Part shown: positions 1 through 34,536 of the stretch, piece by piece
Layout: each line of letters starts with the position of its first letter
Numbering within the stretch: position 1 is the stretch's first letter
Source: Alphaproteobacteria bacterium
GTDB taxonomy: Bacteria; Pseudomonadota; Alphaproteobacteria; Thalassobaculales; Thalassobaculaceae
Reading direction: 5' to 3'
Length of the DNA stretch: 34,536 nt
NCBI GenBank assembly: GCA_016780745.1
Contig: JADHLJ010000001.1
Span: 1 to 34,536 of the forward strand
Position numbers and translations under genes: made by a program
Notes under the pieces: generated by a model
What the model saw: the letters and a program-made list of their open reading frames with translations, nothing else
Database searches by the model: none
What the model was told of the DNA's origin: nothing

Positions 1-158
1 GCCCGATGGCGATCGGCGGCAAGGTCGAGATTCGCCCGATGATGTATTTGGCGCTATCCTACGACCACCGCATCGTCGACGGTCGCGAGGCGGTGACCTT
101 CCTGGTTCGCGTGAAGGAAGCGATCGAGGACCCGAGACGCCTGCTGATTGATATGTGA
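1..158 (+). CDS. sucB: Dihydrolipoamide succinyltransferase (E2 of 2-oxoglutarate dehydrogenase), 3' end only
   Basis: An open frame enters from the left edge and translates ...[39 protein letters not shown]. This contains the catalytic DHRxxDG motif and the typical C-terminal tail of 2-oxoacid dehydrogenase acyltransferases. TGA at 156-158. lpdA follows 41 nt later, the usual sucAB-lpdA order. Confidence 0.85.
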
Positions 159-199
159 GCCGCCTGGCGGGCCTTGAGAGCAAGACCGGAGACCATCTC

Positions 200-1606
200 A
201 TGAGTGACACCTACGATCTCGTTGTCATCGGCGCCGGGCCCGGGGGCTATGTGGCGGCGATCCGGGCGGCGCAGTTGGGGATGAAAGTGGCTTGCGTTGA
301 AAAACGTGGGACGCTTGGCGGGACCTGCCTGAATGTCGGCTGTATCCCATCCAAGGCGATGCTCTCGGCCTCCGAGAAATACGCCGAGGCGACCGGGCAT
401 CTGGCCGATATCGGGGTCGAGGTCGGCACGGTTTCGCTCAACCTCACAAAAATGCTCGCCAATAAGGACCAGGTCGTCGATGACCTGACCAAGGGCATCG
501 AGTTTCTGTTCAAGAAGAACAAGGTCGACTGGGTCCAGGGCGCGGCCTCGATCAAATCGGCGAGTGAGGTGGTGGTCAGCCCCGACAAGGGCAAGGCCAC
601 GACGCTCAAGACCGAGCGGGTGCTGATCGCCACGGGGTCGGAATCGACACCGCTCCCAGGCGTCGAGGTGGACGAGAAACGTATCGTGACCTCCACCGGC
701 GCGCTCAGTCTCGCCAAGGTGCCGAAACACCTGGTGGTTGTTGGCGGCGGTTATATCGGGCTTGAGATGGGCTCGGTCTGGGCCCGGCTCGGGGCGCAAG
801 TGACGGTGGTGGAGTTCCTAGACCGGATCGTGCCGACCATGGACCGCGAGATCGGTAAGCGCTTCATGGCGGTGCTACGCAAGCAGGGCATGACCTTCAA
901 GCTATCGACCAAGGTGACCGGCGCTAAGACCGGACGATCCGGCGTCAAGCTGGCGGTCGAGTCGGTGAAATCCGGCGAGGCCGAAACCCTGGACGCGGAT
1001 GTGGTTCTCGTCTCCATCGGACGCCGCCCGGTGACCGCCGGTCTGGGCCTCGACAAGCTCGGCGTCGCCATGGACCAGCGCGGCTTCATCACGGTCGACG
1101 CGGATTTCGAGACCAATGTTCCCGGCATTTTCGCCATTGGCGACTGCGTCCCCGGACCGATGCTGGCCCACAAGGCCGAGGAGGACGGGGTCGCGGCGGT
1201 GGAGATCATGGCCGGCCAATCGGGCCATGTGGATTACGGCCTGGTCCCCGGCATCGTCTACACCCATCCCGAGGTCGCCTCGATCGGCAAGACCGAGGAA
1301 GATCTGAAGGAGGCCGGCGTCAAATACCGCAAGGGCGCCTTCCCCTTCACCGCCAATAGCCGGGCCCGCACCACGGGCGAGTCCGACGGCACGGTGAAGA
1401 TCCTCGCGGACGCGGAAACCGACCAGGTGCTCGGCGTGCACATCATGGGGCCAGAGGCGGGTAACCTGATCCACGAATGCGCCACCGCCATGGCCTTCGG
1501 CGCCACCGCCGAGGACATCGCCCGCACCTGCCACGGCCACCCGACCTATAACGAAGCGGTCAAGGAAGCGGCGCTAGCGGTGGATGGACGGCCGATCCAT
1601 ATTTGA
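200..1606 (+). CDS. lpdA: Dihydrolipoyl dehydrogenase (E3)
   Basis: The track ORF is 155..1606; the likely true start is the ATG at 200 (MSDTYDLVVIGAGPGGYVAA, FAD dinucleotide fold). It has the redox-active disulfide motif GGTCLNVGCIPSK and the C-terminal HGHPT interface/active-site His. Full length for the family. Confidence 0.95.
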   Translation: MSDTYDLVVIGAGPGGYVAAIRAAQLGMKVACVEKRGTLGGTCLNVGCIPSKAMLSASEKYAEATGHLADIGVEVGTVSLNLTKMLANKDQVVDDLTKGIEFLFKKNKVDWVQGAASIKSASEVVVSPDKGKATTLKTERVLIATGSESTPLPGVEVDEKRIVTSTGALSLAKVPKHLVVVGGGYIGLEMGSVWARLGAQVTVVEFLDRIVPTMDREIGKRFMAVLRKQGMTFKLSTKVTGAKTGRSGVKLAVESVKSGEAETLDADVVLVSIGRRPVTAGLGLDKLGVAMDQRGFITVDADFETNVPGIFAIGDCVPGPMLAHKAEEDGVAAVEIMAGQSGHVDYGLVPGIVYTHPEVASIGKTEEDLKEAGVKYRKGAFPFTANSRARTTGESDGTVKILADAETDQVLGVHIMGPEAGNLIHECATAMAFGATAEDIARTCHGHPTYNEAVKEAALAVDGRPIHI

Positions 1607-1648
1607 GGGGGCGGCCGAACCTATTCACGATCCGCGCGCGTCACTTCC

Positions 1649-1679
1649 GCCGTCGCCCTGATTTTCATCAGGTGACGGC
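1649..1679. terminator. Imperfect hairpin between the convergent lpdA and orphan ORF; candidate bidirectional terminator or structured element
   Basis: gccgtcgccctgat-tttc-atcaggtgacggc forms about 13 pairs including one G-T wobble and one bulged C, with a 4-nt loop. No U-tract follows on either strand, so terminator function is uncertain. Confidence 0.3.
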
Positions 1680-1699
1680 AGTGGCGAGCATAGAGAAAT

Positions 1700-2920
1700 C
1701 GACCGACTAAAAGATTGCGGAACATCGGCGAAACCGTATTGGTCCGCCAAGCAACCAATGTTCATCATAGGTTGATGCTTTCTGGGCTCGCATTTGGCGT
1801 GACCCCATCAAATCTCGAGAAGAAGGCTAACAACCATTCAAAGATTTTCTGGTTGCGTGTTCTTGGAATTGGCCCTTCATAGTCGAAGGATTGAATGAGA
1901 GTCCATGCGCGCTGGTAGTAGTCCTTCCAAGCCGGGACTTCGTTTTCAAAAATACTGAAACGGATAAGCCTTCCATCTGGAAGATCGGCGCGAATATGGC
2001 AATTTTTGTGTGTCTTGGGATTTCGTGTGTGGCTACAAGAGATCACGACGGTTCCATTTGGGTCCTGTGTCTTCGGTAAAAACAGATAACCTCGAAATCG
2101 GGATTGGCGTGGCGTTAGGTTATCAAACCGTCGAAATTCATTAACGGATTTAGTCTCCTGAGTGTGTCTCAATGAATATTTTAAAAATCGATTGGCAACG
2201 ACAAAATCATTGTCATGTCCCTGTATCAGGAACGTTATTCTGTTTTTCCACGATCTAGGAGAATCGATTTCACCGGACATCGAATCAATATCAAATCTCA
2301 GCGTTGTTGACGGTCTTGAGGATTTGATCCCATGTACGAGATTTGTCGTGTACCGCTGGGGTAGTTTGTAAAGGCGCAGTCCGGTTCCGTTCTTGACTCG
2401 AAGATAAAGAAATTCGCCGACTTCGACTCCCGCTCGAGGATGCGCGGGATGATGGATGGTCGTGCCAACGAGCGTCGCGCTTATGATTAGAAGGCTTGCC
2501 ATGATTTGACACGATTGAACAATTGACAGGCGCACCCTCCGCGGATTTAGGAACGATAGAACAATGACGATGCATATTAAGGCGACTGGCTGCGCGAGGA
2601 AATTGAGGCTGACCGGAATCACGAGCACGTAAGCCAGTCGCGGTGAATGATTAAGTGCCTGAAAGCGTGCGGCAGTCAATCCGGGAATCGCTATAATTCC
2701 TAAAATTGGAGTAAGATAGAAAGGCATTGGATCGGAAATGATCTCACGCCAATATGATAGGCGGATTGGATATGATAACGATAATATAATAATGGAAGTC
2801 CAAAAAATATAAGAACTGAAATATATGCTTAATTTGTATCTATAAACTAATTCAACGATACATATTTGTAGGATAATAATGACGGCTAACACTTTAAATG
2901 TAAAATCAGCGCCCACAACG
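1700..2920. other. AT-rich genomic islet (compositionally foreign segment) between lpdA and xerC
   Basis: Hand count gives 29 G+C in the 120 nt of 2761-2880, against 36 G+C in the 60 nt of 2941-3000 just inside xerC. The right edge is abrupt at the xerC stop (2921-2923). The left edge is gradual, around 1,650-1,800. Confidence 0.65.
1765..2916 (-). CDS. Orphan membrane protein: N-terminal ~155 aa with about 5-6 hydrophobic helices plus ~225 aa soluble C-terminal domain of unknown function
   Basis: A 383-codon ORF fills the AT-rich islet. The start is GTG at 2916 or GTG at 2892; there is no in-frame ATG until codon 64. Hydrophobic stretches include VLAVIIILQICIVELVY, IYFSSYIFWTSIIILSLSY, ILGIIAIPGLTAA, AYVLVIPVSLNFLAQPVALICIVIVLSFL and IMASLLIISATLVGTTI. 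I recognise no family motif in the C-terminal half. Confidence 0.6.
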   Translation of the reverse strand: MGADFTFKVLAVIIILQICIVELVYRYKLSIYFSSYIFWTSIIILSLSYPIRLSYWREIISDPMPFYLTPILGIIAIPGLTAARFQALNHSPRLAYVLVIPVSLNFLAQPVALICIVIVLSFLNPRRVRLSIVQSCQIMASLLIISATLVGTTIHHPAHPRAGVEVGEFLYLRVKNGTGLRLYKLPQRYTTNLVHGIKSSRPSTTLRFDIDSMSGEIDSPRSWKNRITFLIQGHDNDFVVANRFLKYSLRHTQETKSVNEFRRFDNLTPRQSRFRGYLFLPKTQDPNGTVVISCSHTRNPKTHKNCHIRADLPDGRLIRFSIFENEVPAWKDYYQRAWTLIQSFDYEGPIPRTRNQKIFEWLLAFFSRFDGVTPNASPESINL

Positions 2921-3877
2921 CTACCGCCGATCCCGGGGATGCGCGCTCCGATATACGGCGAGCAGTTGTTCGGTATCCACCTTGGTATAGCGCTGGGTGG
3001 TCGACAACGACGCGTGCCCTAGCAACTCCTGGATCGCGCGCAGATCGCCGCCGCCGGATAGCAGATGCGTGGCGAAGGAATGTCTGAGCGCGTGCGGCGT
3101 TGCGCTATCGGGTAGGCCCAGCGCACCCCGGATCAGACGCATCGCGCGCTGTAGTACCGCCGGCTGGAGCCGCTTGCCGCGCGCGCCGAGGAAGAGCGGG
3201 GTATCCGGCTCGCCCGCATAGGGGCATAGCGCCAGGTAATCCGCGACCGCCTTGCGCACGATCGGCAGGACCGGGACCATGCGCTCCTTGCCGCCCTTGC
3301 CGAGAATGGTCATCGCGTCCGAGGCCGGCGCGTCGCGGCGATTGAGCGCAAGGGCCTCGCCGATTCTGAGGCCGCATCCGTAGAGCAAACAGAGGATCGC
3401 CGCGTCTCGGGCCGCGATCCACGGCTCCTCGGCGATCACCTCGGCCATGTCGAGGGCGCGGGAGGCATCCTCGACGCCGATCGCCTTGGGCAGCGACTGC
3501 GGCAGCTTTGGGGTGCGGACCATGTGAATCGCCGGGTTGGCGACACCGTGCCGGCGCTCGAGATAGCGAAAGAAGGTGCGGATCGTCGACAGCGCTCGCG
3601 CCGTCGAGGTCGCCGAGAGGCCACTGGTTCGCCGCCGTGCGAGATAGGCCCGGAAATCCATTGTCTTCAGATCGGCGAGGTCTGTAAGCCCGGCGGGCGC
3701 TCCCAGATGATCGGCGAGGAAGCCGAGGAACGCCCGGAGGTCGCGGTCATAGGCTGATTGCGTGTGCTCGGCCATGCGCCGCTCGCCGGCGAGCCAGTCG
3801 CGCCAACCATCGACCGCCCGCGCGAGATCGGCGGCGGCACTGGGGGGAGGTGGGGTCAGCCCGGCAGGTTCAGCCAT
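2921..3877 (-). CDS. xerC: Tyrosine site-specific recombinase XerC
   Basis: 318 aa. The N-terminal core-binding region has AEHTQSAYDRDLRAFLGFL. The C-terminal catalytic residues are present (GLRIGEAL Arg, HALRHSFATHLL, LGHASLSTTQRYT with the nucleophilic Tyr). It lies directly downstream of a DUF484 gene, as in the E. coli yigA-xerC arrangement. Confidence 0.85.
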   Translation of the reverse strand: MAEPAGLTPPPPSAAADLARAVDGWRDWLAGERRMAEHTQSAYDRDLRAFLGFLADHLGAPAGLTDLADLKTMDFRAYLARRRTSGLSATSTARALSTIRTFFRYLERRHGVANPAIHMVRTPKLPQSLPKAIGVEDASRALDMAEVIAEEPWIAARDAAILCLLYGCGLRIGEALALNRRDAPASDAMTILGKGGKERMVPVLPIVRKAVADYLALCPYAGEPDTPLFLGARGKRLQPAVLQRAMRLIRGALGLPDSATPHALRHSFATHLLSGGGDLRAIQELLGHASLSTTQRYTKVDTEQLLAVYRSAHPRDRR

Positions 3878-4602
3878 TGCCGTATGGTGGTTTCCAACGC
3901 CTTGGCGAGGAAGCCGATCAATTCGGTTCCCTGGCCCTGATGAAAGGTGTCGAGTTCCCGGCTGCCAATCGCCAGCAAGGCCTTGGGCGCTTGCGGACCA
4001 AGATCCAGACGCACCAGGGCCTGGCTTCGCACCAGTCCGGAGGCCGCGTCGAAGATCTTCTTGTCCGCCGTTATGTCGGAGGCGAGCGCGATCTGACGCC
4101 CCGCCCCGAGAACCCGTTCGATCGCGTCCTCTGGAATGGAACGCAGACCGGACGCATAGGCCCGCGGGATCCGCGTATCGCCGACCTCAAGGCAGATCGT
4201 CACCGCGTCGACGTCCAGGACCAGCGGAAGATCGGCGGTCACCGTATGGATGAGCTTCTCGAAGCTGCGCGCCGCGAGAATCTGCAGCACCGCCTCGTGG
4301 ACCTGCAATTGGGCGGAGCGGTTGTCGCGGGCGGTGCCGACGATCGCCGCATGGGCGTCGCGTAGCCGGGTGTTCTCCTCGCGCAGGCGGTTCAGCACCA
4401 GGTGCTGCATATCGACGACATTGCCGTCGAAACGGGCGGACTGGCTGAGCGACTCAAGCAAGGCCGGGTTGTCGGTCAGCAAGTCTGGGTTGCGCCGGAG
4501 GTAGTCGAGGACCGCGTCCTCGGTCAACGCCTTGGAAGGGACGTCATTCGCCGCGGCCGCTCCTCGACGGCCCGGCTTGGTGACGGGTCCCTTCTTGGTC
4601 AC
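3856..4602 (-). CDS. DUF484 (YigA-like, GAF-like) protein
   Basis: The track ORF is 3856..4650. The sequence [27 protein letters not shown]... is the typical DUF484 N-terminus. The probable start is GTG at 4602-4600, which overlaps the tal TGA stop (GTGA). Its 3' end overlaps the xerC start by 22 nt. Confidence 0.8.
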
Positions 4603-5273
4603 GCCGCGCCGCCTTTCGAATCCAGGATCGACTGGCCGGTCGCGGCCCAATCATCCAGGAAGGCTTGCAGGCCCTTGTCCGTTAACGGGTGATTATACAT
4701 CGCGCGAATCACCGCCGGCGGCAGGGTCGCGACATCGGCACCGATCTTAGCCGCCTCAAGCACGTGTTGCGGGCCGCGCACCGAGGCGACCAGCACCTCG
4801 GTCGGGAAATCGTAATTGCCGTAAATCTGGACGATGTCGGCGATCAGATCCATGCCGACTCCGCCGATATCGTCGAGCCGTCCGACGAAGGGCGAGATGA
4901 AGGTCGCGCCGGCCTTGGCCGCTAGCAAGGCCTGGGTGGCCGAAAAACAGAGCGTGACGTTCACGCCCGTGCCCTCGTCCGACAGGGTCTTGCAAGTCTT
5001 CAGCCCATCGACGGTCAGCGGCACCTTGACGGTGACATTGTCGGCGATCTTGGCCAGCCTGCGGCCCTCGGCGATCATGGTCTCGAAATCGGTGGCCGCG
5101 ACCTCGGCGCTCACCGGTCCGTCGACCAGATCACAGATCTCGGCGATGACATCGATGATGTTGCGCCCGGATTTGGCTATCAGCGAGGGGTTCGTGGTGA
5201 CCCCGTCGACTAGGCCGGTGGAGGCCATGTCCTTGATCTCGGCGACGTCGGCGGTATCGATGAAGAACTTCAT
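4599..5273 (-). CDS. tal: Transaldolase type 3B / fructose-6-phosphate aldolase family
   Basis: From the ATG at 5273 it reads [15 protein letters not shown]...GVTTNPSLI...KVP (Schiff-base Lys region)...[10 protein letters not shown], the hallmark of short Tal/Fsa proteins. The upstream 8 codons of the track ORF are probably not translated. Confidence 0.9.
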
Positions 5274-5477
5274 GAGGGGTCCCGTTCGCTTGCCCATAAT
5301 TTCGCGCGAGCGCGGCGCGCGCCCGAATCATCAACGAGTCTAACCCAGGCTCCCGAGACTGGCTAGGTCGGGTCCCGCCGGTTTGTTGGATTTCCGAAAG
5401 CCCGGTTGCGGGCAACCCGGCGGCGACACACACTTGGGCGCGCGCTTGGAAAATCATGATGGATCTGGTCACGCGAA

Positions 5478-7694
5478 ATGGATGGTGACGACACGGCGCT
5501 GGTGGATGGGGGGCTATTCGGCCCGGCGCGCCGCGTTGGCGTGTTGCTGCCGCTGCCATTGGCTGGCGCCTACGACTATATCGACGAGGGATTGGACCTG
5601 GAGCCGGGTGACGTGGTGGAGGTGCCGCTTTCCGGGCGGCGGGTCACCGGCTTGGTTATCGGCGAGGGCGAGGGGAGCGTCGATGAGGCCAAGCTGCGCG
5701 CGGTGTTCCGCCGGTTGGAGGTGCCGCGCCTGCCGGCGGTTGTCGTGGATTTCGTGCAATGGGTGGCGGCCTATACGATCACCCCGCCGGGCTCGGTCCT
5801 GCGCATGGCGCTCAGCGTGCCGGCGGCCTTGCGCCCACCGGAGCCGATCATCGCCTATGCCCGCGCCGCCTCGCCAATCCCCGACGGCTTTCGCCTGACC
5901 CCGGCGCGCGAGCGGGTGTTGGCATTGCTGGAGGACGGGCCACCGCGCACGGCCTCGGATATTACCGGCGAGCTCGGGGTCACCGCTTCCGTGATCAAGG
6001 GATTGGCGAAGGCCGGGGTTCTGGCCACGGTGTCGCTGCCCGCCGACCCGCCGATACCGGTTCCCGATCCCGATACACCGCGCATGATGGCTCTGGACAG
6101 CGAGCAAAAAGCGGCCGCGGACGCGCTGGTGAAGAAGGTCCGTGATAAGGCCTTCTCGGTCACCGTCATCGACGGCGTCACCGGGGCCGGCAAAACCGAA
6201 GTGTATTTCGAAGCCGCCGCCGAGACCCTGAGACAGGGGCGACAGGTTTTGATCCTGGTGCCGGAGATCGCGCTGTCGGCGCCGTTCCTCGCCCGATTCG
6301 AGGCCCGTTTCGGCGTCCGACCGGCGGAATGGCATTCGGATCTCGCCCCACCCCGGCGCCGTCGGACCTGGCGCGCGATCGTCGAGGGCCGGGTCCAGGT
6401 CCTGATCGGCGCGCGTTCGGCTCTGTTCCTGCCTTTTCCTGATCTCGGTCTGATCATTGTCGACGAGGAGCACGAGGCGGCCTTCAAGCAGGATGACGGC
6501 GTGGCGTATCAGGGTCGCGACATGGCCGTGGTCCGGGCCAATCTCGGCGATATCCCCGCGATTCTGGTTTCGGCGACACCGTCGCTCGAGACCGTGACCA
6601 ATATCTCGCGCGGCCGCTATGGCGTGGTCTCGCTCCTGGCGCGGCATGGCGGGGCTTCCCTGCCAACCGTGGTGCCGATCGACATGCGCCGCGATGGCCC
6701 GGAACGAGGCCGCTGGATCGCGCCGGAGCTGGTCAAGGCGATGATGGCGTCATTGAGCCGGGGCGAGCAGGCGATGCTGTTCCTCAACCGCCGCGGTTAC
6801 GCTCCCTTGACCTTGTGTCGGGCCTGCGGACACAGGTTGGAATGTCCGAATTGCAGCGCCTGGCTAGTCGAGCACCGGCTGACTCAACGCTTGCAATGCC
6901 ACCATTGCGGCTATCTCTCGGGCCGCCCGTCGGAATGCCGGGAATGTGCCGCGGTCGACAGCTTTGTTCCAAGCGGCCCGGGCGTGGAGCGGTTGGCCGA
7001 GGAAGTCTACAACCGATTCCCGGATGCCAGGGTCCAGATCGCCTCCAGCGACACCTTGGCCGGGCCAAGCGCGGCGGCGGAGTTCTCGCGCGCGGTGCGG
7101 GCCGGCGAGATCGACATCATTATTGGCACCCAAGTGGTCGCCAAGGGTCATCACTTTCCCTTGCTGACCACGGTTGGCGTGGTCGACGCGGATCTGGGCT
7201 TGGCCGGCGGCGACTTGCGGGCGGCGGAGCGGACCTATCAATTGCTGCATCAGGTTGCCGGGCGGGCCGGGCGCGAGGATAAGAAGGGAACCGTTTATCT
7301 GCAAACCCATCAGCCCGAAAACCCGGTGATGCGGGCCCTGGTCGAGTGGGATCGGGACGGGTTTCTCGCCGAGGAGGCGCGGGCTCGCGAGGCGGCGGAG
7401 ATGCCACCTTTTGGTCGTCTCGTGGCATTGGTGGTCAGTGCTCGCGACGCCGCGCCCGCCGACGCGGCGGCGCGGCTCCTGGCCCGCGCGGCGCCGCGAT
7501 TCTCCGATGTTCAGGTCCTTGGCCCGGCCCCGGCGCCGCTTTCGCTGCTCCGGGGGCGGCATCGCCGGCGTTTGCTCTTAAAGGCCGGACGTTCGGTGAA
7601 TGTGCAGAAAGTTGTCCGTGATTGGCTCAAGGGATTGAAGTTGCCATCGGCGGCCCGGGTGAGCATCGATGTCGACCCCTACGGCTTCATGTAG
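5478..7694 (+). CDS. priA: Primosomal replication-restart helicase PriA (protein N')
   Basis: 738 aa. It has Walker A GVTGAGKTEVY, the DEAH-like box IIVDEEHE, and the Cys-rich zinc-binding insertion CRACGHRLECPNCSAWLVEH...LQCHHCGY...CRECA. Confidence 0.95.
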   Translation: MDGDDTALVDGGLFGPARRVGVLLPLPLAGAYDYIDEGLDLEPGDVVEVPLSGRRVTGLVIGEGEGSVDEAKLRAVFRRLEVPRLPAVVVDFVQWVAAYTITPPGSVLRMALSVPAALRPPEPIIAYARAASPIPDGFRLTPARERVLALLEDGPPRTASDITGELGVTASVIKGLAKAGVLATVSLPADPPIPVPDPDTPRMMALDSEQKAAADALVKKVRDKAFSVTVIDGVTGAGKTEVYFEAAAETLRQGRQVLILVPEIALSAPFLARFEARFGVRPAEWHSDLAPPRRRRTWRAIVEGRVQVLIGARSALFLPFPDLGLIIVDEEHEAAFKQDDGVAYQGRDMAVVRANLGDIPAILVSATPSLETVTNISRGRYGVVSLLARHGGASLPTVVPIDMRRDGPERGRWIAPELVKAMMASLSRGEQAMLFLNRRGYAPLTLCRACGHRLECPNCSAWLVEHRLTQRLQCHHCGYLSGRPSECRECAAVDSFVPSGPGVERLAEEVYNRFPDARVQIASSDTLAGPSAAAEFSRAVRAGEIDIIIGTQVVAKGHHFPLLTTVGVVDADLGLAGGDLRAAERTYQLLHQVAGRAGREDKKGTVYLQTHQPENPVMRALVEWDRDGFLAEEARAREAAEMPPFGRLVALVVSARDAAPADAAARLLARAAPRFSDVQVLGPAPAPLSLLRGRHRRRLLLKAGRSVNVQKVVRDWLKGLKLPSAARVSIDVDPYGFM

Positions 7695-8016
7695 CGGTCG
7701 GTTCGAACCGATTCCGCGTCAAATGAACGCGTCTTTCGCGCGCTTGTCGTTTTTCAAGTGACGAGCCGACCCACAGGTCTGGGCCGTCGGTCTTAAAGCC
7801 CTGGGAAAACCGTAAGATCCGACGCGCCGGGATATCCGGTCGGGCTATCGCAAATTACCCTCTCCCGACCGCTTGCACCCCCCTAATGTCTATGCTAGGA
7901 AACCGCCGCGTCCGGGCGGGGAGGGTTCGGCGTGTCGCGTTACCGTTTCCCTCGGCGTTGAAGGGTGGCTCGGAGCGCGGGATGGTACCTCTAAAATCGA
8001 CAAGGGGCGGTCCCTG

Positions 8017-8567
8017 GTGGCTTCCAATTCGCAAGGTCTGGCGGCACGTTACGCATCGGCTCTATATGAGTTGGCCGAGGGTGAGCGCGCGCTGGATGAT
8101 GTTGCCGCGGATCTGACGCGCGTGCGTCAGCTGATCGCGGAGAGTTCCGATCTCGAACGGCTTGTCCGCTCGCCGGCCATGGGCCGCGACGATCAGGCCA
8201 AGGGGATGGCGGCGGTTCTGGAAAAGGGCGGCGCGCATGCGTTGACCCAGAAATTCATCGGCGCCGTGTCGATGAACCGTCGATTGTTCGCGATCGAGGA
8301 TATGACCAAGGCTTTCCTGGAAGAGCTGGCCCGCCGTCGCGGCGAGGTCGCCGCCGAGGTGACGTCCGCGGTCGAACTGACCCAGGAACAAATCGACGCC
8401 GTCCACACGGCGTTGCGCGAGGCGGTCGGCCAAAAGGTCGCCGTGAACCTCGCGGTTGACCCCTCCTTGATCGGTGGTCTGGTCGTGCGCGTTGGATCGC
8501 GCATGGTCGACAGTTCGATCAAAACCAAGCTGCAACGGCTACAATTTGCCATGAAGGGTGTAGGCTG

Positions 8568-8568
<1 letters not shown>
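8017..8568 (+). CDS. atpH: F1 ATP synthase subunit delta (OSCP)
   Basis: The track ORF is 7873..8568. The likely start is GTG at 8017, preceded by aaggggcgg (SD-like). The N-terminus [20 protein letters not shown] is typical of delta/OSCP. The stop TGA at 8566-8568 shares its A with the atpA ATG. Confidence 0.9.
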
Positions 8569-10103
<1,535 letters not shown>

Positions 10104-10140
10104 GCGCGGCCTGTAGCGCCGATTTCGGCGAGGAGACGGC

Positions 10141-11022
10141 ATGCCAAGCCTCAAGGACCTAAAAATCCGGATCAACAGCGTCAAGTCGACGCAGAAGATC
10201 ACGTCGGCCATGAAGATGGTCGCGGCCGCCAAGTTGCGTCGCGCCCAGGAACAGGCCGAGGCCGCGCGCCCCTATTCGGCGCGGATGGACCGGATGATCG
10301 CTTCACTCGCCGGCAAGTCGACCGGCGTTGGTGGACCAAAGCTCTTGGCCGGCACTGGAAGCGACGCAACGCATCTTCTGGTGGTCATGACCGCCGACCG
10401 CGGCTTGTGCGGTGGCTTCAACACCTCGATCGTGCGCGCCGCGCGCAATCGGATCCGGGCATTGCAGGGAGAAGGCAAGACCGCCAAGCTTCTCTGTGTC
10501 GGCAAGAAGGGCAAGGACCAACTTCGCCGTGACTATGCTTCCTTGATCGAAGACACGATCGAGGGCGTGGCGCGTAAGAATGTTGAATTCGCCTCGGCCG
10601 ACGAGATCGGTGGCCGGCTGATCCAGATGTATGAGAACGGCGAGTTCGATGTCTGCACCCTGATCTTCAATCGCTTCCAATCGGCGATGACTCAGATCGT
10701 CACGGAGCAGCAGGTGATTCCGGCCAGTGTTCCGGAAGTCGCCAATGACGACGACGCGGGTGCCGCCGGCCTTTATGAGTATGAGCCGGACGAGGAAGGC
10801 ATCCTGGCCGAGTTGCTGCCTCGCAATGTCGCGACGCAGGTTTTCTCCGCGTTGCTGGAGAACACCGCTAGCGAGCATGGCGCGCGGATGAGAGCGATGG
10901 ACAGCGCGACGCGCAACGCCGGCGAAATGATCGATAAGCTGACGCTGACCTATAACCGGACACGTCAGGCATTCATCACCAAGGAGCTGATTGAAATCAT
11001 CTCCGGTGCCGAGGCGCTTTAG
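10141..11022 (+). CDS. atpG: F1 ATP synthase subunit gamma
   Basis: 293 aa. The N-terminus is [36 protein letters not shown] and the C-terminus is [24 protein letters not shown] lies upstream. Confidence 0.97.
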
Positions 11023-12519
<1,497 letters not shown>

Positions 12520-12546
12520 TAGCGCTGCAAGCCTGGAGCCGAAGCT

Positions 12547-12960
12547 ATGGCCGACACAACGATGTTCGAGCTGGTCTCGCCCGAGCGCCTGCTGATGTCC
12601 AAGGAAGTCAGCATGGTGGTGGTGCCCGGTGCCGACGGGTTCTTCGGCGTCCTGCCGCGTCACTCACCGCTGCTGTCCACCTTGTTGCCCGGTGTAATCG
12701 ACGTCTATGAGGACGGTTCGGTGACGGACCGGATCTTCGTCGCCGGTGGTTTCGCCGAGGTGACCGAGGACCGCTGCACCGTGCTGGCCGAGGAGGCGAC
12801 CCAGGTCGCCGAACTCGACATCGAGGCGGCCGAGGGCCGGCTGTCGGACCTGCGGGACGAACTGAAGGACGCCACGGGCTCCGAAGCGGACCGACTGACT
12901 CGACGCATCGCCGAGTCCGAAACCGTTCTCGTGGCCATGCGCGCGGCCAAAAACGGCTGA
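12547..12960 (+). CDS. atpC: F1 ATP synthase subunit epsilon
   Basis: 137 aa, last gene of the atpHAGDC order. It has the typical N-terminal beta-sandwich sequence (FELVSPERLL...VVVPGADGFFGVLPRHSPLL). Confidence 0.93.
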   Translation: MADTTMFELVSPERLLMSKEVSMVVVPGADGFFGVLPRHSPLLSTLLPGVIDVYEDGSVTDRIFVAGGFAEVTEDRCTVLAEEATQVAELDIEAAEGRLSDLRDELKDATGSEADRLTRRIAESETVLVAMRAAKNG

Positions 12961-13150
12961 CGAGTGGTCCTCGCGACCGAGATAGCCTGAAATCCAAACT
13001 TCCATGGCGGCGTAACGGGGCCCGTAACGTCTGTCCGGGACGGTTGCGCGATTTTTGCGTCCGTTGCTCGGCGCCGCCGATTGGAATTTAGCCAGCCGAA
13101 CTGCCATAGTGATCTATCGCGGGGTTATTTGGTGGCGATCCGGTCCAGGC

Positions 13151-16100
13151 ATGAGAGTTGTCGCGCGCGTTTTCATTTTCTTGATCGTCCTTGGGTTCCT
13201 GCTGGGACCCGCGATCTATCTGGCGCGCGACTCCCTAGCGCCGATGGTGGTTTCCCTGTTCGCGAGAACCGGGTTGGGGATCGATGATCTGGGCGATCCG
13301 CGTTTTCGTATCACCCATATAGGACCCAATGGGCTAACCCTCGAGGGTTTGGCCATGGCCGGAGATCTGGTCGAGGCGGATAGTGTCAGCGCCACGTTCG
13401 ATCTCACCGAACTGTCCAAGGGTCGCTTACGGACCCTCGCGATCCGTGGACTGACCATTCGAGCCCGCCTCCAGGATGGCAAGCTCAGTCTTGGCTCCAT
13501 TGAACTACCGCGCCATTCGGAGTCGAAGGAGAAAGCCGAACCTCCTAAGCCGAACCAGTTTCCACTGGATCACCTGGTCCTTGAGGATGTTCGGGTGGTT
13601 GTTACGACGGACACCGATACGATCGAGTTGGCCGGAGACATCGATGTCCACCGAAGCGCTAACGGATCACTTGATTGGTCGGGGGATTTGAGCGCGGGGC
13701 TGTCGAGCGCGCTATTGGGCGGTGGTAAGGCCAAGTTCGGCCTTGTCCTCGACGGAAGCTTGAGCGTGGCGGGTGATATCATCACAACACTCGACCTGAA
13801 ACACGGGGAGGCGCGGTTCCGAGACCTGTCTCTCGCTTCGGCCCGCGGCGGAATTCGCGGCCGGCTGCCTTTCGGCGCGGATCCGACGGTCCGCGCGACG
13901 CTTTCGTTTGACGACGTCGCGGCGCGGAGGATCGTTATTCCTCGACTTTCTCTCGATGTCCATGGACAGGGTCGGTCCGGGACGGTTTCGGCGGTTATTG
14001 GTGATCCGTCATCGGGGGCAAGGGCCTACACAATCGTTGGCGATATCAGCCATGATGAGAACGACCACGCGAAAGTCGCATTTTCCGGGTCGGGCGCGCT
14101 GGGGGTCCTGCATGACTTGTTGGGACCGGCTCTGGGCTCGCCCATACGCGGGATCCGAGGTGACTTGGCATTCAATGGTGAGGTCGGTTTTCGGGGCGCG
14201 ATTGATGACTTCGTTGCGCATCCGGAGAAGGGGTTGGCACAAGCGGTGGGCAGTGGCGCCGCGAAAGTAGCGGTATCGTCCATCGATGTCGGGGGAAATC
14301 CCCACGCCTTGGATATCCGGGGTGGCGTCACGGCCGTCATGGCGCCCGGGTTAATGGAAATAAGGCTGACGGAGAGATCGCGCGCGAGGATACCTAAATC
14401 CACGTCGCGGGTGATCGCGGAATCAGTGCCGCGGATTGTTCAGCCCTGGTTGGTAGGGGGTGCTTCCATCGATTTCGGCTTCGATGACGAGCCGCTTGCT
14501 ATTCTTGCCTCGTTTGGTGGAGAGTCGCCGAAGCTCCGGTTCTCCGGCGGAGCCCGAGCAAGGTTGGGTGGGGGAGGCGTGATTTCGCTCGGTGGAACAG
14601 CAACGGTGGGACCGCCGTCAATCGGCGGCGGTGGGATTTGGAACGCGACTTTCGAGGGCTTGATCTTGCGGGCGGGTGGTCTCGAGGTTGATGGCCATCG
14701 GCTGACGCAAGGCGAGGCCGTCCTCGGTGGCAGGGCCGGGCCGGACGGCATTGCGGGAAGGTTTTCCATCAAGGGGGACGCGACGTTCAGCGATAACGTG
14801 CCCCTGGCGGGGACGACGATACATCTCGATGGCAAACTAGTGAGCGCTGGGCATGAGACCCAAGTCTCCTTGGAGCGCGCTGGCGCAACGCCGCGGCCGC
14901 GGGGGGGCGACGGTGGCGGTTTCACGCTTCTCGAACCCGTTGAGATCTCACAGGCGCCAGGGTTCTCGAGCGTCATCGTTGTCTCCCACGCTAGCGACGG
15001 CCCGCTCCCGCGCTCCTTCGAGACAGCCTGGGAGGTAGGGGTAGTTACGCTCGGGCGACCCGATGACGGCATCGCGAAGGCTGTTAAGCTTGATATCGGT
15101 CGTATCGGTGCGACGTTCGCCAACGCCACGAGCGGCGGCGATGGGCGCTTTGTCTTGAAGCTTGATGGCGCGCGGGTAGATGCCGCGGGTATAGCCGTTC
15201 AGCTCTCGGATTTGATCATAAACGCGGGCTTCAAGGCAGGTGATATTCTCGACGGCCTCACATCCATCGATTCCGCCATTGCCAAGATCGCGTCGATCGT
15301 CGCCCCCCCATGGATCGCGCCTTTGGCATTCAAAATGTCCGGGCAACGCCGGGGACCGGCCCGAGCCCTGGATTTGCAAGGCTCGGTCACCGGCATGACA
15401 TCGTCGCTCGAAATCCCGTTTTCCGGGACGATCCAGTTGAACGATGGTTCTGGCCGCCTTGAGATTGACAAAACCTGGTTGACCTTCGGCCCCGAGGCTT
15501 TGTCCTTAGCGGCCTTGTCGCCGGCATTTTCAACGCATGTGGAGACCATGACGGGCCGGGTCGGGCTGTCGGGGCATGTTGCCTGGCCCGCCGTCGCCGA
15601 TGCGGACGCGGAACGTCTGACAGTTGACGTGGAAGCACTGTCGATGACCGGGACGGGGCTCAGCGTGGAGAACGCCGAGGGTAGCATCTCGTTCTCGAAC
15701 ATCATGCCGTTGCGAAGCGATGGCGTGGGGACGCTATCAATGGATATGCTGGGTGTCGGCGTTCCGATCCCCCGGCCCCGCCTGGAGGTCTCGATCGATG
15801 ACTTGGACGGGATCATGTTGCGGAAGGCTTCGGGCGGGTTCGCGGGCGGGCGGATTTCCACCCGGGATGTCCAAGTTGCGTTTGACGGACCGACAAGCAT
15901 GACGGTCGAGGCGGAAGGCGTGGACGCCGCCGCTATTACATCGATGTTGAAGGTCAAGGGGCTGGCCGCCGAAGGATCGCTTTCGGGGGAGCTCCCGGTC
16001 ACCTGGACGCCTGGCCTGGGGGTTTCGATCATTGACGCGCGCCTGTCCGCCGACGGTCCCGGTAGGGTTCGCTACGAGGCCGGAGGGAAGGACGAGGCGC

Positions 16101-16378
16101 TCAGACAGTCCGGGGAACAGGTCGGTTTGATGTTGGACGCGCTCTCGGATTTTCGATTCAAGACATTGGAGATGGGGCTCGCCGGTACACCGGGCTCCGG
16201 TTTCCAGGTTGACCTTGCCCTGGAGGGCGCGAACCCCAACCTCTATGATGGGTATCCGGTCCGATTCAATCTGGATCTGGCTGGGCAGCTTGATGATATC
16301 ATCAAGACCGGTTATCGAACCTACACGCTCCCTGACCGGGTGCGGGATGCCGTTTTGCGAGGCGAGGCTAATGATTAG
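13151..16378 (+). CDS. ydbH: YdbH-like AsmA-family giant envelope protein (intermembrane lipid transport family)
   Basis: The track ORF is 13055..16378 and begins at a TTG. The ATG at 13151 gives an N-terminal membrane anchor, MRVVARVFIFLIVLGFLLGPAIYLA. The body is long, Gly/Ala-rich and predicted beta-rich. The C-terminal region ...LDALSDFRFKTLEMGLAGTPGSGFQVDLALEGANPNLYDGYPVRFNLDL... resembles the YdbH C-terminal domain. It is followed by ynbE-like and ydbL-like genes, as in E. coli. Confidence 0.75.
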   Translation: MRVVARVFIFLIVLGFLLGPAIYLARDSLAPMVVSLFARTGLGIDDLGDPRFRITHIGPNGLTLEGLAMAGDLVEADSVSATFDLTELSKGRLRTLAIRGLTIRARLQDGKLSLGSIELPRHSESKEKAEPPKPNQFPLDHLVLEDVRVVVTTDTDTIELAGDIDVHRSANGSLDWSGDLSAGLSSALLGGGKAKFGLVLDGSLSVAGDIITTLDLKHGEARFRDLSLASARGGIRGRLPFGADPTVRATLSFDDVAARRIVIPRLSLDVHGQGRSGTVSAVIGDPSSGARAYTIVGDISHDENDHAKVAFSGSGALGVLHDLLGPALGSPIRGIRGDLAFNGEVGFRGAIDDFVAHPEKGLAQAVGSGAAKVAVSSIDVGGNPHALDIRGGVTAVMAPGLMEIRLTERSRARIPKSTSRVIAESVPRIVQPWLVGGASIDFGFDDEPLAILASFGGESPKLRFSGGARARLGGGGVISLGGTATVGPPSIGGGGIWNATFEGLILRAGGLEVDGHRLTQGEAVLGGRAGPDGIAGRFSIKGDATFSDNVPLAGTTIHLDGKLVSAGHETQVSLERAGATPRPRGGDGGGFTLLEPVEISQAPGFSSVIVVSHASDGPLPRSFETAWEVGVVTLGRPDDGIAKAVKLDIGRIGATFANATSGGDGRFVLKLDGARVDAAGIAVQLSDLIINAGFKAGDILDGLTSIDSAIAKIASIVAPPWIAPLAFKMSGQRRGPARALDLQGSVTGMTSSLEIPFSGTIQLNDGSGRLEIDKTWLTFGPEALSLAALSPAFSTHVETMTGRVGLSGHVAWPAVADADAERLTVDVEALSMTGTGLSVENAEGSISFSNIMPLRSDGVGTLSMDMLGVGVPIPRPRLEVSIDDLDGIMLRKASGGFAGGRISTRDVQVAFDGPTSMTVEAEGVDAAAITSMLKVKGLAAEGSLSGELPVTWTPGLGVSIIDARLSADGPGRVRYEAGGKDEALRQSGEQVGLMLDALSDFRFKTLEMGLAGTPGSGFQVDLALEGANPNLYDGYPVRFNLDLAGQLDDIIKTGYRTYTLPDRVRDAVLRGEAND

Positions 16379-16565
16379 ACCAGCGATGATCGCGATGATA
16401 GGCGTTCTCTCCTTGGCGGGAGCGGCGTGCTCGCCCTCGGTTAAGATCGAGGCGCCGGACAAGCCGATCGTCATAAATCTCAATGTGAAGATCGAGCAGG
16501 AAGTTCGGGTTCGGGTCGAGAAGGACCTGGAATCGTTGTTTGACTCGAAGGATAAGATCTTTTGA
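16371..16565 (+). CDS. ynbE: YnbE-like small lipoprotein
   Basis: 64 aa: MIRPAMIAMIGVLSLAGAAC|SPSVKIEAPDKPIVINLNVKIEQEVRVRVEKDLESLF. It has a signal peptide with a lipobox-like AGAAC, and the conserved KIE.PDKPI.IN.NVKIE core of the YnbE family. The ATG overlaps the ydbH 3' end by 8 nt. Confidence 0.75.
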   Translation: MIRPAMIAMIGVLSLAGAACSPSVKIEAPDKPIVINLNVKIEQEVRVRVEKDLESLFDSKDKIF

Positions 16566-16606
16566 TCGTGTCTCACCATGCGGTTTCACGACCGGGGGGA
16601 ACTCAG

Positions 16607-16990
16607 ATGTTGCGAATTCCAAACCGACGAGATCGGGGTTTAGGAATCTGGAGCGCGCGGTTGCTCGCGCTCATGCTGATGGCCGTGGTATCAGGCTTCG
16701 CGTTCTCGGCGCCGGCGAACGCGCTTTCGCTTGATGAAGCCCGCGCGCAAGGCCTGATTGGCGAGCAGCCGAACGGATATCTCGGGCTGGTGCCAGGGCA
16801 ATCCAACGCACGGGCCGCGACGCTGGTCGAGCAGATCAACGCTAAACGTCGCGCCGCCTATCAATCAGTGGCGGACAGCAACGGCACGACTTTGAAGTCG
16901 GTCGAAGCACTGGCCGGAAGCAAACTAATTGGTCGGCTCCAACCCGGGCAATGGTTTCGGGACCAGGGCGGTCAATGGCGACGCCGCTGA
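16607..16990 (+). CDS. ydbL: YdbL-like periplasmic protein (DUF1318)
   Basis: The track ORF is 16562..16990. The ATG at 16607 is preceded by a gggggga SD. There is a signal peptide ending SAPANA|LSL. The mature part LDEARAQGLIGEQPNGYLGLV...INAKRRAAYQSVADSNGTTL matches the DUF1318 pattern. Confidence 0.75.
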   Translation: MLRIPNRRDRGLGIWSARLLALMLMAVVSGFAFSAPANALSLDEARAQGLIGEQPNGYLGLVPGQSNARAATLVEQINAKRRAAYQSVADSNGTTLKSVEALAGSKLIGRLQPGQWFRDQGGQWRRR

Positions 16991-18285
16991 CCGGTTGACG
17001 TATCAACCGACGTTATTCGGCCGTAGCGCGCGACATAGGCTTTAAGCTCCTTGGCGACCGCGGCGATGACATTGCGCCAGCTCGCTTCGTCGCCGCCAGC
17101 GCCGTCGGCTTCGGTCATCCGGAACAGCCGCATGGTTGGATACCAGGGCGTGTCGTCCCGCTCCAATAACCAACGCCAGTCCGAATGCCGTCCGAGGAGC
17201 AGCCAGACCGGCTTGCCCATCGCTCCCGCGAGATGGGCAACAGACGTATCGACCGCGATTACAAGGTCGAGGCCGGCGATGACATCGGCGGTATCCGCGA
17301 AATCACGGACCTTGTCACCTAGCGGGGTGACGTTCGACCAAGGTCCCGGCTTGGTACCTGGTCGCCAGCCATATTGAAGGCTTTGAAAGTTCGGTCCTGG
17401 TATCTCAAGGAGCGGTGTCAGGGCGACCTGGGGACAGGACCGCCATTCGTCGCGGGTATTGTCGGGTGTTCCAGCCCATACCAGTCCGACCCGGGGAGGG
17501 TCGGTTGGAGGCCGCCGCGCGGGCGAGGAGAGCGCGTTTAGATACGGAACATCGTCCGGAATCGTTTCGGGTCCCGTGGCGAAGCGGTGCGGCAGGCTCA
17601 TGATCAAGCAGGTGGTATCAAATTCCGGCTGAGCCCCGGTTGAGACGTTATCGATCCATGGCACGGCGGCGAAGAGCCGTGCCAACGTCGGCTGACAATG
17701 CACATAGACGGTCATGCCGGCTTCGGTGAGCGGCCGCGCGTAGCGAATGAATTGGATTGCGTCTCCCGCGCCTTGTTCGGCGATCAGAAGGATGCGTTGG
17801 CCGGGGATGCGTTGACCGTCCCATACCACGCGATGCAGGTCACGCATCTGGGCGGTAAATTCACGGCAAGACTCACGGGTTTCGTATAGCGGCCAGGCAT
17901 TGGTCCAATCACCGGCTTGAAGCATCGCGAGCGATAAACCCGTCATGATCTCCGGACGTGCCTGGTCCAGGCATAGCGCTCTTCGATAGGTGGTGATCGC
18001 GGATGCTGCGTTGTCGAAACTGAATTCGGCGTTGCCGAAATTGTAATAGATCGCGGCGGCTTCGGGCTGAAGCACGAGGGCGCGGCGAAAAGCACGGGTC
18101 ATTCTCTCGCGATTGCCGAGGCCTCGCAGTGATTGGCCTAGCCCCATATAGACCCGAGCGTCGCGCGGGAAGCGCAAGGCAAGCAGGCGATGGCATTGCA
18201 CAGCCTTGTGATGTGCTCGCGCCGCCATGAGTTTTCGGCCCATGGCTAGGCCGTCTTCGAGAGTTCGCCCGCTACCGATCGCCAT
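16972..18285 (-). CDS. TPR-repeat protein fused to a GT9 (heptosyltransferase-like) GT-B domain, paralogue 1
   Basis: 437 aa. The N-terminal part has TPR-like repeats (YMGLGQSLRGLGNRERMTRAFRRALVLQPEAAAIYYNFGNAEF...). The C-terminal part reads WDGQRIPGQRILLIAEQGAGDAIQFIRYA...DTSVAHLAGAMGKPVWLLLGRHSDWRWLLERDDTPWYPTMRLFR, like the LPS heptosyltransferase (GT9) C-terminal nucleotide-sugar domain. It starts 14 nt after the MFP stop. Confidence 0.75.
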   Translation of the reverse strand: MAIGSGRTLEDGLAMGRKLMAARAHHKAVQCHRLLALRFPRDARVYMGLGQSLRGLGNRERMTRAFRRALVLQPEAAAIYYNFGNAEFSFDNAASAITTYRRALCLDQARPEIMTGLSLAMLQAGDWTNAWPLYETRESCREFTAQMRDLHRVVWDGQRIPGQRILLIAEQGAGDAIQFIRYARPLTEAGMTVYVHCQPTLARLFAAVPWIDNVSTGAQPEFDTTCLIMSLPHRFATGPETIPDDVPYLNALSSPARRPPTDPPRVGLVWAGTPDNTRDEWRSCPQVALTPLLEIPGPNFQSLQYGWRPGTKPGPWSNVTPLGDKVRDFADTADVIAGLDLVIAVDTSVAHLAGAMGKPVWLLLGRHSDWRWLLERDDTPWYPTMRLFRMTEADGAGGDEASWRNVIAAVAKELKAYVARYGRITSVDTSTGQRRRH

Positions 18286-18299
18286 GATTTCTGATGGCC

Positions 18300-19658
18300 T
18301 CAGGGTTCCCGCAAGGCCATCTGGAAACTCGCTATCATCGGGGTCATCAGATAACTGAGCAGCGTCTGCTCACCGACCGCGATTAAGCCGGATGCCGGCA
18401 TTCCAGAGGTAAGTTGTTGATCACCGATGGCTTTTCTAAGGGACTCTTGATCCAACCGGACTGTCACGCCGTATAGCGGTCTTCCCTTGGCGGTGGGCAT
18501 CGTGGTCGGCGTAATGCTGACCAATTGCCCGTCAACGGGCGGGGTCAATCGTGGATTGAAGGCGGTTAGCCGCACCTTGACCATCGCACCGGTTTTAACT
18601 TGTTCGATATCCTTGGATTTTAATTTGCCCTTAAGAACCATCTCCTCGTTCTGGGGGACAATTTCCATCAAGACCTGCCCACCGGAAACGACTTGTCCTT
18701 CGTTTCTAATCTGCAGGTTCATCACCCGTCCATTCGCGGGGGCTTTTACGTCGATCCGAGACTTCTGGTCCGCCAGAACTCCAACATTCTCGCGACGTCG
18801 CGCAATCTCGGGATCGAGCTGATTTAAACGGCCGAGATTCCTAGTTCTCTCGGATTGTAATCGGGCCTCAATCGCCAGCCTACGCTCACCCAGTTTTTGA
18901 TTGATTTGGGCAATTGCCTCTCCGATGGTGCCTTGTTGACCGAGCAGTCCGGTTCTGGCGCGTTTAATCGCCAGGAGGCGCGATTTCGTCGTGAGCCGTT
19001 TGTCGTAAAGTTGCTGAACGGACGCGAGTTCCTCATCGATCAAGGCGAGAGAGTCTTCGACGGTCTTCATCCTGATATCGTATGAACGAAGCTCGGTCTC
19101 GATTTGCGCGATTTGTTCAAACTGAATTTCCAGGGTCTTTGCCTTGCTGGTGCGCAACTCTTCAAAAAGTTTCACCTCGCTGTCGATAATTTTCCCGTAG
19201 ACGGGATTTTTCCGTGCTTGGGTTAACTCGGCATCCAGAGACAGGGCCGTCTCGTCGGCGAGCTCGGCATGCACTCTCGCTCGTTCCGCCAACAATGATA
19301 CCAGCGAAGATTCTTGAGCCAGGGCCTGTGCATCCGTGCGAAGCGGGTCCAGGCGCGCGAGAACTTGTCCTCGCGAGATTCGTTCCCCGTCGCGCACGAG
19401 GATCTCGCGTACTAATCCACCTTCAAGATGCTGGACTGTCTTGACCCCGGAATCGACTTCAATGGACCCAGCCACATTGACACCGCTCGCCAAGGGCGCG
19501 AAGGCGGCCCACCCGCCCAAGCCGCCAAAGAACAACAAAATGATGGTGTAGCCGAATGCACTTGCTCCCGCCCATGTTGGTTTTCCAGGGCGATCCGTCA
19601 AGGAAACGGATAAGGGGCGACCGGGTAGGGTTTGTTGATCTACGGTTTGAAGGGACAT
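18300..19658 (-). CDS. Type I secretion membrane fusion protein (HlyD family)
   Basis: 452 aa. It has a single N-terminal TM helix (FGYTIILLFFGGLGGWAAFAPL), a long coiled-coil middle region, and a C-terminal beta-barrel/lipoyl-like region ending LLSYLMTPM. The ATG lies 7 nt after the ABC gene stop. Confidence 0.9.
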   Translation of the reverse strand: MSLQTVDQQTLPGRPLSVSLTDRPGKPTWAGASAFGYTIILLFFGGLGGWAAFAPLASGVNVAGSIEVDSGVKTVQHLEGGLVREILVRDGERISRGQVLARLDPLRTDAQALAQESSLVSLLAERARVHAELADETALSLDAELTQARKNPVYGKIIDSEVKLFEELRTSKAKTLEIQFEQIAQIETELRSYDIRMKTVEDSLALIDEELASVQQLYDKRLTTKSRLLAIKRARTGLLGQQGTIGEAIAQINQKLGERRLAIEARLQSERTRNLGRLNQLDPEIARRRENVGVLADQKSRIDVKAPANGRVMNLQIRNEGQVVSGGQVLMEIVPQNEEMVLKGKLKSKDIEQVKTGAMVKVRLTAFNPRLTPPVDGQLVSITPTTMPTAKGRPLYGVTVRLDQESLRKAIGDQQLTSGMPASGLIAVGEQTLLSYLMTPMIASFQMALREP

Positions 19659-19665
19659 CGGTCAC

Positions 19666-21435
19666 TCACGCGTTAGCTGGACTGGTTACGACGTTGATTG
19701 CTCGATCGTCGGGCTGTTTGCTTCCACCGCCGCCGCCAAGAATTGGAAGCATCTCTTCCCTAGGGCCGATGCGCTGAATTTTACCATCCACCAGCACCAT
19801 TACATAGTCCAGGACCTTTAGGATATTTGGTCTGTGCAAGATCAAAACGACGGTTACGCCGCGCCGCTTTAACTCTTCAATCGCCGCCGCGAGCGCTTCT
19901 TCGCCATGGGCGTCGAGATTGGCGTTCGGTTCGTCCAAAACCACGAGCTTTACATCGCCATAGAGCGCGCGGGCCAAGCCAACACGCTGCATCTGCCCCC
20001 CCGACAATAGCGTGCCACCATTGCCGACAACGGTCTGATAGCCTTGGGGCATGAACTTGACCATCGTGTCGACATTGGCGAGACGGGCGGCGTCCAGGAT
20101 TCTTTCGCTGGTCCAGTCGTCGGCTTGTCGCGCGATATTGTCGCGTACCGTTCCGCCGAATAACTCAACATCCTGAGGCAGATAGCCGATATGGGCGCCG
20201 AGGTCGACCGATGGCCATTCATGTAGATGCGAGCCATCGAGTTTCACGGATCCGGCGCTTGGTCGATCGAGGCCCACGAGAAGTCGGGCCAAGGTCGACT
20301 TGCCGGAAGCGGAAGGACCGACGATCCCCAAGGACTCTCCGGGCTTCAGCGAAAAGTCGATGTCTTTCAAAACTGGTTCAGGCGCCGAGGGAGGATGGAA
20401 ATTCAATCCTTCAACCTTCAGTTCCCCTTGGGGGGCGGGCGGCGTTTCTTGCTGGGCCGGTGTCCGCGCGGCGGCCTGTCGCAGCGCCGCCGACAAGGCC
20501 TTGTAATCACCTATCGCTTCGTTGATCGGCGCCCAGCCGGTGACCAGAAACTGCACCGGCATTAGGACACGCCCCACGAGGATGACCGATGCCATCATTG
20601 CACCGCGTGACAAATTGGTGTCGGGGTGGATGATCAGGATCGCGCAAACGGTCATGATTGCCATCATCGAGCCGAACTGCATGGTTTTGCCGACCGCCGC
20701 CATCAGTCCCATGCGTCTCGTGAAGATCGCGAGCCTATCGAGAGCGACATCGTTGTCCTGCTCCCAACGGCGCCCGACCCGTGCGCCCATCCCCATGGCT
20801 TCGATGACGTCGGCGTTGCGCAGGCTTACCTCGGCCTTGCGATTGGACTCGCCCATCGCGGCCAGGCCGACCTCGCGAACCGGACCGGTCGCCCATTTGT
20901 TGGCGAGCGCTAGGAAGAGAATGAACACGGCGATCGTCGTGGCGGCGACGCCGATCCAGAACTGTAAGAAGAAAAGAAATGCCAGAAATAACGGCACCCA
21001 CGGTAGGTCCATGACCATGAAGATTTGTTCGCCGGCTAGGAAGTTCCGGAGGGAATCCATGCGGCTCAGAAGTTCCGTGTCACGTCTTGATCCACGCGCC
21101 GTGGCGTTGCGCAAGGAAAGCGCGAAAATTTTTCGCCCGATCTGGTGGGCGATCCATGAACTTACACGCACGAACAAATAGGTGCGCGCGATATCAATCA
21201 CGGCCTGGATAAGAAGGGCGGATAACGCGAAGAGCGCCAGGAACGTGAGGGTAAACTGGTTGCCACCACCGCCCAAGACACGGTCGAAAAGCGAGAACAT
21301 ATAGACAGGCATGACCAATATGAGGGCATTGACGAAAAAGCTGAAGATCGCGGCGGTCGCGAACGCCCCGCGCGCCGCCCACAGCATCTCCTTCAGGGGA
21401 TCGCCACCTGACGCGGTCTTGGTTCCTGCGGCCAT
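19666..21435 (-). CDS. Type I secretion system permease/ATPase (PrtD/AprD/RsaD type, no C39 peptidase or CLD domain)
   Basis: 589 aa. It has an N-terminal 6-TM domain (FSFFVNALILVMPVYMFSLFDRVL), Walker A GPSASGKST, ABC signature LSGGQMQR and Walker B LVVLDEPNANLD. An AGGTGA SD lies 5 nt upstream of the ATG. Confidence 0.92.
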   Translation of the reverse strand: MAAGTKTASGGDPLKEMLWAARGAFATAAIFSFFVNALILVMPVYMFSLFDRVLGGGGNQFTLTFLALFALSALLIQAVIDIARTYLFVRVSSWIAHQIGRKIFALSLRNATARGSRRDTELLSRMDSLRNFLAGEQIFMVMDLPWVPLFLAFLFFLQFWIGVAATTIAVFILFLALANKWATGPVREVGLAAMGESNRKAEVSLRNADVIEAMGMGARVGRRWEQDNDVALDRLAIFTRRMGLMAAVGKTMQFGSMMAIMTVCAILIIHPDTNLSRGAMMASVILVGRVLMPVQFLVTGWAPINEAIGDYKALSAALRQAAARTPAQQETPPAPQGELKVEGLNFHPPSAPEPVLKDIDFSLKPGESLGIVGPSASGKSTLARLLVGLDRPSAGSVKLDGSHLHEWPSVDLGAHIGYLPQDVELFGGTVRDNIARQADDWTSERILDAARLANVDTMVKFMPQGYQTVVGNGGTLLSGGQMQRVGLARALYGDVKLVVLDEPNANLDAHGEEALAAAIEELKRRGVTVVLILHRPNILKVLDYVMVLVDGKIQRIGPREEMLPILGGGGGSKQPDDRAINVVTSPANA

Positions 21436-21564
21436 TGAATCACCTGAGTCAAACCAGCCTCTTCGCTAGAGGCCATGAATTCGCTTATTTGAGCCACCGG
21501 GCCGACGCATACGCGCGATACGACGTTATATCGTCGCCCGCTTGTCGGTAATGGTGCATCGTGT

Positions 21565-21594
21565 TTGACGACCCACCACGGTCGACCTTATTTA
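21565..21594 (+). promoter_or_regulatory. Candidate sigma-70-type promoter for the rightward glycosyltransferase genes
   Basis: TTGACG (21565-21570), an 18-nt spacer, then TATTTA (21589-21594). It sits in the 200-nt divergent intergenic region between the T1SS ABC gene and the GT4 gene. This is a pattern match only. Confidence 0.25.
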
Positions 21595-21637
21595 GGCTTT
21601 CCAGGGGATTGCCGCAAATGAATTCGGTATCCGCCGA

Positions 21638-22921
21638 ATGTCGAGGAAAAGGCGACTTTACGTGAAAATTCTGTTTGTTCACCAGAACATGCCGGGCCAA
21701 TACAAGCATCTGGCCCCCGCCTTGGCCGCCAACCCGGCGAATGAAGTGGCGTTCATCACCAAGGAAGGCAAGCCCGACCTGCCCGGCATCAGGAAAGCGA
21801 CGTATAAACTTACCCGTGAGCCTAGCAAGGGGATCCACCAATATCTGACCCGACTGGAGGACCAGGTCCTGCACGGACAGGGTGCTGTTCGCGCCGCCCT
21901 CGAATTGGCGGAAAGCGGGTTTGTTCCAGATGTGATCTGCGCTCATACGGGGTGGGGGGAGGCGCTATTCCTGAGAGATGTCTTCCCGAATTCCCGAATC
22001 CTGGCATTTTCCGAATTCTATTATTCCTCGAAGGGCGCGGATATCGACTTTTCGCCGGATCATAAACCGGATCTCGATCGTGATTGCCGTACCCGCATGC
22101 GCAACACCCATATGCTCATGAGTCTGGAGGCCGCCGACTGGGGTATCAGCCCGACCCGATGGCAATGGAGTCGGCATCCGTCTTTCGTCCGTGATCGTAT
22201 TTCGGTTATTCACGAAGGCGTGGACACTGACTTGTGCACCGCCGACCCCAAGGCAGTGCTTGAGCTACCCAATGGCATGACGCTGTCCAGAGACGATGAA
22301 GTGGTTACGTATCTCGCCCGAAATCTGGAGCCCTATCGCGGCTTTGACATCTTCATGCAAAGTATCAACGGCATTCTTGAACGTAGGCCGAACGCGCGCA
22401 TTGTGTTGGTGGGCGGGGACGACGTCAGTTACGGCAATCCCCCGCCCAATGGTGAGAATTGGCGGAACTTCATGTTGGCGCGCACCAGATTTGACCCGCG
22501 CCGCGTGCATTTTTTTAATCGTGTGCCGTATTCCGTTTTTCAGCAGGTGTTGTCGATTTCAAAGGCGCATGTCTATCTGACCTATCCTTTCGTGCTGTCC
22601 TGGTCGATGTTGGAGACCATGAGCCACGAATGCATGCTGATTGCGTCAAAAACCGCGCCCGTGACCGAGGTTGTCGAGGACGGCGTCAACGGTCGCCTGG
22701 TATCCTTTCACAATCCGGCCGAGATAACCGATGCGGTGGTTTGGGCCTTGGAGAACCAGGATGCCACGGTCAAGTACCGCAAGGCCGCGCGCGAAACCAT
22801 CGTCGAGAAATACGATCTTCGAAAAGTGTGCTTGCCGGCGCAGGTCGATCTCGTCTCCACACTCGCGGAAGGGCGAACGCCGCCGCTGATGGACCCGACA
22901 TGGACGGCCGCGACGGCTTGA
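21638..22921 (+). CDS. Glycosyltransferase, GT4-like (GT-B fold)
   Basis: 427 aa from the ATG at 21638. An alternative GTG at 21662 is preceded by aggaaaagg. The N-terminus is KILFVHQNMPGQYKHLAPAL...HTGWGEALFLRDVFP and the C-terminal half is typical GT-B (VLVGGDDVSYG..., LETMSHECMLIASKTAPVTEVVEDGVNG). Confidence 0.8.
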   Translation: MSRKRRLYVKILFVHQNMPGQYKHLAPALAANPANEVAFITKEGKPDLPGIRKATYKLTREPSKGIHQYLTRLEDQVLHGQGAVRAALELAESGFVPDVICAHTGWGEALFLRDVFPNSRILAFSEFYYSSKGADIDFSPDHKPDLDRDCRTRMRNTHMLMSLEAADWGISPTRWQWSRHPSFVRDRISVIHEGVDTDLCTADPKAVLELPNGMTLSRDDEVVTYLARNLEPYRGFDIFMQSINGILERRPNARIVLVGGDDVSYGNPPPNGENWRNFMLARTRFDPRRVHFFNRVPYSVFQQVLSISKAHVYLTYPFVLSWSMLETMSHECMLIASKTAPVTEVVEDGVNGRLVSFHNPAEITDAVVWALENQDATVKYRKAARETIVEKYDLRKVCLPAQVDLVSTLAEGRTPPLMDPTWTAATA

Positions 22922-24549
22922 TGATCAGGGCCCGGGAAGCGCTTTCCCGAGGTGACACGGATGCGGCGTCCCGCGCCTTTCGCGCCTGTATCTGTAGCGA
23001 GCCGGAACAGGCGAGAGGCTACTTTAATGTCGGCGTGCTTTTTGGCCGTGGTGACTATCCCGGGGCCGCGGAGGCGGTTTATCGCCGGGCCCTTCTAATC
23101 GAGCCGGTTCACGAAGGCGCTCTCGGTAACCTCGCGGATCTTTTGTTGTTCGCCGGTCGTGACGTCGAGGCGGAGACGCTTTGCGCCGTTGCCTCTCGGA
23201 GGGCGCCACTTTCCGGAAAAATTCAAGGCAATTTGGCTCTTCTTCGTCTGCGGCGCGGCGCGAGGGATGAAGCGGGGTTGAACATCCGGCGCTCTCTTTG
23301 CGCGGAGCCGGGCTACGCGAAGGCTTGGGGGATCATGGCAATGCTGCGCCACGATGACGGTCTCGTCGCCGAGACCGCTTATGGTCGCGCTTGGTCGAGT
23401 GGTGCGCGCGATCCCGGGCTGCTAGCCAATCGTGGTGAAATCGCGCAACGCGAAGGGCGCATCGGCGCGGCGATGGAATTTTACAATCAGGCGTTGGCGA
23501 TGGCGCCGGGCGACGCGGATATCTTGGCGAATCTCGCCACGGCGAGCATCGACGACGGCGATTTCCGCGCCGCGTCCCGCCATGCGGCGGCGGCTCTGCG
23601 GATCGATCCGGGCCATCGCGTCGCGCGTTGGATCGAAGACTGGGTGTCCCTTGCACATCGCGATTTTGAAACTGGCTTCCGTAGTTTTGATGAGACATGG
23701 CGCGCGCCCGATCAAGACGCTCCGGCGAATGCGACGGCCTACCCTCTTTGGGAAGGGGGACGACTTGATGGTCCGCTTCTGTTGTGGTGCGAGCACGGGC
23801 TTGGCGACGAGATCCTTTACGCTGGCATGATCGACGATGTGTTGTCCTTGGGCGTTGATGTTGTGCTGGAAGCTGATCCGCGGTTGGTGCCCTTGTTTCA
23901 ACGATCCTGGCCCGTGGCGCGGGTGATCGGACGGGGAGGGGCGATACCACCGGGCATCGTCGCTCAGTCCTCGGTTTTGCGACTGCCGATGTTGTTTCGT
24001 CGAACGCTTGCGGATTTCCCCGCGCGATCATCATATCTGATCGCCGATCCGGCAAAGGTCGCGACGTACCGGGAACTATTCAAACAATCCGATCGGGAAA
24101 CCGTCATTGGAATTTCCTGGCGTTCTGGAAATCTCCGTACCGGCGCGGGCAAATCCACGCGCTTAAAGGATTGGGACGCGTTGCTGGACCTGCCGGGCGC
24201 GCAATTCCTAAGCCTACAATACGACGATGGCGGCGAGACCGACCCTCGTGTGGCGTGCAACCCGAGCGACGATACGAAAAACGATCTCGAAGATCTCGCG
24301 GCTCAGATCGCGGCGCTCGATCACGTCGTTTCAATATCCGGGGTGACCGCGCATCTCGCCGGGGCGTTGGGCGTGCCAGGGCACGTCCTGCTGCCGCCGG
24401 CGCCGCTCTGGTTCTGGTTCGCCGAGGGGGGGGATTGTCCGTGGTATCCAGCTCTTACACTCGGGCGGCGTGCCCATGGCGAGGATTGGCCCCCGGCGGT
24501 CGCGCGACTTGCGGCGGCGACGCGGGCATTCTTAGCGAACCAACGGTGA
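22921..24549 (+). CDS. TPR-repeat protein fused to a GT9-like domain, paralogue 2
   Basis: The track ORF 22630..24549 overlaps the upstream gene. The in-frame ATG at 22921 shares its A with the GT4 TGA stop (TGATG). It has TPR-like repeats (AEAVYRRALLIEPVHEGALGNLADLL..., AMEFYNQALAMAPGDADILANLA...). The C-terminal part reads LLLWCEHGLGDEILYAGM...VTAHLAGALGVPGHVLLPPAPLWFWFAEGGDCPWYPALTL. Confidence 0.75.
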   Translation: MIRAREALSRGDTDAASRAFRACICSEPEQARGYFNVGVLFGRGDYPGAAEAVYRRALLIEPVHEGALGNLADLLLFAGRDVEAETLCAVASRRAPLSGKIQGNLALLRLRRGARDEAGLNIRRSLCAEPGYAKAWGIMAMLRHDDGLVAETAYGRAWSSGARDPGLLANRGEIAQREGRIGAAMEFYNQALAMAPGDADILANLATASIDDGDFRAASRHAAAALRIDPGHRVARWIEDWVSLAHRDFETGFRSFDETWRAPDQDAPANATAYPLWEGGRLDGPLLLWCEHGLGDEILYAGMIDDVLSLGVDVVLEADPRLVPLFQRSWPVARVIGRGGAIPPGIVAQSSVLRLPMLFRRTLADFPARSSYLIADPAKVATYRELFKQSDRETVIGISWRSGNLRTGAGKSTRLKDWDALLDLPGAQFLSLQYDDGGETDPRVACNPSDDTKNDLEDLAAQIAALDHVVSISGVTAHLAGALGVPGHVLLPPAPLWFWFAEGGDCPWYPALTLGRRAHGEDWPPAVARLAAATRAFLANQR

Positions 24550-24560
24550 CCAAACAAACC

Positions 24561-25241
24561 CTAGGCGAGGCGATCTCGCTCGGCTAACCAAAGATCCGCG
24601 TAGTCCACGTGCCGCCAGTTCTCGAACCAGGGCCCGCCGCGTGTGAAGTGGATGGCGCCGGGCGCCCGTTCCGGATCTGGACTGTCCCAACCCTCAAGCC
24701 AATTCCATGTCGGGTCAAGACCGCCGATCTCCGCGTCGTCGACCCACTGAAAACGGTGCAAATAAGCGCCGGATTGTGTGTTCGCCGTTTCCACGTTGAG
24801 CTTGCGAGTGGCCGGGTGACTACAATTCAATAACATCAGGCTCGACCAGTTTTTACGTGGGTAGACGGACTGGGTCTGGCCATCCATCTTGACCGTTTCC
24901 CTCGGGCGATAGTCGTGCTGGACACACATTACGGCGTATTTCTCGTCCGCTTTCGCGAAAATCTCGGCGACGTCGCGAGTCCAGAGAAAATCGCAATCGC
25001 AGAACAGTGCCCAGCCTTCGTATCCCGCGAGATGGGGGACCAGAAACCGAGTGTAGGTAAACTCGGTCGAAGCTAGGGGGTCGACATCCCGATGATACAA
25101 GCCACGTTCGCGCAGGTCGTCCTGGATGATTGGCGTAATGTGGAGCGTGGCGTTGGAATGTCGCTCGAGAGAGGCGCGGCAAACATCAAAGGCTTCGGGC
25201 TCTCGACTGTCCCATCCAACGTATATCCGCAATGCGCTCAT
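24561..25241 (-). CDS. Putative GT-A fold glycosyltransferase (GT8-like, DXD = DCD)
   Basis: The track ORF is 24561..25376. The likely start is the ATG at 25241 (MSALRIYVGWDSREPEAFDVC...). The internal sequence STEFTYTRFLVPHLAGYEGWALFCDCDFLW has a DXD-type motif, followed by ...YPRKNWSSLMLLNC. It resembles small GT8-like transferases. The family call comes from motif memory only. Confidence 0.5.
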   Translation of the reverse strand: MSALRIYVGWDSREPEAFDVCRASLERHSNATLHITPIIQDDLRERGLYHRDVDPLASTEFTYTRFLVPHLAGYEGWALFCDCDFLWTRDVAEIFAKADEKYAVMCVQHDYRPRETVKMDGQTQSVYPRKNWSSLMLLNCSHPATRKLNVETANTQSGAYLHRFQWVDDAEIGGLDPTWNWLEGWDSPDPERAPGAIHFTRGGPWFENWRHVDYADLWLAERDRLA

Positions 25242-25423
25242 TCCATTCTCCGGCCCCGGCCCGGTGGCGATCCAGGATCGGCGAGTGATAGCGAACCTGC
25301 CTAGCCAAGGCAACGCGGCAATCCGCCCGGGTTGCCCGCCGCTCTCGACATCCATCCCCATCTCGGATAAAGCCAAGCGCTGATTTCAACGTTGCTTTCA
25401 TCCTATGTTTGGTCATCTCTAGA

Positions 25424-27094
25424 ATGTCCCCACGACCGAATTGCGCGATCAACTACCACCCCGACGGTTACAAGGCGGATCGGGAACAGGTTAAAGGGCG
25501 GCATGCCGCCGGCGCCGGCTTCCTGAAAGGCTTCATTGATCACTCCGGGGTGGACCGGCTCGTCGCGATGACCCCGTCCAAGACGCATTTCGAGGACTTC
25601 CGGAATGTTGCCCGGGCGCTTGATCCCGCTGGGCGCGAAGCGGTCTGGGCTCGCCCATTGGACGCGCGGGTCCTGCGCGAGGTTGGCGCGATTTTCATGC
25701 CTGGCCCAGGTTTCGAGGACGAGGCATGGAACAGGCGCCTCGGAAATGAGCGGGATTACAGTCTCTGCGGTCTTACCCACACTGTTGCCTCGGATCGGGT
25801 CATCAATGCGCTGGGCCGTTATCTCGTCGCGCCAACGCAGCCCTGGGATGCGCTTATCTGTACCTCCACGTCGGTACGCGCGGTTGTTGAACGGGTCATC
25901 GAGAGCCACGCGGATTATCTCGCCGAGCGAAGTGGCACCCGTTTCGAGAATCCCGTTCAGCTTCCAGTGATACCACTCGGAGTTGATTGTGATTTTCACG
26001 CGCGGAGTGATGCTAGTCAGGGCGCGGGCGCGGATTTACGGCGGCGATTGGGTATTGCGGAAGATGATCTGGCGGCGCTTTTTCTCGGGCGTTTGTCGTT
26101 TCACGCGAAGGCACATCCAACGCCAATGTTGATGGCAATGGAACGCGCCGCGCGTCGAACGCCGGATCAAACGCTTCATCTCGTCATTGTTGGGCAGTTC
26201 CCAAATCAGTGGATCGAGAAGGAATTCAAGGATGCCGCCAAGCGGTTCTGCGGCGCCGCGCGGGTCCACATTCTGGACGGCGCGAGCCATGAGGTCGTTC
26301 GCGCGGCCTGGAGCGGTTCCGATATCTTCATCTCGTTGTCCGATAATATTCAGGAGAGCTTCGGGCTGACGCCGATCGAGGCAATGGCGGCCGGCCTTCC
26401 TTGCGTCGTTTCGGACTACGACGGCTATAAGGATACAGTGGTGGATGGCGAAACCGGTTTTCGGATCCCGACCACCGCCCCCGGCCCAGGAGCAGGCGTC
26501 GATATCGCCGATCGATACGGTATCGGCCTGGACAGCTACGATCGCTTCATAGGTATCGCCGCCTTGTCGACGATGACGGATGTTGATGCCTGCGCCGAGG
26601 CGATCAGCCGTCTCGCGACGGATCGGGATTTGCGCGCCCGCATGAGCGCGGCTGGTGTGGAGCGGGCTAGGCGTTTCTATGACTGGCGGGTTGTCGTGGA
26701 GTCATACCAGGACCTTTGGGCGGAACTCGCGGAGCTTCGATCCGGCGCCCAGGGGATCGGTATTCGCAACCACGCGACACAGGCCGCGAAAGTTGACTTC
26801 CCCGACCCTTTCGACATGTTTCAAGGGCATCCAAGCAGGCTCTTGACCGAGAATAGCGTGGTCGCCTTCAAGAGTAAGTCTCCGGCGCGAGACCTCGAGA
26901 TTGTGCGGATGGGAGAGTTGCATACTTTTGTGTCCTATGCCCTTCTGCCCGAGCCGTCGCTTGACGCGTTGATGGAGGAGTTGAGCGCGGGGCCGAAGAA
27001 AGTCGGGGACCTTGCCGCCTTCTCGCGTGACGGGCGCAAACTGCTGCGCACCCTGGCGTGGTTGGGCAAGTTTGATTTGGTGGAGTTCAAATGA
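25424..27094 (+). CDS. Glycosyltransferase family 4 (retaining GT-B) with extended N-terminal domain
   Basis: The track ORF begins at TTG 25409; the first ATG is at 25424 (MSPRPNCAINYHPDGY...). The EX7E motif is in ESFGLTPIEAMAAGLPCVVSDYDGYKDTVVDGETGF. About 556 aa. Confidence 0.85.
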   Translation: MSPRPNCAINYHPDGYKADREQVKGRHAAGAGFLKGFIDHSGVDRLVAMTPSKTHFEDFRNVARALDPAGREAVWARPLDARVLREVGAIFMPGPGFEDEAWNRRLGNERDYSLCGLTHTVASDRVINALGRYLVAPTQPWDALICTSTSVRAVVERVIESHADYLAERSGTRFENPVQLPVIPLGVDCDFHARSDASQGAGADLRRRLGIAEDDLAALFLGRLSFHAKAHPTPMLMAMERAARRTPDQTLHLVIVGQFPNQWIEKEFKDAAKRFCGAARVHILDGASHEVVRAAWSGSDIFISLSDNIQESFGLTPIEAMAAGLPCVVSDYDGYKDTVVDGETGFRIPTTAPGPGAGVDIADRYGIGLDSYDRFIGIAALSTMTDVDACAEAISRLATDRDLRARMSAAGVERARRFYDWRVVVESYQDLWAELAELRSGAQGIGIRNHATQAAKVDFPDPFDMFQGHPSRLLTENSVVAFKSKSPARDLEIVRMGELHTFVSYALLPEPSLDALMEELSAGPKKVGDLAAFSRDGRKLLRTLAWLGKFDLVEFK

Positions 27095-28887
27095 GCTACA
27101 TGGTGCAAGCGGATGCAAAGCCACGCCGGCCCGTCGCGCAGTATTGCCGTGATGCCGATAAGTTGTTCGAGGCGAAGAAAATAGCCGAGGCCGAGGCGCT
27201 TTTGTCGGAAGCCATTGGTGCTTACACCGCGGATGTCGGACTTCAATGGCGGATGGCCGATGTCGAGTTCAGAAAAGGCCAAGTGGCGGCCGCCAAGCAA
27301 CGATTGGTTCGGGCTGGTAACGGCAATCCCGCCGGATGCGACGGCGCGTTCTTCAATGCCGGTGTTCGATTGGGGCGTGCCGCCAAGGATATCGCCTTTG
27401 CCGAAGGCATGGTGAAAGCAGGACTGGAACGCTTTCCGTTGAATCCCGAGTTGCGCCAGCACGCTGGCGGGCTGCTCGCCGACGCGGGGAAACACGCCGC
27501 CGCGGTCGAGCAACTCGAGGCGGCTGTCAATATGGATCCGACAAATGCGCCAGCGCTGAATGCCCTGGGGTATTCACTGGAGCAGATCGGAGAATTGGAC
27601 CGCGCTGATCGCGTGCTACGGAGTGCCCTGGGTCGGGTGACGCCCGAGATCGGGTTCAATGTCCTCGTAAATCTTGGCAATGTGGCGCAGAAACGCGGCG
27701 CGTTGGCGCAGGGGCGCGGTTATTATCAACGGGCTCTTAAGCTTCGGAAGCCTGGGTATCTCTATGCGAACTATGGCGCGCTGCTTCGAAAATCCCATGA
27801 CTTCGACACCGCCGAGTTGGTGTACCGCAAAGGGCTGACAATCGACCCGGGCGCGGGCGGTTCCTATTACAATCTCGCGAACCTCTACAAGGAGGTTGGC
27901 GACCTCGATCGCGCGATCGAAGCCTATCGGCGAGGGCTTCGGATCAACCCGGAAGGGGCATCGATCCATTGGAATCTTTCCTTGACCTATCTTGGCGCTG
28001 GCCGATTGCGAGAAGGTTTCGAGGAATACGAGTGGCGATGGCGGTATGACGGCTTTCCCTCTCGCCGGCGAAATTTCGAGCAACCGCAATGGAGCGGCGA
28101 ACCACTCAAAGGACGAACCCTGCTCGTGCATGCCGAGCAGGGGATCGGGGACCATCTTCAATTCGCGCGTTTCATTCCCGTGCTCTCGAAGCTCGACGGC
28201 CGGGTGATCGTCGAGTGCCATGAGCCGCTGATGCGTCTGTTTCAGCACTATGCCGGGGATGTAGAGATCGTTGAGCGCTTGAAGCAGCCGAATGATTTTG
28301 ATCTGCATCTTCCATTGTTGAGCGCGCCACTAGCGCTGGGCGTCCACTCCTTGGAGGATCTTCCGGGCGCGCCGTTCCTAGCGCCGCCGGTGGATTGGAA
28401 GTTCGATATTCCCGAGGCCAAGGCGAACGCTTTCAAGGTTGGTATAATCTGGGGTGGGAATCCGAATTTCCCGGGGGATGGCGAGCGTTCCGCGAAACTC
28501 GACTACTATCTGCCGTTGCTGAAGAACAAGCGCGTTCAACTCTTCAGTTTGCAAAAGGGCGAGCGAGAGCCGGATTTGAAGGACGCGCCGAAAGAGGTCG
28601 TGCGTCTAAGCGATAGAATCAACGACTTCTGCGATACCGCCTCGATTATGACGCAGATGGATCTAGTTATCACCACCTGTACCTCGACGGCGCATCTCGC
28701 GGGCGCCTTGGGAGTCCCGGTTTGGGTCGCGCTGCACCACAACCCGGATTGGCGTTGGCTACGGCATCGCGAGGATAGTCCCTGGTATCCGAGCGCGCGG
28801 TTGTTTCAACAGAAAAGTCCGGGTGATTGGAAAGGCGTGTTCAAATCCATCGAGCGAGCCTTGAAGAAATCAACCGCCAAACGCTGA
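27091..28887 (+). CDS. TPR-repeat protein fused to a GT9-like domain, paralogue 3
   Basis: 598 aa. Its ATG overlaps the GT4 stop (ATGA at 27091-27094). It has multiple TPR repeats (NALGYSLEQIGELDRADRVLRSAL, YYNLANLYKEVGDLDRAIEAYRRGLRINPEGA...). The C-terminal part reads WSGEPLKGRTLLVHAEQGIGDHLQFARF...TSTAHLAGALGVPVWVALHHNPDWRWLRHREDSPWYPSARLFQQ. Confidence 0.8.
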   Translation: MSYMVQADAKPRRPVAQYCRDADKLFEAKKIAEAEALLSEAIGAYTADVGLQWRMADVEFRKGQVAAAKQRLVRAGNGNPAGCDGAFFNAGVRLGRAAKDIAFAEGMVKAGLERFPLNPELRQHAGGLLADAGKHAAAVEQLEAAVNMDPTNAPALNALGYSLEQIGELDRADRVLRSALGRVTPEIGFNVLVNLGNVAQKRGALAQGRGYYQRALKLRKPGYLYANYGALLRKSHDFDTAELVYRKGLTIDPGAGGSYYNLANLYKEVGDLDRAIEAYRRGLRINPEGASIHWNLSLTYLGAGRLREGFEEYEWRWRYDGFPSRRRNFEQPQWSGEPLKGRTLLVHAEQGIGDHLQFARFIPVLSKLDGRVIVECHEPLMRLFQHYAGDVEIVERLKQPNDFDLHLPLLSAPLALGVHSLEDLPGAPFLAPPVDWKFDIPEAKANAFKVGIIWGGNPNFPGDGERSAKLDYYLPLLKNKRVQLFSLQKGEREPDLKDAPKEVVRLSDRINDFCDTASIMTQMDLVITTCTSTAHLAGALGVPVWVALHHNPDWRWLRHREDSPWYPSARLFQQKSPGDWKGVFKSIERALKKSTAKR

Positions 28888-28899
28888 TTGGACTTCGGA

Positions 28900-30108
28900 A
28901 TGCCCGGGCGCCGCATTCTTTTCATTTGGGAACTTGGTGACGGTCTGGGCCATGTATCCCGGATCTTGCCCTTGGCGCGCCAACTTCAAGCCGCCGGCGA
29001 GATTTGCATGTTCGCCGTCCGCAACGTGGAGAATAGCCATCGGGTTTTGGACGGGACGGGCATGGGGATGCTTCAGGCTCCTCTGACGCAACCGGTTACG
29101 GACTATGACGGAAAGGCCTCCATCGGCGCCTATGGCGACATCATGGAAACCATCGGATACGCGCGTGTCGAGCGATTGCACGCGATGTTGACCGCCTGGG
29201 ACGGGATCTATGAAACCGCGCGTCCAGACCTGATTGTCGCCGATTACGCGCCGACCGCCCTTCTCGCGGCCAGGGGGCGGATTCCGGCGGTTGCGATTGG
29301 TGACTGGTTCACCTTGCCGCCAAGCACGCTTCCAGCTTTCCCGTATCTGCGCGAGACCGGGCCCCGGATCGCGGAGGCGGATTTAATGCGCGTCGTTCAC
29401 GAGGCTCAGCGCCGACGGGGAGCATCGGCGCCGGCGGCAATGCCTGGAATTCTGGATTGCGCCGCGGCATTCATCATCACCTTGCCGGAACTTGACCAAT
29501 ACGCGGACAAGCGACGGCTGCCCGCTGTTGGGCCATTGACGCCGCTTCCCGAGCCGCTGGAGAACACGGACCACGAGGTGGACTACTTCGCGTATCTGTC
29601 GCTGGGATTTCGCCCGACCGTCAAGGTGCTCGAGGCGTTGGTCAAGATGCGGCTGAGGGGAAGTATCTATCTGCGTGACTCCTCCGCGCTTCAGCGTGAT
29701 TCCTGGCGCGAACGAGGGCTGACCATCCATGATGGACCGCAGGATCTGAGAGAAATGGCGCGTCGGAGCGCGGTGATGATCCATCATGGCGGGCTCGGGA
29801 CGATTGAAACGGTGTTTGCCTTGGGGCGTCCACAATTGCTGGTGCCCCGGCATTTGGAGCAAGGCGTGAACGCGGCGATGGCCGGGCGCTTGCGTTTGGC
29901 TGTTGGAATGCAAACCGGTGGACGATTCGAGGGGGAACACGTCTCGCGGGCGTTGAATCACGCGCTGGCATCCAAGGATCTTCGGGACAATGCCGCTCGG
30001 AAGGCCGAGGAACTGGCCCAGCGAGGACCGTTCAACGCGCTTGAACCGGTGACTGAATTCTGTTTAACCACGCTGGCGACGGGTATCCAGCAATCGAAGG
30101 GATCATAA
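28900..30108 (+). CDS. GT1-family (UDP-glycosyltransferase / MGT-like) glycosyltransferase
   Basis: The start is ATG 28900 or TTG 28888. The N-terminus is RILFIWELGDGLGHVSRILPLA. The C-terminal nucleotide-sugar signature is MIHHGGLGTIETVFALGRPQLLVPRHLEQGVNA, matching the HHGGxGT...(D/E)Q..NA pattern. Confidence 0.8.
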   Translation: MPGRRILFIWELGDGLGHVSRILPLARQLQAAGEICMFAVRNVENSHRVLDGTGMGMLQAPLTQPVTDYDGKASIGAYGDIMETIGYARVERLHAMLTAWDGIYETARPDLIVADYAPTALLAARGRIPAVAIGDWFTLPPSTLPAFPYLRETGPRIAEADLMRVVHEAQRRRGASAPAAMPGILDCAAAFIITLPELDQYADKRRLPAVGPLTPLPEPLENTDHEVDYFAYLSLGFRPTVKVLEALVKMRLRGSIYLRDSSALQRDSWRERGLTIHDGPQDLREMARRSAVMIHHGGLGTIETVFALGRPQLLVPRHLEQGVNAAMAGRLRLAVGMQTGGRFEGEHVSRALNHALASKDLRDNAARKAEELAQRGPFNALEPVTEFCLTTLATGIQQSKGS

Positions 30109-30109
30109 G

Positions 30110-31018
30110 ATGGCGTTGGACAATAAAATGGCGGGCAAGGATCTCAATGATGACGATATCCGCGACAAAATCCCGTTGGTTGCCAAGGATCACCCGGACC
30201 ACAAGTCGCGTTTCTCGGTGGCTGGTGTCGAGTTCGGTGGCCCGCTGATCCCGGTGATGGGCGGCCCGAACACCGTTGAGAACGAGGAAATGATCGTCAA
30301 GACCGCCAAGGGCATTAAGGCCTCGGGCGGCCATTTCCTACGCGGCGGCGCGTTCAAGCCGCTGACCTTTCCGTACCGTAGCGAGAAATACTACGAGACC
30401 CGCGAGCAGGGCCTGGAATGGCTTCAGGTTGCCAAGAAGGAAACCGGCCTGCCGGTCGTCACCGAGGTGATGGACGTCGCCAAGATCGACGTGGTCGCAA
30501 AGAACAGCGACATGCTGCAGATCGGCACTCGCAACATGCAGAATTACGTCCTGTTGACCGAGGTCGGCAAGACCGGGATGCCGGTGATGTTGAAGCGGGG
30601 TTATGGCTCCTCGCTTCGTGATTGGCTGATGGCGGCGGAATACATCGCGCTCGAACATGACCGTCTTGGCCAACAGCAGCAGATCGTGCTGTGTGAACGC
30701 GGCGTGGTGTCGAACCATACGCATCGCGCGGGCTCTCGCTTCCTGCTCGATCTTCAAGTGGTTCCGGCGGCCCAGGACGTCACCCATCTCCCGGTGATGA
30801 CCGATCCTTCGCACGCGACTTTCTGGCAGCCCTGGGTGAAGCCGATGATGCTGGCTTCAATTGGCGCCGGCGCGGACGGGCTGATGCTGGAAGTTCATCC
30901 AAACCCGCCTGAAGCCGCCGTCGATCCGCTCCAATGCAGCTCTCTCGAACAGTTCGACGAGATGATGAAGGCGATGCGCCCCGTGGCCGCCGCGATTGGA
31001 CGCACGCTGGACGCGTAA
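30110..31018 (+). CDS. Divergent DAHP-synthase-I-beta / KDO8P-synthase superfamily PEP-dependent aldolase
   Basis: 302 aa, with an AAGGGA SD; the ATG lies 1 nt after the GT1 stop. The backbone motifs are LRGGAFKP, LPVVTEVMD, MLQIGTRNMQNY, PVMLKRG, VLCERG, LPVMTDPSH and GADGLMLEVHPNP..A.VD. There are two deviations from the canon: GGPNTVEN where DAHPS has GPCxVES, and KPLTFPY where it has KPRTSPY. Confidence 0.8.
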   Translation: MALDNKMAGKDLNDDDIRDKIPLVAKDHPDHKSRFSVAGVEFGGPLIPVMGGPNTVENEEMIVKTAKGIKASGGHFLRGGAFKPLTFPYRSEKYYETREQGLEWLQVAKKETGLPVVTEVMDVAKIDVVAKNSDMLQIGTRNMQNYVLLTEVGKTGMPVMLKRGYGSSLRDWLMAAEYIALEHDRLGQQQQIVLCERGVVSNHTHRAGSRFLLDLQVVPAAQDVTHLPVMTDPSHATFWQPWVKPMMLASIGAGADGLMLEVHPNPPEAAVDPLQCSSLEQFDEMMKAMRPVAAAIGRTLDA

Positions 31019-31106
31019 GCGGCCATGATGGAGAATCGGATCCGGTGATGACTCGATTCTCCATGTCTCACGGACTTTCTGGGGCAAGCCCGGGCCGGAA
31101 TGTGCA

Positions 31107-32294
31107 ATGACCCATGTTCTGGTCGACGCGCTGATCGAGCATTTTCGAAATACGCCGCGCGATCGCATGGCGCGTGGCGATTTCTACCGTATCAATCATG
31201 ATTTTGTCGCGGCGGCTCGTGATCAAGGGTTTAACGCGACGATCGAGGATGCGGCCCGGTTGCTTGAAGACGGTGTGTCACCATCGCTCTGGGCCGAAAC
31301 CTCCCGCCAACGCGAGGCGACTCATCTCGCGCTTCGCCAGGTCGCGGGGATGGCGCCCGAGACCGTTCTTGATCGTGCAATTTTGGACTTTTTGAACGGA
31401 TCGCCCGGTGACGCTGTCCGCGGCATTGGCGAAGTTCAACGTCAGGGTATCGAGAGCTTTGGAAAATATCGTTCCATGCTCAATCGTGGACACGACCGTG
31501 GGCTGGCGATCTGGCAGGTTATGAACCCGTTCTATTTCCTGTGGGCGTCGCTGCCGGTCGCTAGGACCACGCCCAGCGATCGATGGCGCGAGGATCAGTT
31601 CAACAACACGCCCGAGCCGACCACCGAGAGCACGCGGTCGGCCAACGATCGTATGCTGGTGGAATTTCTACGCGGCGAGTTGGGTTCCGAGTTCTGGTCG
31701 ACGACAAGCGTGTTGGATTGTGGTTGCGGGCACGGGCATACCGCCAGCTTGCTGATAGATGAACTCGGCGTTGATCCGTCGGCCTACTCCGCCTTTGATC
31801 TGCACGAAAAGCGCGTTGAGCGCACCAGGTCCGTGGCTCTGAGCGCCGCGTCCAACATGTCCGCGACGCCTGCCGGCGCTTCAATAGACGATCGCTTTTT
31901 CCCATTGGATATCCTCGCGGACGACGCACCCAAGCGTATTCAAGCGCTGGGGGAGGTCGATGTGGTTTTTTCGACAAGCTTCACCAACGTGTTCGATGAC
32001 ACGCAACTTCCACTGATCCTGAAAAGGATGACGCTGCCCAAGCCAAAGGTGATCGTTGATATCTCGGTGACCACCAGTTGGGGCTTTTGTATCGGTCGTA
32101 TCGATCCTTCGGCGGCGTATCGAGCGGCGGGCTACCAACTGCGGGTGTCGCGTCTTGAAACGCCCGCGCTAGAGGCGAACGAAACCCATCGGCTATGGAT
32201 GCCGCAACGCTATTGGTCCAATAGAAACATTTTGATCTACGAGAAAATTCCCGGGAGTGACGATCGCGATCTTGGAAAACAGCTTGGCGCTTAG
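31107..32294 (+). CDS. Class I SAM-dependent methyltransferase with ~200-aa N-terminal domain of unknown function
   Basis: 395 aa. SAM motif I is at about residue 205 (SVLDCGCGHGHTASLL), followed by the acidic post-I residue in AFDLHE and motif II-like VDVVFSTSF. I do not recognise the N-terminal half. Confidence 0.65.
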   Translation: MTHVLVDALIEHFRNTPRDRMARGDFYRINHDFVAAARDQGFNATIEDAARLLEDGVSPSLWAETSRQREATHLALRQVAGMAPETVLDRAILDFLNGSPGDAVRGIGEVQRQGIESFGKYRSMLNRGHDRGLAIWQVMNPFYFLWASLPVARTTPSDRWREDQFNNTPEPTTESTRSANDRMLVEFLRGELGSEFWSTTSVLDCGCGHGHTASLLIDELGVDPSAYSAFDLHEKRVERTRSVALSAASNMSATPAGASIDDRFFPLDILADDAPKRIQALGEVDVVFSTSFTNVFDDTQLPLILKRMTLPKPKVIVDISVTTSWGFCIGRIDPSAAYRAAGYQLRVSRLETPALEANETHRLWMPQRYWSNRNILIYEKIPGSDDRDLGKQLGA

Positions 32295-32339
32295 CGAACC
32301 GCGCGGTAAATCAGTTGCGACCCAAAAAGGATAAGGACG

Positions 32340-33230
32340 ATGTCGGACACTCTGTTCCCCGATTTACTCGACAATTCGGTTGCCGTGACCACCGAAAGAT
32401 ACGCGGCGATCCTGGGCCTGGCGCCATCAAAGGGCGCGCGTTCGCCAATTCTGTGGAACGCGGCTTTCGCGGTGGCCGGCATGGACGCGGTGATGCACCC
32501 CTTTGATGTCAACGAGGCCAAGTTGCCCGGTCTTGTCGCCGCGCTGAAAGCCGATCCTCGCTATATCGGCGGCAGTGTCGCGGTGCCGCACAAGCAAGGC
32601 CTGGTGCCGCTTCTCGATCGACTGGAGCCCGAGGCCGAGCGCATCGGCGCGGTAAACGCCATTTACCGTGACGGCGAAGATCTGGTCGGCGCCAATACCG
32701 ACGGCGCTGGGGCCTTGGCGCAGCTTCAAGAGGTTGTCGATGACTTGGCCGGACGGCACGCGATCGTGCTGGGGCTCGGCGGCGCCGGTTTGGCGGTGGC
32801 GGCTTATCTCGCGGCCAATGTTGCCTCGCTTCGGTTGGCGAACCGCACCGCCGAGACGGCAACCGCCTTCGCCGAGCGGTTGGGCGGCAAGGTGCGAGCG
32901 GTTGGGATGCCCAATTCCTCGGCGGATCTGCGCGGCGTCAATCTGATCGTGAACTGCACGTCGGTCGGGCACCAGGACGGCGATCAGGCCTCCTCGCTTG
33001 GTGATAACAGCGAGGCCCTGCTGGATGCCATGCCGGATGACACGGTGGTCTACGACATCATCTATCAGCCGGCGGAAACCGAGTTACTCCGTCAGGCAAA
33101 GGTGATCGGCTTGGTGACCCTGAACGGGCTCGGGATGAACCTGGATCAGGCGGTCATCGCCTTCGAGAAGGCCAATCCCGGACGGCTTTCCATCGACGAG
33201 ATTCGTGACGCCATGCAATCGGCTGGTTGA
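32340..33230 (+). CDS. Shikimate/quinate dehydrogenase family (AroE-like) oxidoreductase paralogue
   Basis: 296 aa. Motifs present are ARSPILWNAAF (SxSPxxHNxxF region), GGSVAVPHKQ (catalytic Lys), IGAVNAIY, GANTDGAGA (catalytic Asp), the Rossmann stretch VLGLGGAGLAVAAYL, the NRT motif and GLGMNLDQAV. AAGGA lies upstream. Confidence 0.8.
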   Translation: MSDTLFPDLLDNSVAVTTERYAAILGLAPSKGARSPILWNAAFAVAGMDAVMHPFDVNEAKLPGLVAALKADPRYIGGSVAVPHKQGLVPLLDRLEPEAERIGAVNAIYRDGEDLVGANTDGAGALAQLQEVVDDLAGRHAIVLGLGGAGLAVAAYLAANVASLRLANRTAETATAFAERLGGKVRAVGMPNSSADLRGVNLIVNCTSVGHQDGDQASSLGDNSEALLDAMPDDTVVYDIIYQPAETELLRQAKVIGLVTLNGLGMNLDQAVIAFEKANPGRLSIDEIRDAMQSAG

Positions 33231-33237
33231 GCCGTAA

Positions 33238-33741
33238 ATGACCGTCATACTGGTTCGTGATCCAGCCCAGGCCAGGCTGCCCCAGGAAGACGACGACGCG
33301 TTCTGGCCGCTTGATTTCGATCGAGCCGTCGATAGTCCCCTTGAAGACGTGCTTGCGGAATTCGATGTGGTGATACCGGCGGATGATCTCCGCGTCGCCC
33401 CGCGACTGAGCGGCAAGGCACGGGTCGCGCTGCACTGTGTCCGGCTCGAGGCGTTGGAGCATTTGATCTCCATCGCCGGCGATTTCGACATCATTTTCAG
33501 TCCTAGCCTTTTGACGCGTCTGGATCGGCACCGGTCGTTGCGGCCGACATTGTTGGCGGCGCGGGCGATGGATGCCGGGCATCGGATCGTGGCGGCTGAT
33601 CTGGGATCCGAGACCGGTGGTGCCGGCATGTCGGCGGAACTGAAAGACACTGTCATCGGACGCGTGCTGCTCTATGATTTGCCGTCCGGATCGGCCATCG
33701 ATTTCGGGATGATCGGAGAGCGCGGGGAGGAACCGGCGTGA
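33238..33741 (+). CDS. Hypothetical acidic protein, no recognisable family
   Basis: 167-aa ORF. It starts 7 nt after the AroE-like stop, and its stop overlaps the next gene's GTG (GTGA). Codon composition resembles its neighbours. The coding call rests on this operon packing. Confidence 0.55.
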   Translation: MTVILVRDPAQARLPQEDDDAFWPLDFDRAVDSPLEDVLAEFDVVIPADDLRVAPRLSGKARVALHCVRLEALEHLISIAGDFDIIFSPSLLTRLDRHRSLRPTLLAARAMDAGHRIVAADLGSETGGAGMSAELKDTVIGRVLLYDLPSGSAIDFGMIGERGEEPA

Positions 33742-34418
33742 TCAGCGTGGTGCTGCGGGCCAAGAACGAGGCGTTCTGGATGGACAAATGTCTGACCGCG
33801 CTTCGCAATCAACGGGTGCCGGACATCGATGTCGTCCTTGTCGACAACGAATCGACGGATGACACGGTGGCGATTTCCGAGGCCCATGGAGTGACGCTGC
33901 GGACGATCACTCGAGACGAGTTCTCTTATGGCCGCGCCCTCAATATCGGCATCGAGGCGGCCCGTCACGACGTGGTCGCGCTGCTGTCCTCGCATTGCGT
34001 GCCGATCGACGAGCTTTGGGCGGACTATCTGTTGGCGCATCTCGGACCCGAGGGCGATCCGGCGGTGTGCGGAGTTTATGGCCGGCAAGAACCGATGCCC
34101 GATACGAGCGCCATCGACAAGCGTGACCTCTGGACAACTTTTCGCGATGAGCGGGTGCGTCAGTGCCGGGATTATTTCTTCCACAACGCCAATTCCGGCA
34201 TTCGCAAGTCGATCTGGAGGGATGAGCCGTTCGACGAGGAGATCCGAGGTGTCGAGGATCGGGAATGGGGCAAGCGAATGATCCGCCTCGGCCATGAAAT
34301 CGTCTACGAGCCGCATCTCCGGGTTTACCATCAGCACGGCATCCATCAGGGTCGCGACGAGGGGCGGGCCAAGCGGGTCGCCGAGGTCATCGACTACATC
34401 CGCACGAGCGTGCCATGA
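33738..34418 (+). CDS. GT2-like (GT-A fold) glycosyltransferase
   Basis: 226 aa with a GTG start. It reads ISVVLRAKNEAFWMDKCLTALRNQRVPDIDVVLVDNESTDDT..., then FSYGRALNIGIEAARHDVVALLSSHCVP and later RGVEDREWGKRM. This layout is typical of short GT2 proteins. Confidence 0.65.
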   Translation: MISVVLRAKNEAFWMDKCLTALRNQRVPDIDVVLVDNESTDDTVAISEAHGVTLRTITRDEFSYGRALNIGIEAARHDVVALLSSHCVPIDELWADYLLAHLGPEGDPAVCGVYGRQEPMPDTSAIDKRDLWTTFRDERVRQCRDYFFHNANSGIRKSIWRDEPFDEEIRGVEDREWGKRMIRLGHEIVYEPHLRVYHQHGIHQGRDEGRAKRVAEVIDYIRTSVP

Positions 34419-34536
34419 GCGAAACCTTAATCATCGTGCCGGTCCTGGCGGCCTCGAAGAGCACCGAGGCGATCCTTAAACCATTGCGCGGGCCGTCCAG
34501 TCTGGAGCGGACCCTTGCCGCCGTGATCGAGGATCT
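34415..34536 (+). CDS. 5' end of a possible sugar nucleotidyltransferase (cytidylyltransferase-like), truncated by the window edge
   Basis: Its ATG overlaps the GT2 stop (ATGA). My own translation is MSETLIIVPVLAASKSTEAILKPLRGPSSLERTLAAVIED. It loosely follows the IIPARxxSKRxxxKxLxxLxGxPLI N-terminal pattern of CMP-sugar synthetases, but the Arg and the KN are not conserved. Only 40 codons are visible. Confidence 0.3.
   Translation, partial: MSETLIIVPVLAASKSTEAILKPLRGPSSLERTLAAVIED

Follow-up and report, generated by a model that had tools for sequence, protein, structure and literature searches.

Only one characterised system is homologous to the locus described here: S. meliloti expC/expD1/expD2, which makes the exopolysaccharide galactoglucan (PMC1403797, PMC3233446). 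Galactoglucan is absent in expD mutants, and ExpD1/ExpD2 secrete ExpE1 (PMC1403797, PMC3233446). The galactoglucan (EPS II) exp/wg cluster (wgcA/expC, wgdA-wgdB/expD1-expD2 and wgeA/expE1) contains several further glycosyltransferases, as does the present locus, and likewise has no Wzx/Wzy, Wzm/Wzt or initiating transferase, with TolC encoded elsewhere. A second point of reference is FlmG (Caulobacter crescentus/Brevundimonas subvibrioides), a protein of ~600 aa with an N-terminal TPR region of ~315 residues and a C-terminal GT-B domain, for which the donors are CMP-ulosonic acids. FlmG is the only characterised TPR plus GT-B member of its family; its TPR domain binds the protein that the enzyme glycosylates (PMC7591256).

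The locus spans positions 16,972–34,536 of the window, i.e., the whole 34,536-nucleotide stretch of marine alphaproteobacterial DNA that was analysed. It combines a PrtD/HlyD type I secretion pair with eight genes for glycosyltransferases and with a sugar-acid cassette. Pfam and NCBIfam profile matches confirm a glycosyltransferase-rich locus with a type I pair, as proposed in the first-pass annotation, and each of the types listed there (three TPR-GT9 fusions, two GT4, one GT1, one GT2 and one GT8-like) was recovered; of the eight or nine glycosyltransferase-type genes counted there, eight stand. The "sugar-modification sub-cluster" is better described by its four genes, which encode a diverged DAHP-synthase-like aldolase, a protein with a weak methyltransferase match, a shikimate-dehydrogenase-like enzyme and a SAF-domain protein. 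The features are:

16972..18285, minus strand: FlmG-family glycosyltransferase, short form, 437 aa, ~4 TPR repeats (Pfam TPR) and a GT9-like GT-B domain (PF01075 26.5 bits, cut-off 22)
18300..19658, minus strand: HlyD-family type I secretion periplasmic adaptor, 452 aa (TIGR01843 308.6 bits, cut-off 208.65)
19666..21435, minus strand: PrtD-family type I secretion ABC permease/ATPase, 589 aa (TIGR01842 552.9 bits, cut-off 510.15)
21436..21637, no strand: divergent intergenic region, 202 bp, between exporter operon and glycosyltransferase operon, with presumed promoters (gene spacing)
21638..22921, plus strand: ExpC/WgcA-type GT4 (Glyco_trans_4_3 and Glycos_transf_1; PF12000 E = 1.5e-63)
~22900..24549, plus strand: FlmG-family TPR and GT-B protein, ~549 aa (TPR Pfam matches, family motifs kept)
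24561..25241, minus strand: divergent GT8-like GT-A, 226 aa (remote homologues, WaaJ/WaaO profile)
25409..27094, plus strand: GT4, 561 aa (PF00534 E = 9e-24)
27091..28887, plus strand: FlmG-family protein, 598 aa, TPR (residues 15-318) and GT-B (340-598) (AlphaFold2, BLASTP, profile)
28888..30108, plus strand: GT1/GT28-like (MurG/EryCIII-type) GT-B, 406 aa (weak PF06722 and PF04101 matches)
30110..31018, plus strand: diverged type I-beta DAHP-synthase-like PEP aldolase, proposed ulosonic-acid synthase (PF00793 E = 5e-47)
31107..32294, plus strand: 395-aa protein with a weak methyltransferase signature (Pfam Methyltransf_25 E = 2.5e-4)
32340..33230, plus strand: shikimate-dehydrogenase-like NAD(P) oxidoreductase, 296 aa (PF08501, PF01488)
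33238..33741, plus strand: SAF-domain protein, 167 aa (PF08666 E = 8e-4)
33738..34418, plus strand: small soluble GT2, 226 aa (PF00535 E = 3e-20)
34415..34536, plus strand: start of a nucleotidyltransferase-like gene, 220 aa, truncated at the window edge (Logan contig L001 and relatives)

The genes are densely packed, with 4-bp overlaps and gaps of 0–14 bp, and the largest gaps, 202 and 167 bp, leave no room for a missed polysaccharide-machinery gene. The reported absence from the window of Wzx/Wzy/Wzz, Wzm/Wzt, WbaP/WecA, a ligase and rml/gmd/gmh genes holds. No Rfam match was found in the window, and a 153-aa ORF at 21485-21946 is probably spurious as it is not called in any relative. On the left the locus overlaps a convergent DUF1318 (ydbL-like) gene by 19 bp, with neither tRNA nor flanking repeat, all as annotated before. 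The right boundary does lie outside the window, yet it can be inferred from syntenic relatives (78–89% identical), in which the locus continues for ~5 kb beyond the window edge. This last part holds two nucleotidyltransferase-like genes together with genes for a methyltransferase, an oxidase or 2OG-oxygenase, a class V aminotransferase and an SDR. Wzx/Wzy or Wzm/Wzt with an initiating transferase, which according to the first-pass annotation would mark an ordinary O-antigen/capsule locus if present immediately downstream, were looked for in these relatives and are again absent within the lineage.

The core triad of GT4, ABC protein and HlyD-family adaptor is 41, 41, and 31% identical to the GT4 at the pSymB expC position, ExpD1 and ExpD2 of S. 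meliloti, respectively, and is syntenic with pSymB expC/expD1-expD2 in an identical divergent layout. The 589-aa ABC protein has no C39 or C39-like N-terminal domain. Its orthologues (46–65% identity) always have a GT4 gene divergent from them, and the layout around the 202-bp region is common to all relatives and to S. meliloti wggR/wgdA. Of all the genes, the ExpC-type GT4 keeps the closest association with the exporter; locus L088 holds just these two elements. As the exporter-glycosyltransferase linkage is kept in at least five divergent lineages with differing flanks, across genera, the exporter is not a chance neighbour, and the earlier association of type I system and glycosyltransferases is upheld as a conserved physical link. 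The exp features missing from the window are the intervening MarR regulator, the RTX (ExpE1) gene, dTDP-sugar genes and pyruvyl transferases, whereas the three FlmG-family genes, the GT8-like gene and the ulosonic-acid cassette are extra relative to the examined part of the exp cluster.

A second line of evidence comes from Nisaea. In N. nitritireducens, Wzm and Wzt (with Wzt_C) lie divergent from an orthologous module of GT4 (56%), GT4 (48%), TPR-glycosyltransferase (44%) and GT1-like (43%) genes, in place of the type I exporter of N. sediminum, while the right flank of the module is the same in both species. The exp core synteny and this pairing favour a polysaccharide, which is a more likely product than a secreted glycoprotein. 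We put at about even the chance that the locus is an exp (galactoglucan)-type system, not one dedicated to protein glycosylation, and makes and exports an acidic surface glycan, be it an exopolysaccharide, a capsule or an O-chain-like polymer; a heteropolymer would suit the set of eight glycosyltransferases, which fall into five types. The same two observations undo the earlier argument from missing lipid-carrier machinery to protein glycosylation, as the exp system has an equal lack and makes galactoglucan. On the other hand the Wzm/Wzt adjacency in Nisaea, where 10 kb of flank was read, could serve another pathway, nothing like FlmG is encoded in the S. meliloti exp cluster, and neither an initiating enzyme nor a polymerase or acceptor lipid enzyme was identified. 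Homologous GT4-exporter clusters carry polysaccharide markers: S. meliloti and Phaeobacter have pyruvyl transferases, Polaromonas has TolC and a "capsular polysaccharide" gene, L089 has a PilZ gene and Thalassobaculum has a sulfotransferase.

ABC-dependent O-polysaccharide systems (Wzm/Wzt, with a C-terminal carbohydrate-binding domain in Wzt) resemble the locus in fully cytoplasmic assembly by GT4-type enzymes, in methyltransferases and an ulosonic acid as candidate terminal caps, in an initiating enzyme typically encoded elsewhere and in the Wzm/Wzt pair with Wzt_C adjoining the N. nitritireducens module, but the window has PrtD/HlyD instead of Wzm/Wzt. Compared with capped-chain systems such as E. 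coli O9a WbdA/WbdD and Klebsiella O12 WbbB with its beta-Kdo cap, the window encodes TPR domains where those systems have a coiled-coil ruler, and it lacks a GT99 Kdo transferase. HlyD-type adaptors with TolC have been proposed as polysaccharide export channels in a mixed-linkage glucan system (PMC13438883). This conduit is a likeness to BgsA/BgsB/TolC and to cyanobacterial cellulose export, which rely on a GT2 synthase in the membrane and have no ABC protein, whereas the window encodes a full PrtD-type ABC protein and its glycosyltransferases all appear to be soluble.

The three TPR-glycosyltransferases are paralogues of each other (the 437-aa protein is 33% identical to the 598-aa one) and each retains the family motifs. 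In BLASTP against a FlmG orthologue, recovered using the published flmG primer, the ~549-aa protein is closest (28% over 476 aa, E = 6e-33), and matches were also obtained for the 598-aa (24% over 504 aa, E = 1e-26) and 437-aa (25% over 435 aa, E = 8e-22) proteins; the start of the ~549-aa gene was placed from relatives of 546–559 aa. All alignments are colinear, covering the TPR end and the whole GT-B domain, and the three are true FlmG homologues. A further likeness is the association with a CTP_transf_3 cytidylyltransferase. The window proteins differ from FlmG in their low identity (24–28%), in being three paralogues with different TPR lengths and in lacking a flagellar context, being linked instead to the type I exporter and the ExpC-type GT4: the 437-aa gene is the last of the exporter operon, and its orthologues come after HlyD in L089, L090, and L087. 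It is very improbable that these enzymes put a new ulosonic acid on flagellins beside an unrelated exporter. FlmG homology fits such an island, the FlmG orthologue gene adjoins flbT with a cytidylyltransferase next, and flagellin genes lie within 10 kb in 4 of 80 family loci, but no flagellar gene occurs in the window or in any clade member's 10-kb flanks, the exporter link persists across different flanks, and the identity to FlmG makes the window proteins paralogues rather than orthologues.

The GT9-like call for the C-terminal domains has profile support, as 9 of 14 family domains match PF01075, the family profile matches E. coli WaaC/F/Q/U (90% probability) and that of the 598-aa protein matches GT9; at the sequence level the family domain matches no solved structure, GT9 included. 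TibC/AAH (BAHT) and LPS heptosyltransferases share the GT-B fold and the GT9 signature D(T/S)xxxHLAGAxGxP. The match covers ~41 columns, the resemblance being confined to this one motif, TibC/AAH lack a TPR fusion and the window has no ADP-heptose (gmh) genes; the TibC/AAH part of the earlier comparison is weak. The AlphaFold2 model of the 598-aa protein (pLDDT 93, pTM 0.85) has SPINDLY and OGT as best fold matches, and its predicted TPR plus GT-B layout is that of protein O-glycosyltransferases.

This layout, shared with FlmG, bears on an unlikely but serious alternative along the lines of the first-pass annotation, in which the FlmG-family enzymes O-glycosylate a type I substrate in the cytoplasm (e.g., a small RTX or S-layer-type protein with its gene elsewhere), further sugars are added by the remaining glycosyltransferases and PrtD/HlyD/TolC exports the glycoprotein. 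PrtD-family ABC exporters are known as protein exporters, and a bona fide member is here in conserved linkage with glycosyltransferases, retained in L088 with one GT4 alone. In FlmG, the sole characterised family member, the TPR domain binds the acceptor protein (PMC7591256), and the donor for the GT-B domain is a CMP-ulosonic acid. In A. halopraeferens a 511-aa RTX protein with 17 GGxGxD repeats is encoded between TPR-glycosyltransferase genes, which also fits protein glycosylation, and a metzincin-RTX protein gene adjoins GT2 and cytidylyltransferase genes; the window and close relatives are moreover without lipid-carrier machinery. Against this, no acceptor protein gene was found in the window or close relatives, the homologous exp system yields a polysaccharide and glycosylation of its RTX protein ExpE1 is not reported, N. 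nitritireducens pairs the same module with Wzm/Wzt, we found no literature report of a type I substrate glycosylated by TPR-glycosyltransferases, and members of the family abound in non-flagellated cyanobacteria, with no protein partner that is consistent. The earlier direct protein-glycosylation reading is supported in part: FlmG homology and the exporter link speak for it, the lipid-carrier argument fails, the TibC/AAH comparison is weak and the window encodes no acceptor.

The aldolase of the sugar-acid cassette is a PEP-utilising TIM-barrel enzyme like type I-beta DAHP synthase (E = 2e-60 to A. pernix DAHP synthase) that scores below NCBIfam cut-offs. Aligned with solved DAHP synthases, GPCS is changed to GPNT and KPRTSPY to KPLTFPY; the metal-binding Cys and the KPRTS phosphate-binding motif are thereby lost, changes common to the subfamily. 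The Cys is replaced by Asn, as in metal-independent KDO8P synthases, while KPLTF differs from both the KPRTS and the KANRS form. Unlike DAHP and KDO8P synthases, this aldolase is coupled to a shikimate-dehydrogenase-like enzyme, which is below all AroE cut-offs (best NCBIfam 177 bits, cut-off 295) and comes after the aldolase in Thalassobaculum also. The position of the SAF gene is conserved in L002, L004, and L098, and its product recalls the C-terminal SAF (antifreeze-like) domain of NeuB. The 220-aa protein has weak NTP_transf_3 and CTP_transf_3 matches, and the next gene in relatives encodes a PseF/KdsB-like cytidylyltransferase (105 bits PseF, 56 bits KdsB models), a neighbour reminiscent of KdsA/KdsB and PseI/PseF pathways. 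The cassette differs from NeuB/PseI/LegI pathways in having no NeuB-family synthase, PseB/PseC or phosphatase. FlmG-family and glycosyltransferase genes are always near the aldolase gene, and in Thalassobaculum the cassette moves as a unit with FlmG-family, GT4 and GT1-like genes. As the diverged aldolase travels with the shikimate-dehydrogenase-like, SAF, GT2 and two cytidylyltransferase-like genes, the gene content suggests a new CMP-activated 3-deoxy-ulosonic acid, and the cassette appears to encode a so far undescribed route to a Kdo-like sugar acid.

For the surface glycan favoured here, we propose that the cassette supplies a CMP-activated 3-deoxy-2-ulosonic ("Kdx") sugar, which the FlmG-family GT-B domains would transfer, like FlmG with CMP-pseudaminic acid, either into the repeat unit or onto the chain end as a cap. 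The GT4, GT8-like, GT1-like, and GT2 enzymes would add the remaining sugars in the cytoplasm, and the TPR domains may tether enzymes to each other or to the exporter. Export would require the type I system and a TolC encoded elsewhere; the type I system may be the glycan channel itself or may secrete an RTX protein needed for the glycan, as ExpE1 is for galactoglucan.

It is improbable that the exporter with one GT4, the TPR-glycosyltransferase/GT4 set and the cassette are separate modules merely adjacent in a variable surface-structure region. The modules do occur apart, L088 having GT4 and exporter alone, L086 no cassette and A. halopraeferens an aldolase ~20 kb from its GT2 and cytidylyltransferase genes, and the 395-aa gene is not constant (L004 has it, the 78% identical relatives L002 and L006 lack it). 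However, the tight packing argues against this, these combinations are found again in Nisaea, in Thalassobaculum, in Azospirillum and in uncultured lineages, and natural fusions to KDO8P synthase (P0423) and a cytidylyltransferase (P0410) tie the GT8-like family to Kdo-type synthesis. The 226-aa GT8-like protein has no direct Pfam match; 19 of its 38 remote homologues match PF01501, and in a profile comparison with WaaJ/WaaO (E = 8e-4) the alignment spans 208 columns and takes in the DXD and HxxGxPW motifs. At 61–69% identity in relatives (neighbours 45–50%) it is the best-conserved left-half gene, the DAHP-synthase-like gene excepted. The 561-aa GT4 gene overlaps that of the 598-aa protein by 4 bp, a pair kept in L086, L087, L007, L089, and L098. 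Orthologues of the GT1/GT28-like gene occur in L007, L087, L089, and L098, with an analogous gene in the Polaromonas exporter cluster. The GT2 is 79% identical in A. halopraeferens, where it is also located ahead of two nucleotidyltransferase genes.

The 34.5-kb window has a G+C content of about 60%, and its left half is occupied by housekeeping genes, i.e., lipoamide dehydrogenase, xerC with a DUF484 gene, transaldolase, priA, the F1 ATP synthase operon and ydbH-ynbE-ydbL-like genes. From position 16,972 onward, profile annotation of the ORFs confirmed the gene inventory of the first-pass annotation:

From 16,972, minus strand: a short TPR plus GT9-like protein, an HlyD adaptor and a PrtD-type ABC exporter
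First part, plus strand: a GT4 (Glyco_trans_4_3), a TPR protein, a second GT4, a second TPR protein and a GT1/GT28-like gene
24561-25241, minus strand: a gene of 226 aa, flanked by the first TPR gene and the second GT4
Remainder, plus strand: a DAHP-synthase-like gene (30110-31018), a weak methyltransferase of 395 aa (31107-32294), a shikimate-dehydrogenase-like gene, SAF and a GT2

The minus- and plus-strand gene sets are separated by a divergent spacer of 202 bp, and the genes are tightly packed with intra-operon gaps of -4 to 14 bp. Eight or nine glycosyltransferase-type genes had been proposed; eight are counted here, and a 153-aa ORF in the divergent spacer is a gene in no relative. The 19-bp overlap with the DUF1318 (ydbL-like) gene, previously given as the sharp left boundary, is real. 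No tRNA, Rfam element (including riboswitches) or flanking repeat was found in the window. With neither tRNA nor repeats, with a XerC-type gene 13 kb away as the sole nearby integrase, and with only a small GC difference (0.596 versus 0.622), a mobile-element origin was rejected. Among named organisms, marine Rhodospirillaceae/Thalassobaculales MAGs, Nisaea and Azospirillum come closest, and contigs 78–89% identical to the window are fully syntenic. These contigs served to place the right boundary, and a 1.8-kb Logan contig covers the edge only. Past the edge the relatives first carry a 220-aa nucleotidyltransferase-like gene, whose initial 40 codons close the window, followed by a PseF/KdsB-like cytidylyltransferase, a methyltransferase and an FAD oxidase or 2OG oxygenase; the locus ends with a class V aminotransferase and an SDR before an amino-acid permease on the opposite strand. 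This gene order gives the locus a length of about 22 kb. The 395-aa gene is present in the 89% identical relative and missing from the 78% identical ones, and thus marks a variable slot in the sugar cassette. Neither Wzx with Wzy nor Wzm with Wzt occurs in the window or in the next 5 kb in the relatives; the combination of such a pair with an initiating transferase immediately downstream, named earlier as the mark of an ordinary O-antigen or capsule locus, is not found in this lineage.

The exporter is genuinely linked to the glycosyltransferase genes. The ABC permease/ATPase scores 552.9 bits with TIGR01842 (PrtD subfamily, cut-off 510.15), and the HlyD adaptor, separated from the ABC gene by 7 bp, scores 308.6 bits with TIGR01843 (cut-off 208.65). 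ABC orthologues (46–65% identity) are always divergent from a Glyco_trans_4_3 GT4, in genomes with quite different flanks. The smallest version (L088) consists of this triad only (GT4, ABC and HlyD), another (L086) has the triad with a further GT4 and a 619-aa TPR-glycosyltransferase (TPR-GT), and a third (L089) adds a GT9 gene and a PilZ gene. Nisaea sediminum carries the entire left half of the locus up to the DAHP-synthase-like gene, and in Azospirillum halopraeferens the additions are two RTX proteins, several TPR-GTs and the trio made up of GT2 and cytidylyltransferase genes. That the locus is a composite of unrelated modules has to be weighed against this recurring arrangement and appears very unlikely. 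The PilZ-domain gene (L089 898-1239, minus strand) belongs to the corresponding cluster in an uncultured relative and hints that c-di-GMP controls that cluster.

A tblastn search of plasmids with the window GT4 matched 69 Sinorhizobium records. On pSymB, the matching GT4 gene occupies the expC/wgcA position in the cluster for galactoglucan (EPS II), for which the wg gene names are also in use (PMC3233446); a MarR regulator lies on one side of it and the expA operon on the other, and expD1-expD2 and the calcium-binding protein gene expE1 lie opposite. Identity to the window is 41% for the GT4, 41% for the ABC protein and 31% for HlyD, and the divergent arrangement is identical. On the other hand, an ExpE1-type RTX protein, a WggR regulator, dTDP-glucose genes and pyruvyl transferases are absent from the window and its close relatives. 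In Sinorhizobium meliloti the RTX protein ExpE1 is secreted by ExpD1/ExpD2 and no EPS II is made by expD mutants (PMC1403797). Clusters of GT4, exporter and calcium-binding-protein genes were also found on one Polaromonas plasmid, where TolC, a GT28-like gene and a gene annotated ‘capsular polysaccharide’ accompany them, and on Phaeobacter plasmids, with a pyruvyl transferase. GT4 copies on plasmids of A. brasilense, A. lipoferum and Ralstonia have no adjoining orthologous exporter and are uninformative. Because exp and the related clusters share this layout, the combination flagged in the first-pass annotation is a feature of a known polysaccharide system. The argument that a locus without Wzx/Wzy/Wzm/Wzt should glycosylate protein is weaker than it looked, as the exp system has the same combination, and such missing genes are weak evidence for protein glycosylation. 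All components of the locus fall into known classes, and in its general design it resembles a system that is known, although poorly understood: the initiation and export of exp-type polysaccharides, and their need for a protein exporter, have been in question since the 1990s. The clade offers natural variants for the study of this question, i.e., the minimal GT4 and exporter form, the exchange of the exporter for Wzm/Wzt, and clusters in which RTX genes are embedded.

The swap is seen in Nisaea nitritireducens, which has orthologues of both GT4 genes (56 and 48% identity), a TPR-GT (44%) and the GT1-like gene (43%). Left of the first GT4, and divergent from it, this species encodes an ABC-2 permease together with a Wzt_C-containing ATPase, i.e., Wzm/Wzt, which was found beside the orthologous glycosyltransferase module in this species only. 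The right flank of the module is the same in N. nitritireducens and N. sediminum, and this site holds Wzm/Wzt in the former (L007 2905-5227) and PrtD/HlyD with a TPR-GT in the latter (L087 1101-4364). The 2.9 kb beyond Wzm/Wzt, within the 10 kb of flank read, contains no convincing genes. Over the 10 kb of flank read, this swap is taken as the strongest single indication that the shared module makes a glycan manageable by an O-polysaccharide-type exporter. HlyD-type adaptors together with TolC have been proposed as polysaccharide conduits (PMC13438883). The product of the locus may well be a polysaccharide or other non-protein glycan: the core is homologous to exp, Wzm/Wzt replaces the exporter in one species, sister clusters carry accessory genes for polysaccharides, and the glycosyltransferases are many and varied.

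The sugar cassette centres on a protein that can be aligned over its whole length with solved type I-beta DAHP synthases (E = 2e-60). It misses the curated cut-offs for that function (NF006421, 303 versus 335 bits; TIGR01361, 260.1 versus 267.75). In type I-beta DAHP synthases the Cys of GPCS binds the metal, and KPRTS is the motif that binds the phosphate of erythrose-4-phosphate. Compared with 1vs1, 1zco and 4grs, GPCS has become GPNT, replacing the metal-binding Cys by Asn, KPRTSPY has become KPLTFPY with a 3-residue insertion, and DPSHPAGRR has become DPSHATFWQ. The substitutions are common to a whole subfamily (62–100% identity) in Thalassobaculales, Nisaea and Azospirillum, KP(LTF/LSF)P being found in 111 of 120 members. 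Public annotation lists this subfamily as ordinary 3-deoxy-7-phosphoheptulonate synthase. The aldolase is 97–98% identical among the relatives, whose other genes are 75–90% identical. Such conservation would suit a housekeeping DAHP synthase, which was rejected because residues for catalysis and binding are lost, the scores stay below threshold and glycan genes are constant neighbours; the gene was never found in an aromatic-biosynthesis context. In Thalassobaculum it is the first gene of an operon with shikimate-dehydrogenase-like, 180-aa, GT2, NTP-transferase-like, cytidylyltransferase and GT4 genes, adjoining TPR-GT, GT4 and GT1-like genes, and in N. sediminum it follows the GT1-like gene. 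In A. halopraeferens it is on the cluster's own contig, about 20 kb from the GT2/cytidylyltransferase genes, and another TPR protein is encoded about 2 kb away. Together with the gene fusions of the GT8-like family described below, the cassette points to a putative CMP-activated 3-deoxy-2-ulosonic acid other than Kdo. This diverged DAHP-synthase cassette may define a new bacterial acid sugar, which would matter for surface antigenicity, for phage receptors and for marine organic matter.

The three TPR proteins of the window (about 549, 598 and 437 aa) are paralogues of one another. In the AlphaFold model of the 598-aa protein (pLDDT 93), TPR helices span residues 15-318 and a GT-B domain residues 340-598; the top fold matches, SPINDLY and OGT, are driven by the TPR domain. 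A sequence search of solved structures gave TPR matches only, and the profile of the C-terminal domain had no match among them at E <= 10. The 437-aa paralogue matches PF01075 (GT9), as do 9 of 14 C-terminal domains of the family, over only about 40–45 residues. In profile comparison with E. coli WaaC/F/Q/U the probability is 90% over 41 columns (1.3% for a GT8 control), the match being confined to a D(T/S)xxxHLAGAxGxP motif. The ADP-heptose supply genes and autotransporter acceptor that would go with TibC/AAH (BAHT) heptosyltransferases were not found in the window or its relatives. As a reference for FlmG, a published flmG cloning primer (eLife supplement) was used, which had one exact match in a metagenome contig (L101). 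The ORF there has 598 aa against 596 for FlmG, adjoins flbT, and is directly followed (976-1830, minus strand) by a CTP_transf_3 cytidylyltransferase and a GNAT gene; on primer match, flbT and GNAT neighbours, and length it is taken as a FlmG orthologue. Its pairing with a cytidylyltransferase mirrors the link between TPR-GTs and cytidylyltransferase in the window's clade. The modelled 598-aa protein has the N-terminal TPR part, the C-terminal GT-B domain and the size of about 600 aa of FlmG, and the three window TPR-GTs are homologous to FlmG along its length, with colinear BLASTP alignments to the orthologue at 28, 24 and 25% identity (E = 6e-33, 1e-26 and 8e-22, in the order of the sizes given above). 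At this identity they are members of the FlmG superfamily and not orthologues; what had been offered as an analogy with FlmG is thus a homology, borne out by BLASTP and the AlphaFold layout.

The FlmG family is very large, with at least 600 pattern matches in the genome collection. To our knowledge, flagellin is the only acceptor demonstrated for any of its members. Among the matches listed, a flagellin gene neighbours 4 of 80 FlmG-family loci, and none was found in the window or in the 10-kb flanks of clade members. Cyanobacteria without flagella, among them Microcoleus and Hormoscilla, carry tandem arrays of 5–8 FlmG-family TPR-GT genes (L008, L009, L011, L014, L027, L085). Given the non-flagellated carriers and the few flagellin neighbours, flagellin cannot be the general acceptor of the family; that the present locus glycosylates flagellin, with the exporter unrelated, is highly improbable. 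Cytidylyltransferase and aldolase genes are linked to the TPR-GTs, and the FlmG-family GT-B domains would be the obvious candidates for transferring the ulosonic acid of the cassette. Judged from gene content, the presence of FlmG-family genes in an exporter-linked glycan locus suggests that the family may have a wider role as CMP-ulosonic-acid transferases.

The FlmG homology, with its precedent of a protein-binding TPR domain, is also an argument that the locus glycosylates a secreted protein. The exporter is of the protein type, a minimal form with GT4 and exporter exists, and in one relative RTX genes lie among the TPR-GT genes. In that relative, A. halopraeferens, a small RTX metzincin (HEIGHVLGLSH; L090 2468-3466, plus strand) is encoded within the homologous cluster, and a 511-aa RTX protein with 17 GGxGxD repeats over almost its whole length, ending in LDLDDFQF (L090 18089-19624, minus strand), is encoded among the TPR-GT genes; both are candidate substrates of the linked exporter. 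No TolC-type outer-membrane gene and no substrate with RTX repeats or a C-terminal signal was found in the window or close relatives. Export of a glycoprotein is possible, if on the doubtful side. A fully specified form, in which FlmG-family enzymes O-glycosylate an RTX- or S-layer-type substrate in the cytoplasm for type I secretion via PrtD/HlyD/TolC, and in which the sugar attached would be a new CMP-activated 3-deoxy-ulosonic acid from a DAHP-synthase-like aldolase that works without metal, is unlikely. Literature searches gave no description of such a cluster, of a link between FlmG-family enzymes and type I secretion or of the diverged aldolase, and nothing relevant was found on glycosylated type I substrates or TPR-GT9 enzymes. 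The surface-glycan and glycoprotein models are not exclusive. It is tempting to speculate that the secreted protein primes a polysaccharide; such a protein-primed polymer would satisfy both models and would explain exp-type clusters without an initiating transferase.

By its family profile the 226-aa minus-strand protein is a predicted, divergent GT8-like enzyme. It has no direct match to PF01501, which is matched by 19 of the 38 members of its family (best E = 1e-9). Profile comparison with WaaJ/WaaO was negative with a shallow alignment; with a deeper one, in which the DXD motif and the C-terminal HxxGxxKPW motif both align, it gave E = 8e-4 and a probability of 24%. Its profile found nothing meaningful among solved structures, and a single-sequence AlphaFold model reached a pLDDT of 34. 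In AT-rich organisms, remote homologues (P0423, P0410) are fused to a KDO8P synthase (KANRS motif) and a CTP_transf_3 cytidylyltransferase, which ties this uncharacterised transferase family to Kdo-type sugars.

Outside the locus, a 383-aa ORF (1765-2916, minus strand) adjoins the xerC-type recombinase gene in a patch with a GC content of 0.45 versus 0.62 around it. Searches of Pfam, PADLOC and solved structures gave no match for this ORF, which may have been horizontally acquired.

Follow-up and report, generated by a model that had tools for sequence, protein, structure and literature searches.

The type I secretion (T1SS) operon of the window (the whole stretch of DNA that was analysed, 34,536 nucleotides) provides the export arm of a conserved island for cytoplasmic glycosylation, which spans at least 17.5 kb. 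Besides the operon, this island encodes two additional TPR-GT9 paralogs, five further glycosyltransferases (GTs) predicted to be soluble, and a predicted sugar-acid activation pathway. The best reading of this arrangement, which we hold tentatively and at slightly less than an even chance, is that an RTX cargo would be glycosylated in the cytoplasm ahead of its type I export, in the way that flagellin is by FlmG.

The three genes of the operon lie head-to-tail on the minus strand: an ABC permease/ATPase of the PrtD/ExpD1 type (19666–21435, 589 aa), a membrane-fusion protein (MFP) of the HlyD/ExpD2 type (18300–19658, 452 aa), and a TPR-bearing, GT9-like GT-B glycosyltransferase (16972–18285, 437 aa). 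Both junctions were read directly, with a gap of 7 nt between ABC and MFP (...GCG TGA gtgaccg ATG) and of 14 nt between MFP and TPR-GT (...CCC TGA ggccatcagaaatc ATG), as a sequence-only reading of this DNA had given them together with the open reading frames. The ABC protein matches TIGR01842 (type_I_sec_PrtD; 552.9 bits, cut-off 510), ABC_membrane, and ABC_tran, and has six hydrophobic segments; because the TIGR01842 alignment begins at residue 20, it has no N-terminal peptidase (C39) or CLD domain, again in agreement with that reading. The MFP matches TIGR01843 (308.6 bits, cut-off 208.65) and has one N-terminal TM segment. That the three genes form a single transcript, as was also proposed, is very probable because their tight spacing is conserved across relatives. 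No sigma-70-like sites were found on the minus strand at the two junctions, which is weak evidence, and the ten minus-strand terminator-like matches (6.1 ± 2.8 by chance; three lie within the ABC gene) are at chance level and likewise weak evidence on transcript unity. The ABC gene is separated from a divergent PF12000 GT4 gene by 202 bp (21436–21637, sequence read), presumed to be a bidirectional promoter region, in which a sigma-70 consensus was not found; this divergent layout is kept in all orthologous loci.

For the third gene of the operon, modelling points confidently to a TPR + GT-B enzyme of the cytoplasm, in keeping with the earlier prediction of a cytoplasmic GT with a TPR module. 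Its product has no signal peptide or credible TM segment, and matches TPR_11 (29.3 bits, cut-off 26.8) and Glyco_transf_9 (PF01075; 26.5 bits, cut-off 22), the latter over residues 329–372 only. The AF2 model (pLDDT 89.5) shows TPR helices from 9 to 149 and then two Rossmann-like halves. Searched with Foldseek, the whole chain matches OGT and SPINDLY best (E 7e-11 to 1e-7, with low TM-scores of 0.28–0.35 and 9–16% sequence identity), the GT domain gives its top TM-score with WaaF (1psw, 0.43/0.55), and the matches also include 8qoy, a capsule polymerase with TPRs. The motifs E170-Q-G-x-G-D175 and D346-T-S-x-A-H351...G357-K-P are invariant or nearly so in 27 TPR-GT orthologs at 41–99% identity, and the retention of these GT9-type motifs argues for a conserved active site.

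The operon GT had been taken as the pump's sole partner; it is indeed the only GT in the ABC-MFP operon, but not the only glycan-related partner, because the 17-kb side is a dense glycosylation island. Beyond the operon, its genes lie on the plus strand, with one exception. The divergent GT4 glycosyltransferase (21638–22921, 427 aa) has a Glyco_trans_4_3 N-domain (PF12000, 1.5e-63), is an ExpC/WgcA homolog, and is the most conserved island protein relative to Azospirillum (58–61% identity). The second TPR + GT9-like paralog (22900–24549, about 549 aa, TPR families; start taken as ATG 22900, with 22921 also possible; orthologs in relatives 546–561 aa) is 28% identical to the operon GT over the GT domain (E = 7e-22), and the third (27091–28887, 598 aa, TPR families) is 33% identical over 398 aa (E = 5e-56). 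Between them lie a minus-strand gene for a conserved soluble protein (24561–25241, 226 aa) and a GT4/GT1-type glycosyltransferase (25409–27094, 561 aa; Glycos_transf_1 9.3e-24), which has homologs in Azospirillum clusters (40–42%) and in Niveispirillum (41%), there directly after an RTX gene. The 226-aa protein has no family match in Pfam, NCBIfam, PADLOC, or PDB, yet occupies the same position in L084, L085, L088, L104, and L105, and its DxD-like motif, CDCDF, hints that it may be a GT-A-type transferase. Further along are an EryCIII/MGT-like GT-B glycosyltransferase (28888–30108, 406 aa; PF06722 1e-6, below cut-off, and weak NCBIfam MGT-family matches) and a class I-beta DAHP-synthase-like aldolase (30110–31018, 302 aa; DAHP_synth_1 4.7e-47), a candidate 3-deoxy-ulosonic acid synthase for the glycan, with NCBIfam scores of 303 bits for NF006421 (cut-off 335), 260 for TIGR01361 (cut-off 267.75), and only 78 for KDO8P_synth. 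These are followed by a weakly assigned methyltransferase-like protein (31107–32294, 395 aa; Methyltransf_25/31 E about 1e-4, below cut-offs), the least conserved island protein relative to the close relative L088 (76%), a shikimate-dehydrogenase-like oxidoreductase (32340–33230, 296 aa; Shikimate_dh_N and Shikimate_DH, every aroE-type NCBIfam match below cut-off), a SAF-domain protein (33238–33741, 167 aa; PF08666 weak) kept in L088 and L004, and a soluble GT2 glycosyltransferase (33738–34418, 226 aa; Glycos_transf_2 2.8e-20). Past the window's end, L088 and L004 carry two cytidylyltransferases (CTP_transf_3/PseF-like) and a TPR-methyltransferase. On the 3' side the flank consists of core genes, as had been noted, namely ydbH-like and DUF1318 genes and the atpHAGDC operon; in relatives a Lipoprotein_19/ynbE-like gene lies between the ydbH-like and DUF1318 genes.

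The linkage of pump and GT is not specific to this strain, a point that the sequence-only reading had left to be checked: 9 of the 10 orthologous loci retain the order ABC-MFP-(GT1)-TPR-GT, at identities as low as 41%. Five other contigs of the window's lineage share this order and strand, with no gap above 15 nt (GT 57–72% aa identity), three Azospirillum loci have the same order with one extra GT1 gene inserted (41–46% identity), and spacing comparably tight to the window's is seen in eight related loci. Because order, strand, and tight gaps recur in this way, the adjacency is more than chance. The replicon context differs, from a chromosomal site next to the atp operon in the marine lineage to a replicon with RepA in Azospirillum. 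The exception is L004, an orthologous locus in a MAG, which keeps the TPR-GT and sugar genes and has no T1SS. Among 79 loci with TPR-GT paralogs from other phyla, none has a homolog of the ABC-MFP pair alongside, and one has an RTX ORF. In Azospirillum, TPR-GT9 paralogs are abundant in glycan islands without any T1SS, and on plasmids they and PF12000 GTs lie beside pseB/pseC, also without a T1SS.

None of the window's ORFs of 100 aa or longer has four or more GGxGxD-type motifs, none of the 40 window ORFs scanned against Pfam belongs to the OEP/TolC family, and no RTX or TolC gene lies within 10 kb past the window's right end in the close relative (76–98% aa identity), which bears out the earlier remark that no RTX-like or TolC-like gene is nearby. 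In Azospirillum (A. halopraeferens and two Azospirillum sp. contigs), an RTX gene lies between two further TPR-GT9 genes, 2.5–2.6 kb from the ABC-MFP-TPR-GT operon, and encodes a protein of 511–526 aa with 15–17 GGxGxD motifs and a conserved C-terminus (...VQGVST.D..DF.F). The proposal that cargo is modified before export fits this nested gene, but finds no counterpart in the window, where a cargo gene is lacking.

We know of no demonstrated case in which a T1SS cargo is glycosylated by a cytoplasmic GT; by analogy, precedents can be named for each half separately, FlmG for a TPR-GT that acts before export and SwmA and oscillin for glycosylated RTX proteins. FlmG, the flagellin O-glycosyltransferase of Caulobacter crescentus and Brevundimonas, is a soluble, cytoplasmic TPR + GT-B protein whose TPR binds the export substrate and which modifies it ahead of secretion, with a CMP-activated ulosonic acid from neighbouring genes as donor (PMC7591256; bioRxiv 10.1101/2022.03.25.485807). 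Its substrate, however, leaves via the flagellar type III apparatus and not a T1SS, and its gene is not in an operon with its exporter. The PseF-like cytidylyltransferases and PEP-aldolase-family enzyme of the island are reminiscent of the CMP-nonulosonate route in flagellin glycosylation. OGT and SPINDLY (GT41) and the bacterial OGT homologs likewise have a TPR superhelix and then a GT-B catalytic domain, but that of the operon GT is closer to GT9 (WaaF 1psw). The GT9 heptosyltransferases WaaC and WaaF share PF01075 and matching motifs (N-terminal G-D; C-terminal D-(T/S)-x-x-x-H-L-A...G-x-P), but have no TPR domain, and ADP-heptose pathway genes are absent from the island. The autotransporter heptosyltransferases TibC and Aah are GT9-like enzymes able to glycosylate secreted proteins in the cytoplasm, although they serve type V rather than type I secretion. 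Glycosylated RTX proteins exist in nature, likened here by description: the cyanobacterial surface proteins SwmA and oscillin are reported as glycoproteins in a review that does not describe their glycosyltransferases or the compartment of modification (PMC3034196).

It had been claimed that no characterised T1SS has a GT wired into it, and here the S. meliloti exp/wg cluster is a precedent. A GT-linked T1SS is not unprecedented because the window's PF12000 GT4, ABC protein, and MFP match ExpC, ExpD1, and ExpD2 (41, 41, and 31% identity; the GT4 also matches S. medicae ExpC at 41%) and share their divergent layout. On annotated plasmids of Sulfitobacter and Polaromonas, too, a PF12000 GT gene comes third or fourth in a T1SS operon, and PF12000 GT4 homologs adjoin T1SS and RTX genes in Polaromonas, Sulfitobacter, Phaeobacter, and Niveispirillum. 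The exp order is ExpC (WgcA, GT4), ExpG, ExpD1/ExpD2 (T1SS), ExpE1 (secreted, RTX-like), and further glycosyltransferases (ExpE2-E8). As in the window, genes for glycosyltransferases and methyltransferases surround the T1SS, and no flippase or polymerase is annotated in the 25 kb of pSymB inspected, for which the gene table is incomplete. ExpC is read as a polysaccharide galactosyltransferase, mutation of expD1 or expD2 blocks EPS II, and the same T1SS secretes ExpE1 (PMC1403797). The main rival reading, possible though we consider it unlikely, is that the island is a galactoglucan-type exopolysaccharide system. Its GTs would build a secreted polysaccharide, the ExpD-like T1SS would export, as for EPS II of S. 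meliloti, an RTX-like accessory protein needed to make the polysaccharide and possibly the polymer as well, and the TPRs would organise an enzyme complex instead of binding a protein acceptor. Three observations point the same way: rfb/GDP-mannose genes and glycosyltransferases also surround the closest plasmid-borne ABC homologs, a polysaccharide pyruvyl transferase gene adjoins the Phaeobacter homolog, and the TPR-bearing polymerase 8qoy is one of the fold matches. Against it, the window lacks parts specific to exp, namely the MarR regulator gene expG between the divergent genes, the RTX gene after the MFP gene, rfbABCD, pyruvyl transferase, and an ExpE2/E4-type homolog; what it has and the exp cluster does not is a TPR-GT9 in the pump operon, two TPR-GT9 paralogs, and the DAHP-synthase-like/cytidylyltransferase sugar-acid pathway. 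Three TPR-GT paralogs plus the TPR-methyltransferase of relatives form a pattern typical of protein-directed enzymes, and polysaccharide export through a PrtD-type T1SS has, to our knowledge, never been demonstrated.

Two further explanations separate the third gene from the modification of T1SS cargo or from catalysis. The TPR-GTs might glycosylate a protein that does not use the T1SS, such as flagellin (as FlmG) or pilin, with the pump a mere neighbour serving an unrelated RTX protein and co-transcription meaningless. The only characterised bacterial TPR + GT-B enzyme with CMP-ulosonic donors acts on flagellin, and both the pseB/pseC plasmid loci and L004 have such GTs without the pump; we nonetheless find this improbable, as order, strand, and tight or overlapping junctions persist at 41–46% identity between a marine chromosome and an Azospirillum RepA replicon, no flagellar or pilus gene occurs in the window or any related locus examined, and the Azospirillum RTX gene is nested between TPR-GT genes. 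It is very improbable that the third gene acts mainly without catalysis, as a TPR chaperone or quality-control adaptor of the T1SS cargo or the ABC protein, and has a degenerate GT-like domain: TPR chaperones of secretion substrates exist elsewhere, its match to the LcrH/SycD profile is weak (27 bits, cut-off 105), and its Pfam GT9 match is short (44 residues) and weak, but a complete GT-B fold is modelled with high confidence and the G-D and D-T-S-x-x-H...G-K-P motifs are invariant in the 27 orthologs.

Glycosylation of an RTX cargo before export is favoured because the ABC protein and MFP are the island's only membrane proteins, because the whole chain best resembles two protein glycosyltransferases, OGT and SPINDLY, in fold, and because the Azospirillum RTX gene is nested between TPR-GT9 genes. 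The same two membrane proteins remain the only ones when 10 kb past the window's right end in L088 are included, and no flippase, polymerase, polyprenyl-phosphate priming GT, or OPX/PCP was found in either. Several observations count against it: a cargo gene is missing from the window and from those 10 kb, polysaccharide is the product of S. meliloti exp, the one homologous cluster that has been characterised, TPR + GT-B proteins are not confined to protein acceptors (8qoy), and Azospirillum TPR-GT9 islands and L004 exist without a T1SS. In addition, unfolded chains pass a narrow duct in T1SS, so bulky glycans may not fit.

Under cargo glycosylation ahead of export, soluble island enzymes would produce activated sugars, including a CMP-activated 3-deoxy-ulosonic acid; the TPR domains of the three TPR + GT-B enzymes would hold a still-unfolded RTX-type substrate, to which these and the GT4/GT2 enzymes would attach a short glycan in the cytoplasm. 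The decorated protein would then be exported by the ExpD1/PrtD-type ABC protein, the MFP, and a TolC encoded elsewhere, and a TPR-GT within the pump operon may keep modification and export in step. The cargo gene would lie outside the island in the window's lineage and inside it in Azospirillum. Sugar-coated exported calcium-binding proteins exist in nature; if the reading is true, this pump/GT operon would point to how such a protein is coated with sugar.

Type I secretion systems (T1SSs) are usually seen as exporters of unmodified, unfolded polypeptides, the acylation of RTX toxins being the exception. In the window, a T1SS pump and a glycosyltransferase with tetratricopeptide repeats (TPR) are linked in one operon, and this linkage is real, conserved, and beyond chance. 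The three minus-strand ORFs lie where the sequence-only reading had placed them, and the gaps it gave are borne out by direct reading of the DNA, with TGA-gtgaccg-ATG at the ABC/MFP junction (7 nt) and TGA-ggccatcagaaatc-ATG at the junction between the MFP and the glycosyltransferase (14 nt). The first gene (19666-21435, minus strand) encodes a 589-aa T1SS ABC protein of the PrtD class, scoring 552.9 bits with TIGR01842 against a cut-off of 510. Because the match begins at residue 20 (residues 20-563 of 589), the protein has no peptidase (C39) or CLD N-domain; a hydropathy scan gives it six hydrophobic segments, and as a half-transporter with a TMD and an NBD it belongs with PrtD, AprD, and ExpD1. 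The HlyD-type T1SS adaptor (MFP; 18300-19658, minus strand, 452 aa) scores 308.6 bits with TIGR01843 (cut-off 208.65), and its adjoining the ABC gene across the 7-nt gap is a further feature of the T1SS class. The third gene (16972-18285, minus strand) encodes the 437-aa TPR-GT, with N-terminal TPR matches and a short Glyco_transf_9 match. A promoter and terminator consensus scan gave nothing above shuffle expectation: it found no sigma-70-like site on the minus strand at either junction, and the number of terminator-like sites in the window did not exceed that of shuffled sequence, both being weak evidence.

The earlier claim that RTX-like and TolC-like genes are absent within 17 kb on one side of the pump was upheld for the whole window: four or more GGxGxD-type motifs occur in none of its ORFs of 100 aa or longer, nor in any ORF of its close metagenomic relative L088, and none of the 40 window ORFs scanned matches the TolC/OEP family. 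TolC-type genes are often missing from T1SS loci, so this absence is no argument against membership. A 153-aa ORF upstream of the ABC gene (21485-21946, minus strand) was rejected as cargo, since it has no family match, overlaps the GT4 gene on the other side of the spacer by ~300 nt, and is uncalled in every relative. On its 3' side, the operon converges on a DUF1318 (ydbL-like) gene preceded by a ydbH-like gene, with atpHAGDC beyond. The 3' ends of the TPR-GT and DUF1318 genes overlap by 19 nt (16972-16990), because the TPR-GT C-terminus in the window is extended by ~13 residues or more relative to most orthologs. In L085, a contig of the same lineage, the ydbH-like and DUF1318 genes are lacking and the glycosyltransferase lies nearer atpC; the ydbH adjacency is therefore incidental. 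GC content falls to 0.56-0.57 in the stretch covering the T1SS operon and the first divergent genes (18001-23000), compared with 0.60-0.68 in core genes, and the Azospirillum counterpart sits on a replicon beside a RepA gene, both of which are consistent with horizontal movement of the module. Elsewhere in the window, a 383-aa ORF (1765-2916, minus strand) falls in a kilobase whose GC content drops sharply to 0.449, the surroundings being at about 0.60-0.68, and immediately follows a gene of the XerC/phage-integrase family (2921-3877, minus strand); it has no match in Pfam, PADLOC, or PDB, and the region looks like a small foreign insertion.

The PF01075 match of the TPR-GT is marginal (26.5 bits against a cut-off of 22) and covers residues 329-372 only (profile positions 174-217 of 247), and a PDB sequence search matched the TPR repeats alone. 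An AlphaFold2 model built on 27 orthologs (mean pLDDT 89.5, pTM 0.87) has TPR-like helical pairs at residues 9-149, followed by the two Rossmann-like halves of a GT-B domain. When the whole chain was compared with the PDB using Foldseek, bacterial and human OGT and plant SPINDLY ranked first (E 7e-11 to 1e-7); the best TM-score in the list was that of LPS heptosyltransferase II, WaaF (1psw; 0.43/0.55 for the catalytic part, rmsd 5.4, 350 columns), and a TPR-bearing capsule polymerase was also among the matches. Family searches of the window and the L088 extension found no heptose-pathway genes in the island. In the ortholog alignment, E170-Q-G-x-G-D175 and D346-T-S-x-A-H351...G357-K-P are invariant or nearly so from 99% down to 41% identity; we take the former to be the GT9 N-terminal catalytic Asp motif and the latter to be the C-terminal nucleotide-sugar motif, and their conservation argues for the TPR-GT being an active enzyme. 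It has no signal peptide and, by hydropathy scan, no credible transmembrane segment. A soluble protein with N-terminal TPR and C-terminal GT-B domains, as given by the model and the scan, has the architecture of the flagellin glycosyltransferase FlmG, whose TPR domain binds flagellin and whose GT-B domain determines donor specificity (PMC7591256; bioRxiv 10.1101/2022.03.25.485807).

The 17 kb on one side of the pump, in which the sequence-only reading had noted no RTX-like, S-layer-like, or TolC-like gene, are a glycan island with two more TPR-GT9 paralogs. Across a 202-bp spacer containing no ORF, a series of glycan genes diverges from the ABC gene. It opens with a GT4 enzyme with a PF12000 (Glyco_trans_4_3) N-domain (GT4_3; 21638-22921) and a second TPR protein (TPR2; about 22900-24549), includes a 561-aa GT4/GT1 enzyme, a third TPR protein (TPR3; 27091-28887), an EryCIII-like glycosyltransferase, a DAHP-synthase-like aldolase, a methyltransferase-like protein, a shikimate-dehydrogenase-like protein, and a SAF-domain protein, and has a GT2 enzyme as its last member in the window; a conserved 226-aa protein on the opposite strand, between TPR2 and the 561-aa enzyme, has no match in PDB, PADLOC, or Pfam. 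TPR2 and TPR3 share the GT9-like C-terminal domain of the operon TPR-GT, to which they are 28% (E = 7e-22) and 33% identical (over 398 aa, E = 5e-56), respectively. In L088 (76-98% aa identity), the island continues beyond the window end with genes for two cytidylyltransferases, of which one is PseF-like, and for a TPR-methyltransferase, FAD oxidase, aminotransferase, SDR, and split transketolase, and this extension contains no RTX gene. Across the window's island and the L088 extension, the hydropathy scan finds credible transmembrane segments in the ABC protein and MFP only, and the island therefore has many soluble glycosyltransferases and exactly one inner-membrane route. The far end of the island encodes a TPR + SAM-methyltransferase fusion of 392-395 aa in L088 (12040-13218, plus strand) and in the marine alphaproteobacterial MAG contig L004 (2111-3298, minus strand); this is one more enzyme that bears a protein-binding module, and it may modify the same acceptor.

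The aldolase, aroE-like dehydrogenase, SAF protein, and two cytidylyltransferases (one PseF-like) are grouped (window 30110-33741 and L088 10678-12050). PseF-like/CTP_transf_3 cytidylyltransferases lie just past the window end in both L088 and L004 and the aldolase lies in the window, with no PseB/C/I or LegI. The class I-beta DAHP-synthase-like aldolase scores slightly under curated cut-offs; its assignment as KdsA was rejected, since class I-beta DAHP synthase fits far better (303 vs 78 bits). The likely product of this group of genes would be a CMP-activated 3-deoxy-heptulosonic-type sugar acid, and not aromatic amino acids, Kdo, or a nonulosonate.

The broad TPR-GT family holds more than 7,800 proteins at E <= 1e-10, usually annotated as [quoted passage not shown]. 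All clear orthologs (53-99% identity) come from metagenomes, and Azospirillum proteins come next at 41-46%. Of ten orthologous loci examined (six from the window's lineage, three from Azospirillum, and L004), nine have the pump linked to the enzyme. Within the lineage (the window, the P0011 contig, L084, L085, L104, and L105), the order is ABC-MFP-TPR-GT, the two gaps measure 7-8 and 13-15 nt, and GT4_3-TPR2 is divergent from this operon. The Azospirillum loci (L001, L086, and L106) read ABC-MFP-GT1-TPR-GT, with ABC and MFP separated by 6 nt or overlapping by 4 nt, and with GT1/TPR-GT overlaps of 1-4 nt. The exception is L004 (CALMRI010000007.1; 62% identity), where the TPR-GT ortholog (5393-6412, plus strand) lies between the atp operon and sugar genes, and where the ABC and MFP genes and the next six (GT4_3, TPR2, the 226-aa protein, GT1, TPR3, and the EryCIII-like glycosyltransferase) are missing, owing either to a genuine deletion or to an error of assembly. 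The L004 island remnant contains an IS1595 transposase, and its aldolase gene is seemingly split into several ORFs. As a paralog control, an ortholog-alignment search of genome contigs with one genome per species returned one ortholog (L004) and 79 paralog loci (35-43% identity) from cyanobacteria, Acidobacteriota, Planctomycetota, and others. None of the 79 has a homolog of the ABC-MFP pair within 10 kb, so the association is clade-specific and no property of the whole family; a TPR protein near a T1SS in Skermanella was rejected as a further case, as it is no TPR-GT9. An RTX-like ORF occurs near the paralog in one locus of the 79, that of Oscillatoriales cyanobacterium USR001 (contig L039; ORF 14436-15647, TPR-GT 8930-11248). 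This is a filamentous cyanobacterium, and oscillin, an RTX glycoprotein, has been described from the same group.

Candidate cargo comes from Azospirillum, where a putative T1SS substrate with RTX repeats is encoded near the pump in the orthologous loci. The A. halopraeferens locus (strain DSM 3675, contig AUCF01000009.1, 126345-147580) has a TPR-GT of 411 aa in the operon. Its candidate cargo, encoded 2.6 kb downstream of the pump operon, is a 511-aa protein in which GGxGxD nonapeptides fill almost the whole chain, with 17 motifs and a content of 23.5% Gly and 14% Asp, and which has the C-terminus ...VQGVSTLDLDDFQF; orthologs in two other Azospirillum contigs have in common the N-terminus MANITGTTSS and the C-terminus YL.L.(V/I)QGVST.D..DF.F. 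The RTX gene has genes for TPR proteins (638-793 aa) on both sides, and the two that were checked, those of A. halopraeferens (742 and 793 aa), both bear a GT9-like domain. The island of the window's lineage holds no RTX cargo gene, and an ortholog search with the Azospirillum RTX protein gave only generic matches driven by the repeats; the cargo of this lineage must be encoded elsewhere or be a protein of a kind not recognisable here.

The claim that a glycosyltransferase linked to a T1SS is without characterised precedent fails on the S. meliloti galactoglucan (EPS II) exp cluster, whose pSymB ExpC, ExpD1, and ExpD2 are 41, 41, and 31% identical to the window's proteins, and in which, as in the window, the GT4 gene diverges from ABC-MFP in the same orientation. 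To our knowledge, this cluster is the only studied example of a PF12000-T1SS association, and the role of the T1SS there is still unexplained. ExpC has been described as a galactosyltransferase, and ExpD1/ExpD2 as a PrtD/PrtE-like T1SS secreting the calcium-binding protein ExpE1 (PMC1403797). The published description of the cluster has ExpG as a MarR-type activator, and the Sinorhizobium annotation places a MarR gene and then the GT4 gene on one side, and HlyD, a calcium-binding protein, a glycosyltransferase, a methyltransferase, and a GT4 on the other, with rfbABCD and pyruvyl transferase genes near the locus. In contrast, the window has no ExpG in its 202-bp spacer, its MFP is followed by TPR-GT9 rather than by an RTX gene such as expE1, and a family scan finds no rfbABCD, pyruvyl transferase, or ExpE2/E4/A2/A3 glycosyltransferase families. 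Besides GT4_3, ABC, and MFP, no window protein matches the Sinorhizobium locus L114 at 55 bits or more.

No island protein is better conserved between the window and Azospirillum than GT4_3 (58-61%), which has plasmid-borne homologs at 39-53% identity. Across alpha- and beta-proteobacteria, PF12000 GT4 genes are repeatedly found next to T1SS genes, large RTX genes, or both, and two of them belong to the T1SS operon itself, as its third or fourth member: in Sulfitobacter mediterraneus, the homolog is third (ABC-HlyD-GT), among calcium-binding and DUF4214 proteins, and in Polaromonas JS666 it is fourth (ABC-HlyD-TolC-GT), divergent from a large calcium-binding protein gene. It is divergent from the gene of a 2,565-aa "type I secretion C-terminal target" protein in Methylobacterium aquaticum and from ABC-MFP-RTX in S. 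meliloti and S. medicae, it lies between RTX + 561-type glycosyltransferase genes and ABC-MFP in Niveispirillum, and in Phaeobacter inhibens it is within 10 kb of a calcium-binding protein-ABC-HlyD run. The A. lipoferum 4B homolog has an RTX gene nearby, the flank's only T1SS being of the peptidase-domain type, and no RTX or T1SS gene was found near the homolog in the A. brasilense Sp7, Ralstonia, and Bradyrhizobium representatives. In L101, from the A. lipoferum 4B plasmid AZO_p6, an aspartyl/asparaginyl beta-hydroxylase gene (15135-15818) is divergent from the GT4_3 homolog and clusters with pseB and with genes for an aminotransferase, a flippase, and an 848-aa calcium-binding protein, a hint that RTX-type proteins undergo further post-translational modification. 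Sugar genes also surround the closest plasmid-borne ABC homologs (38-41%), with a calcium-binding protein gene, rfbC-ABC-HlyD, a glycosyltransferase, and GDP-mannose genes in Rhodospirillum rubrum, and rfbA-ABC-HlyD in Haematospirillum. Our literature search found no paper on a PF12000 GT4 beside T1SS/RTX genes, and nothing specific on a T1SS-linked TPR glycosyltransferase or on PF12000. The window stands apart in carrying a TPR-GT9 within the pump operon, in having this enzyme in triplicate, and in its putative sugar-acid pathway, and we rate the locus as a glycan-linked T1SS of the ExpC/ExpD type combined with FlmG-like TPR glycosyltransferases.

Taken together, we tentatively favour, at a little under even chances, a reading in which the island decorates the T1SS cargo in the cytoplasm: the TPR domains would recognise the acceptor cargo, and the T1SS would export it once decorated. 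This reading draws on the FlmG-like architecture, the OGT- and SPINDLY-like fold, the RTX gene nested between TPR-GT genes in Azospirillum, the TPR-methyltransferase of the relatives, the lack of lipid-carrier machinery in the island, and the natural occurrence of glycosylated RTX proteins, SwmA and oscillin, for which a review names neither the modifying enzyme nor the compartment (PMC3034196). However, the island of the window's lineage has no cargo gene, TPR-GT9 paralogs are plentiful in T1SS-free glycan islands, L004 retains the TPR-GT without the pump, and the fold matches include a TPR-bearing capsule polymerase. The sequence-only proposal of cargo modification before export is plausible, with comparative support from the Azospirillum RTX gene among TPR-GT genes; the claimed lack of precedent was overstated.

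The main rival, a possibility to which we give lower odds, is that the island makes a polysaccharide whose production needs the T1SS and an RTX accessory protein, as for EPS II. It is supported by the homology to the exp cluster, whose layout the window shares, and by the polysaccharide genes that surround related pumps, but the exp-specific parts are all absent from the window, and we know of no PrtD-type T1SS that has been shown to move polysaccharide. It is unlikely that the TPR-GT acts on an unrelated acceptor such as flagellin, the substrate of FlmG, and highly improbable that it is a non-catalytic chaperone, the conserved GT9 motifs being those of a predicted active enzyme. Within the favoured reading of cargo decoration, a more specific and rather doubtful version is that cytoplasmic TPR-GTs capture unfolded RTX cargo and add an unusual CMP-activated 3-deoxy-heptulosonic-type sugar, maybe the island's whole glycan, and that the glycoconjugate exits via the T1SS.

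If the same held for ExpC/ExpD/ExpE1, this would account for the dependence of galactoglucan production on a T1SS and a secreted RTX protein, and it would supply the missing glycosylating enzymes for RTX proteins like SwmA and oscillin. The locus and its Azospirillum relatives offer a compact test case, with a pump, a co-transcribed TPR-GT, its paralogs, a putative donor pathway, and, in a cultured species, a candidate cargo, and the cultured relative allows a direct test of secretion-coupled RTX glycosylation. If true, this would be a new class of secretion-coupled protein glycosylation, usable for glyco-engineering of secreted proteins.

Follow-up and report, generated by a model that had tools for sequence, protein, structure and literature searches.

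The stretch of DNA examined here, referred to as the window, comprises 34,536 nucleotides of contig JADHLJ010000001.1 (assembly GCA_016780745.1) from a member of the Thalassobaculaceae (Alphaproteobacteria). Towards its 3′-end lies an ORF (30110-31018) that is preceded by a Shine-Dalgarno-like motif (GAAGGGA) and encodes a 302-aa homologue of the type Iβ DAHP synthases (DAHPS). This ORF and its neighbours are on the + strand, with one exception given below. Upstream there is a glycosyltransferase block (21638-28887), delimited from ORFs and Pfam matches, which is made up of two GT4 proteins (21638-22921 and 25409-27094) and two TPR-containing proteins (22630-24549 and 27091-28887), together with an unannotated 271-aa ORF on the − strand (24561-25376). 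A GT1-like (GT-B) glycosyltransferase (28888-30108), recognized through sub-threshold matches to EryCIII-like_C and the MGT family, follows directly and ends 1 nt before the synthase. Among the 55 homologous loci with full flanks, to which all counts out of 55 refer, this adjacency is kept in 10, including Nisaea.

Downstream of the synthase is a gene for a 395-aa protein with weak matches to SAM-dependent methyltransferases (31107-32294); being present in two of the 55 loci only, it is a lineage-specific insertion. The next gene (32340-33230; PF08501, PF01488) encodes an oxidoreductase of the shikimate/quinate dehydrogenase (AroE-like) family. Beyond it are a 167-aa protein with a C-terminal SAF domain (33238-33741; weak PF08666 match; 19 of the 55 loci) and a small GT2-family (GT-A) protein (33738-34418; PF00535, 2.8e-20), a conserved partner which in other phyla is fused to a cytidylyltransferase-like domain, as in the 454-aa form of the SAR11 locus L083 and others. 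The start of a cytidylyltransferase-like gene (34415-34536) is truncated by the end of the window; six identical contigs that extend it give a product of 220 aa and reveal a PseF-like cytidylyltransferase (237 aa) as the next gene. A previous interpretation of this DNA, made without database searches and called here the sequence-only reading, had placed the synthase 1 nt after a GT1 gene, in a glycosylation operon away from aro genes. The spacing and the glycosyltransferases are as described; the operon is not free of aro-type genes, since the product of 32340-33230 belongs to the AroE family.

Residues 49-288 of the synthase match PF00793 (DAHP_synth_1; E = 4.7e-47), and no ACT or CM domain was found in the Pfam search, as the sequence-only reading had noted. 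The scores against the NCBIfam models PRK08673 (303 bits, cutoff 335), TIGR01361 (260.1 bits, cutoff 267.75) and PRK12595 (214, cutoff 279) all fall short. The KDO8P synthase (KDO8PS) models are missed by a wide margin (78 bits for TIGR01362, cutoff 314), and the NeuB family PF03102 is matched below threshold over residues 94-185 only (20.3 bits, cutoff 22.1). The closest known enzymes are the type Iβ DAHPS, namely the unregulated enzymes of A. pernix (1VS1) and P. furiosus (1ZCO) and the regulated one of T. maritima (1RZM), with about 40-45% identity and TM-scores of 0.75-0.86; the best solved relative is 1VS1 (E = 2e-60). Like the synthase, the archaeal Iβ enzymes have no ACT or CM domain. 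Unlike these enzymes, the synthase and its family possess a conserved N-terminal extension of approximately 30 residues. An AF2 model adopts the (β/α)8 barrel fold (Foldseek TM 0.75/0.83 to 1VS1); its confidence is moderate (pLDDT 72) and poor in the substrate loops, and active-site geometry was not taken from it. Every database name that we encountered for members of the family is 3-deoxy-7-phosphoheptulonate synthase, and the relatives in a plasmid collection are all ordinary aroF, none above 46% identity.

Substitutions in the active site were read from pairwise phmmer alignments to the solved Iβ structures 1VS1, 1ZCO and 4GRS. In DAHPS the metal is held by a Cys-His-Glu-Asp set, and the residues that bind PEP have likewise been assigned (PMC6362186). 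The synthase has three of the four ligands in common with type Iβ (His235, Glu261 and Asp272), along with the PEP-binding residues R78, K83, R141, K162 and R197, all of them invariant in the family. The fourth ligand is missing: GGPNTVEN aligns with aGPCSVES, which puts Asn54 (codon 30269-30271) in place of the Cys. In a MAFFT alignment of 249 sequences the same residue shares a column with Cys11 of the A. aeolicus KDO8PS and Asn26 of the E. coli enzyme (references checked against 1FWN and 1D9E), so that the replacement proposed in the sequence-only reading holds to the exact column. The motifs from which that reading had recognized a DAHPS Iβ backbone (LRGGAFKP, QIGxRN, LKRG, DPSH, EVHP and the downstream Asp, here Asp272) are also present and, with CERG, invariant in the family. 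GTRN in place of GARN, which it had taken as distinctive, is not; QIGTRN is found as well in the ordinary DAHPS representatives P0126, P0133, P0135 and P0139, which retain both Cys and Arg.

The metal Cys is not the only position that has changed. The Arg and Thr of the DAHPS motif KPRT bind the phosphate of erythrose 4-phosphate (E4P) (PMC6362186). The synthase has FKPLTFPY where the Iβ enzymes have FKPRTSPY, so the Thr is kept and Leu85 replaces the Arg whose loss had been claimed, in the segment Leu85-Thr-Phe-Pro-Tyr-Arg90 (30362-30379); KDO8PS has its A5P-binding KANRS in the column of KPLTF. The stretch DPSHATFWQPWV (30803-30838) aligns with DPSHPAGRRSLV and stands in for DPSHxxGRRxLV; it keeps His235, and the GRR of the canonical loop becomes TFW, within TFWxPW. 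Following CERG, His203-Thr-His-Arg206 (30716-30727) occupies the position of the canonical IRTFE, in columns that are invariant in the family and in a loop modelled with low confidence. Finally, the loop around the last ligand is AAVDPLQ, with AVDPLQ for the LSDGxQ of type Iβ, and not the CDGP of non-metallo KDO8PS. The substitutions that line the pocket (Leu, Phe, Trp) are hydrophobic. Neither Arg90, which is specific to the family and invariant in it, nor the HTH(R) motif, nor the AroE-like partner had been noticed in the sequence-only reading.

Relatives of the synthase were found in 177 species genomes from several phyla, among them Thalassobaculaceae, Nisaea, Azospirillum, SAR11, SAR116, SAR324, a Prochlorococcus SAG and Actinobacteria. 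All 99 close homologues carry the combination of Asn and Leu, which occurs in a single one of 145 DAHPS representatives selected at 50% identity; 130 of these have Cys and Arg. Judged by these alignments, both changes are fixed in the family and are not accidental. In a neighbour-joining tree the Asn+Leu family is monophyletic (bootstrap 67) and falls within a clade of relatives that lack the Arg and retain the Cys (bootstrap 55), this whole group branching within DAHPS Iβ, a long way from KDO8PS. The support is modest and no other method of tree construction was used; on this phylogeny the family is a distinct clade derived from type Iβ DAHPS, in line with its assignment in the sequence-only reading. 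Because its nearest neighbours are Arg-less lineages that still have the Cys, the switch to Asn is independent of the one in KDO8PS. Loss of a metal ligand and of a substrate-binding Arg might be taken to indicate a catalytically dead paralogue with a purely structural or regulatory function. We regard this as highly improbable: all the residues that bind PEP, and the three remaining ligand positions, are invariant across 177 species genomes and several phyla, which points to an active site under selection. We found no paper describing the family, its enzyme or its pathway, nor biochemical data for any member.

The genes around the synthase form a recurrent cassette. A PseF-like cytidylyltransferase is nearby in 45 of the 55 loci, the AroE-like dehydrogenase, its most constant neighbour after that, is adjacent in 42, and GT2 is present in 41; a second cytidylyltransferase-like protein (33) and a Gfo/Idh/MocA oxidoreductase (26) are less regular. 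The remaining recurrent clusters, by sequence reading, are aminotransferase-, amidotransferase-, methyltransferase- and epimerase-like. The partner cytidylyltransferase has CTP_transf_3 matches and is nearest to the PseF (105 bits) and KdsB families, a kind of enzyme by which ulosonic acids are activated. At 57-65% identity, the same cassette is met again in SAR11, the Prochlorococcus SAG, Actinobacteria, SAR324 and gamma- and betaproteobacteria. Some loci of Nisaea and Azospirillum lack the partner genes within 10 kb. The synthase sits in a cassette of the CMP-ulosonic acid type, with linkage to cytidylyltransferases and glycosyltransferases across phyla, and such a patchy distribution is what would be expected of an accessory glycan gene rather than a housekeeping aro gene.

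Alignment of the AroE-like protein with its family covers the motifs PHK, GAVN, NTDG, Y-x-P and Q; Ala stands where SxS has its first Ser. In AroE the PHK, GAVN and NTDG motifs carry the catalytic Lys and Asp. The close linkage of two shikimate-pathway homologues, seen in 42 of 55 loci, raises the possibility that the synthase still makes DAHP or a similar compound, and that with the dehydrogenase it forms a shikimate/quinate-type branch supplying the glycan with a carbocyclic or aromatic substituent. The uniform database naming, and the fact that some family members do pass the TIGR01361 cutoff (L083: 278 bits against 267.75), would agree with this. On the other hand, neither a dehydroquinate synthase nor a dehydratase homologue occurs among the Pfam-annotated cassette genes or, by sequence reading, the recurrent neighbour clusters, and a full branch of this kind was therefore rejected. 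The synthase has lost the Arg for the E4P phosphate as well as the GRR of its loop, its constant partner belongs to the cytidylyltransferases of ulosonic acid type, and the AroE-like protein itself remains below all AroE cutoffs (e.g., 165 against 200.2 for TIGR00507). We consider a DAHP-derived branch improbable. The PDB matches of the AroE-like protein include 5-ketofructose reductase (7COK), a solved enzyme of the shikimate dehydrogenase family with a keto-sugar as its substrate and so a precedent for the tailoring role proposed below.

From these comparisons we favour, with a probability of about 0.58, a neo-functionalized synthase that would condense PEP with an aldose to feed a CMP-activated ulosonic acid and would no longer serve the aromatic pathway, whose context, unlike that of type Iβ DAHPS, is replaced here by the CMP-sugar/glycosyltransferase cassette. 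The sequence-only reading had inferred a PEP-aldose enzyme producing a 3-deoxy-ulosonic acid other than DAHP, and the substitutions, the cassette and the patchy distribution support it, although by comparative evidence alone. With PEP binding kept, the reaction is inferred to be an aldol-like condensation of PEP with an aldehyde as in other α-carboxyketose synthases, the second substrate being an aldose other than E4P and the product a 3-deoxy-2-ulosonic acid. The AroE-like dehydrogenase, presumed to be co-transcribed, is then predicted to tailor this pyranose acid, taken as a mimic of quinate or shikimate, by oxidizing or reducing a hydroxyl or keto group of the ring; the Gfo/Idh/MocA oxidoreductase is proposed to contribute too in most genomes. 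The PseF-like enzyme would convert the tailored acid to a CMP-sugar, which the island's glycosyltransferases (GT2, GT1-like, TPR-containing) could pass to a surface glycan or glycoprotein. The product is most likely an undescribed surface sugar acid, its structure and fate being inferred in the same way as the reaction.

Whether the enzyme requires a metal is a separate question. DAHP synthases are regarded as absolutely metal-requiring (PMC12531865), whereas in KDO8PS the change from Cys to Asn switches the metallo to the non-metallo form (PMC3052366). By analogy with the E. coli-type enzyme (KdsA, 1D9E), which also has Asn where the metal Cys would be and likewise retains the His, Glu and Asp, Asn54 would replace both the Cys and the metal in positioning the reactants, so that the synthase probably works without bound metal. 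The analogy has its limits. KdsA is only ~20% identical, belongs to a separate clade in which the Asn arose independently, and has the KANRS and CDGP motifs that the synthase lacks; the second of these is needed by non-metallo KDO8PS for good activity (PMC3052366). In both systems a cytidylyltransferase is at hand, activating the product in the case of KdsA, but the one next to the synthase resembles PseF more than KdsB, and neither KdsC nor KdsD is nearby.

The same role in CMP-ulosonic acid synthesis could instead be played by a metalloenzyme in which His235, Glu261 and Asp272 are joined by a new ligand, for example His203 or His205, or by an enzyme whose aldose is phosphorylated or acidic and is held by Arg90, or by one with both properties. 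R90 and H203-T-H205-R206 do not vary within the family and are specific to it, the HTH already occurring in the sister lineages with Cys; in NeuB the metal is bound by two His residues (PMC12531865); and the Asp loop differs from CDGP. Metal independence is not secure, since H203-x-H205 could supply a substitute ligand, nor is a phosphorylated substrate excluded, since Arg90 lies in the same loop five residues past the lost Arg and could bind a phosphate or carboxylate. The presence of these residues weakens any simple reading of the enzyme as using neither phosphate nor metal. Against a metal stands the sole precedent, KDO8PS, in which Asn at this position goes with metal loss (PMC3052366); against a phosphorylated aldose stand the hydrophobic substitutions lining the pocket and the absence of a KdsC-like phosphatase gene within 10 kb on either side of any of 90 loci. 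We thus rate this alternative as rather unlikely, if more plausible than a DAHP-derived branch, and prefer the metal-free enzyme with a non-phosphorylated aldose, both properties being inferred.

Taken to its full extent, the proposal would add a fourth functional class of α-carboxyketose synthases to DAHPS, KDO8PS and NeuB: derived from DAHPS, metal-independent through a Cys-to-Asn change convergent with that of KDO8PS, acting on a non-phosphorylated aldose, and leading to an undescribed CMP-activated ulosonic acid on the surfaces of abundant marine bacteria (SAR11, SAR116, SAR324, some Prochlorococcus) and Rhodospirillales. We advance this wider claim only tentatively and would not yet bet on all its parts holding together. 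If true, the lineage within DAHPS would be an independent replay of a transition from metallo to non-metallo enzyme that is known only from KDO8PS, and a second system for probing the role of the metal. The DAHPS labels carried by this family, with relatives in so many genomes, would inflate apparent aromatic-pathway content and mask a glycan pathway. In SAR11, SAR116 and further bacterioplankton the cassette lies within the variable islands for surface glycans, where the sugar acid could matter for recognition by phages and grazers. The SugarBase preprint, which deals with C10 CMP-ulosonic acids in Magnetospirillum, reports unassigned CMP-linked α-keto acids in a member of the Rhodospirillales and shows that chemistry of this kind is still being uncovered; it names no synthase of the DAHPS-derived Asn type, and a link to the gene has not been shown.

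NeuB, PseI and LegI likewise join PEP to a sugar, one that carries no phosphate, and their products pass through PseF/NeuA-type cytidylyltransferases to surface glycans or flagellin. The synthase is from a different family, NDP-hexose tailoring genes are not constant in its cassette, and a SAF domain occurs only in the separate 167-aa protein. In locus L087 a NeuB-like protein is encoded at the same cassette position, and over 56 aa its SAF domain is 36% identical to the 167-aa protein (E = 2e-8). PseB- and PseC-like genes near the synthase of L083 raised the idea that the synthase takes the place of NeuB/PseI in a pathway of the pseudaminic type. This was rejected as a general explanation: the DegT-type aminotransferase cluster (cluster 21, by sequence reading) recurs in seven loci only, and a NeuB-like gene is near the synthase in L087 alone, apart from one weak match.

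The Cys-retaining, Arg-less lineages (P0122, P0161, P0213, P0190 and P0216) share with the synthase the N-terminal extension, with the motif KDI(S/T)..DL, as well as KP(L/A/C)TFPY and HTH. They differ in keeping the metal Cys and are equally uncharacterized. P0122 lies in the same cassette, with a NeuB-like gene in addition, and P0161 adjoins a Maf/MptE-like protein.

The ORF at 30110-31018 (+) encodes a 302-aa protein, here termed the synthase, which a single base separates from the stop of the GT1-like ORF ahead of it (28888-30108), as the sequence-only reading had it, and which is preceded by a GAAGGGA motif. Pfam assigns it to DAHP_synth_1 (PF00793; E = 4.7e-47, residues 49-288), with a sub-threshold match to NeuB and no ACT or chorismate-mutase domain, in agreement with the earlier remark that such an extension is missing. 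Among the NCBIfam models its closest resemblance is to the type Iβ DAHP synthases (DAHPS), yet it falls under every curated cutoff: 303 bits against 335 for PRK08673, 260.1 against 267.75 for TIGR01361, and approximately 78 against 314 for the KDO8PS models. The top relatives in a phmmer search of the PDB are the DAHPS of A. pernix, P. furiosus and T. maritima (E = 2e-60 to 1e-50), KDO8PS being much weaker (approximately 1e-16). An AlphaFold model calculated from 11 family sequences (pLDDT 72, pTM 0.77) is a (β/α)8 barrel, for which the same DAHPS entries are the best structural matches (TM 0.75/0.83) and KDO8PS comes second. The public names of the family are all "3-deoxy-7-phosphoheptulonate synthase", one record carrying the alternative "N-acetylneuraminate synthase family protein."

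In Iβ DAHPS the metal is coordinated by Cys, His, Glu and Asp; PEP is bound by five motif residues, namely Arg in LRGG, Lys in FKP, Arg in G(A/S)RN, Lys in LKRG and Arg in CERG, and erythrose 4-phosphate (E4P), the second substrate, by the Arg and Thr of KPRT (PMC6362186). In phmmer alignments to 1VS1, 1ZCO and 4GRS, the GGPNTVEN, FKPLTFPY and DPSHATFWQPWV of the synthase lie on the DAHPS stretches aGPCSVES, FKPRTSPY and DPSHPAGRRSLV, respectively; the codon positions of the substituted residues were confirmed by translation. All PEP binders (R78, K83, R141, K162 and R197) are kept, as are H235, E261 and D272, so that among PEP binders, metal ligands and the E4P Arg only the Cys and this Arg are replaced. 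A MAFFT alignment of 249 sequences, in which the KDO8PS references are identical to 1FWN and 1D9E, puts Asn54 in the metal-ligand column, where A. aeolicus KDO8PS has Cys11 and E. coli KDO8PS has Asn26. The sequence-only reading had claimed both the Cys-to-Asn change and the loss of the KPRT Arg, and the PDB alignments and this column bear it out; GTRN, which it had also thought distinctive, is not, since QIGTRN occurs in ordinary representatives with Cys and Arg. The protein fails membership of the DAHPS on the metal Cys, the KPRT Arg and the curated cutoffs, and fails the tests for KDO8PS and for NeuB as well. On comparative evidence, it retains the fold and PEP chemistry common to this superfamily.

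A search of 5.8 billion proteins listed at least 120 homologues, down to 62% identity, and Asn54 with Leu85, the residue at the KPRT Arg position, was present in all 99 of the listed homologues taken into the 249-sequence alignment. The 145 nearest 50%-identity representatives (exhaustive search) comprise 130 with Cys and Arg, three with Cys and Leu, and only one, the low-GC P0124, with Asn and Leu. Judged from these sequences alone, the two substitutions mark a fixed family (the Asn+Leu family) and are no accident. Across 11 diverse members the invariant columns are GPN, FKPL, FPYR, QIG.RNMQN, LKR, CERG, HTHR, DPSHATFW.PWV, EVHP and AAVDPLQ, together with the N-terminal residues N5, G9, K10, D11, D16, K20, P22, L23, K26 and H31. 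His203-Thr-His-Arg206 (30716-30727) and Arg90 (30377-30379) are invariant and family-specific, without a canonical DAHPS counterpart, and could form a new site for substrate or metal.

Relatives of the synthase, 57-98% identical to it, turned up in 177 genomes in a pattern scan covering one genome per species. Among the carriers are Thalassobaculaceae, Nisaea, Azospirillum, Denitromonas, Marinomonas, SAR116, SAR324, many Pelagibacteraceae single-cell genomes, one Prochlorococcus SAG, Ilumatobacteraceae, Methylomirabilota and Acidobacteria. Such similarity across phyla, combined with patchy occurrence, points to an accessory gene that has spread horizontally.

Placement in a phylogeny, a check proposed at the outset, was carried out by neighbor joining only (69 sequences, 271 columns, Kimura distances, 100 bootstraps, KDO8PS root). 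Three representatives (P0121, P0123 and P0070) were left out; in each, the N-terminal half of the barrel is duplicated internally, probably an assembly or gene-calling artefact. The Asn+Leu family forms one monophyletic group (bootstrap 67) and lies in a clade (bootstrap 55) with five Cys-retaining lineages (P0122, P0161, P0213, P0190 and P0216), with which it shares an N-terminal "KDI(S/T)..DL" extension, KP(L/A/C)TFPY and the HTH motif; the whole of this clade falls among the canonical Iβ DAHPS. From the nesting among lineages that lack the Arg and keep the Cys, we infer that the E4P Arg was lost first and the Cys replaced later, independently of the change in KDO8PS, although support is modest and the method simple.

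Contigs with an identical protein reach beyond the end of the window. The operon runs GT4, TPR protein, GT4, TPR protein, GT1-like, synthase, 395-aa methyltransferase-like, AroE-like, 167-aa SAF-domain protein, GT2, 220-aa cytidylyltransferase-like, 237-aa cytidylyltransferase, methyltransferase, 2OG-Fe(II) oxygenase, FAD oxidase, class V aminotransferase and SDR. For the 237-aa protein the nearest model is PseF (105 bits against a cutoff of 205.7), followed by the KdsB models. By tblastn within approximately 6.5 kb, 55 related loci with full flanks contain a cytidylyltransferase (45 loci), AroE-like (42), GT2 (41), cytidylyltransferase-like (33), Gfo/Idh/MocA oxidoreductase (26), SAF (19) and GT1-like (10) gene. 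Two layouts are found. Type A, that of the window and Thalassobaculaceae, is synthase, AroE-like, SAF, GT2, cytidylyltransferase-like and cytidylyltransferase; Type B, in SAR11, the Prochlorococcus SAG, Actinobacteria and others, is cytidylyltransferase, GT2 fused to a cytidylyltransferase-like domain (454 aa), Gfo/Idh/MocA, synthase and AroE-like. The flanks vary, one locus (L083) having asparagine synthase, PseB-, PseC- and epimerase-like genes, and further recurrent neighbours, judged by reading sequences, resemble carbamoyl-, sulfo- and methyltransferases; this is a pattern typical of surface-glycan islands. The 395-aa protein (31107-32294, +), which has weak methyltransferase matches only, is an insertion between the synthase and AroE-like genes, seen in just the window lineage and a single further locus (2/55).

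The Cys-retaining P0122 lies in the same cassette, where the AroE-like gene is followed by that of a NeuB-like protein carrying a SAF domain. P0161, which keeps the Cys and lacks the Arg, is found (L088-L090) with a KduI-like gene on one side and a 700-aa Maf/MptE-like protein on the other; this setting differs from the cassette, and an ulosonic acid may be involved there too. At some Nisaea and Azospirillum loci the synthase is accompanied by upstream glycosyltransferases only, and in Nisaea denitrificans (L021) and Azospirillum halopraeferens (L035) no AroE-like, GT2 or cytidylyltransferase gene lies within 10 kb of it. At the former locus the synthase is the final island gene ahead of metF/metH-type housekeeping genes.

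The AroE-like protein possesses both shikimate-dehydrogenase domains, scores under all AroE cutoffs, and aligns with 1NVT, 2EGG and 2HK9 over the PHK, GAVN, NTDG, Y-x-P and Q motifs. In AroE these motifs contain the catalytic Lys and Asp as well as residues that bind shikimate. In the SxS pair that binds the carboxylate, Ala replaces the first Ser. Its PDB matches include a family member that acts on a keto-sugar, 5-ketofructose reductase (7COK). Inferred from structures, a 3-deoxy-2-ulosonic acid in its pyranose form closely resembles quinate, with oxygen in the ring (one carbon bears both carboxylate and hydroxyl, followed by CH2 and secondary alcohols), and from this likeness we propose that the enzyme might oxidise or reduce the new acid at a ring position, which has not been shown. 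The next gene (33238-33741, +) encodes the 167-aa protein, whose C-terminal SAF domain is 36% identical over 56 aa (E = 2e-8) to that of the NeuB-like protein in the P0122 cassette (8643-9668 in L087), at the same cassette position. It could be a capping domain orphaned from a NeuB, and might act together with the DAHPS-like barrel.

We propose, with a probability of about 0.58 for the full statement, that the synthase is DAHPS-derived, has given up E4P, and would feed a pathway to a CMP-activated ulosonic acid destined for a surface glycan or glycoprotein, using a non-phosphorylated aldose and presumably no metal. The evidence for function is all comparative; the identity of the aldose, the metal need and the sugar acceptor are inferred at most. 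DAHPS have an absolute metal requirement (PMC12531865), and non-metallo KDO8PS have Asn in place of the metal-binding Cys, a change required for metal independence, with changes in the Asp-loop (CDGP) motif needed for good activity (PMC3052366). The Asn and retained His, Glu and Asp of the synthase give the same arrangement, so that metal independence is the simplest prediction by analogy; unlike those enzymes, however, it lacks CDGP in its Asp loop. Most of the remaining probability falls to a synthase with the same pathway role and a different chemistry, in which metal, phosphate or both are retained. This is favored by the Asp loop, by the invariant His203-x-His205, which could supply a metal ligand, and by Arg90, which is in the same loop as the lost Arg and could bind phosphate or carboxylate. 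A non-phosphorylated, perhaps deoxy or acylated, aldose is in turn suggested by the hydrophobic replacements Leu85, Phe87, Phe238, Trp239 and Trp242 and by the absence of a phosphatase: tblastn with E. coli KdsC (query checked against 2R8E) found no KdsC-like gene within ±10 kb of any of 90 loci. No description of the family or of its cassette was found in the literature; if the biochemistry holds, it would add a fourth functional class to the α-carboxyketose synthases, with a metal site lost convergently.

Other features of the window were noted. Beside the glycosyltransferase island, 16972-21435 (−) encodes a TPR and GT9-like protein, and an HlyD-family protein and ABC transporter that together look like a type I secretion pair. 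In the island, both 600-aa TPR proteins resemble FlmG-type protein glycosyltransferases in their TPR and glycosyltransferase layout, a literature lead only, and a 271-aa island ORF (24561-25376, −) without Pfam or NCBIfam match is conserved in a few related loci. At 1765-3877 (−), a 383-aa ORF without Pfam match lies in a stretch of sharply low GC (0.449 vs approximately 0.62) and adjoins a tyrosine recombinase and a DUF484 gene.

Follow-up and report, generated by a model that had tools for sequence, protein, structure and literature searches.

Genes of a conserved cassette that look like a route to an acidic sugar through a rewired form of the enzyme that opens the shikimate pathway

Six consecutive genes at the end of a 34,536-nt stretch of alphaproteobacterial DNA (contig JADHLJ010000001.1; hereafter, the window) look like part of a conserved cassette in which an acidic sugar is built by way of a rewired copy of the first enzyme of the shikimate pathway. 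Judging from sequence and synteny, we consider it fairly probable that the core of the cluster is a horizontally mobile cassette that makes and CMP-activates a 3-deoxy-2-ulosonic acid similar to Kdo or sialic acid. The product would most likely be the CMP-activated 3-deoxy-2-ulosonic acid, and no description of such a product was found in the searchable literature. The co-directional ORFs, gaps, and overlaps reported in the original prediction proved correct when re-read from the sequence: spacers of 88, 45, and 7 nt separate the first four ORFs, and 4-nt overlaps follow (GTGA at 33738-33741 and ATGA at 34415-34418) (Table 1). A promoter and terminator scan gave no signal exceeding shuffled expectation. 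The operon was expected to run past the window end, and further cassette genes were indeed found on contigs encoding an identical DAHPS-like protein; the six ORFs are the 5' portion of a cluster of about 11 genes.

Table 1. Cassette genes and neighboring glycan and secretion genes in the window.
Feature	Position	Strand	Size and family support
HlyD-family protein of type I secretion pair	18300-19658	-	HlyD_3
ABC protein of type I secretion pair	19666-21435	-	ABC_membrane, ABC_tran
GT4 glycosyltransferase	25409..27094	+	Glycos_transf_1, E 9.3e-24
TPR-GT, N-terminal TPR repeats and C-terminal GT9-like GT-B domain	27091..28887	+	598 aa; TPR families
GT-B glycosyltransferase, GT1/GT28-like	28888..30108	+	sub-threshold EryCIII-like_C, Glyco_tran_28_C
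DAHPS-like PEP aldolase	30110..31018	+	302 aa; DAHP_synth_1
Putative SAM-dependent methyltransferase, accessory	31107..32294	+	395 aa; sub-threshold Pfam
AroE-like NADP(H)-dependent dehydrogenase	32340..33230	+	296 aa; Shikimate_dh_N and Shikimate_DH
Orphan, weak C-terminal SAF-like signal	33238..33741	+	167 aa
GT2-like GT-A-fold protein	33738..34418	+	226 aa; Glycos_transf_2
Degenerate cytidylyltransferase-like protein, first 40 codons	34415..34536 (window end)	+	220 aa at full length

The DAHPS-like protein (DAHP_synth_1, E 4.7e-47) matches the PDB entries 1vs1 (E 2e-60) and 1zco (E 1e-57). Its assignment to a shikimate-pathway family rather than to KdsA or NeuB was upheld, since its best matches are DAH7P synthases and the NeuB and KdsA models remain below cut-off. 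It scored under the NCBIfam cut-offs (303.1 bits versus 335, and 260.1 versus 267.75) and failed the motifs that define true DAH7P synthases, in agreement with the earlier view that it is not a standard aromatic enzyme. Asn54 occupies the alignment position of the metal ligand Cys31 of 1zco, KPLTF is the counterpart of the sugar-phosphate motif KPRTS, and His235, Glu261, and Asp272 are retained. The motifs GPN(T/M)VE, KPL(T/S)F, HTHR, and DPSHATFW were found in all 30 members of the clade. The Asn and the KPLTF-type motif were seen in none of 50 canonical relatives, all of which have GPC and a Ser at the final motif position. All 30 clade and 50 canonical sequences retain the conserved Lys, Arg, and His residues as well as the Glu and Asp; Lys83, Arg141, Lys162, Arg163, Arg197, and His235 of the DAHPS-like protein, common to every canonical relative, presumably constitute the PEP-binding set. 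The clade is monophyletic in a neighbor-joining tree, with identities in the multiple alignment of at least 57% within it and 38-55% to canonical type Iβ DAH7P synthases; it has two longer loops than these and some 45 additional conserved residues at the N-terminus, and derives from type Iβ enzymes.

Replacement of Cys by Asn is the defining change of non-metallo Kdo8P synthases (PMC3052366), and the DAHPS-like enzyme is probably metal-independent. Because Leu and Phe stand in for the sugar-phosphate-holding Arg and Ser of KPRTS, and the loops are extended, the aldose would not be erythrose 4-phosphate in its usual binding mode, and may be unphosphorylated or longer. KPSTS, in which the Arg is lost, occurs in 7 of the 50 Cys-containing relatives, so the case for altered phosphate binding leans mainly on the invariant Ser-to-Phe change combined with Arg-to-Leu; the clade-conserved HTHR loop could form a new phosphate or carboxylate site, which counts against taking the substrate as surely unphosphorylated. 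The protein is predicted to be an ulosonic-acid synthase that recognizes the aldose end differently.

The AroE-like protein (Shikimate_dh_N, E 2.5e-17; Shikimate_DH, E 4.9e-07) fell below all 17 listed AroE/YdiB NCBIfam cut-offs. It retains the catalytic Lys (PHK), the Asp (NTDG), and the NRT motif, and the carboxylate motif HSxSP of AroE reads GARSP. It is predicted to be a tailoring oxidoreductase that takes either the ulosonic acid or a precursor of it as substrate. Among solved structures, it matches 7cok (E 1.7e-30), a 5-ketofructose reductase that serves as a precedent for a shikimate-dehydrogenase-family enzyme reducing a keto-sugar. Every methyltransferase Pfam match of the preceding gene product lies under the gathering score (best 22 bits versus 27, at residues ~199-247), its N-terminal half is uncharacterized, and no PDB sequence match was found for it. 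At locus L006, whose DAHPS-like gene is 97% identical, the AroE-like gene directly follows the DAHPS-like gene, and the sequence just 5' of the AroE-like start in the window aligns to that spacer. The methyltransferase call is weak, and the gene is a strain-level accessory insertion, absent from L006. The SAF signal of the orphan is also sub-threshold (E 8e-4; 20.3 bits versus 21); only 18 homologue clusters were found among 5.8 billion proteins, and its AlphaFold model was poor (pLDDT 59) and gave no fold match. The orphan is restricted to window-related loci, all of which are without a GFO/IDH/MocA oxidoreductase gene.

Membership of the next protein in the Glycos_transf_2 family was confirmed (E 2.8e-20). 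Its segment LLSSHCVP is the counterpart of the DXD segment ILDCDMAP in chondroitin synthase 2z87, with S-S-H where DXD is expected and no canonical DXD. SxHCxP, FFHNANS, EDRxW, and the His of YHxHG are invariant across 22 orthologues, in 15 of which the GT2-like and cytidylyltransferase-like domains form one polypeptide. Given the missing DXD and the frequent fusion to a degenerate cytidylyltransferase-like domain, the dedicated transferase that had been proposed is one possible role. The last ORF, called a possible nucleotidyltransferase from its 40 codons, does belong to the cytidylyltransferase family, but is a degenerate paralogue: read to its full 220 aa on loci L001 and L002, it has weak CTP_transf_3 and KdsB matches, an N-terminus (VPVLAASKS) without the Arg, Gly-Gly, and Lys-Asn of IPARGGSKGxxxKN, and hence no CTP-binding Arg and Lys-Asn. 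The next gene past the window encodes a 237-aa protein with the canonical IPARGGSKG motif, for which a PseF model is the best curated match (105 bits) and KdsB-type models give E ~1e-15; this gene probably encodes the active CMP-sugar synthetase.

Inspection of the 10 kb downstream on four contigs encoding an identical DAHPS-like protein, as the original prediction had advised, revealed the degenerate and then the canonical cytidylyltransferase gene, followed by methyltransferase, 2OG-oxygenase, FAD-oxidase, class V aminotransferase, and SDR genes; none of aroB, aroD, aroK, and aroA was found within these 10 kb. Together with the replaced DAHPS-like motifs, this result sustains the view that an aromatic role is unlikely. 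Linkage was counted in the best 80 loci of a genome collection, comprising 30 clade and 50 canonical DAHPS loci. An AroE-like gene lies within the fetched flanks, usually adjacent, in 25 of the 30 clade loci versus 1 of the 50 canonical loci (Fisher p 9e-15), a cytidylyltransferase gene in 24 versus none (4e-15), and a GT2-like gene in 22 versus none (2e-13). The gene arrangement exceeds chance, as the linkage recurs in most of the 30 multi-lineage loci and is nearly missing from the 50 canonical ones; co-occurrence of the DAHPS-like clade with AroE-like, GT2-like, and CTP_transf_3 genes, for which a neighborhood search had been suggested, thus extends across phyla. Among 132 neighbor ORFs from 12 loci, CTP_transf_3 (18), GT2 (14), GFO/IDH/MocA (13), and Shikimate_dh_N (12) were the commonest Pfam families, and the 25 families listed included no further shikimate-pathway family and no phosphatase family. 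The GFO/IDH/MocA gene, added in most lineages and missing from this genome, lies immediately upstream of the DAHPS-like gene, and several lineages show 4-nt overlaps among the GFO, DAHPS-like, and AroE-like genes. Among the best 80 loci, the clade is patchily distributed, with single Prochlorococcus, SAR86, and SAR324 representatives and a few Pelagibacteraceae; some genomes of SAR11, Prochlorococcus, and SAR86 carry the same cassette. Nisaea loci count against the cassette reading: the DAHPS-like gene is kept beside TPR-GT/GT4 genes, but AroE-like, GT2-like, and cytidylyltransferase genes are all missing from the surrounding 10 kb.

These data make it very improbable that the two enzymes are an ordinary DAHP synthase and shikimate dehydrogenase, located beside glycan genes and supplying aromatic amino acids. 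Such a role would fit the name given to the DAHPS-like protein by public sources (3-deoxy-7-phosphoheptulonate synthase), the top PDB and NCBIfam matches to DAH7P synthases and AroE, and the retained Lys/Asp dyad of AroE and Lys/Arg/His of DAHPS; however, both proteins are under every curated equivalog cut-off, the metal-ligand Cys and KPRTS are replaced throughout the clade, no further shikimate-pathway gene lies within the 10 kb read or is represented among the 25 commonest families at 12 loci, and the patchy clade shows tight linkage with cytidylyltransferase and GT2-like genes.

In the pathway that we propose, the DAHPS-Iβ-derived aldolase would condense PEP with an aldose, as its homology and motifs suggest, and the AroE-like NADP(H) dehydrogenase would then carry out a reduction or oxidation at one position on the ring of this ulosonic acid, which as a pyranose is similar to quinate or dehydroquinate. 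In most lineages, but not here, the GFO/IDH/MocA enzyme would act as its partner, and methyltransferases would add optional decoration. The NeuA/PseF/KdsB-family enzyme encoded just beyond the window, in which the motif is seen, would form the CMP-sugar. The GT2-like protein, together with the degenerate cytidylyltransferase-like one, may transfer the sugar from its labile CMP form onto an initial acceptor, with which the absence of DXD is compatible because CMP donors do not need a metal-diphosphate contact; alternatively, the same pair may split a nucleotide sugar and so supply the condensation with free sugar. The order of events could also be reversed, with a cytidylyltransferase acting first (e.g., to give a CDP- or CMP-polyol or sugar), an oxidoreductase generating an aldehyde, and the DAHPS-like enzyme adding the three PEP carbons to this aldehyde while it is bound to the nucleotide. 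Loss of the phosphate-binding Arg and Ser to Leu and Phe, with extended loops, would leave room for a nucleotide, and the two cytidylyltransferase-family proteins per cassette, the GFO/IDH/MocA gene directly 5' of the DAHPS-like gene, often overlapping it, and the lack of a conserved phosphatase among the 25 commonest families at 12 loci would be in keeping with this order. We consider it unlikely, since to our knowledge the characterized sugar-activating CTP_transf_3 members use free 2-keto-3-deoxy acids, which they activate at C2, no precedent is known for a nucleotide-linked aldehyde as the substrate of a DAHPS/KDO8PS-family enzyme, and window-type loci have no GFO/IDH/MocA gene.

For the CMP-activated ulosonic acid, a secreted or surface protein or glycan is suggested as the destination by the neighboring TPR-GT, GT4, GT1, and type I secretion genes. 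The stop codon of the GT-B gene ends one base 5' of the DAHPS-like start codon, and its product also has weak MJ1255/VC2487-family and PseG-like matches; in related loci, this gene occurs together with TPR-GT and GT4 genes. The C-terminal domain of the TPR-GT belongs to a large family named TPR repeat-containing glycosyltransferase family protein in the sources, and the TPR-GT is a candidate protein-directed glycosyltransferase. At an Azospirillum locus (L014), a homologue of the ABC gene likewise lies near the cassette and adjoins an RTX protein gene. A non-glycan product, i.e., a soluble small molecule made from the 3-deoxy-ulosonic acid (a compatible solute, signaling molecule, or secondary metabolite), is also conceivable. 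In its favor, the GT2-like protein is small, lacks a called hydrophobic domain, and weakly resembles glucosyl-3-phosphoglycerate synthase models, many marine oligotrophs carry the cassette, and the extension seen in window-type loci includes genes for an FAD-oxidase, a class V aminotransferase, and an SDR. Against this, which we hold to be quite improbable, CMP activation is a hallmark of glycosyl donors, and GT4, GT1, TPR-GT, flippase-like ABC, NeuB, and GDP-mannose dehydratase genes surround the cassette; such surroundings are typical of surface-glycan islands.

Several known systems share parts of this design. Like the Kdo pathway (KdsD, KdsA, KdsC, and KdsB), the cassette pairs a DAHPS/KDO8PS-superfamily PEP aldolase with a CTP_transf_3-family CMP-transferase, and Asn in place of the metal-binding Cys with His/Glu/Asp kept recalls metal-independent KdsA (PMC3052366). 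However, the DAHPS-like protein scores 78 bits against the KdsA cut-off of 314 (TIGR01362), matches KDO8PS structures at E ~1e-16 versus 1e-60 for DAH7PS, and has KPLTF for KANRS; the cassette conserves no isomerase or KdsC-type phosphatase and adds AroE-like, GFO/IDH/MocA, and GT2-like partners. The pathways to the nonulosonic acids Neu5Ac, pseudaminic acid, and legionaminic acid (NeuB/PseI/LegI and NeuA/PseF/LegF) similarly proceed from PEP condensation to CMP activation and are sited in variable surface-glycan islands; PseF is the best curated match of the 237-aa cytidylyltransferase, and the weak SAF-like orphan recalls the SAF domain of NeuB. In contrast, the DAHPS-like protein is not of the NeuB family (Pfam NeuB 20.3 bits versus a cut-off of 22.1), and the cassette conserves no dehydratase/aminotransferase/acetyltransferase set for a 2,4-diamino sugar; a separate NeuB gene is present in 5 loci, so the DAHPS-like enzyme is not simply a NeuB substitute there. 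Type Iβ DAH7P synthase and AroE are the nearest sequence relatives, with PEP-chemistry and hydride-transfer residues retained, whereas the cassette enzyme lacks the Cys ligand and KPRTS and has loop insertions and an N-terminal extension, and the cassette differs from the shikimate pathway in the GARSP motif and its linkage to CMP-transferase and GT genes. FlmG, which pseudaminylates Caulobacter flagellin, is a 596-aa protein with N-terminal TPR and C-terminal GT-B domains that uses a CMP-activated nonulosonic acid (PMC7591256); the TPR-GT resembles it in domain layout and size, and the window has type I secretion genes instead of flagellar genes. Pseudaminic acid is remodeled in Acinetobacter by EpaA/EpaB, which comprise a fusion of CTP_transf_3 with a non-transferase tailoring domain and a second reductase (PMC12053666). 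As in this and AciE-type tailoring, the degenerate CTP_transf_3-like domain of the cassette is fused or adjacent to another enzyme and accompanied by one or two oxidoreductases, although the partners are GT2-like, AroE-like, and GFO/IDH/MocA proteins rather than an aldo-keto reductase and an SDR. EpaA/EpaB/AciE modify an existing pseudaminic acid, whereas the cassette carries its own condensing enzyme.

The 302-aa DAHPS-like protein encoded in the window aligned along the whole barrel with structurally solved type Iβ DAH7P synthases (1vs1, E 2.1e-60; 1zco, E 1.2e-57) and far more poorly with Kdo8P synthases (E ~1e-16). It just missed the curated cut-offs for type Iβ DAH7P synthase (TIGR01361/NF006421; 260.1 bits against 267.75 and 303.1 against 335), fell short of those for KdsA (TIGR01362, 78 bits against 314; NF003543, 76 against 242), and scored 20.3 bits with Pfam NeuB, under the cut-off of 22.1; no SAF domain was found in it by Pfam. 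With the KdsA and NeuB cut-offs missed and a clear DAHP_synth_1 match, the original prediction of a condensing enzyme from the DAHPS family rather than from KdsA or NeuB was upheld. Asn54, His235, Glu261 and Asp272 of this protein map to 1zco chain positions 31, 201, 227 and 238, which we take to be the Pyrococcus furiosus metal ligands Cys31, His201, Glu227 and Asp238, and therefore the Cys ligand is swapped for Asn. The KPRTS loop reads KPLTF, DPSHPAGRR reads DPSHATFWQ, and three-residue insertions follow the KPLTF loop and lie within ERGV-VSN-HTHR. In the KPR(T/S)S motif, it is the Arg and the Ser/Thr that bind erythrose 4-phosphate by its phosphate group. The exchange of Cys for Asn with the three other ligands kept is the defining change of metal-independent Kdo8P synthases (PMC3052366). 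The presence of this non-metallo signature (Asn for Cys; His, Glu and Asp kept) supports a protein that may work like Kdo8P synthase, not membership in KdsA.

In the genome scan, one genome per GTDB species was used, and the clade counts cover the best 80 loci only (30 clade and 50 canonical), which are no census. Among these best 80 loci, the 30 clade sequences had 56-97% identity to the window protein and the 50 canonical sequences 41-49%; in the multiple alignment, identity was at least 57% within the clade and at most 55% to canonical sequences, and the clade was monophyletic in a neighbour-joining tree. The metal-ligand position was Asn in 30/30 clade members and Cys in 50/50 canonical relatives. 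All clade members carried GPN(T/M)VE, KPL(T/S)F, HTHR and DPSHATFW, and all canonical relatives carried GPC, with Ser as the final residue of the KPRTS motif; the third residue of that motif was Arg in 43 and Ser in 7 of the 50. Because these 7 Cys-containing relatives have KPSTS, the clade cannot be diagnosed by a missing Arg alone, and the invariant Ser-to-Phe change is, as judged from the alignment, the cleaner signal. Common to 80/80 sequences were K83, R141, K162, R163, R197, H235, E261 and D272, the first six of which are presumably the PEP-binding residues. No clade member was found among viral contigs and plasmids. Public annotation names the DAHPS-like and AroE-like proteins "3-deoxy-7-phosphoheptulonate synthase" and "shikimate dehydrogenase", respectively.

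The ORF map agreed with the six co-directional genes described earlier, including the intergenic gaps of 88, 45 and 7 nt and the overlaps GTGA (33738-33741) and ATGA (34415-34418). Upstream, housekeeping genes (lipoamide-dehydrogenase-like, xerC, priA and the atp operon) are followed by a glycan/secretion block, with TPR-GT9-like, HlyD and ABC genes on the minus strand and GT4, TPR, GT4, 598-aa TPR-GT and GT1/GT28-like genes on the plus strand, the last of which ends one base ahead of the DAHPS-like start codon. A promoter/terminator scan of the window gave no signal beyond chance. Three TPR-repeat proteins are encoded within one 12-kb region beside type I secretion genes. The same block holds a minus-strand ORF that possibly encodes a GT-A-type glycosyltransferase, as read from a DXD-like "CDCDF" segment; it is kept together with TPR-GT/GT4 genes in four compared loci (L006, L007 and the two Nisaea loci L010 and L011). 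Elsewhere in the window, a 383-aa ORF directly downstream of a xerC-like recombinase gene has a GC content of 0.45 versus ~0.61 around it and may be a foreign insertion; no match to it was found in Pfam or PADLOC.

Features of the window and of the compared loci, with their positions
Locus	Feature	Position	Strand	Remarks
Window	ORF, possible foreign insertion	1765-2916	-	383 aa
Window	xerC-like recombinase gene	2921-3877
Window	TPR protein 1	16972-18285	-	Pfam Glyco_transf_9 match
Window	TPR protein 2	22630-24549	+	TPR matches only; paralogue of TPR protein 3
Window	Possible GT-A-type glycosyltransferase ORF	24561-25376	-	No Pfam match
Window	TPR protein 3	27091-28887	+	598 aa; C-terminal domain matches GT9-like family
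Window	DAHPS-like ORF	30110-31018	+	302 aa; Pfam DAHP_synth_1, E 4.7e-47
Window	Putative methyltransferase ORF	31107-32294	+	395 aa; methyltransferase Pfam matches all sub-threshold
Window	AroE-like ORF	32340-33230	+	296 aa; Pfam Shikimate_dh_N and Shikimate_DH
Window	"Orphan" ORF	33238-33741	+	167 aa; SAF match sub-threshold
Window	GT2-like ORF	33738-34418	+	226 aa; Pfam Glycos_transf_2, E 2.8e-20
Window	Degenerate cytidylyltransferase-like ORF	from 34415	+	40 codons before window end
L010/L011 (Nisaea)	Region with DAHPS-like gene	10001-20903
L014 (Azospirillum sp. ST 5-10)	RTX/peptidase_M10 gene	11103-12227
L028 (Prochlorococcus marinus MIT 9302)	Compact cassette	6957-14699		Complete genome

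Linkage was assessed by tblastn of the cluster proteins against the 80 loci and by clustering of all ORFs that surround 31 clade genes (those of the 30 genome-collection loci and that of L002, which encodes an identical DAHPS-like protein), and the two approaches agreed on one recurring module. Among the best 80 loci, the AroE-like gene was linked at 25/30 clade loci versus 1/50 canonical DAHPS loci (Fisher p 9e-15), the canonical cytidylyltransferase gene at 24/30 versus 0/50 (p 4e-15), and the GT2-like gene at 22/30 versus 0/50 (p 2e-13). The suggested co-occurrence of the DAHPS-like clade with AroE-like and GT2-like genes was thus borne out, such linkage being rare or absent at canonical loci. 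Of the five clade loci missing an AroE-like match, two are contigs that end just past the DAHPS-like gene. In 15 loci, the GT2-like and degenerate cytidylyltransferase-like domains form one polypeptide of ~450 aa, a fusion confirmed by Pfam in P. marinus MIT 9302. A GFO/IDH/MocA oxidoreductase gene lies directly upstream of the DAHPS-like gene in 18 loci, and 4-nt overlaps are frequent between these two genes and between the DAHPS-like and AroE-like genes. In a Pfam census of 132 neighbouring ORFs from 12 loci, the 25 commonest families were led by CTP_transf_3 (18), GT2 (14), GFO/IDH/MocA (13) and Shikimate_dh_N (12), and also included methyltransferases (~6), carbamoyltransferase (4), ABC (4), GT1 (4) and GDP-mannose dehydratase (3); shikimate-pathway and phosphatase families were not among these 25.

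Clade carriers among the best 80 loci include Thalassobaculum, Nisaea, Azospirillum, Denitromonas, a Pseudomonadales MAG, Magnetovibrio, SAR324, SAR86, several Pelagibacteraceae and Prochlorococcus MIT 9302; a few are short MAG contigs with odd taxonomic labels that may be mis-binned. The distribution is patchy and the neighbours include glycosyltransferase, NeuB and flippase-like genes, as is typical of surface-glycan cassettes that can be exchanged. The Prochlorococcus cassette comprises methyltransferase, GT2::cytidylyltransferase-like fusion, GFO/IDH/MocA, DAHPS-like, AroE-like and cytidylyltransferase genes, and a HAD hydrolase gene lies nearby on the opposite strand. In the two Nisaea loci, the DAHPS-like gene closes an ABC/GT4/TPR/GT1 block and is followed by arsR-methyltransferase, metF and metH genes; AroE-like, GT2-like and cytidylyltransferase genes are absent within 10 kb of it. 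This arrangement, a DAHPS-like gene without its cassette partners, is unaccounted for by the model proposed here.

Genes past the window end could be read on long contigs with a gene for an identical DAHPS-like protein, including NCBI GCA_040263795.1 and a 270-kb JGI contig. The last 40 codons of the window are the start of a 220-aa protein, which is followed by a 237-aa CTP_transf_3 protein. After these come genes for a methyltransferase with weak TPR-like matches, a TIGR02466-type 2OG-Fe(II) oxygenase and a DAO-type flavoprotein, and the cluster further holds class V aminotransferase and SDR genes. The 237-aa protein has the canonical N-terminal CTP-binding motif IPARGGSKGLPGKN; its best curated match was PseF, the pseudaminic acid cytidylyltransferase (105 bits against a cut-off of 205.7), with KdsB-type models next. 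The 220-aa protein resembles KdsB/CTP_transf_3 just weakly, and its motif VPVLAASKSTEAILKPL is without the Arg, Gly-Gly and Lys-Asn of IPARxxSK(G/R)xxxKN; it is a degenerate cytidylyltransferase paralogue. The nucleotidyltransferase call made from 40 codons therefore stood as to family, but the CTP-binding motif is degenerate there and the canonical one belongs to the next gene.

A role in aromatic biosynthesis was also considered. We found no aroB, aroD/Q, aroK, aroA or aroC within 10 kb of the DAHPS-like gene; dehydroquinate synthase, dehydratase, shikimate kinase and EPSP synthase are absent in that span, and therefore the outcome named as contradicting the original prediction, a standard shikimate/aromatic pathway completed downstream, was not what the long contigs revealed. 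An aminoshikimate- or cyclitol-type natural-product cluster was likewise rejected, as neither the downstream 10 kb nor the 25 families commonest in the neighbourhoods included a DHQ-synthase-like cyclase.

The AroE-like protein has both shikimate dehydrogenase domains and the NRT NADP motif; the catalytic Lys (PHK) and Asp (NTDG) are kept, as are Tyr and Gln in the substrate pocket. The protein scored under every AroE/YdiB equivalog cut-off (best, 177.3 bits against 295 and 165 against 200.2), and the HSxSP carboxylate-binding motif of AroE reads GARSP, of which ARSP is invariant in 26 clade-linked orthologues. The solved structure of 5-ketofructose reductase (7cok), which reduces a keto-sugar, matches it about as well as true AroE structures do, and thus sugar chemistry has precedent in the shikimate dehydrogenase fold. 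The GT2-like protein matched Glycos_transf_2 well (73.4 bits against 23.3) and aligns with GT-A enzymes, with S-S-H at the D-C-D of chondroitin synthase, so that the DXD motif is missing; across 22 orthologues, no variation was seen in SxHCxP, FFHNANS, EDRxW or the His of YHxHG. By their defining features, the predicted cassette enzymes are outside the KdsA, NeuB, true DAH7PS and true AroE families.

The 395-aa putative methyltransferase, to which no PDB sequence matched, is missing from L006, where the AroE-like gene directly follows a 97%-identical DAHPS-like gene, and the L006 spacer can be aligned with the stretch that immediately precedes the AroE-like start in the window (window 31019-32339 versus L006 10910-10994). 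Its absence from this otherwise near-identical locus indicates an indel, and the methyltransferase was therefore ruled out as a core pathway step. The 167-aa ORF has only 18 homologue clusters among 5.8 billion proteins and is confined to window-type loci, all without the GFO/IDH/MocA gene; its AlphaFold model had a pLDDT of 59, Foldseek against PDB found no match, and a homologue search gave no assignment.

The analysis thus identified a PEP-aldolase homologue in which metal and sugar-end residues are changed, an NADP-type dehydrogenase whose catalytic residues are intact and a canonical CMP-sugar-synthetase homologue, in tight cross-phylum linkage. These data make a strong genomic case, and we read the cassette as a probable pathway of CMP-ulosonic acid biosynthesis by a recruited DAH7PS-derived synthase, with a putative product, putative substrates and a putative order of steps. 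The aldolase would join PEP to an aldose other than the canonically bound erythrose 4-phosphate to give a 3-deoxy-2-ulosonic acid. That no phosphatase is conserved would agree with an aldose free of phosphate; however, the conserved HTHR loop could serve as a new anion site. A pyranose ulosonic acid resembles quinate, with a hydroxyl and a carboxyl group on one ring carbon, and the AroE-like enzyme, elsewhere together with the GFO/IDH/MocA enzyme, may adjust a hydroxyl or keto position on the ring. Methyltransferases might decorate the sugar, and the 237-aa enzyme would make the CMP-sugar. The pair of GT2-like and degenerate cytidylyltransferase-like domains may act as a transferase that needs no metal and uses the labile CMP-sugar, or as a nucleotide-sugar hydrolase that feeds the aldolase; PseG, LegG and NeuC are such hydrolases, feeding condensation in nonulosonic acid pathways. 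Pseudaminic acid is remodelled by EpaA, in which a CTP_transf_3 domain is joined to an aldo-keto reductase, and by the SDR EpaB (PMC12053666); ulosonic acids can hence be substrates for a reductase working with a tailoring enzyme that carries a cytidylyltransferase-like domain.

As to where the sugar may go, the 598-aa TPR and GT-B neighbour shares size and layout with FlmG, the flagellin pseudaminyltransferase (PMC7591256). Its C-terminal domain matches a very large "TPR-containing glycosyltransferase" family, in which no match was named FlmG, and in contrast to the flagellin setting of FlmG, type I secretion genes are found in the window instead of flagellar genes. The Azospirillum sp. ST 5-10 locus has, between the DAHPS-like and GT2-like genes, one for a protein with RTX calcium-binding repeats and a peptidase_M10 domain, at the AroE-like position of other loci, and a type I secretion ABC homologue is ~7 kb away. 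This makes a secreted RTX-type protein a candidate for the acceptor, and the Azospirillum protein is a possible glycosylation target.

We suggest, tentatively and at slightly less than an even chance, that the clade is a third functional branch of DAH7PS/KDO8PS aldolases, metal-independent and forming an as yet undescribed ulosonic acid, which, with its partners (AroE-like and GFO/IDH/MocA oxidoreductases, cytidylyltransferase and DXD-less GT2-like protein), yields a new class of CMP-activated acidic sugar on the surfaces of carrier bacteria, both the very abundant marine SAR11, Prochlorococcus, SAR86 and SAR324 and proteobacteria of soil and water. No description of the cassette was found in full-text searches of papers open without subscription; the SugarBase preprint reports undescribed higher-carbon CMP-ulosonic acids in Magnetospirillum, without a gene link. 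In SAR11 and Prochlorococcus, the cassette sits amid surface-glycan genes in strain-variable genome regions, and thus may offer a concrete, testable way into the surface diversity of those populations and their susceptibility to phage. If the cassette is built on a recruited enzyme, a systematic mis-annotation in databases, under the names DAHP synthase and shikimate dehydrogenase, would also be corrected.

CMP-activated bacterial sugars shape phage and immune recognition, and to our knowledge, the known ones (Kdo, sialic, pseudaminic and legionaminic acids, and Kdn) all derive from synthases of the KdsA or NeuB family. With a shikimate-pathway enzyme recruited as its synthase, a cassette of this kind would be a new route, probably to a new sugar, beside these. 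Homologues of a PEP-condensing enzyme and a CMP-transferase are encoded together in it, and it would work like the Kdo and nonulosonic acid pathways in this respect. The Cys-to-Asn change in a DAH7PS-derived protein would then be the DAH7PS-side counterpart of the metallo/non-metallo split among Kdo8P synthases.
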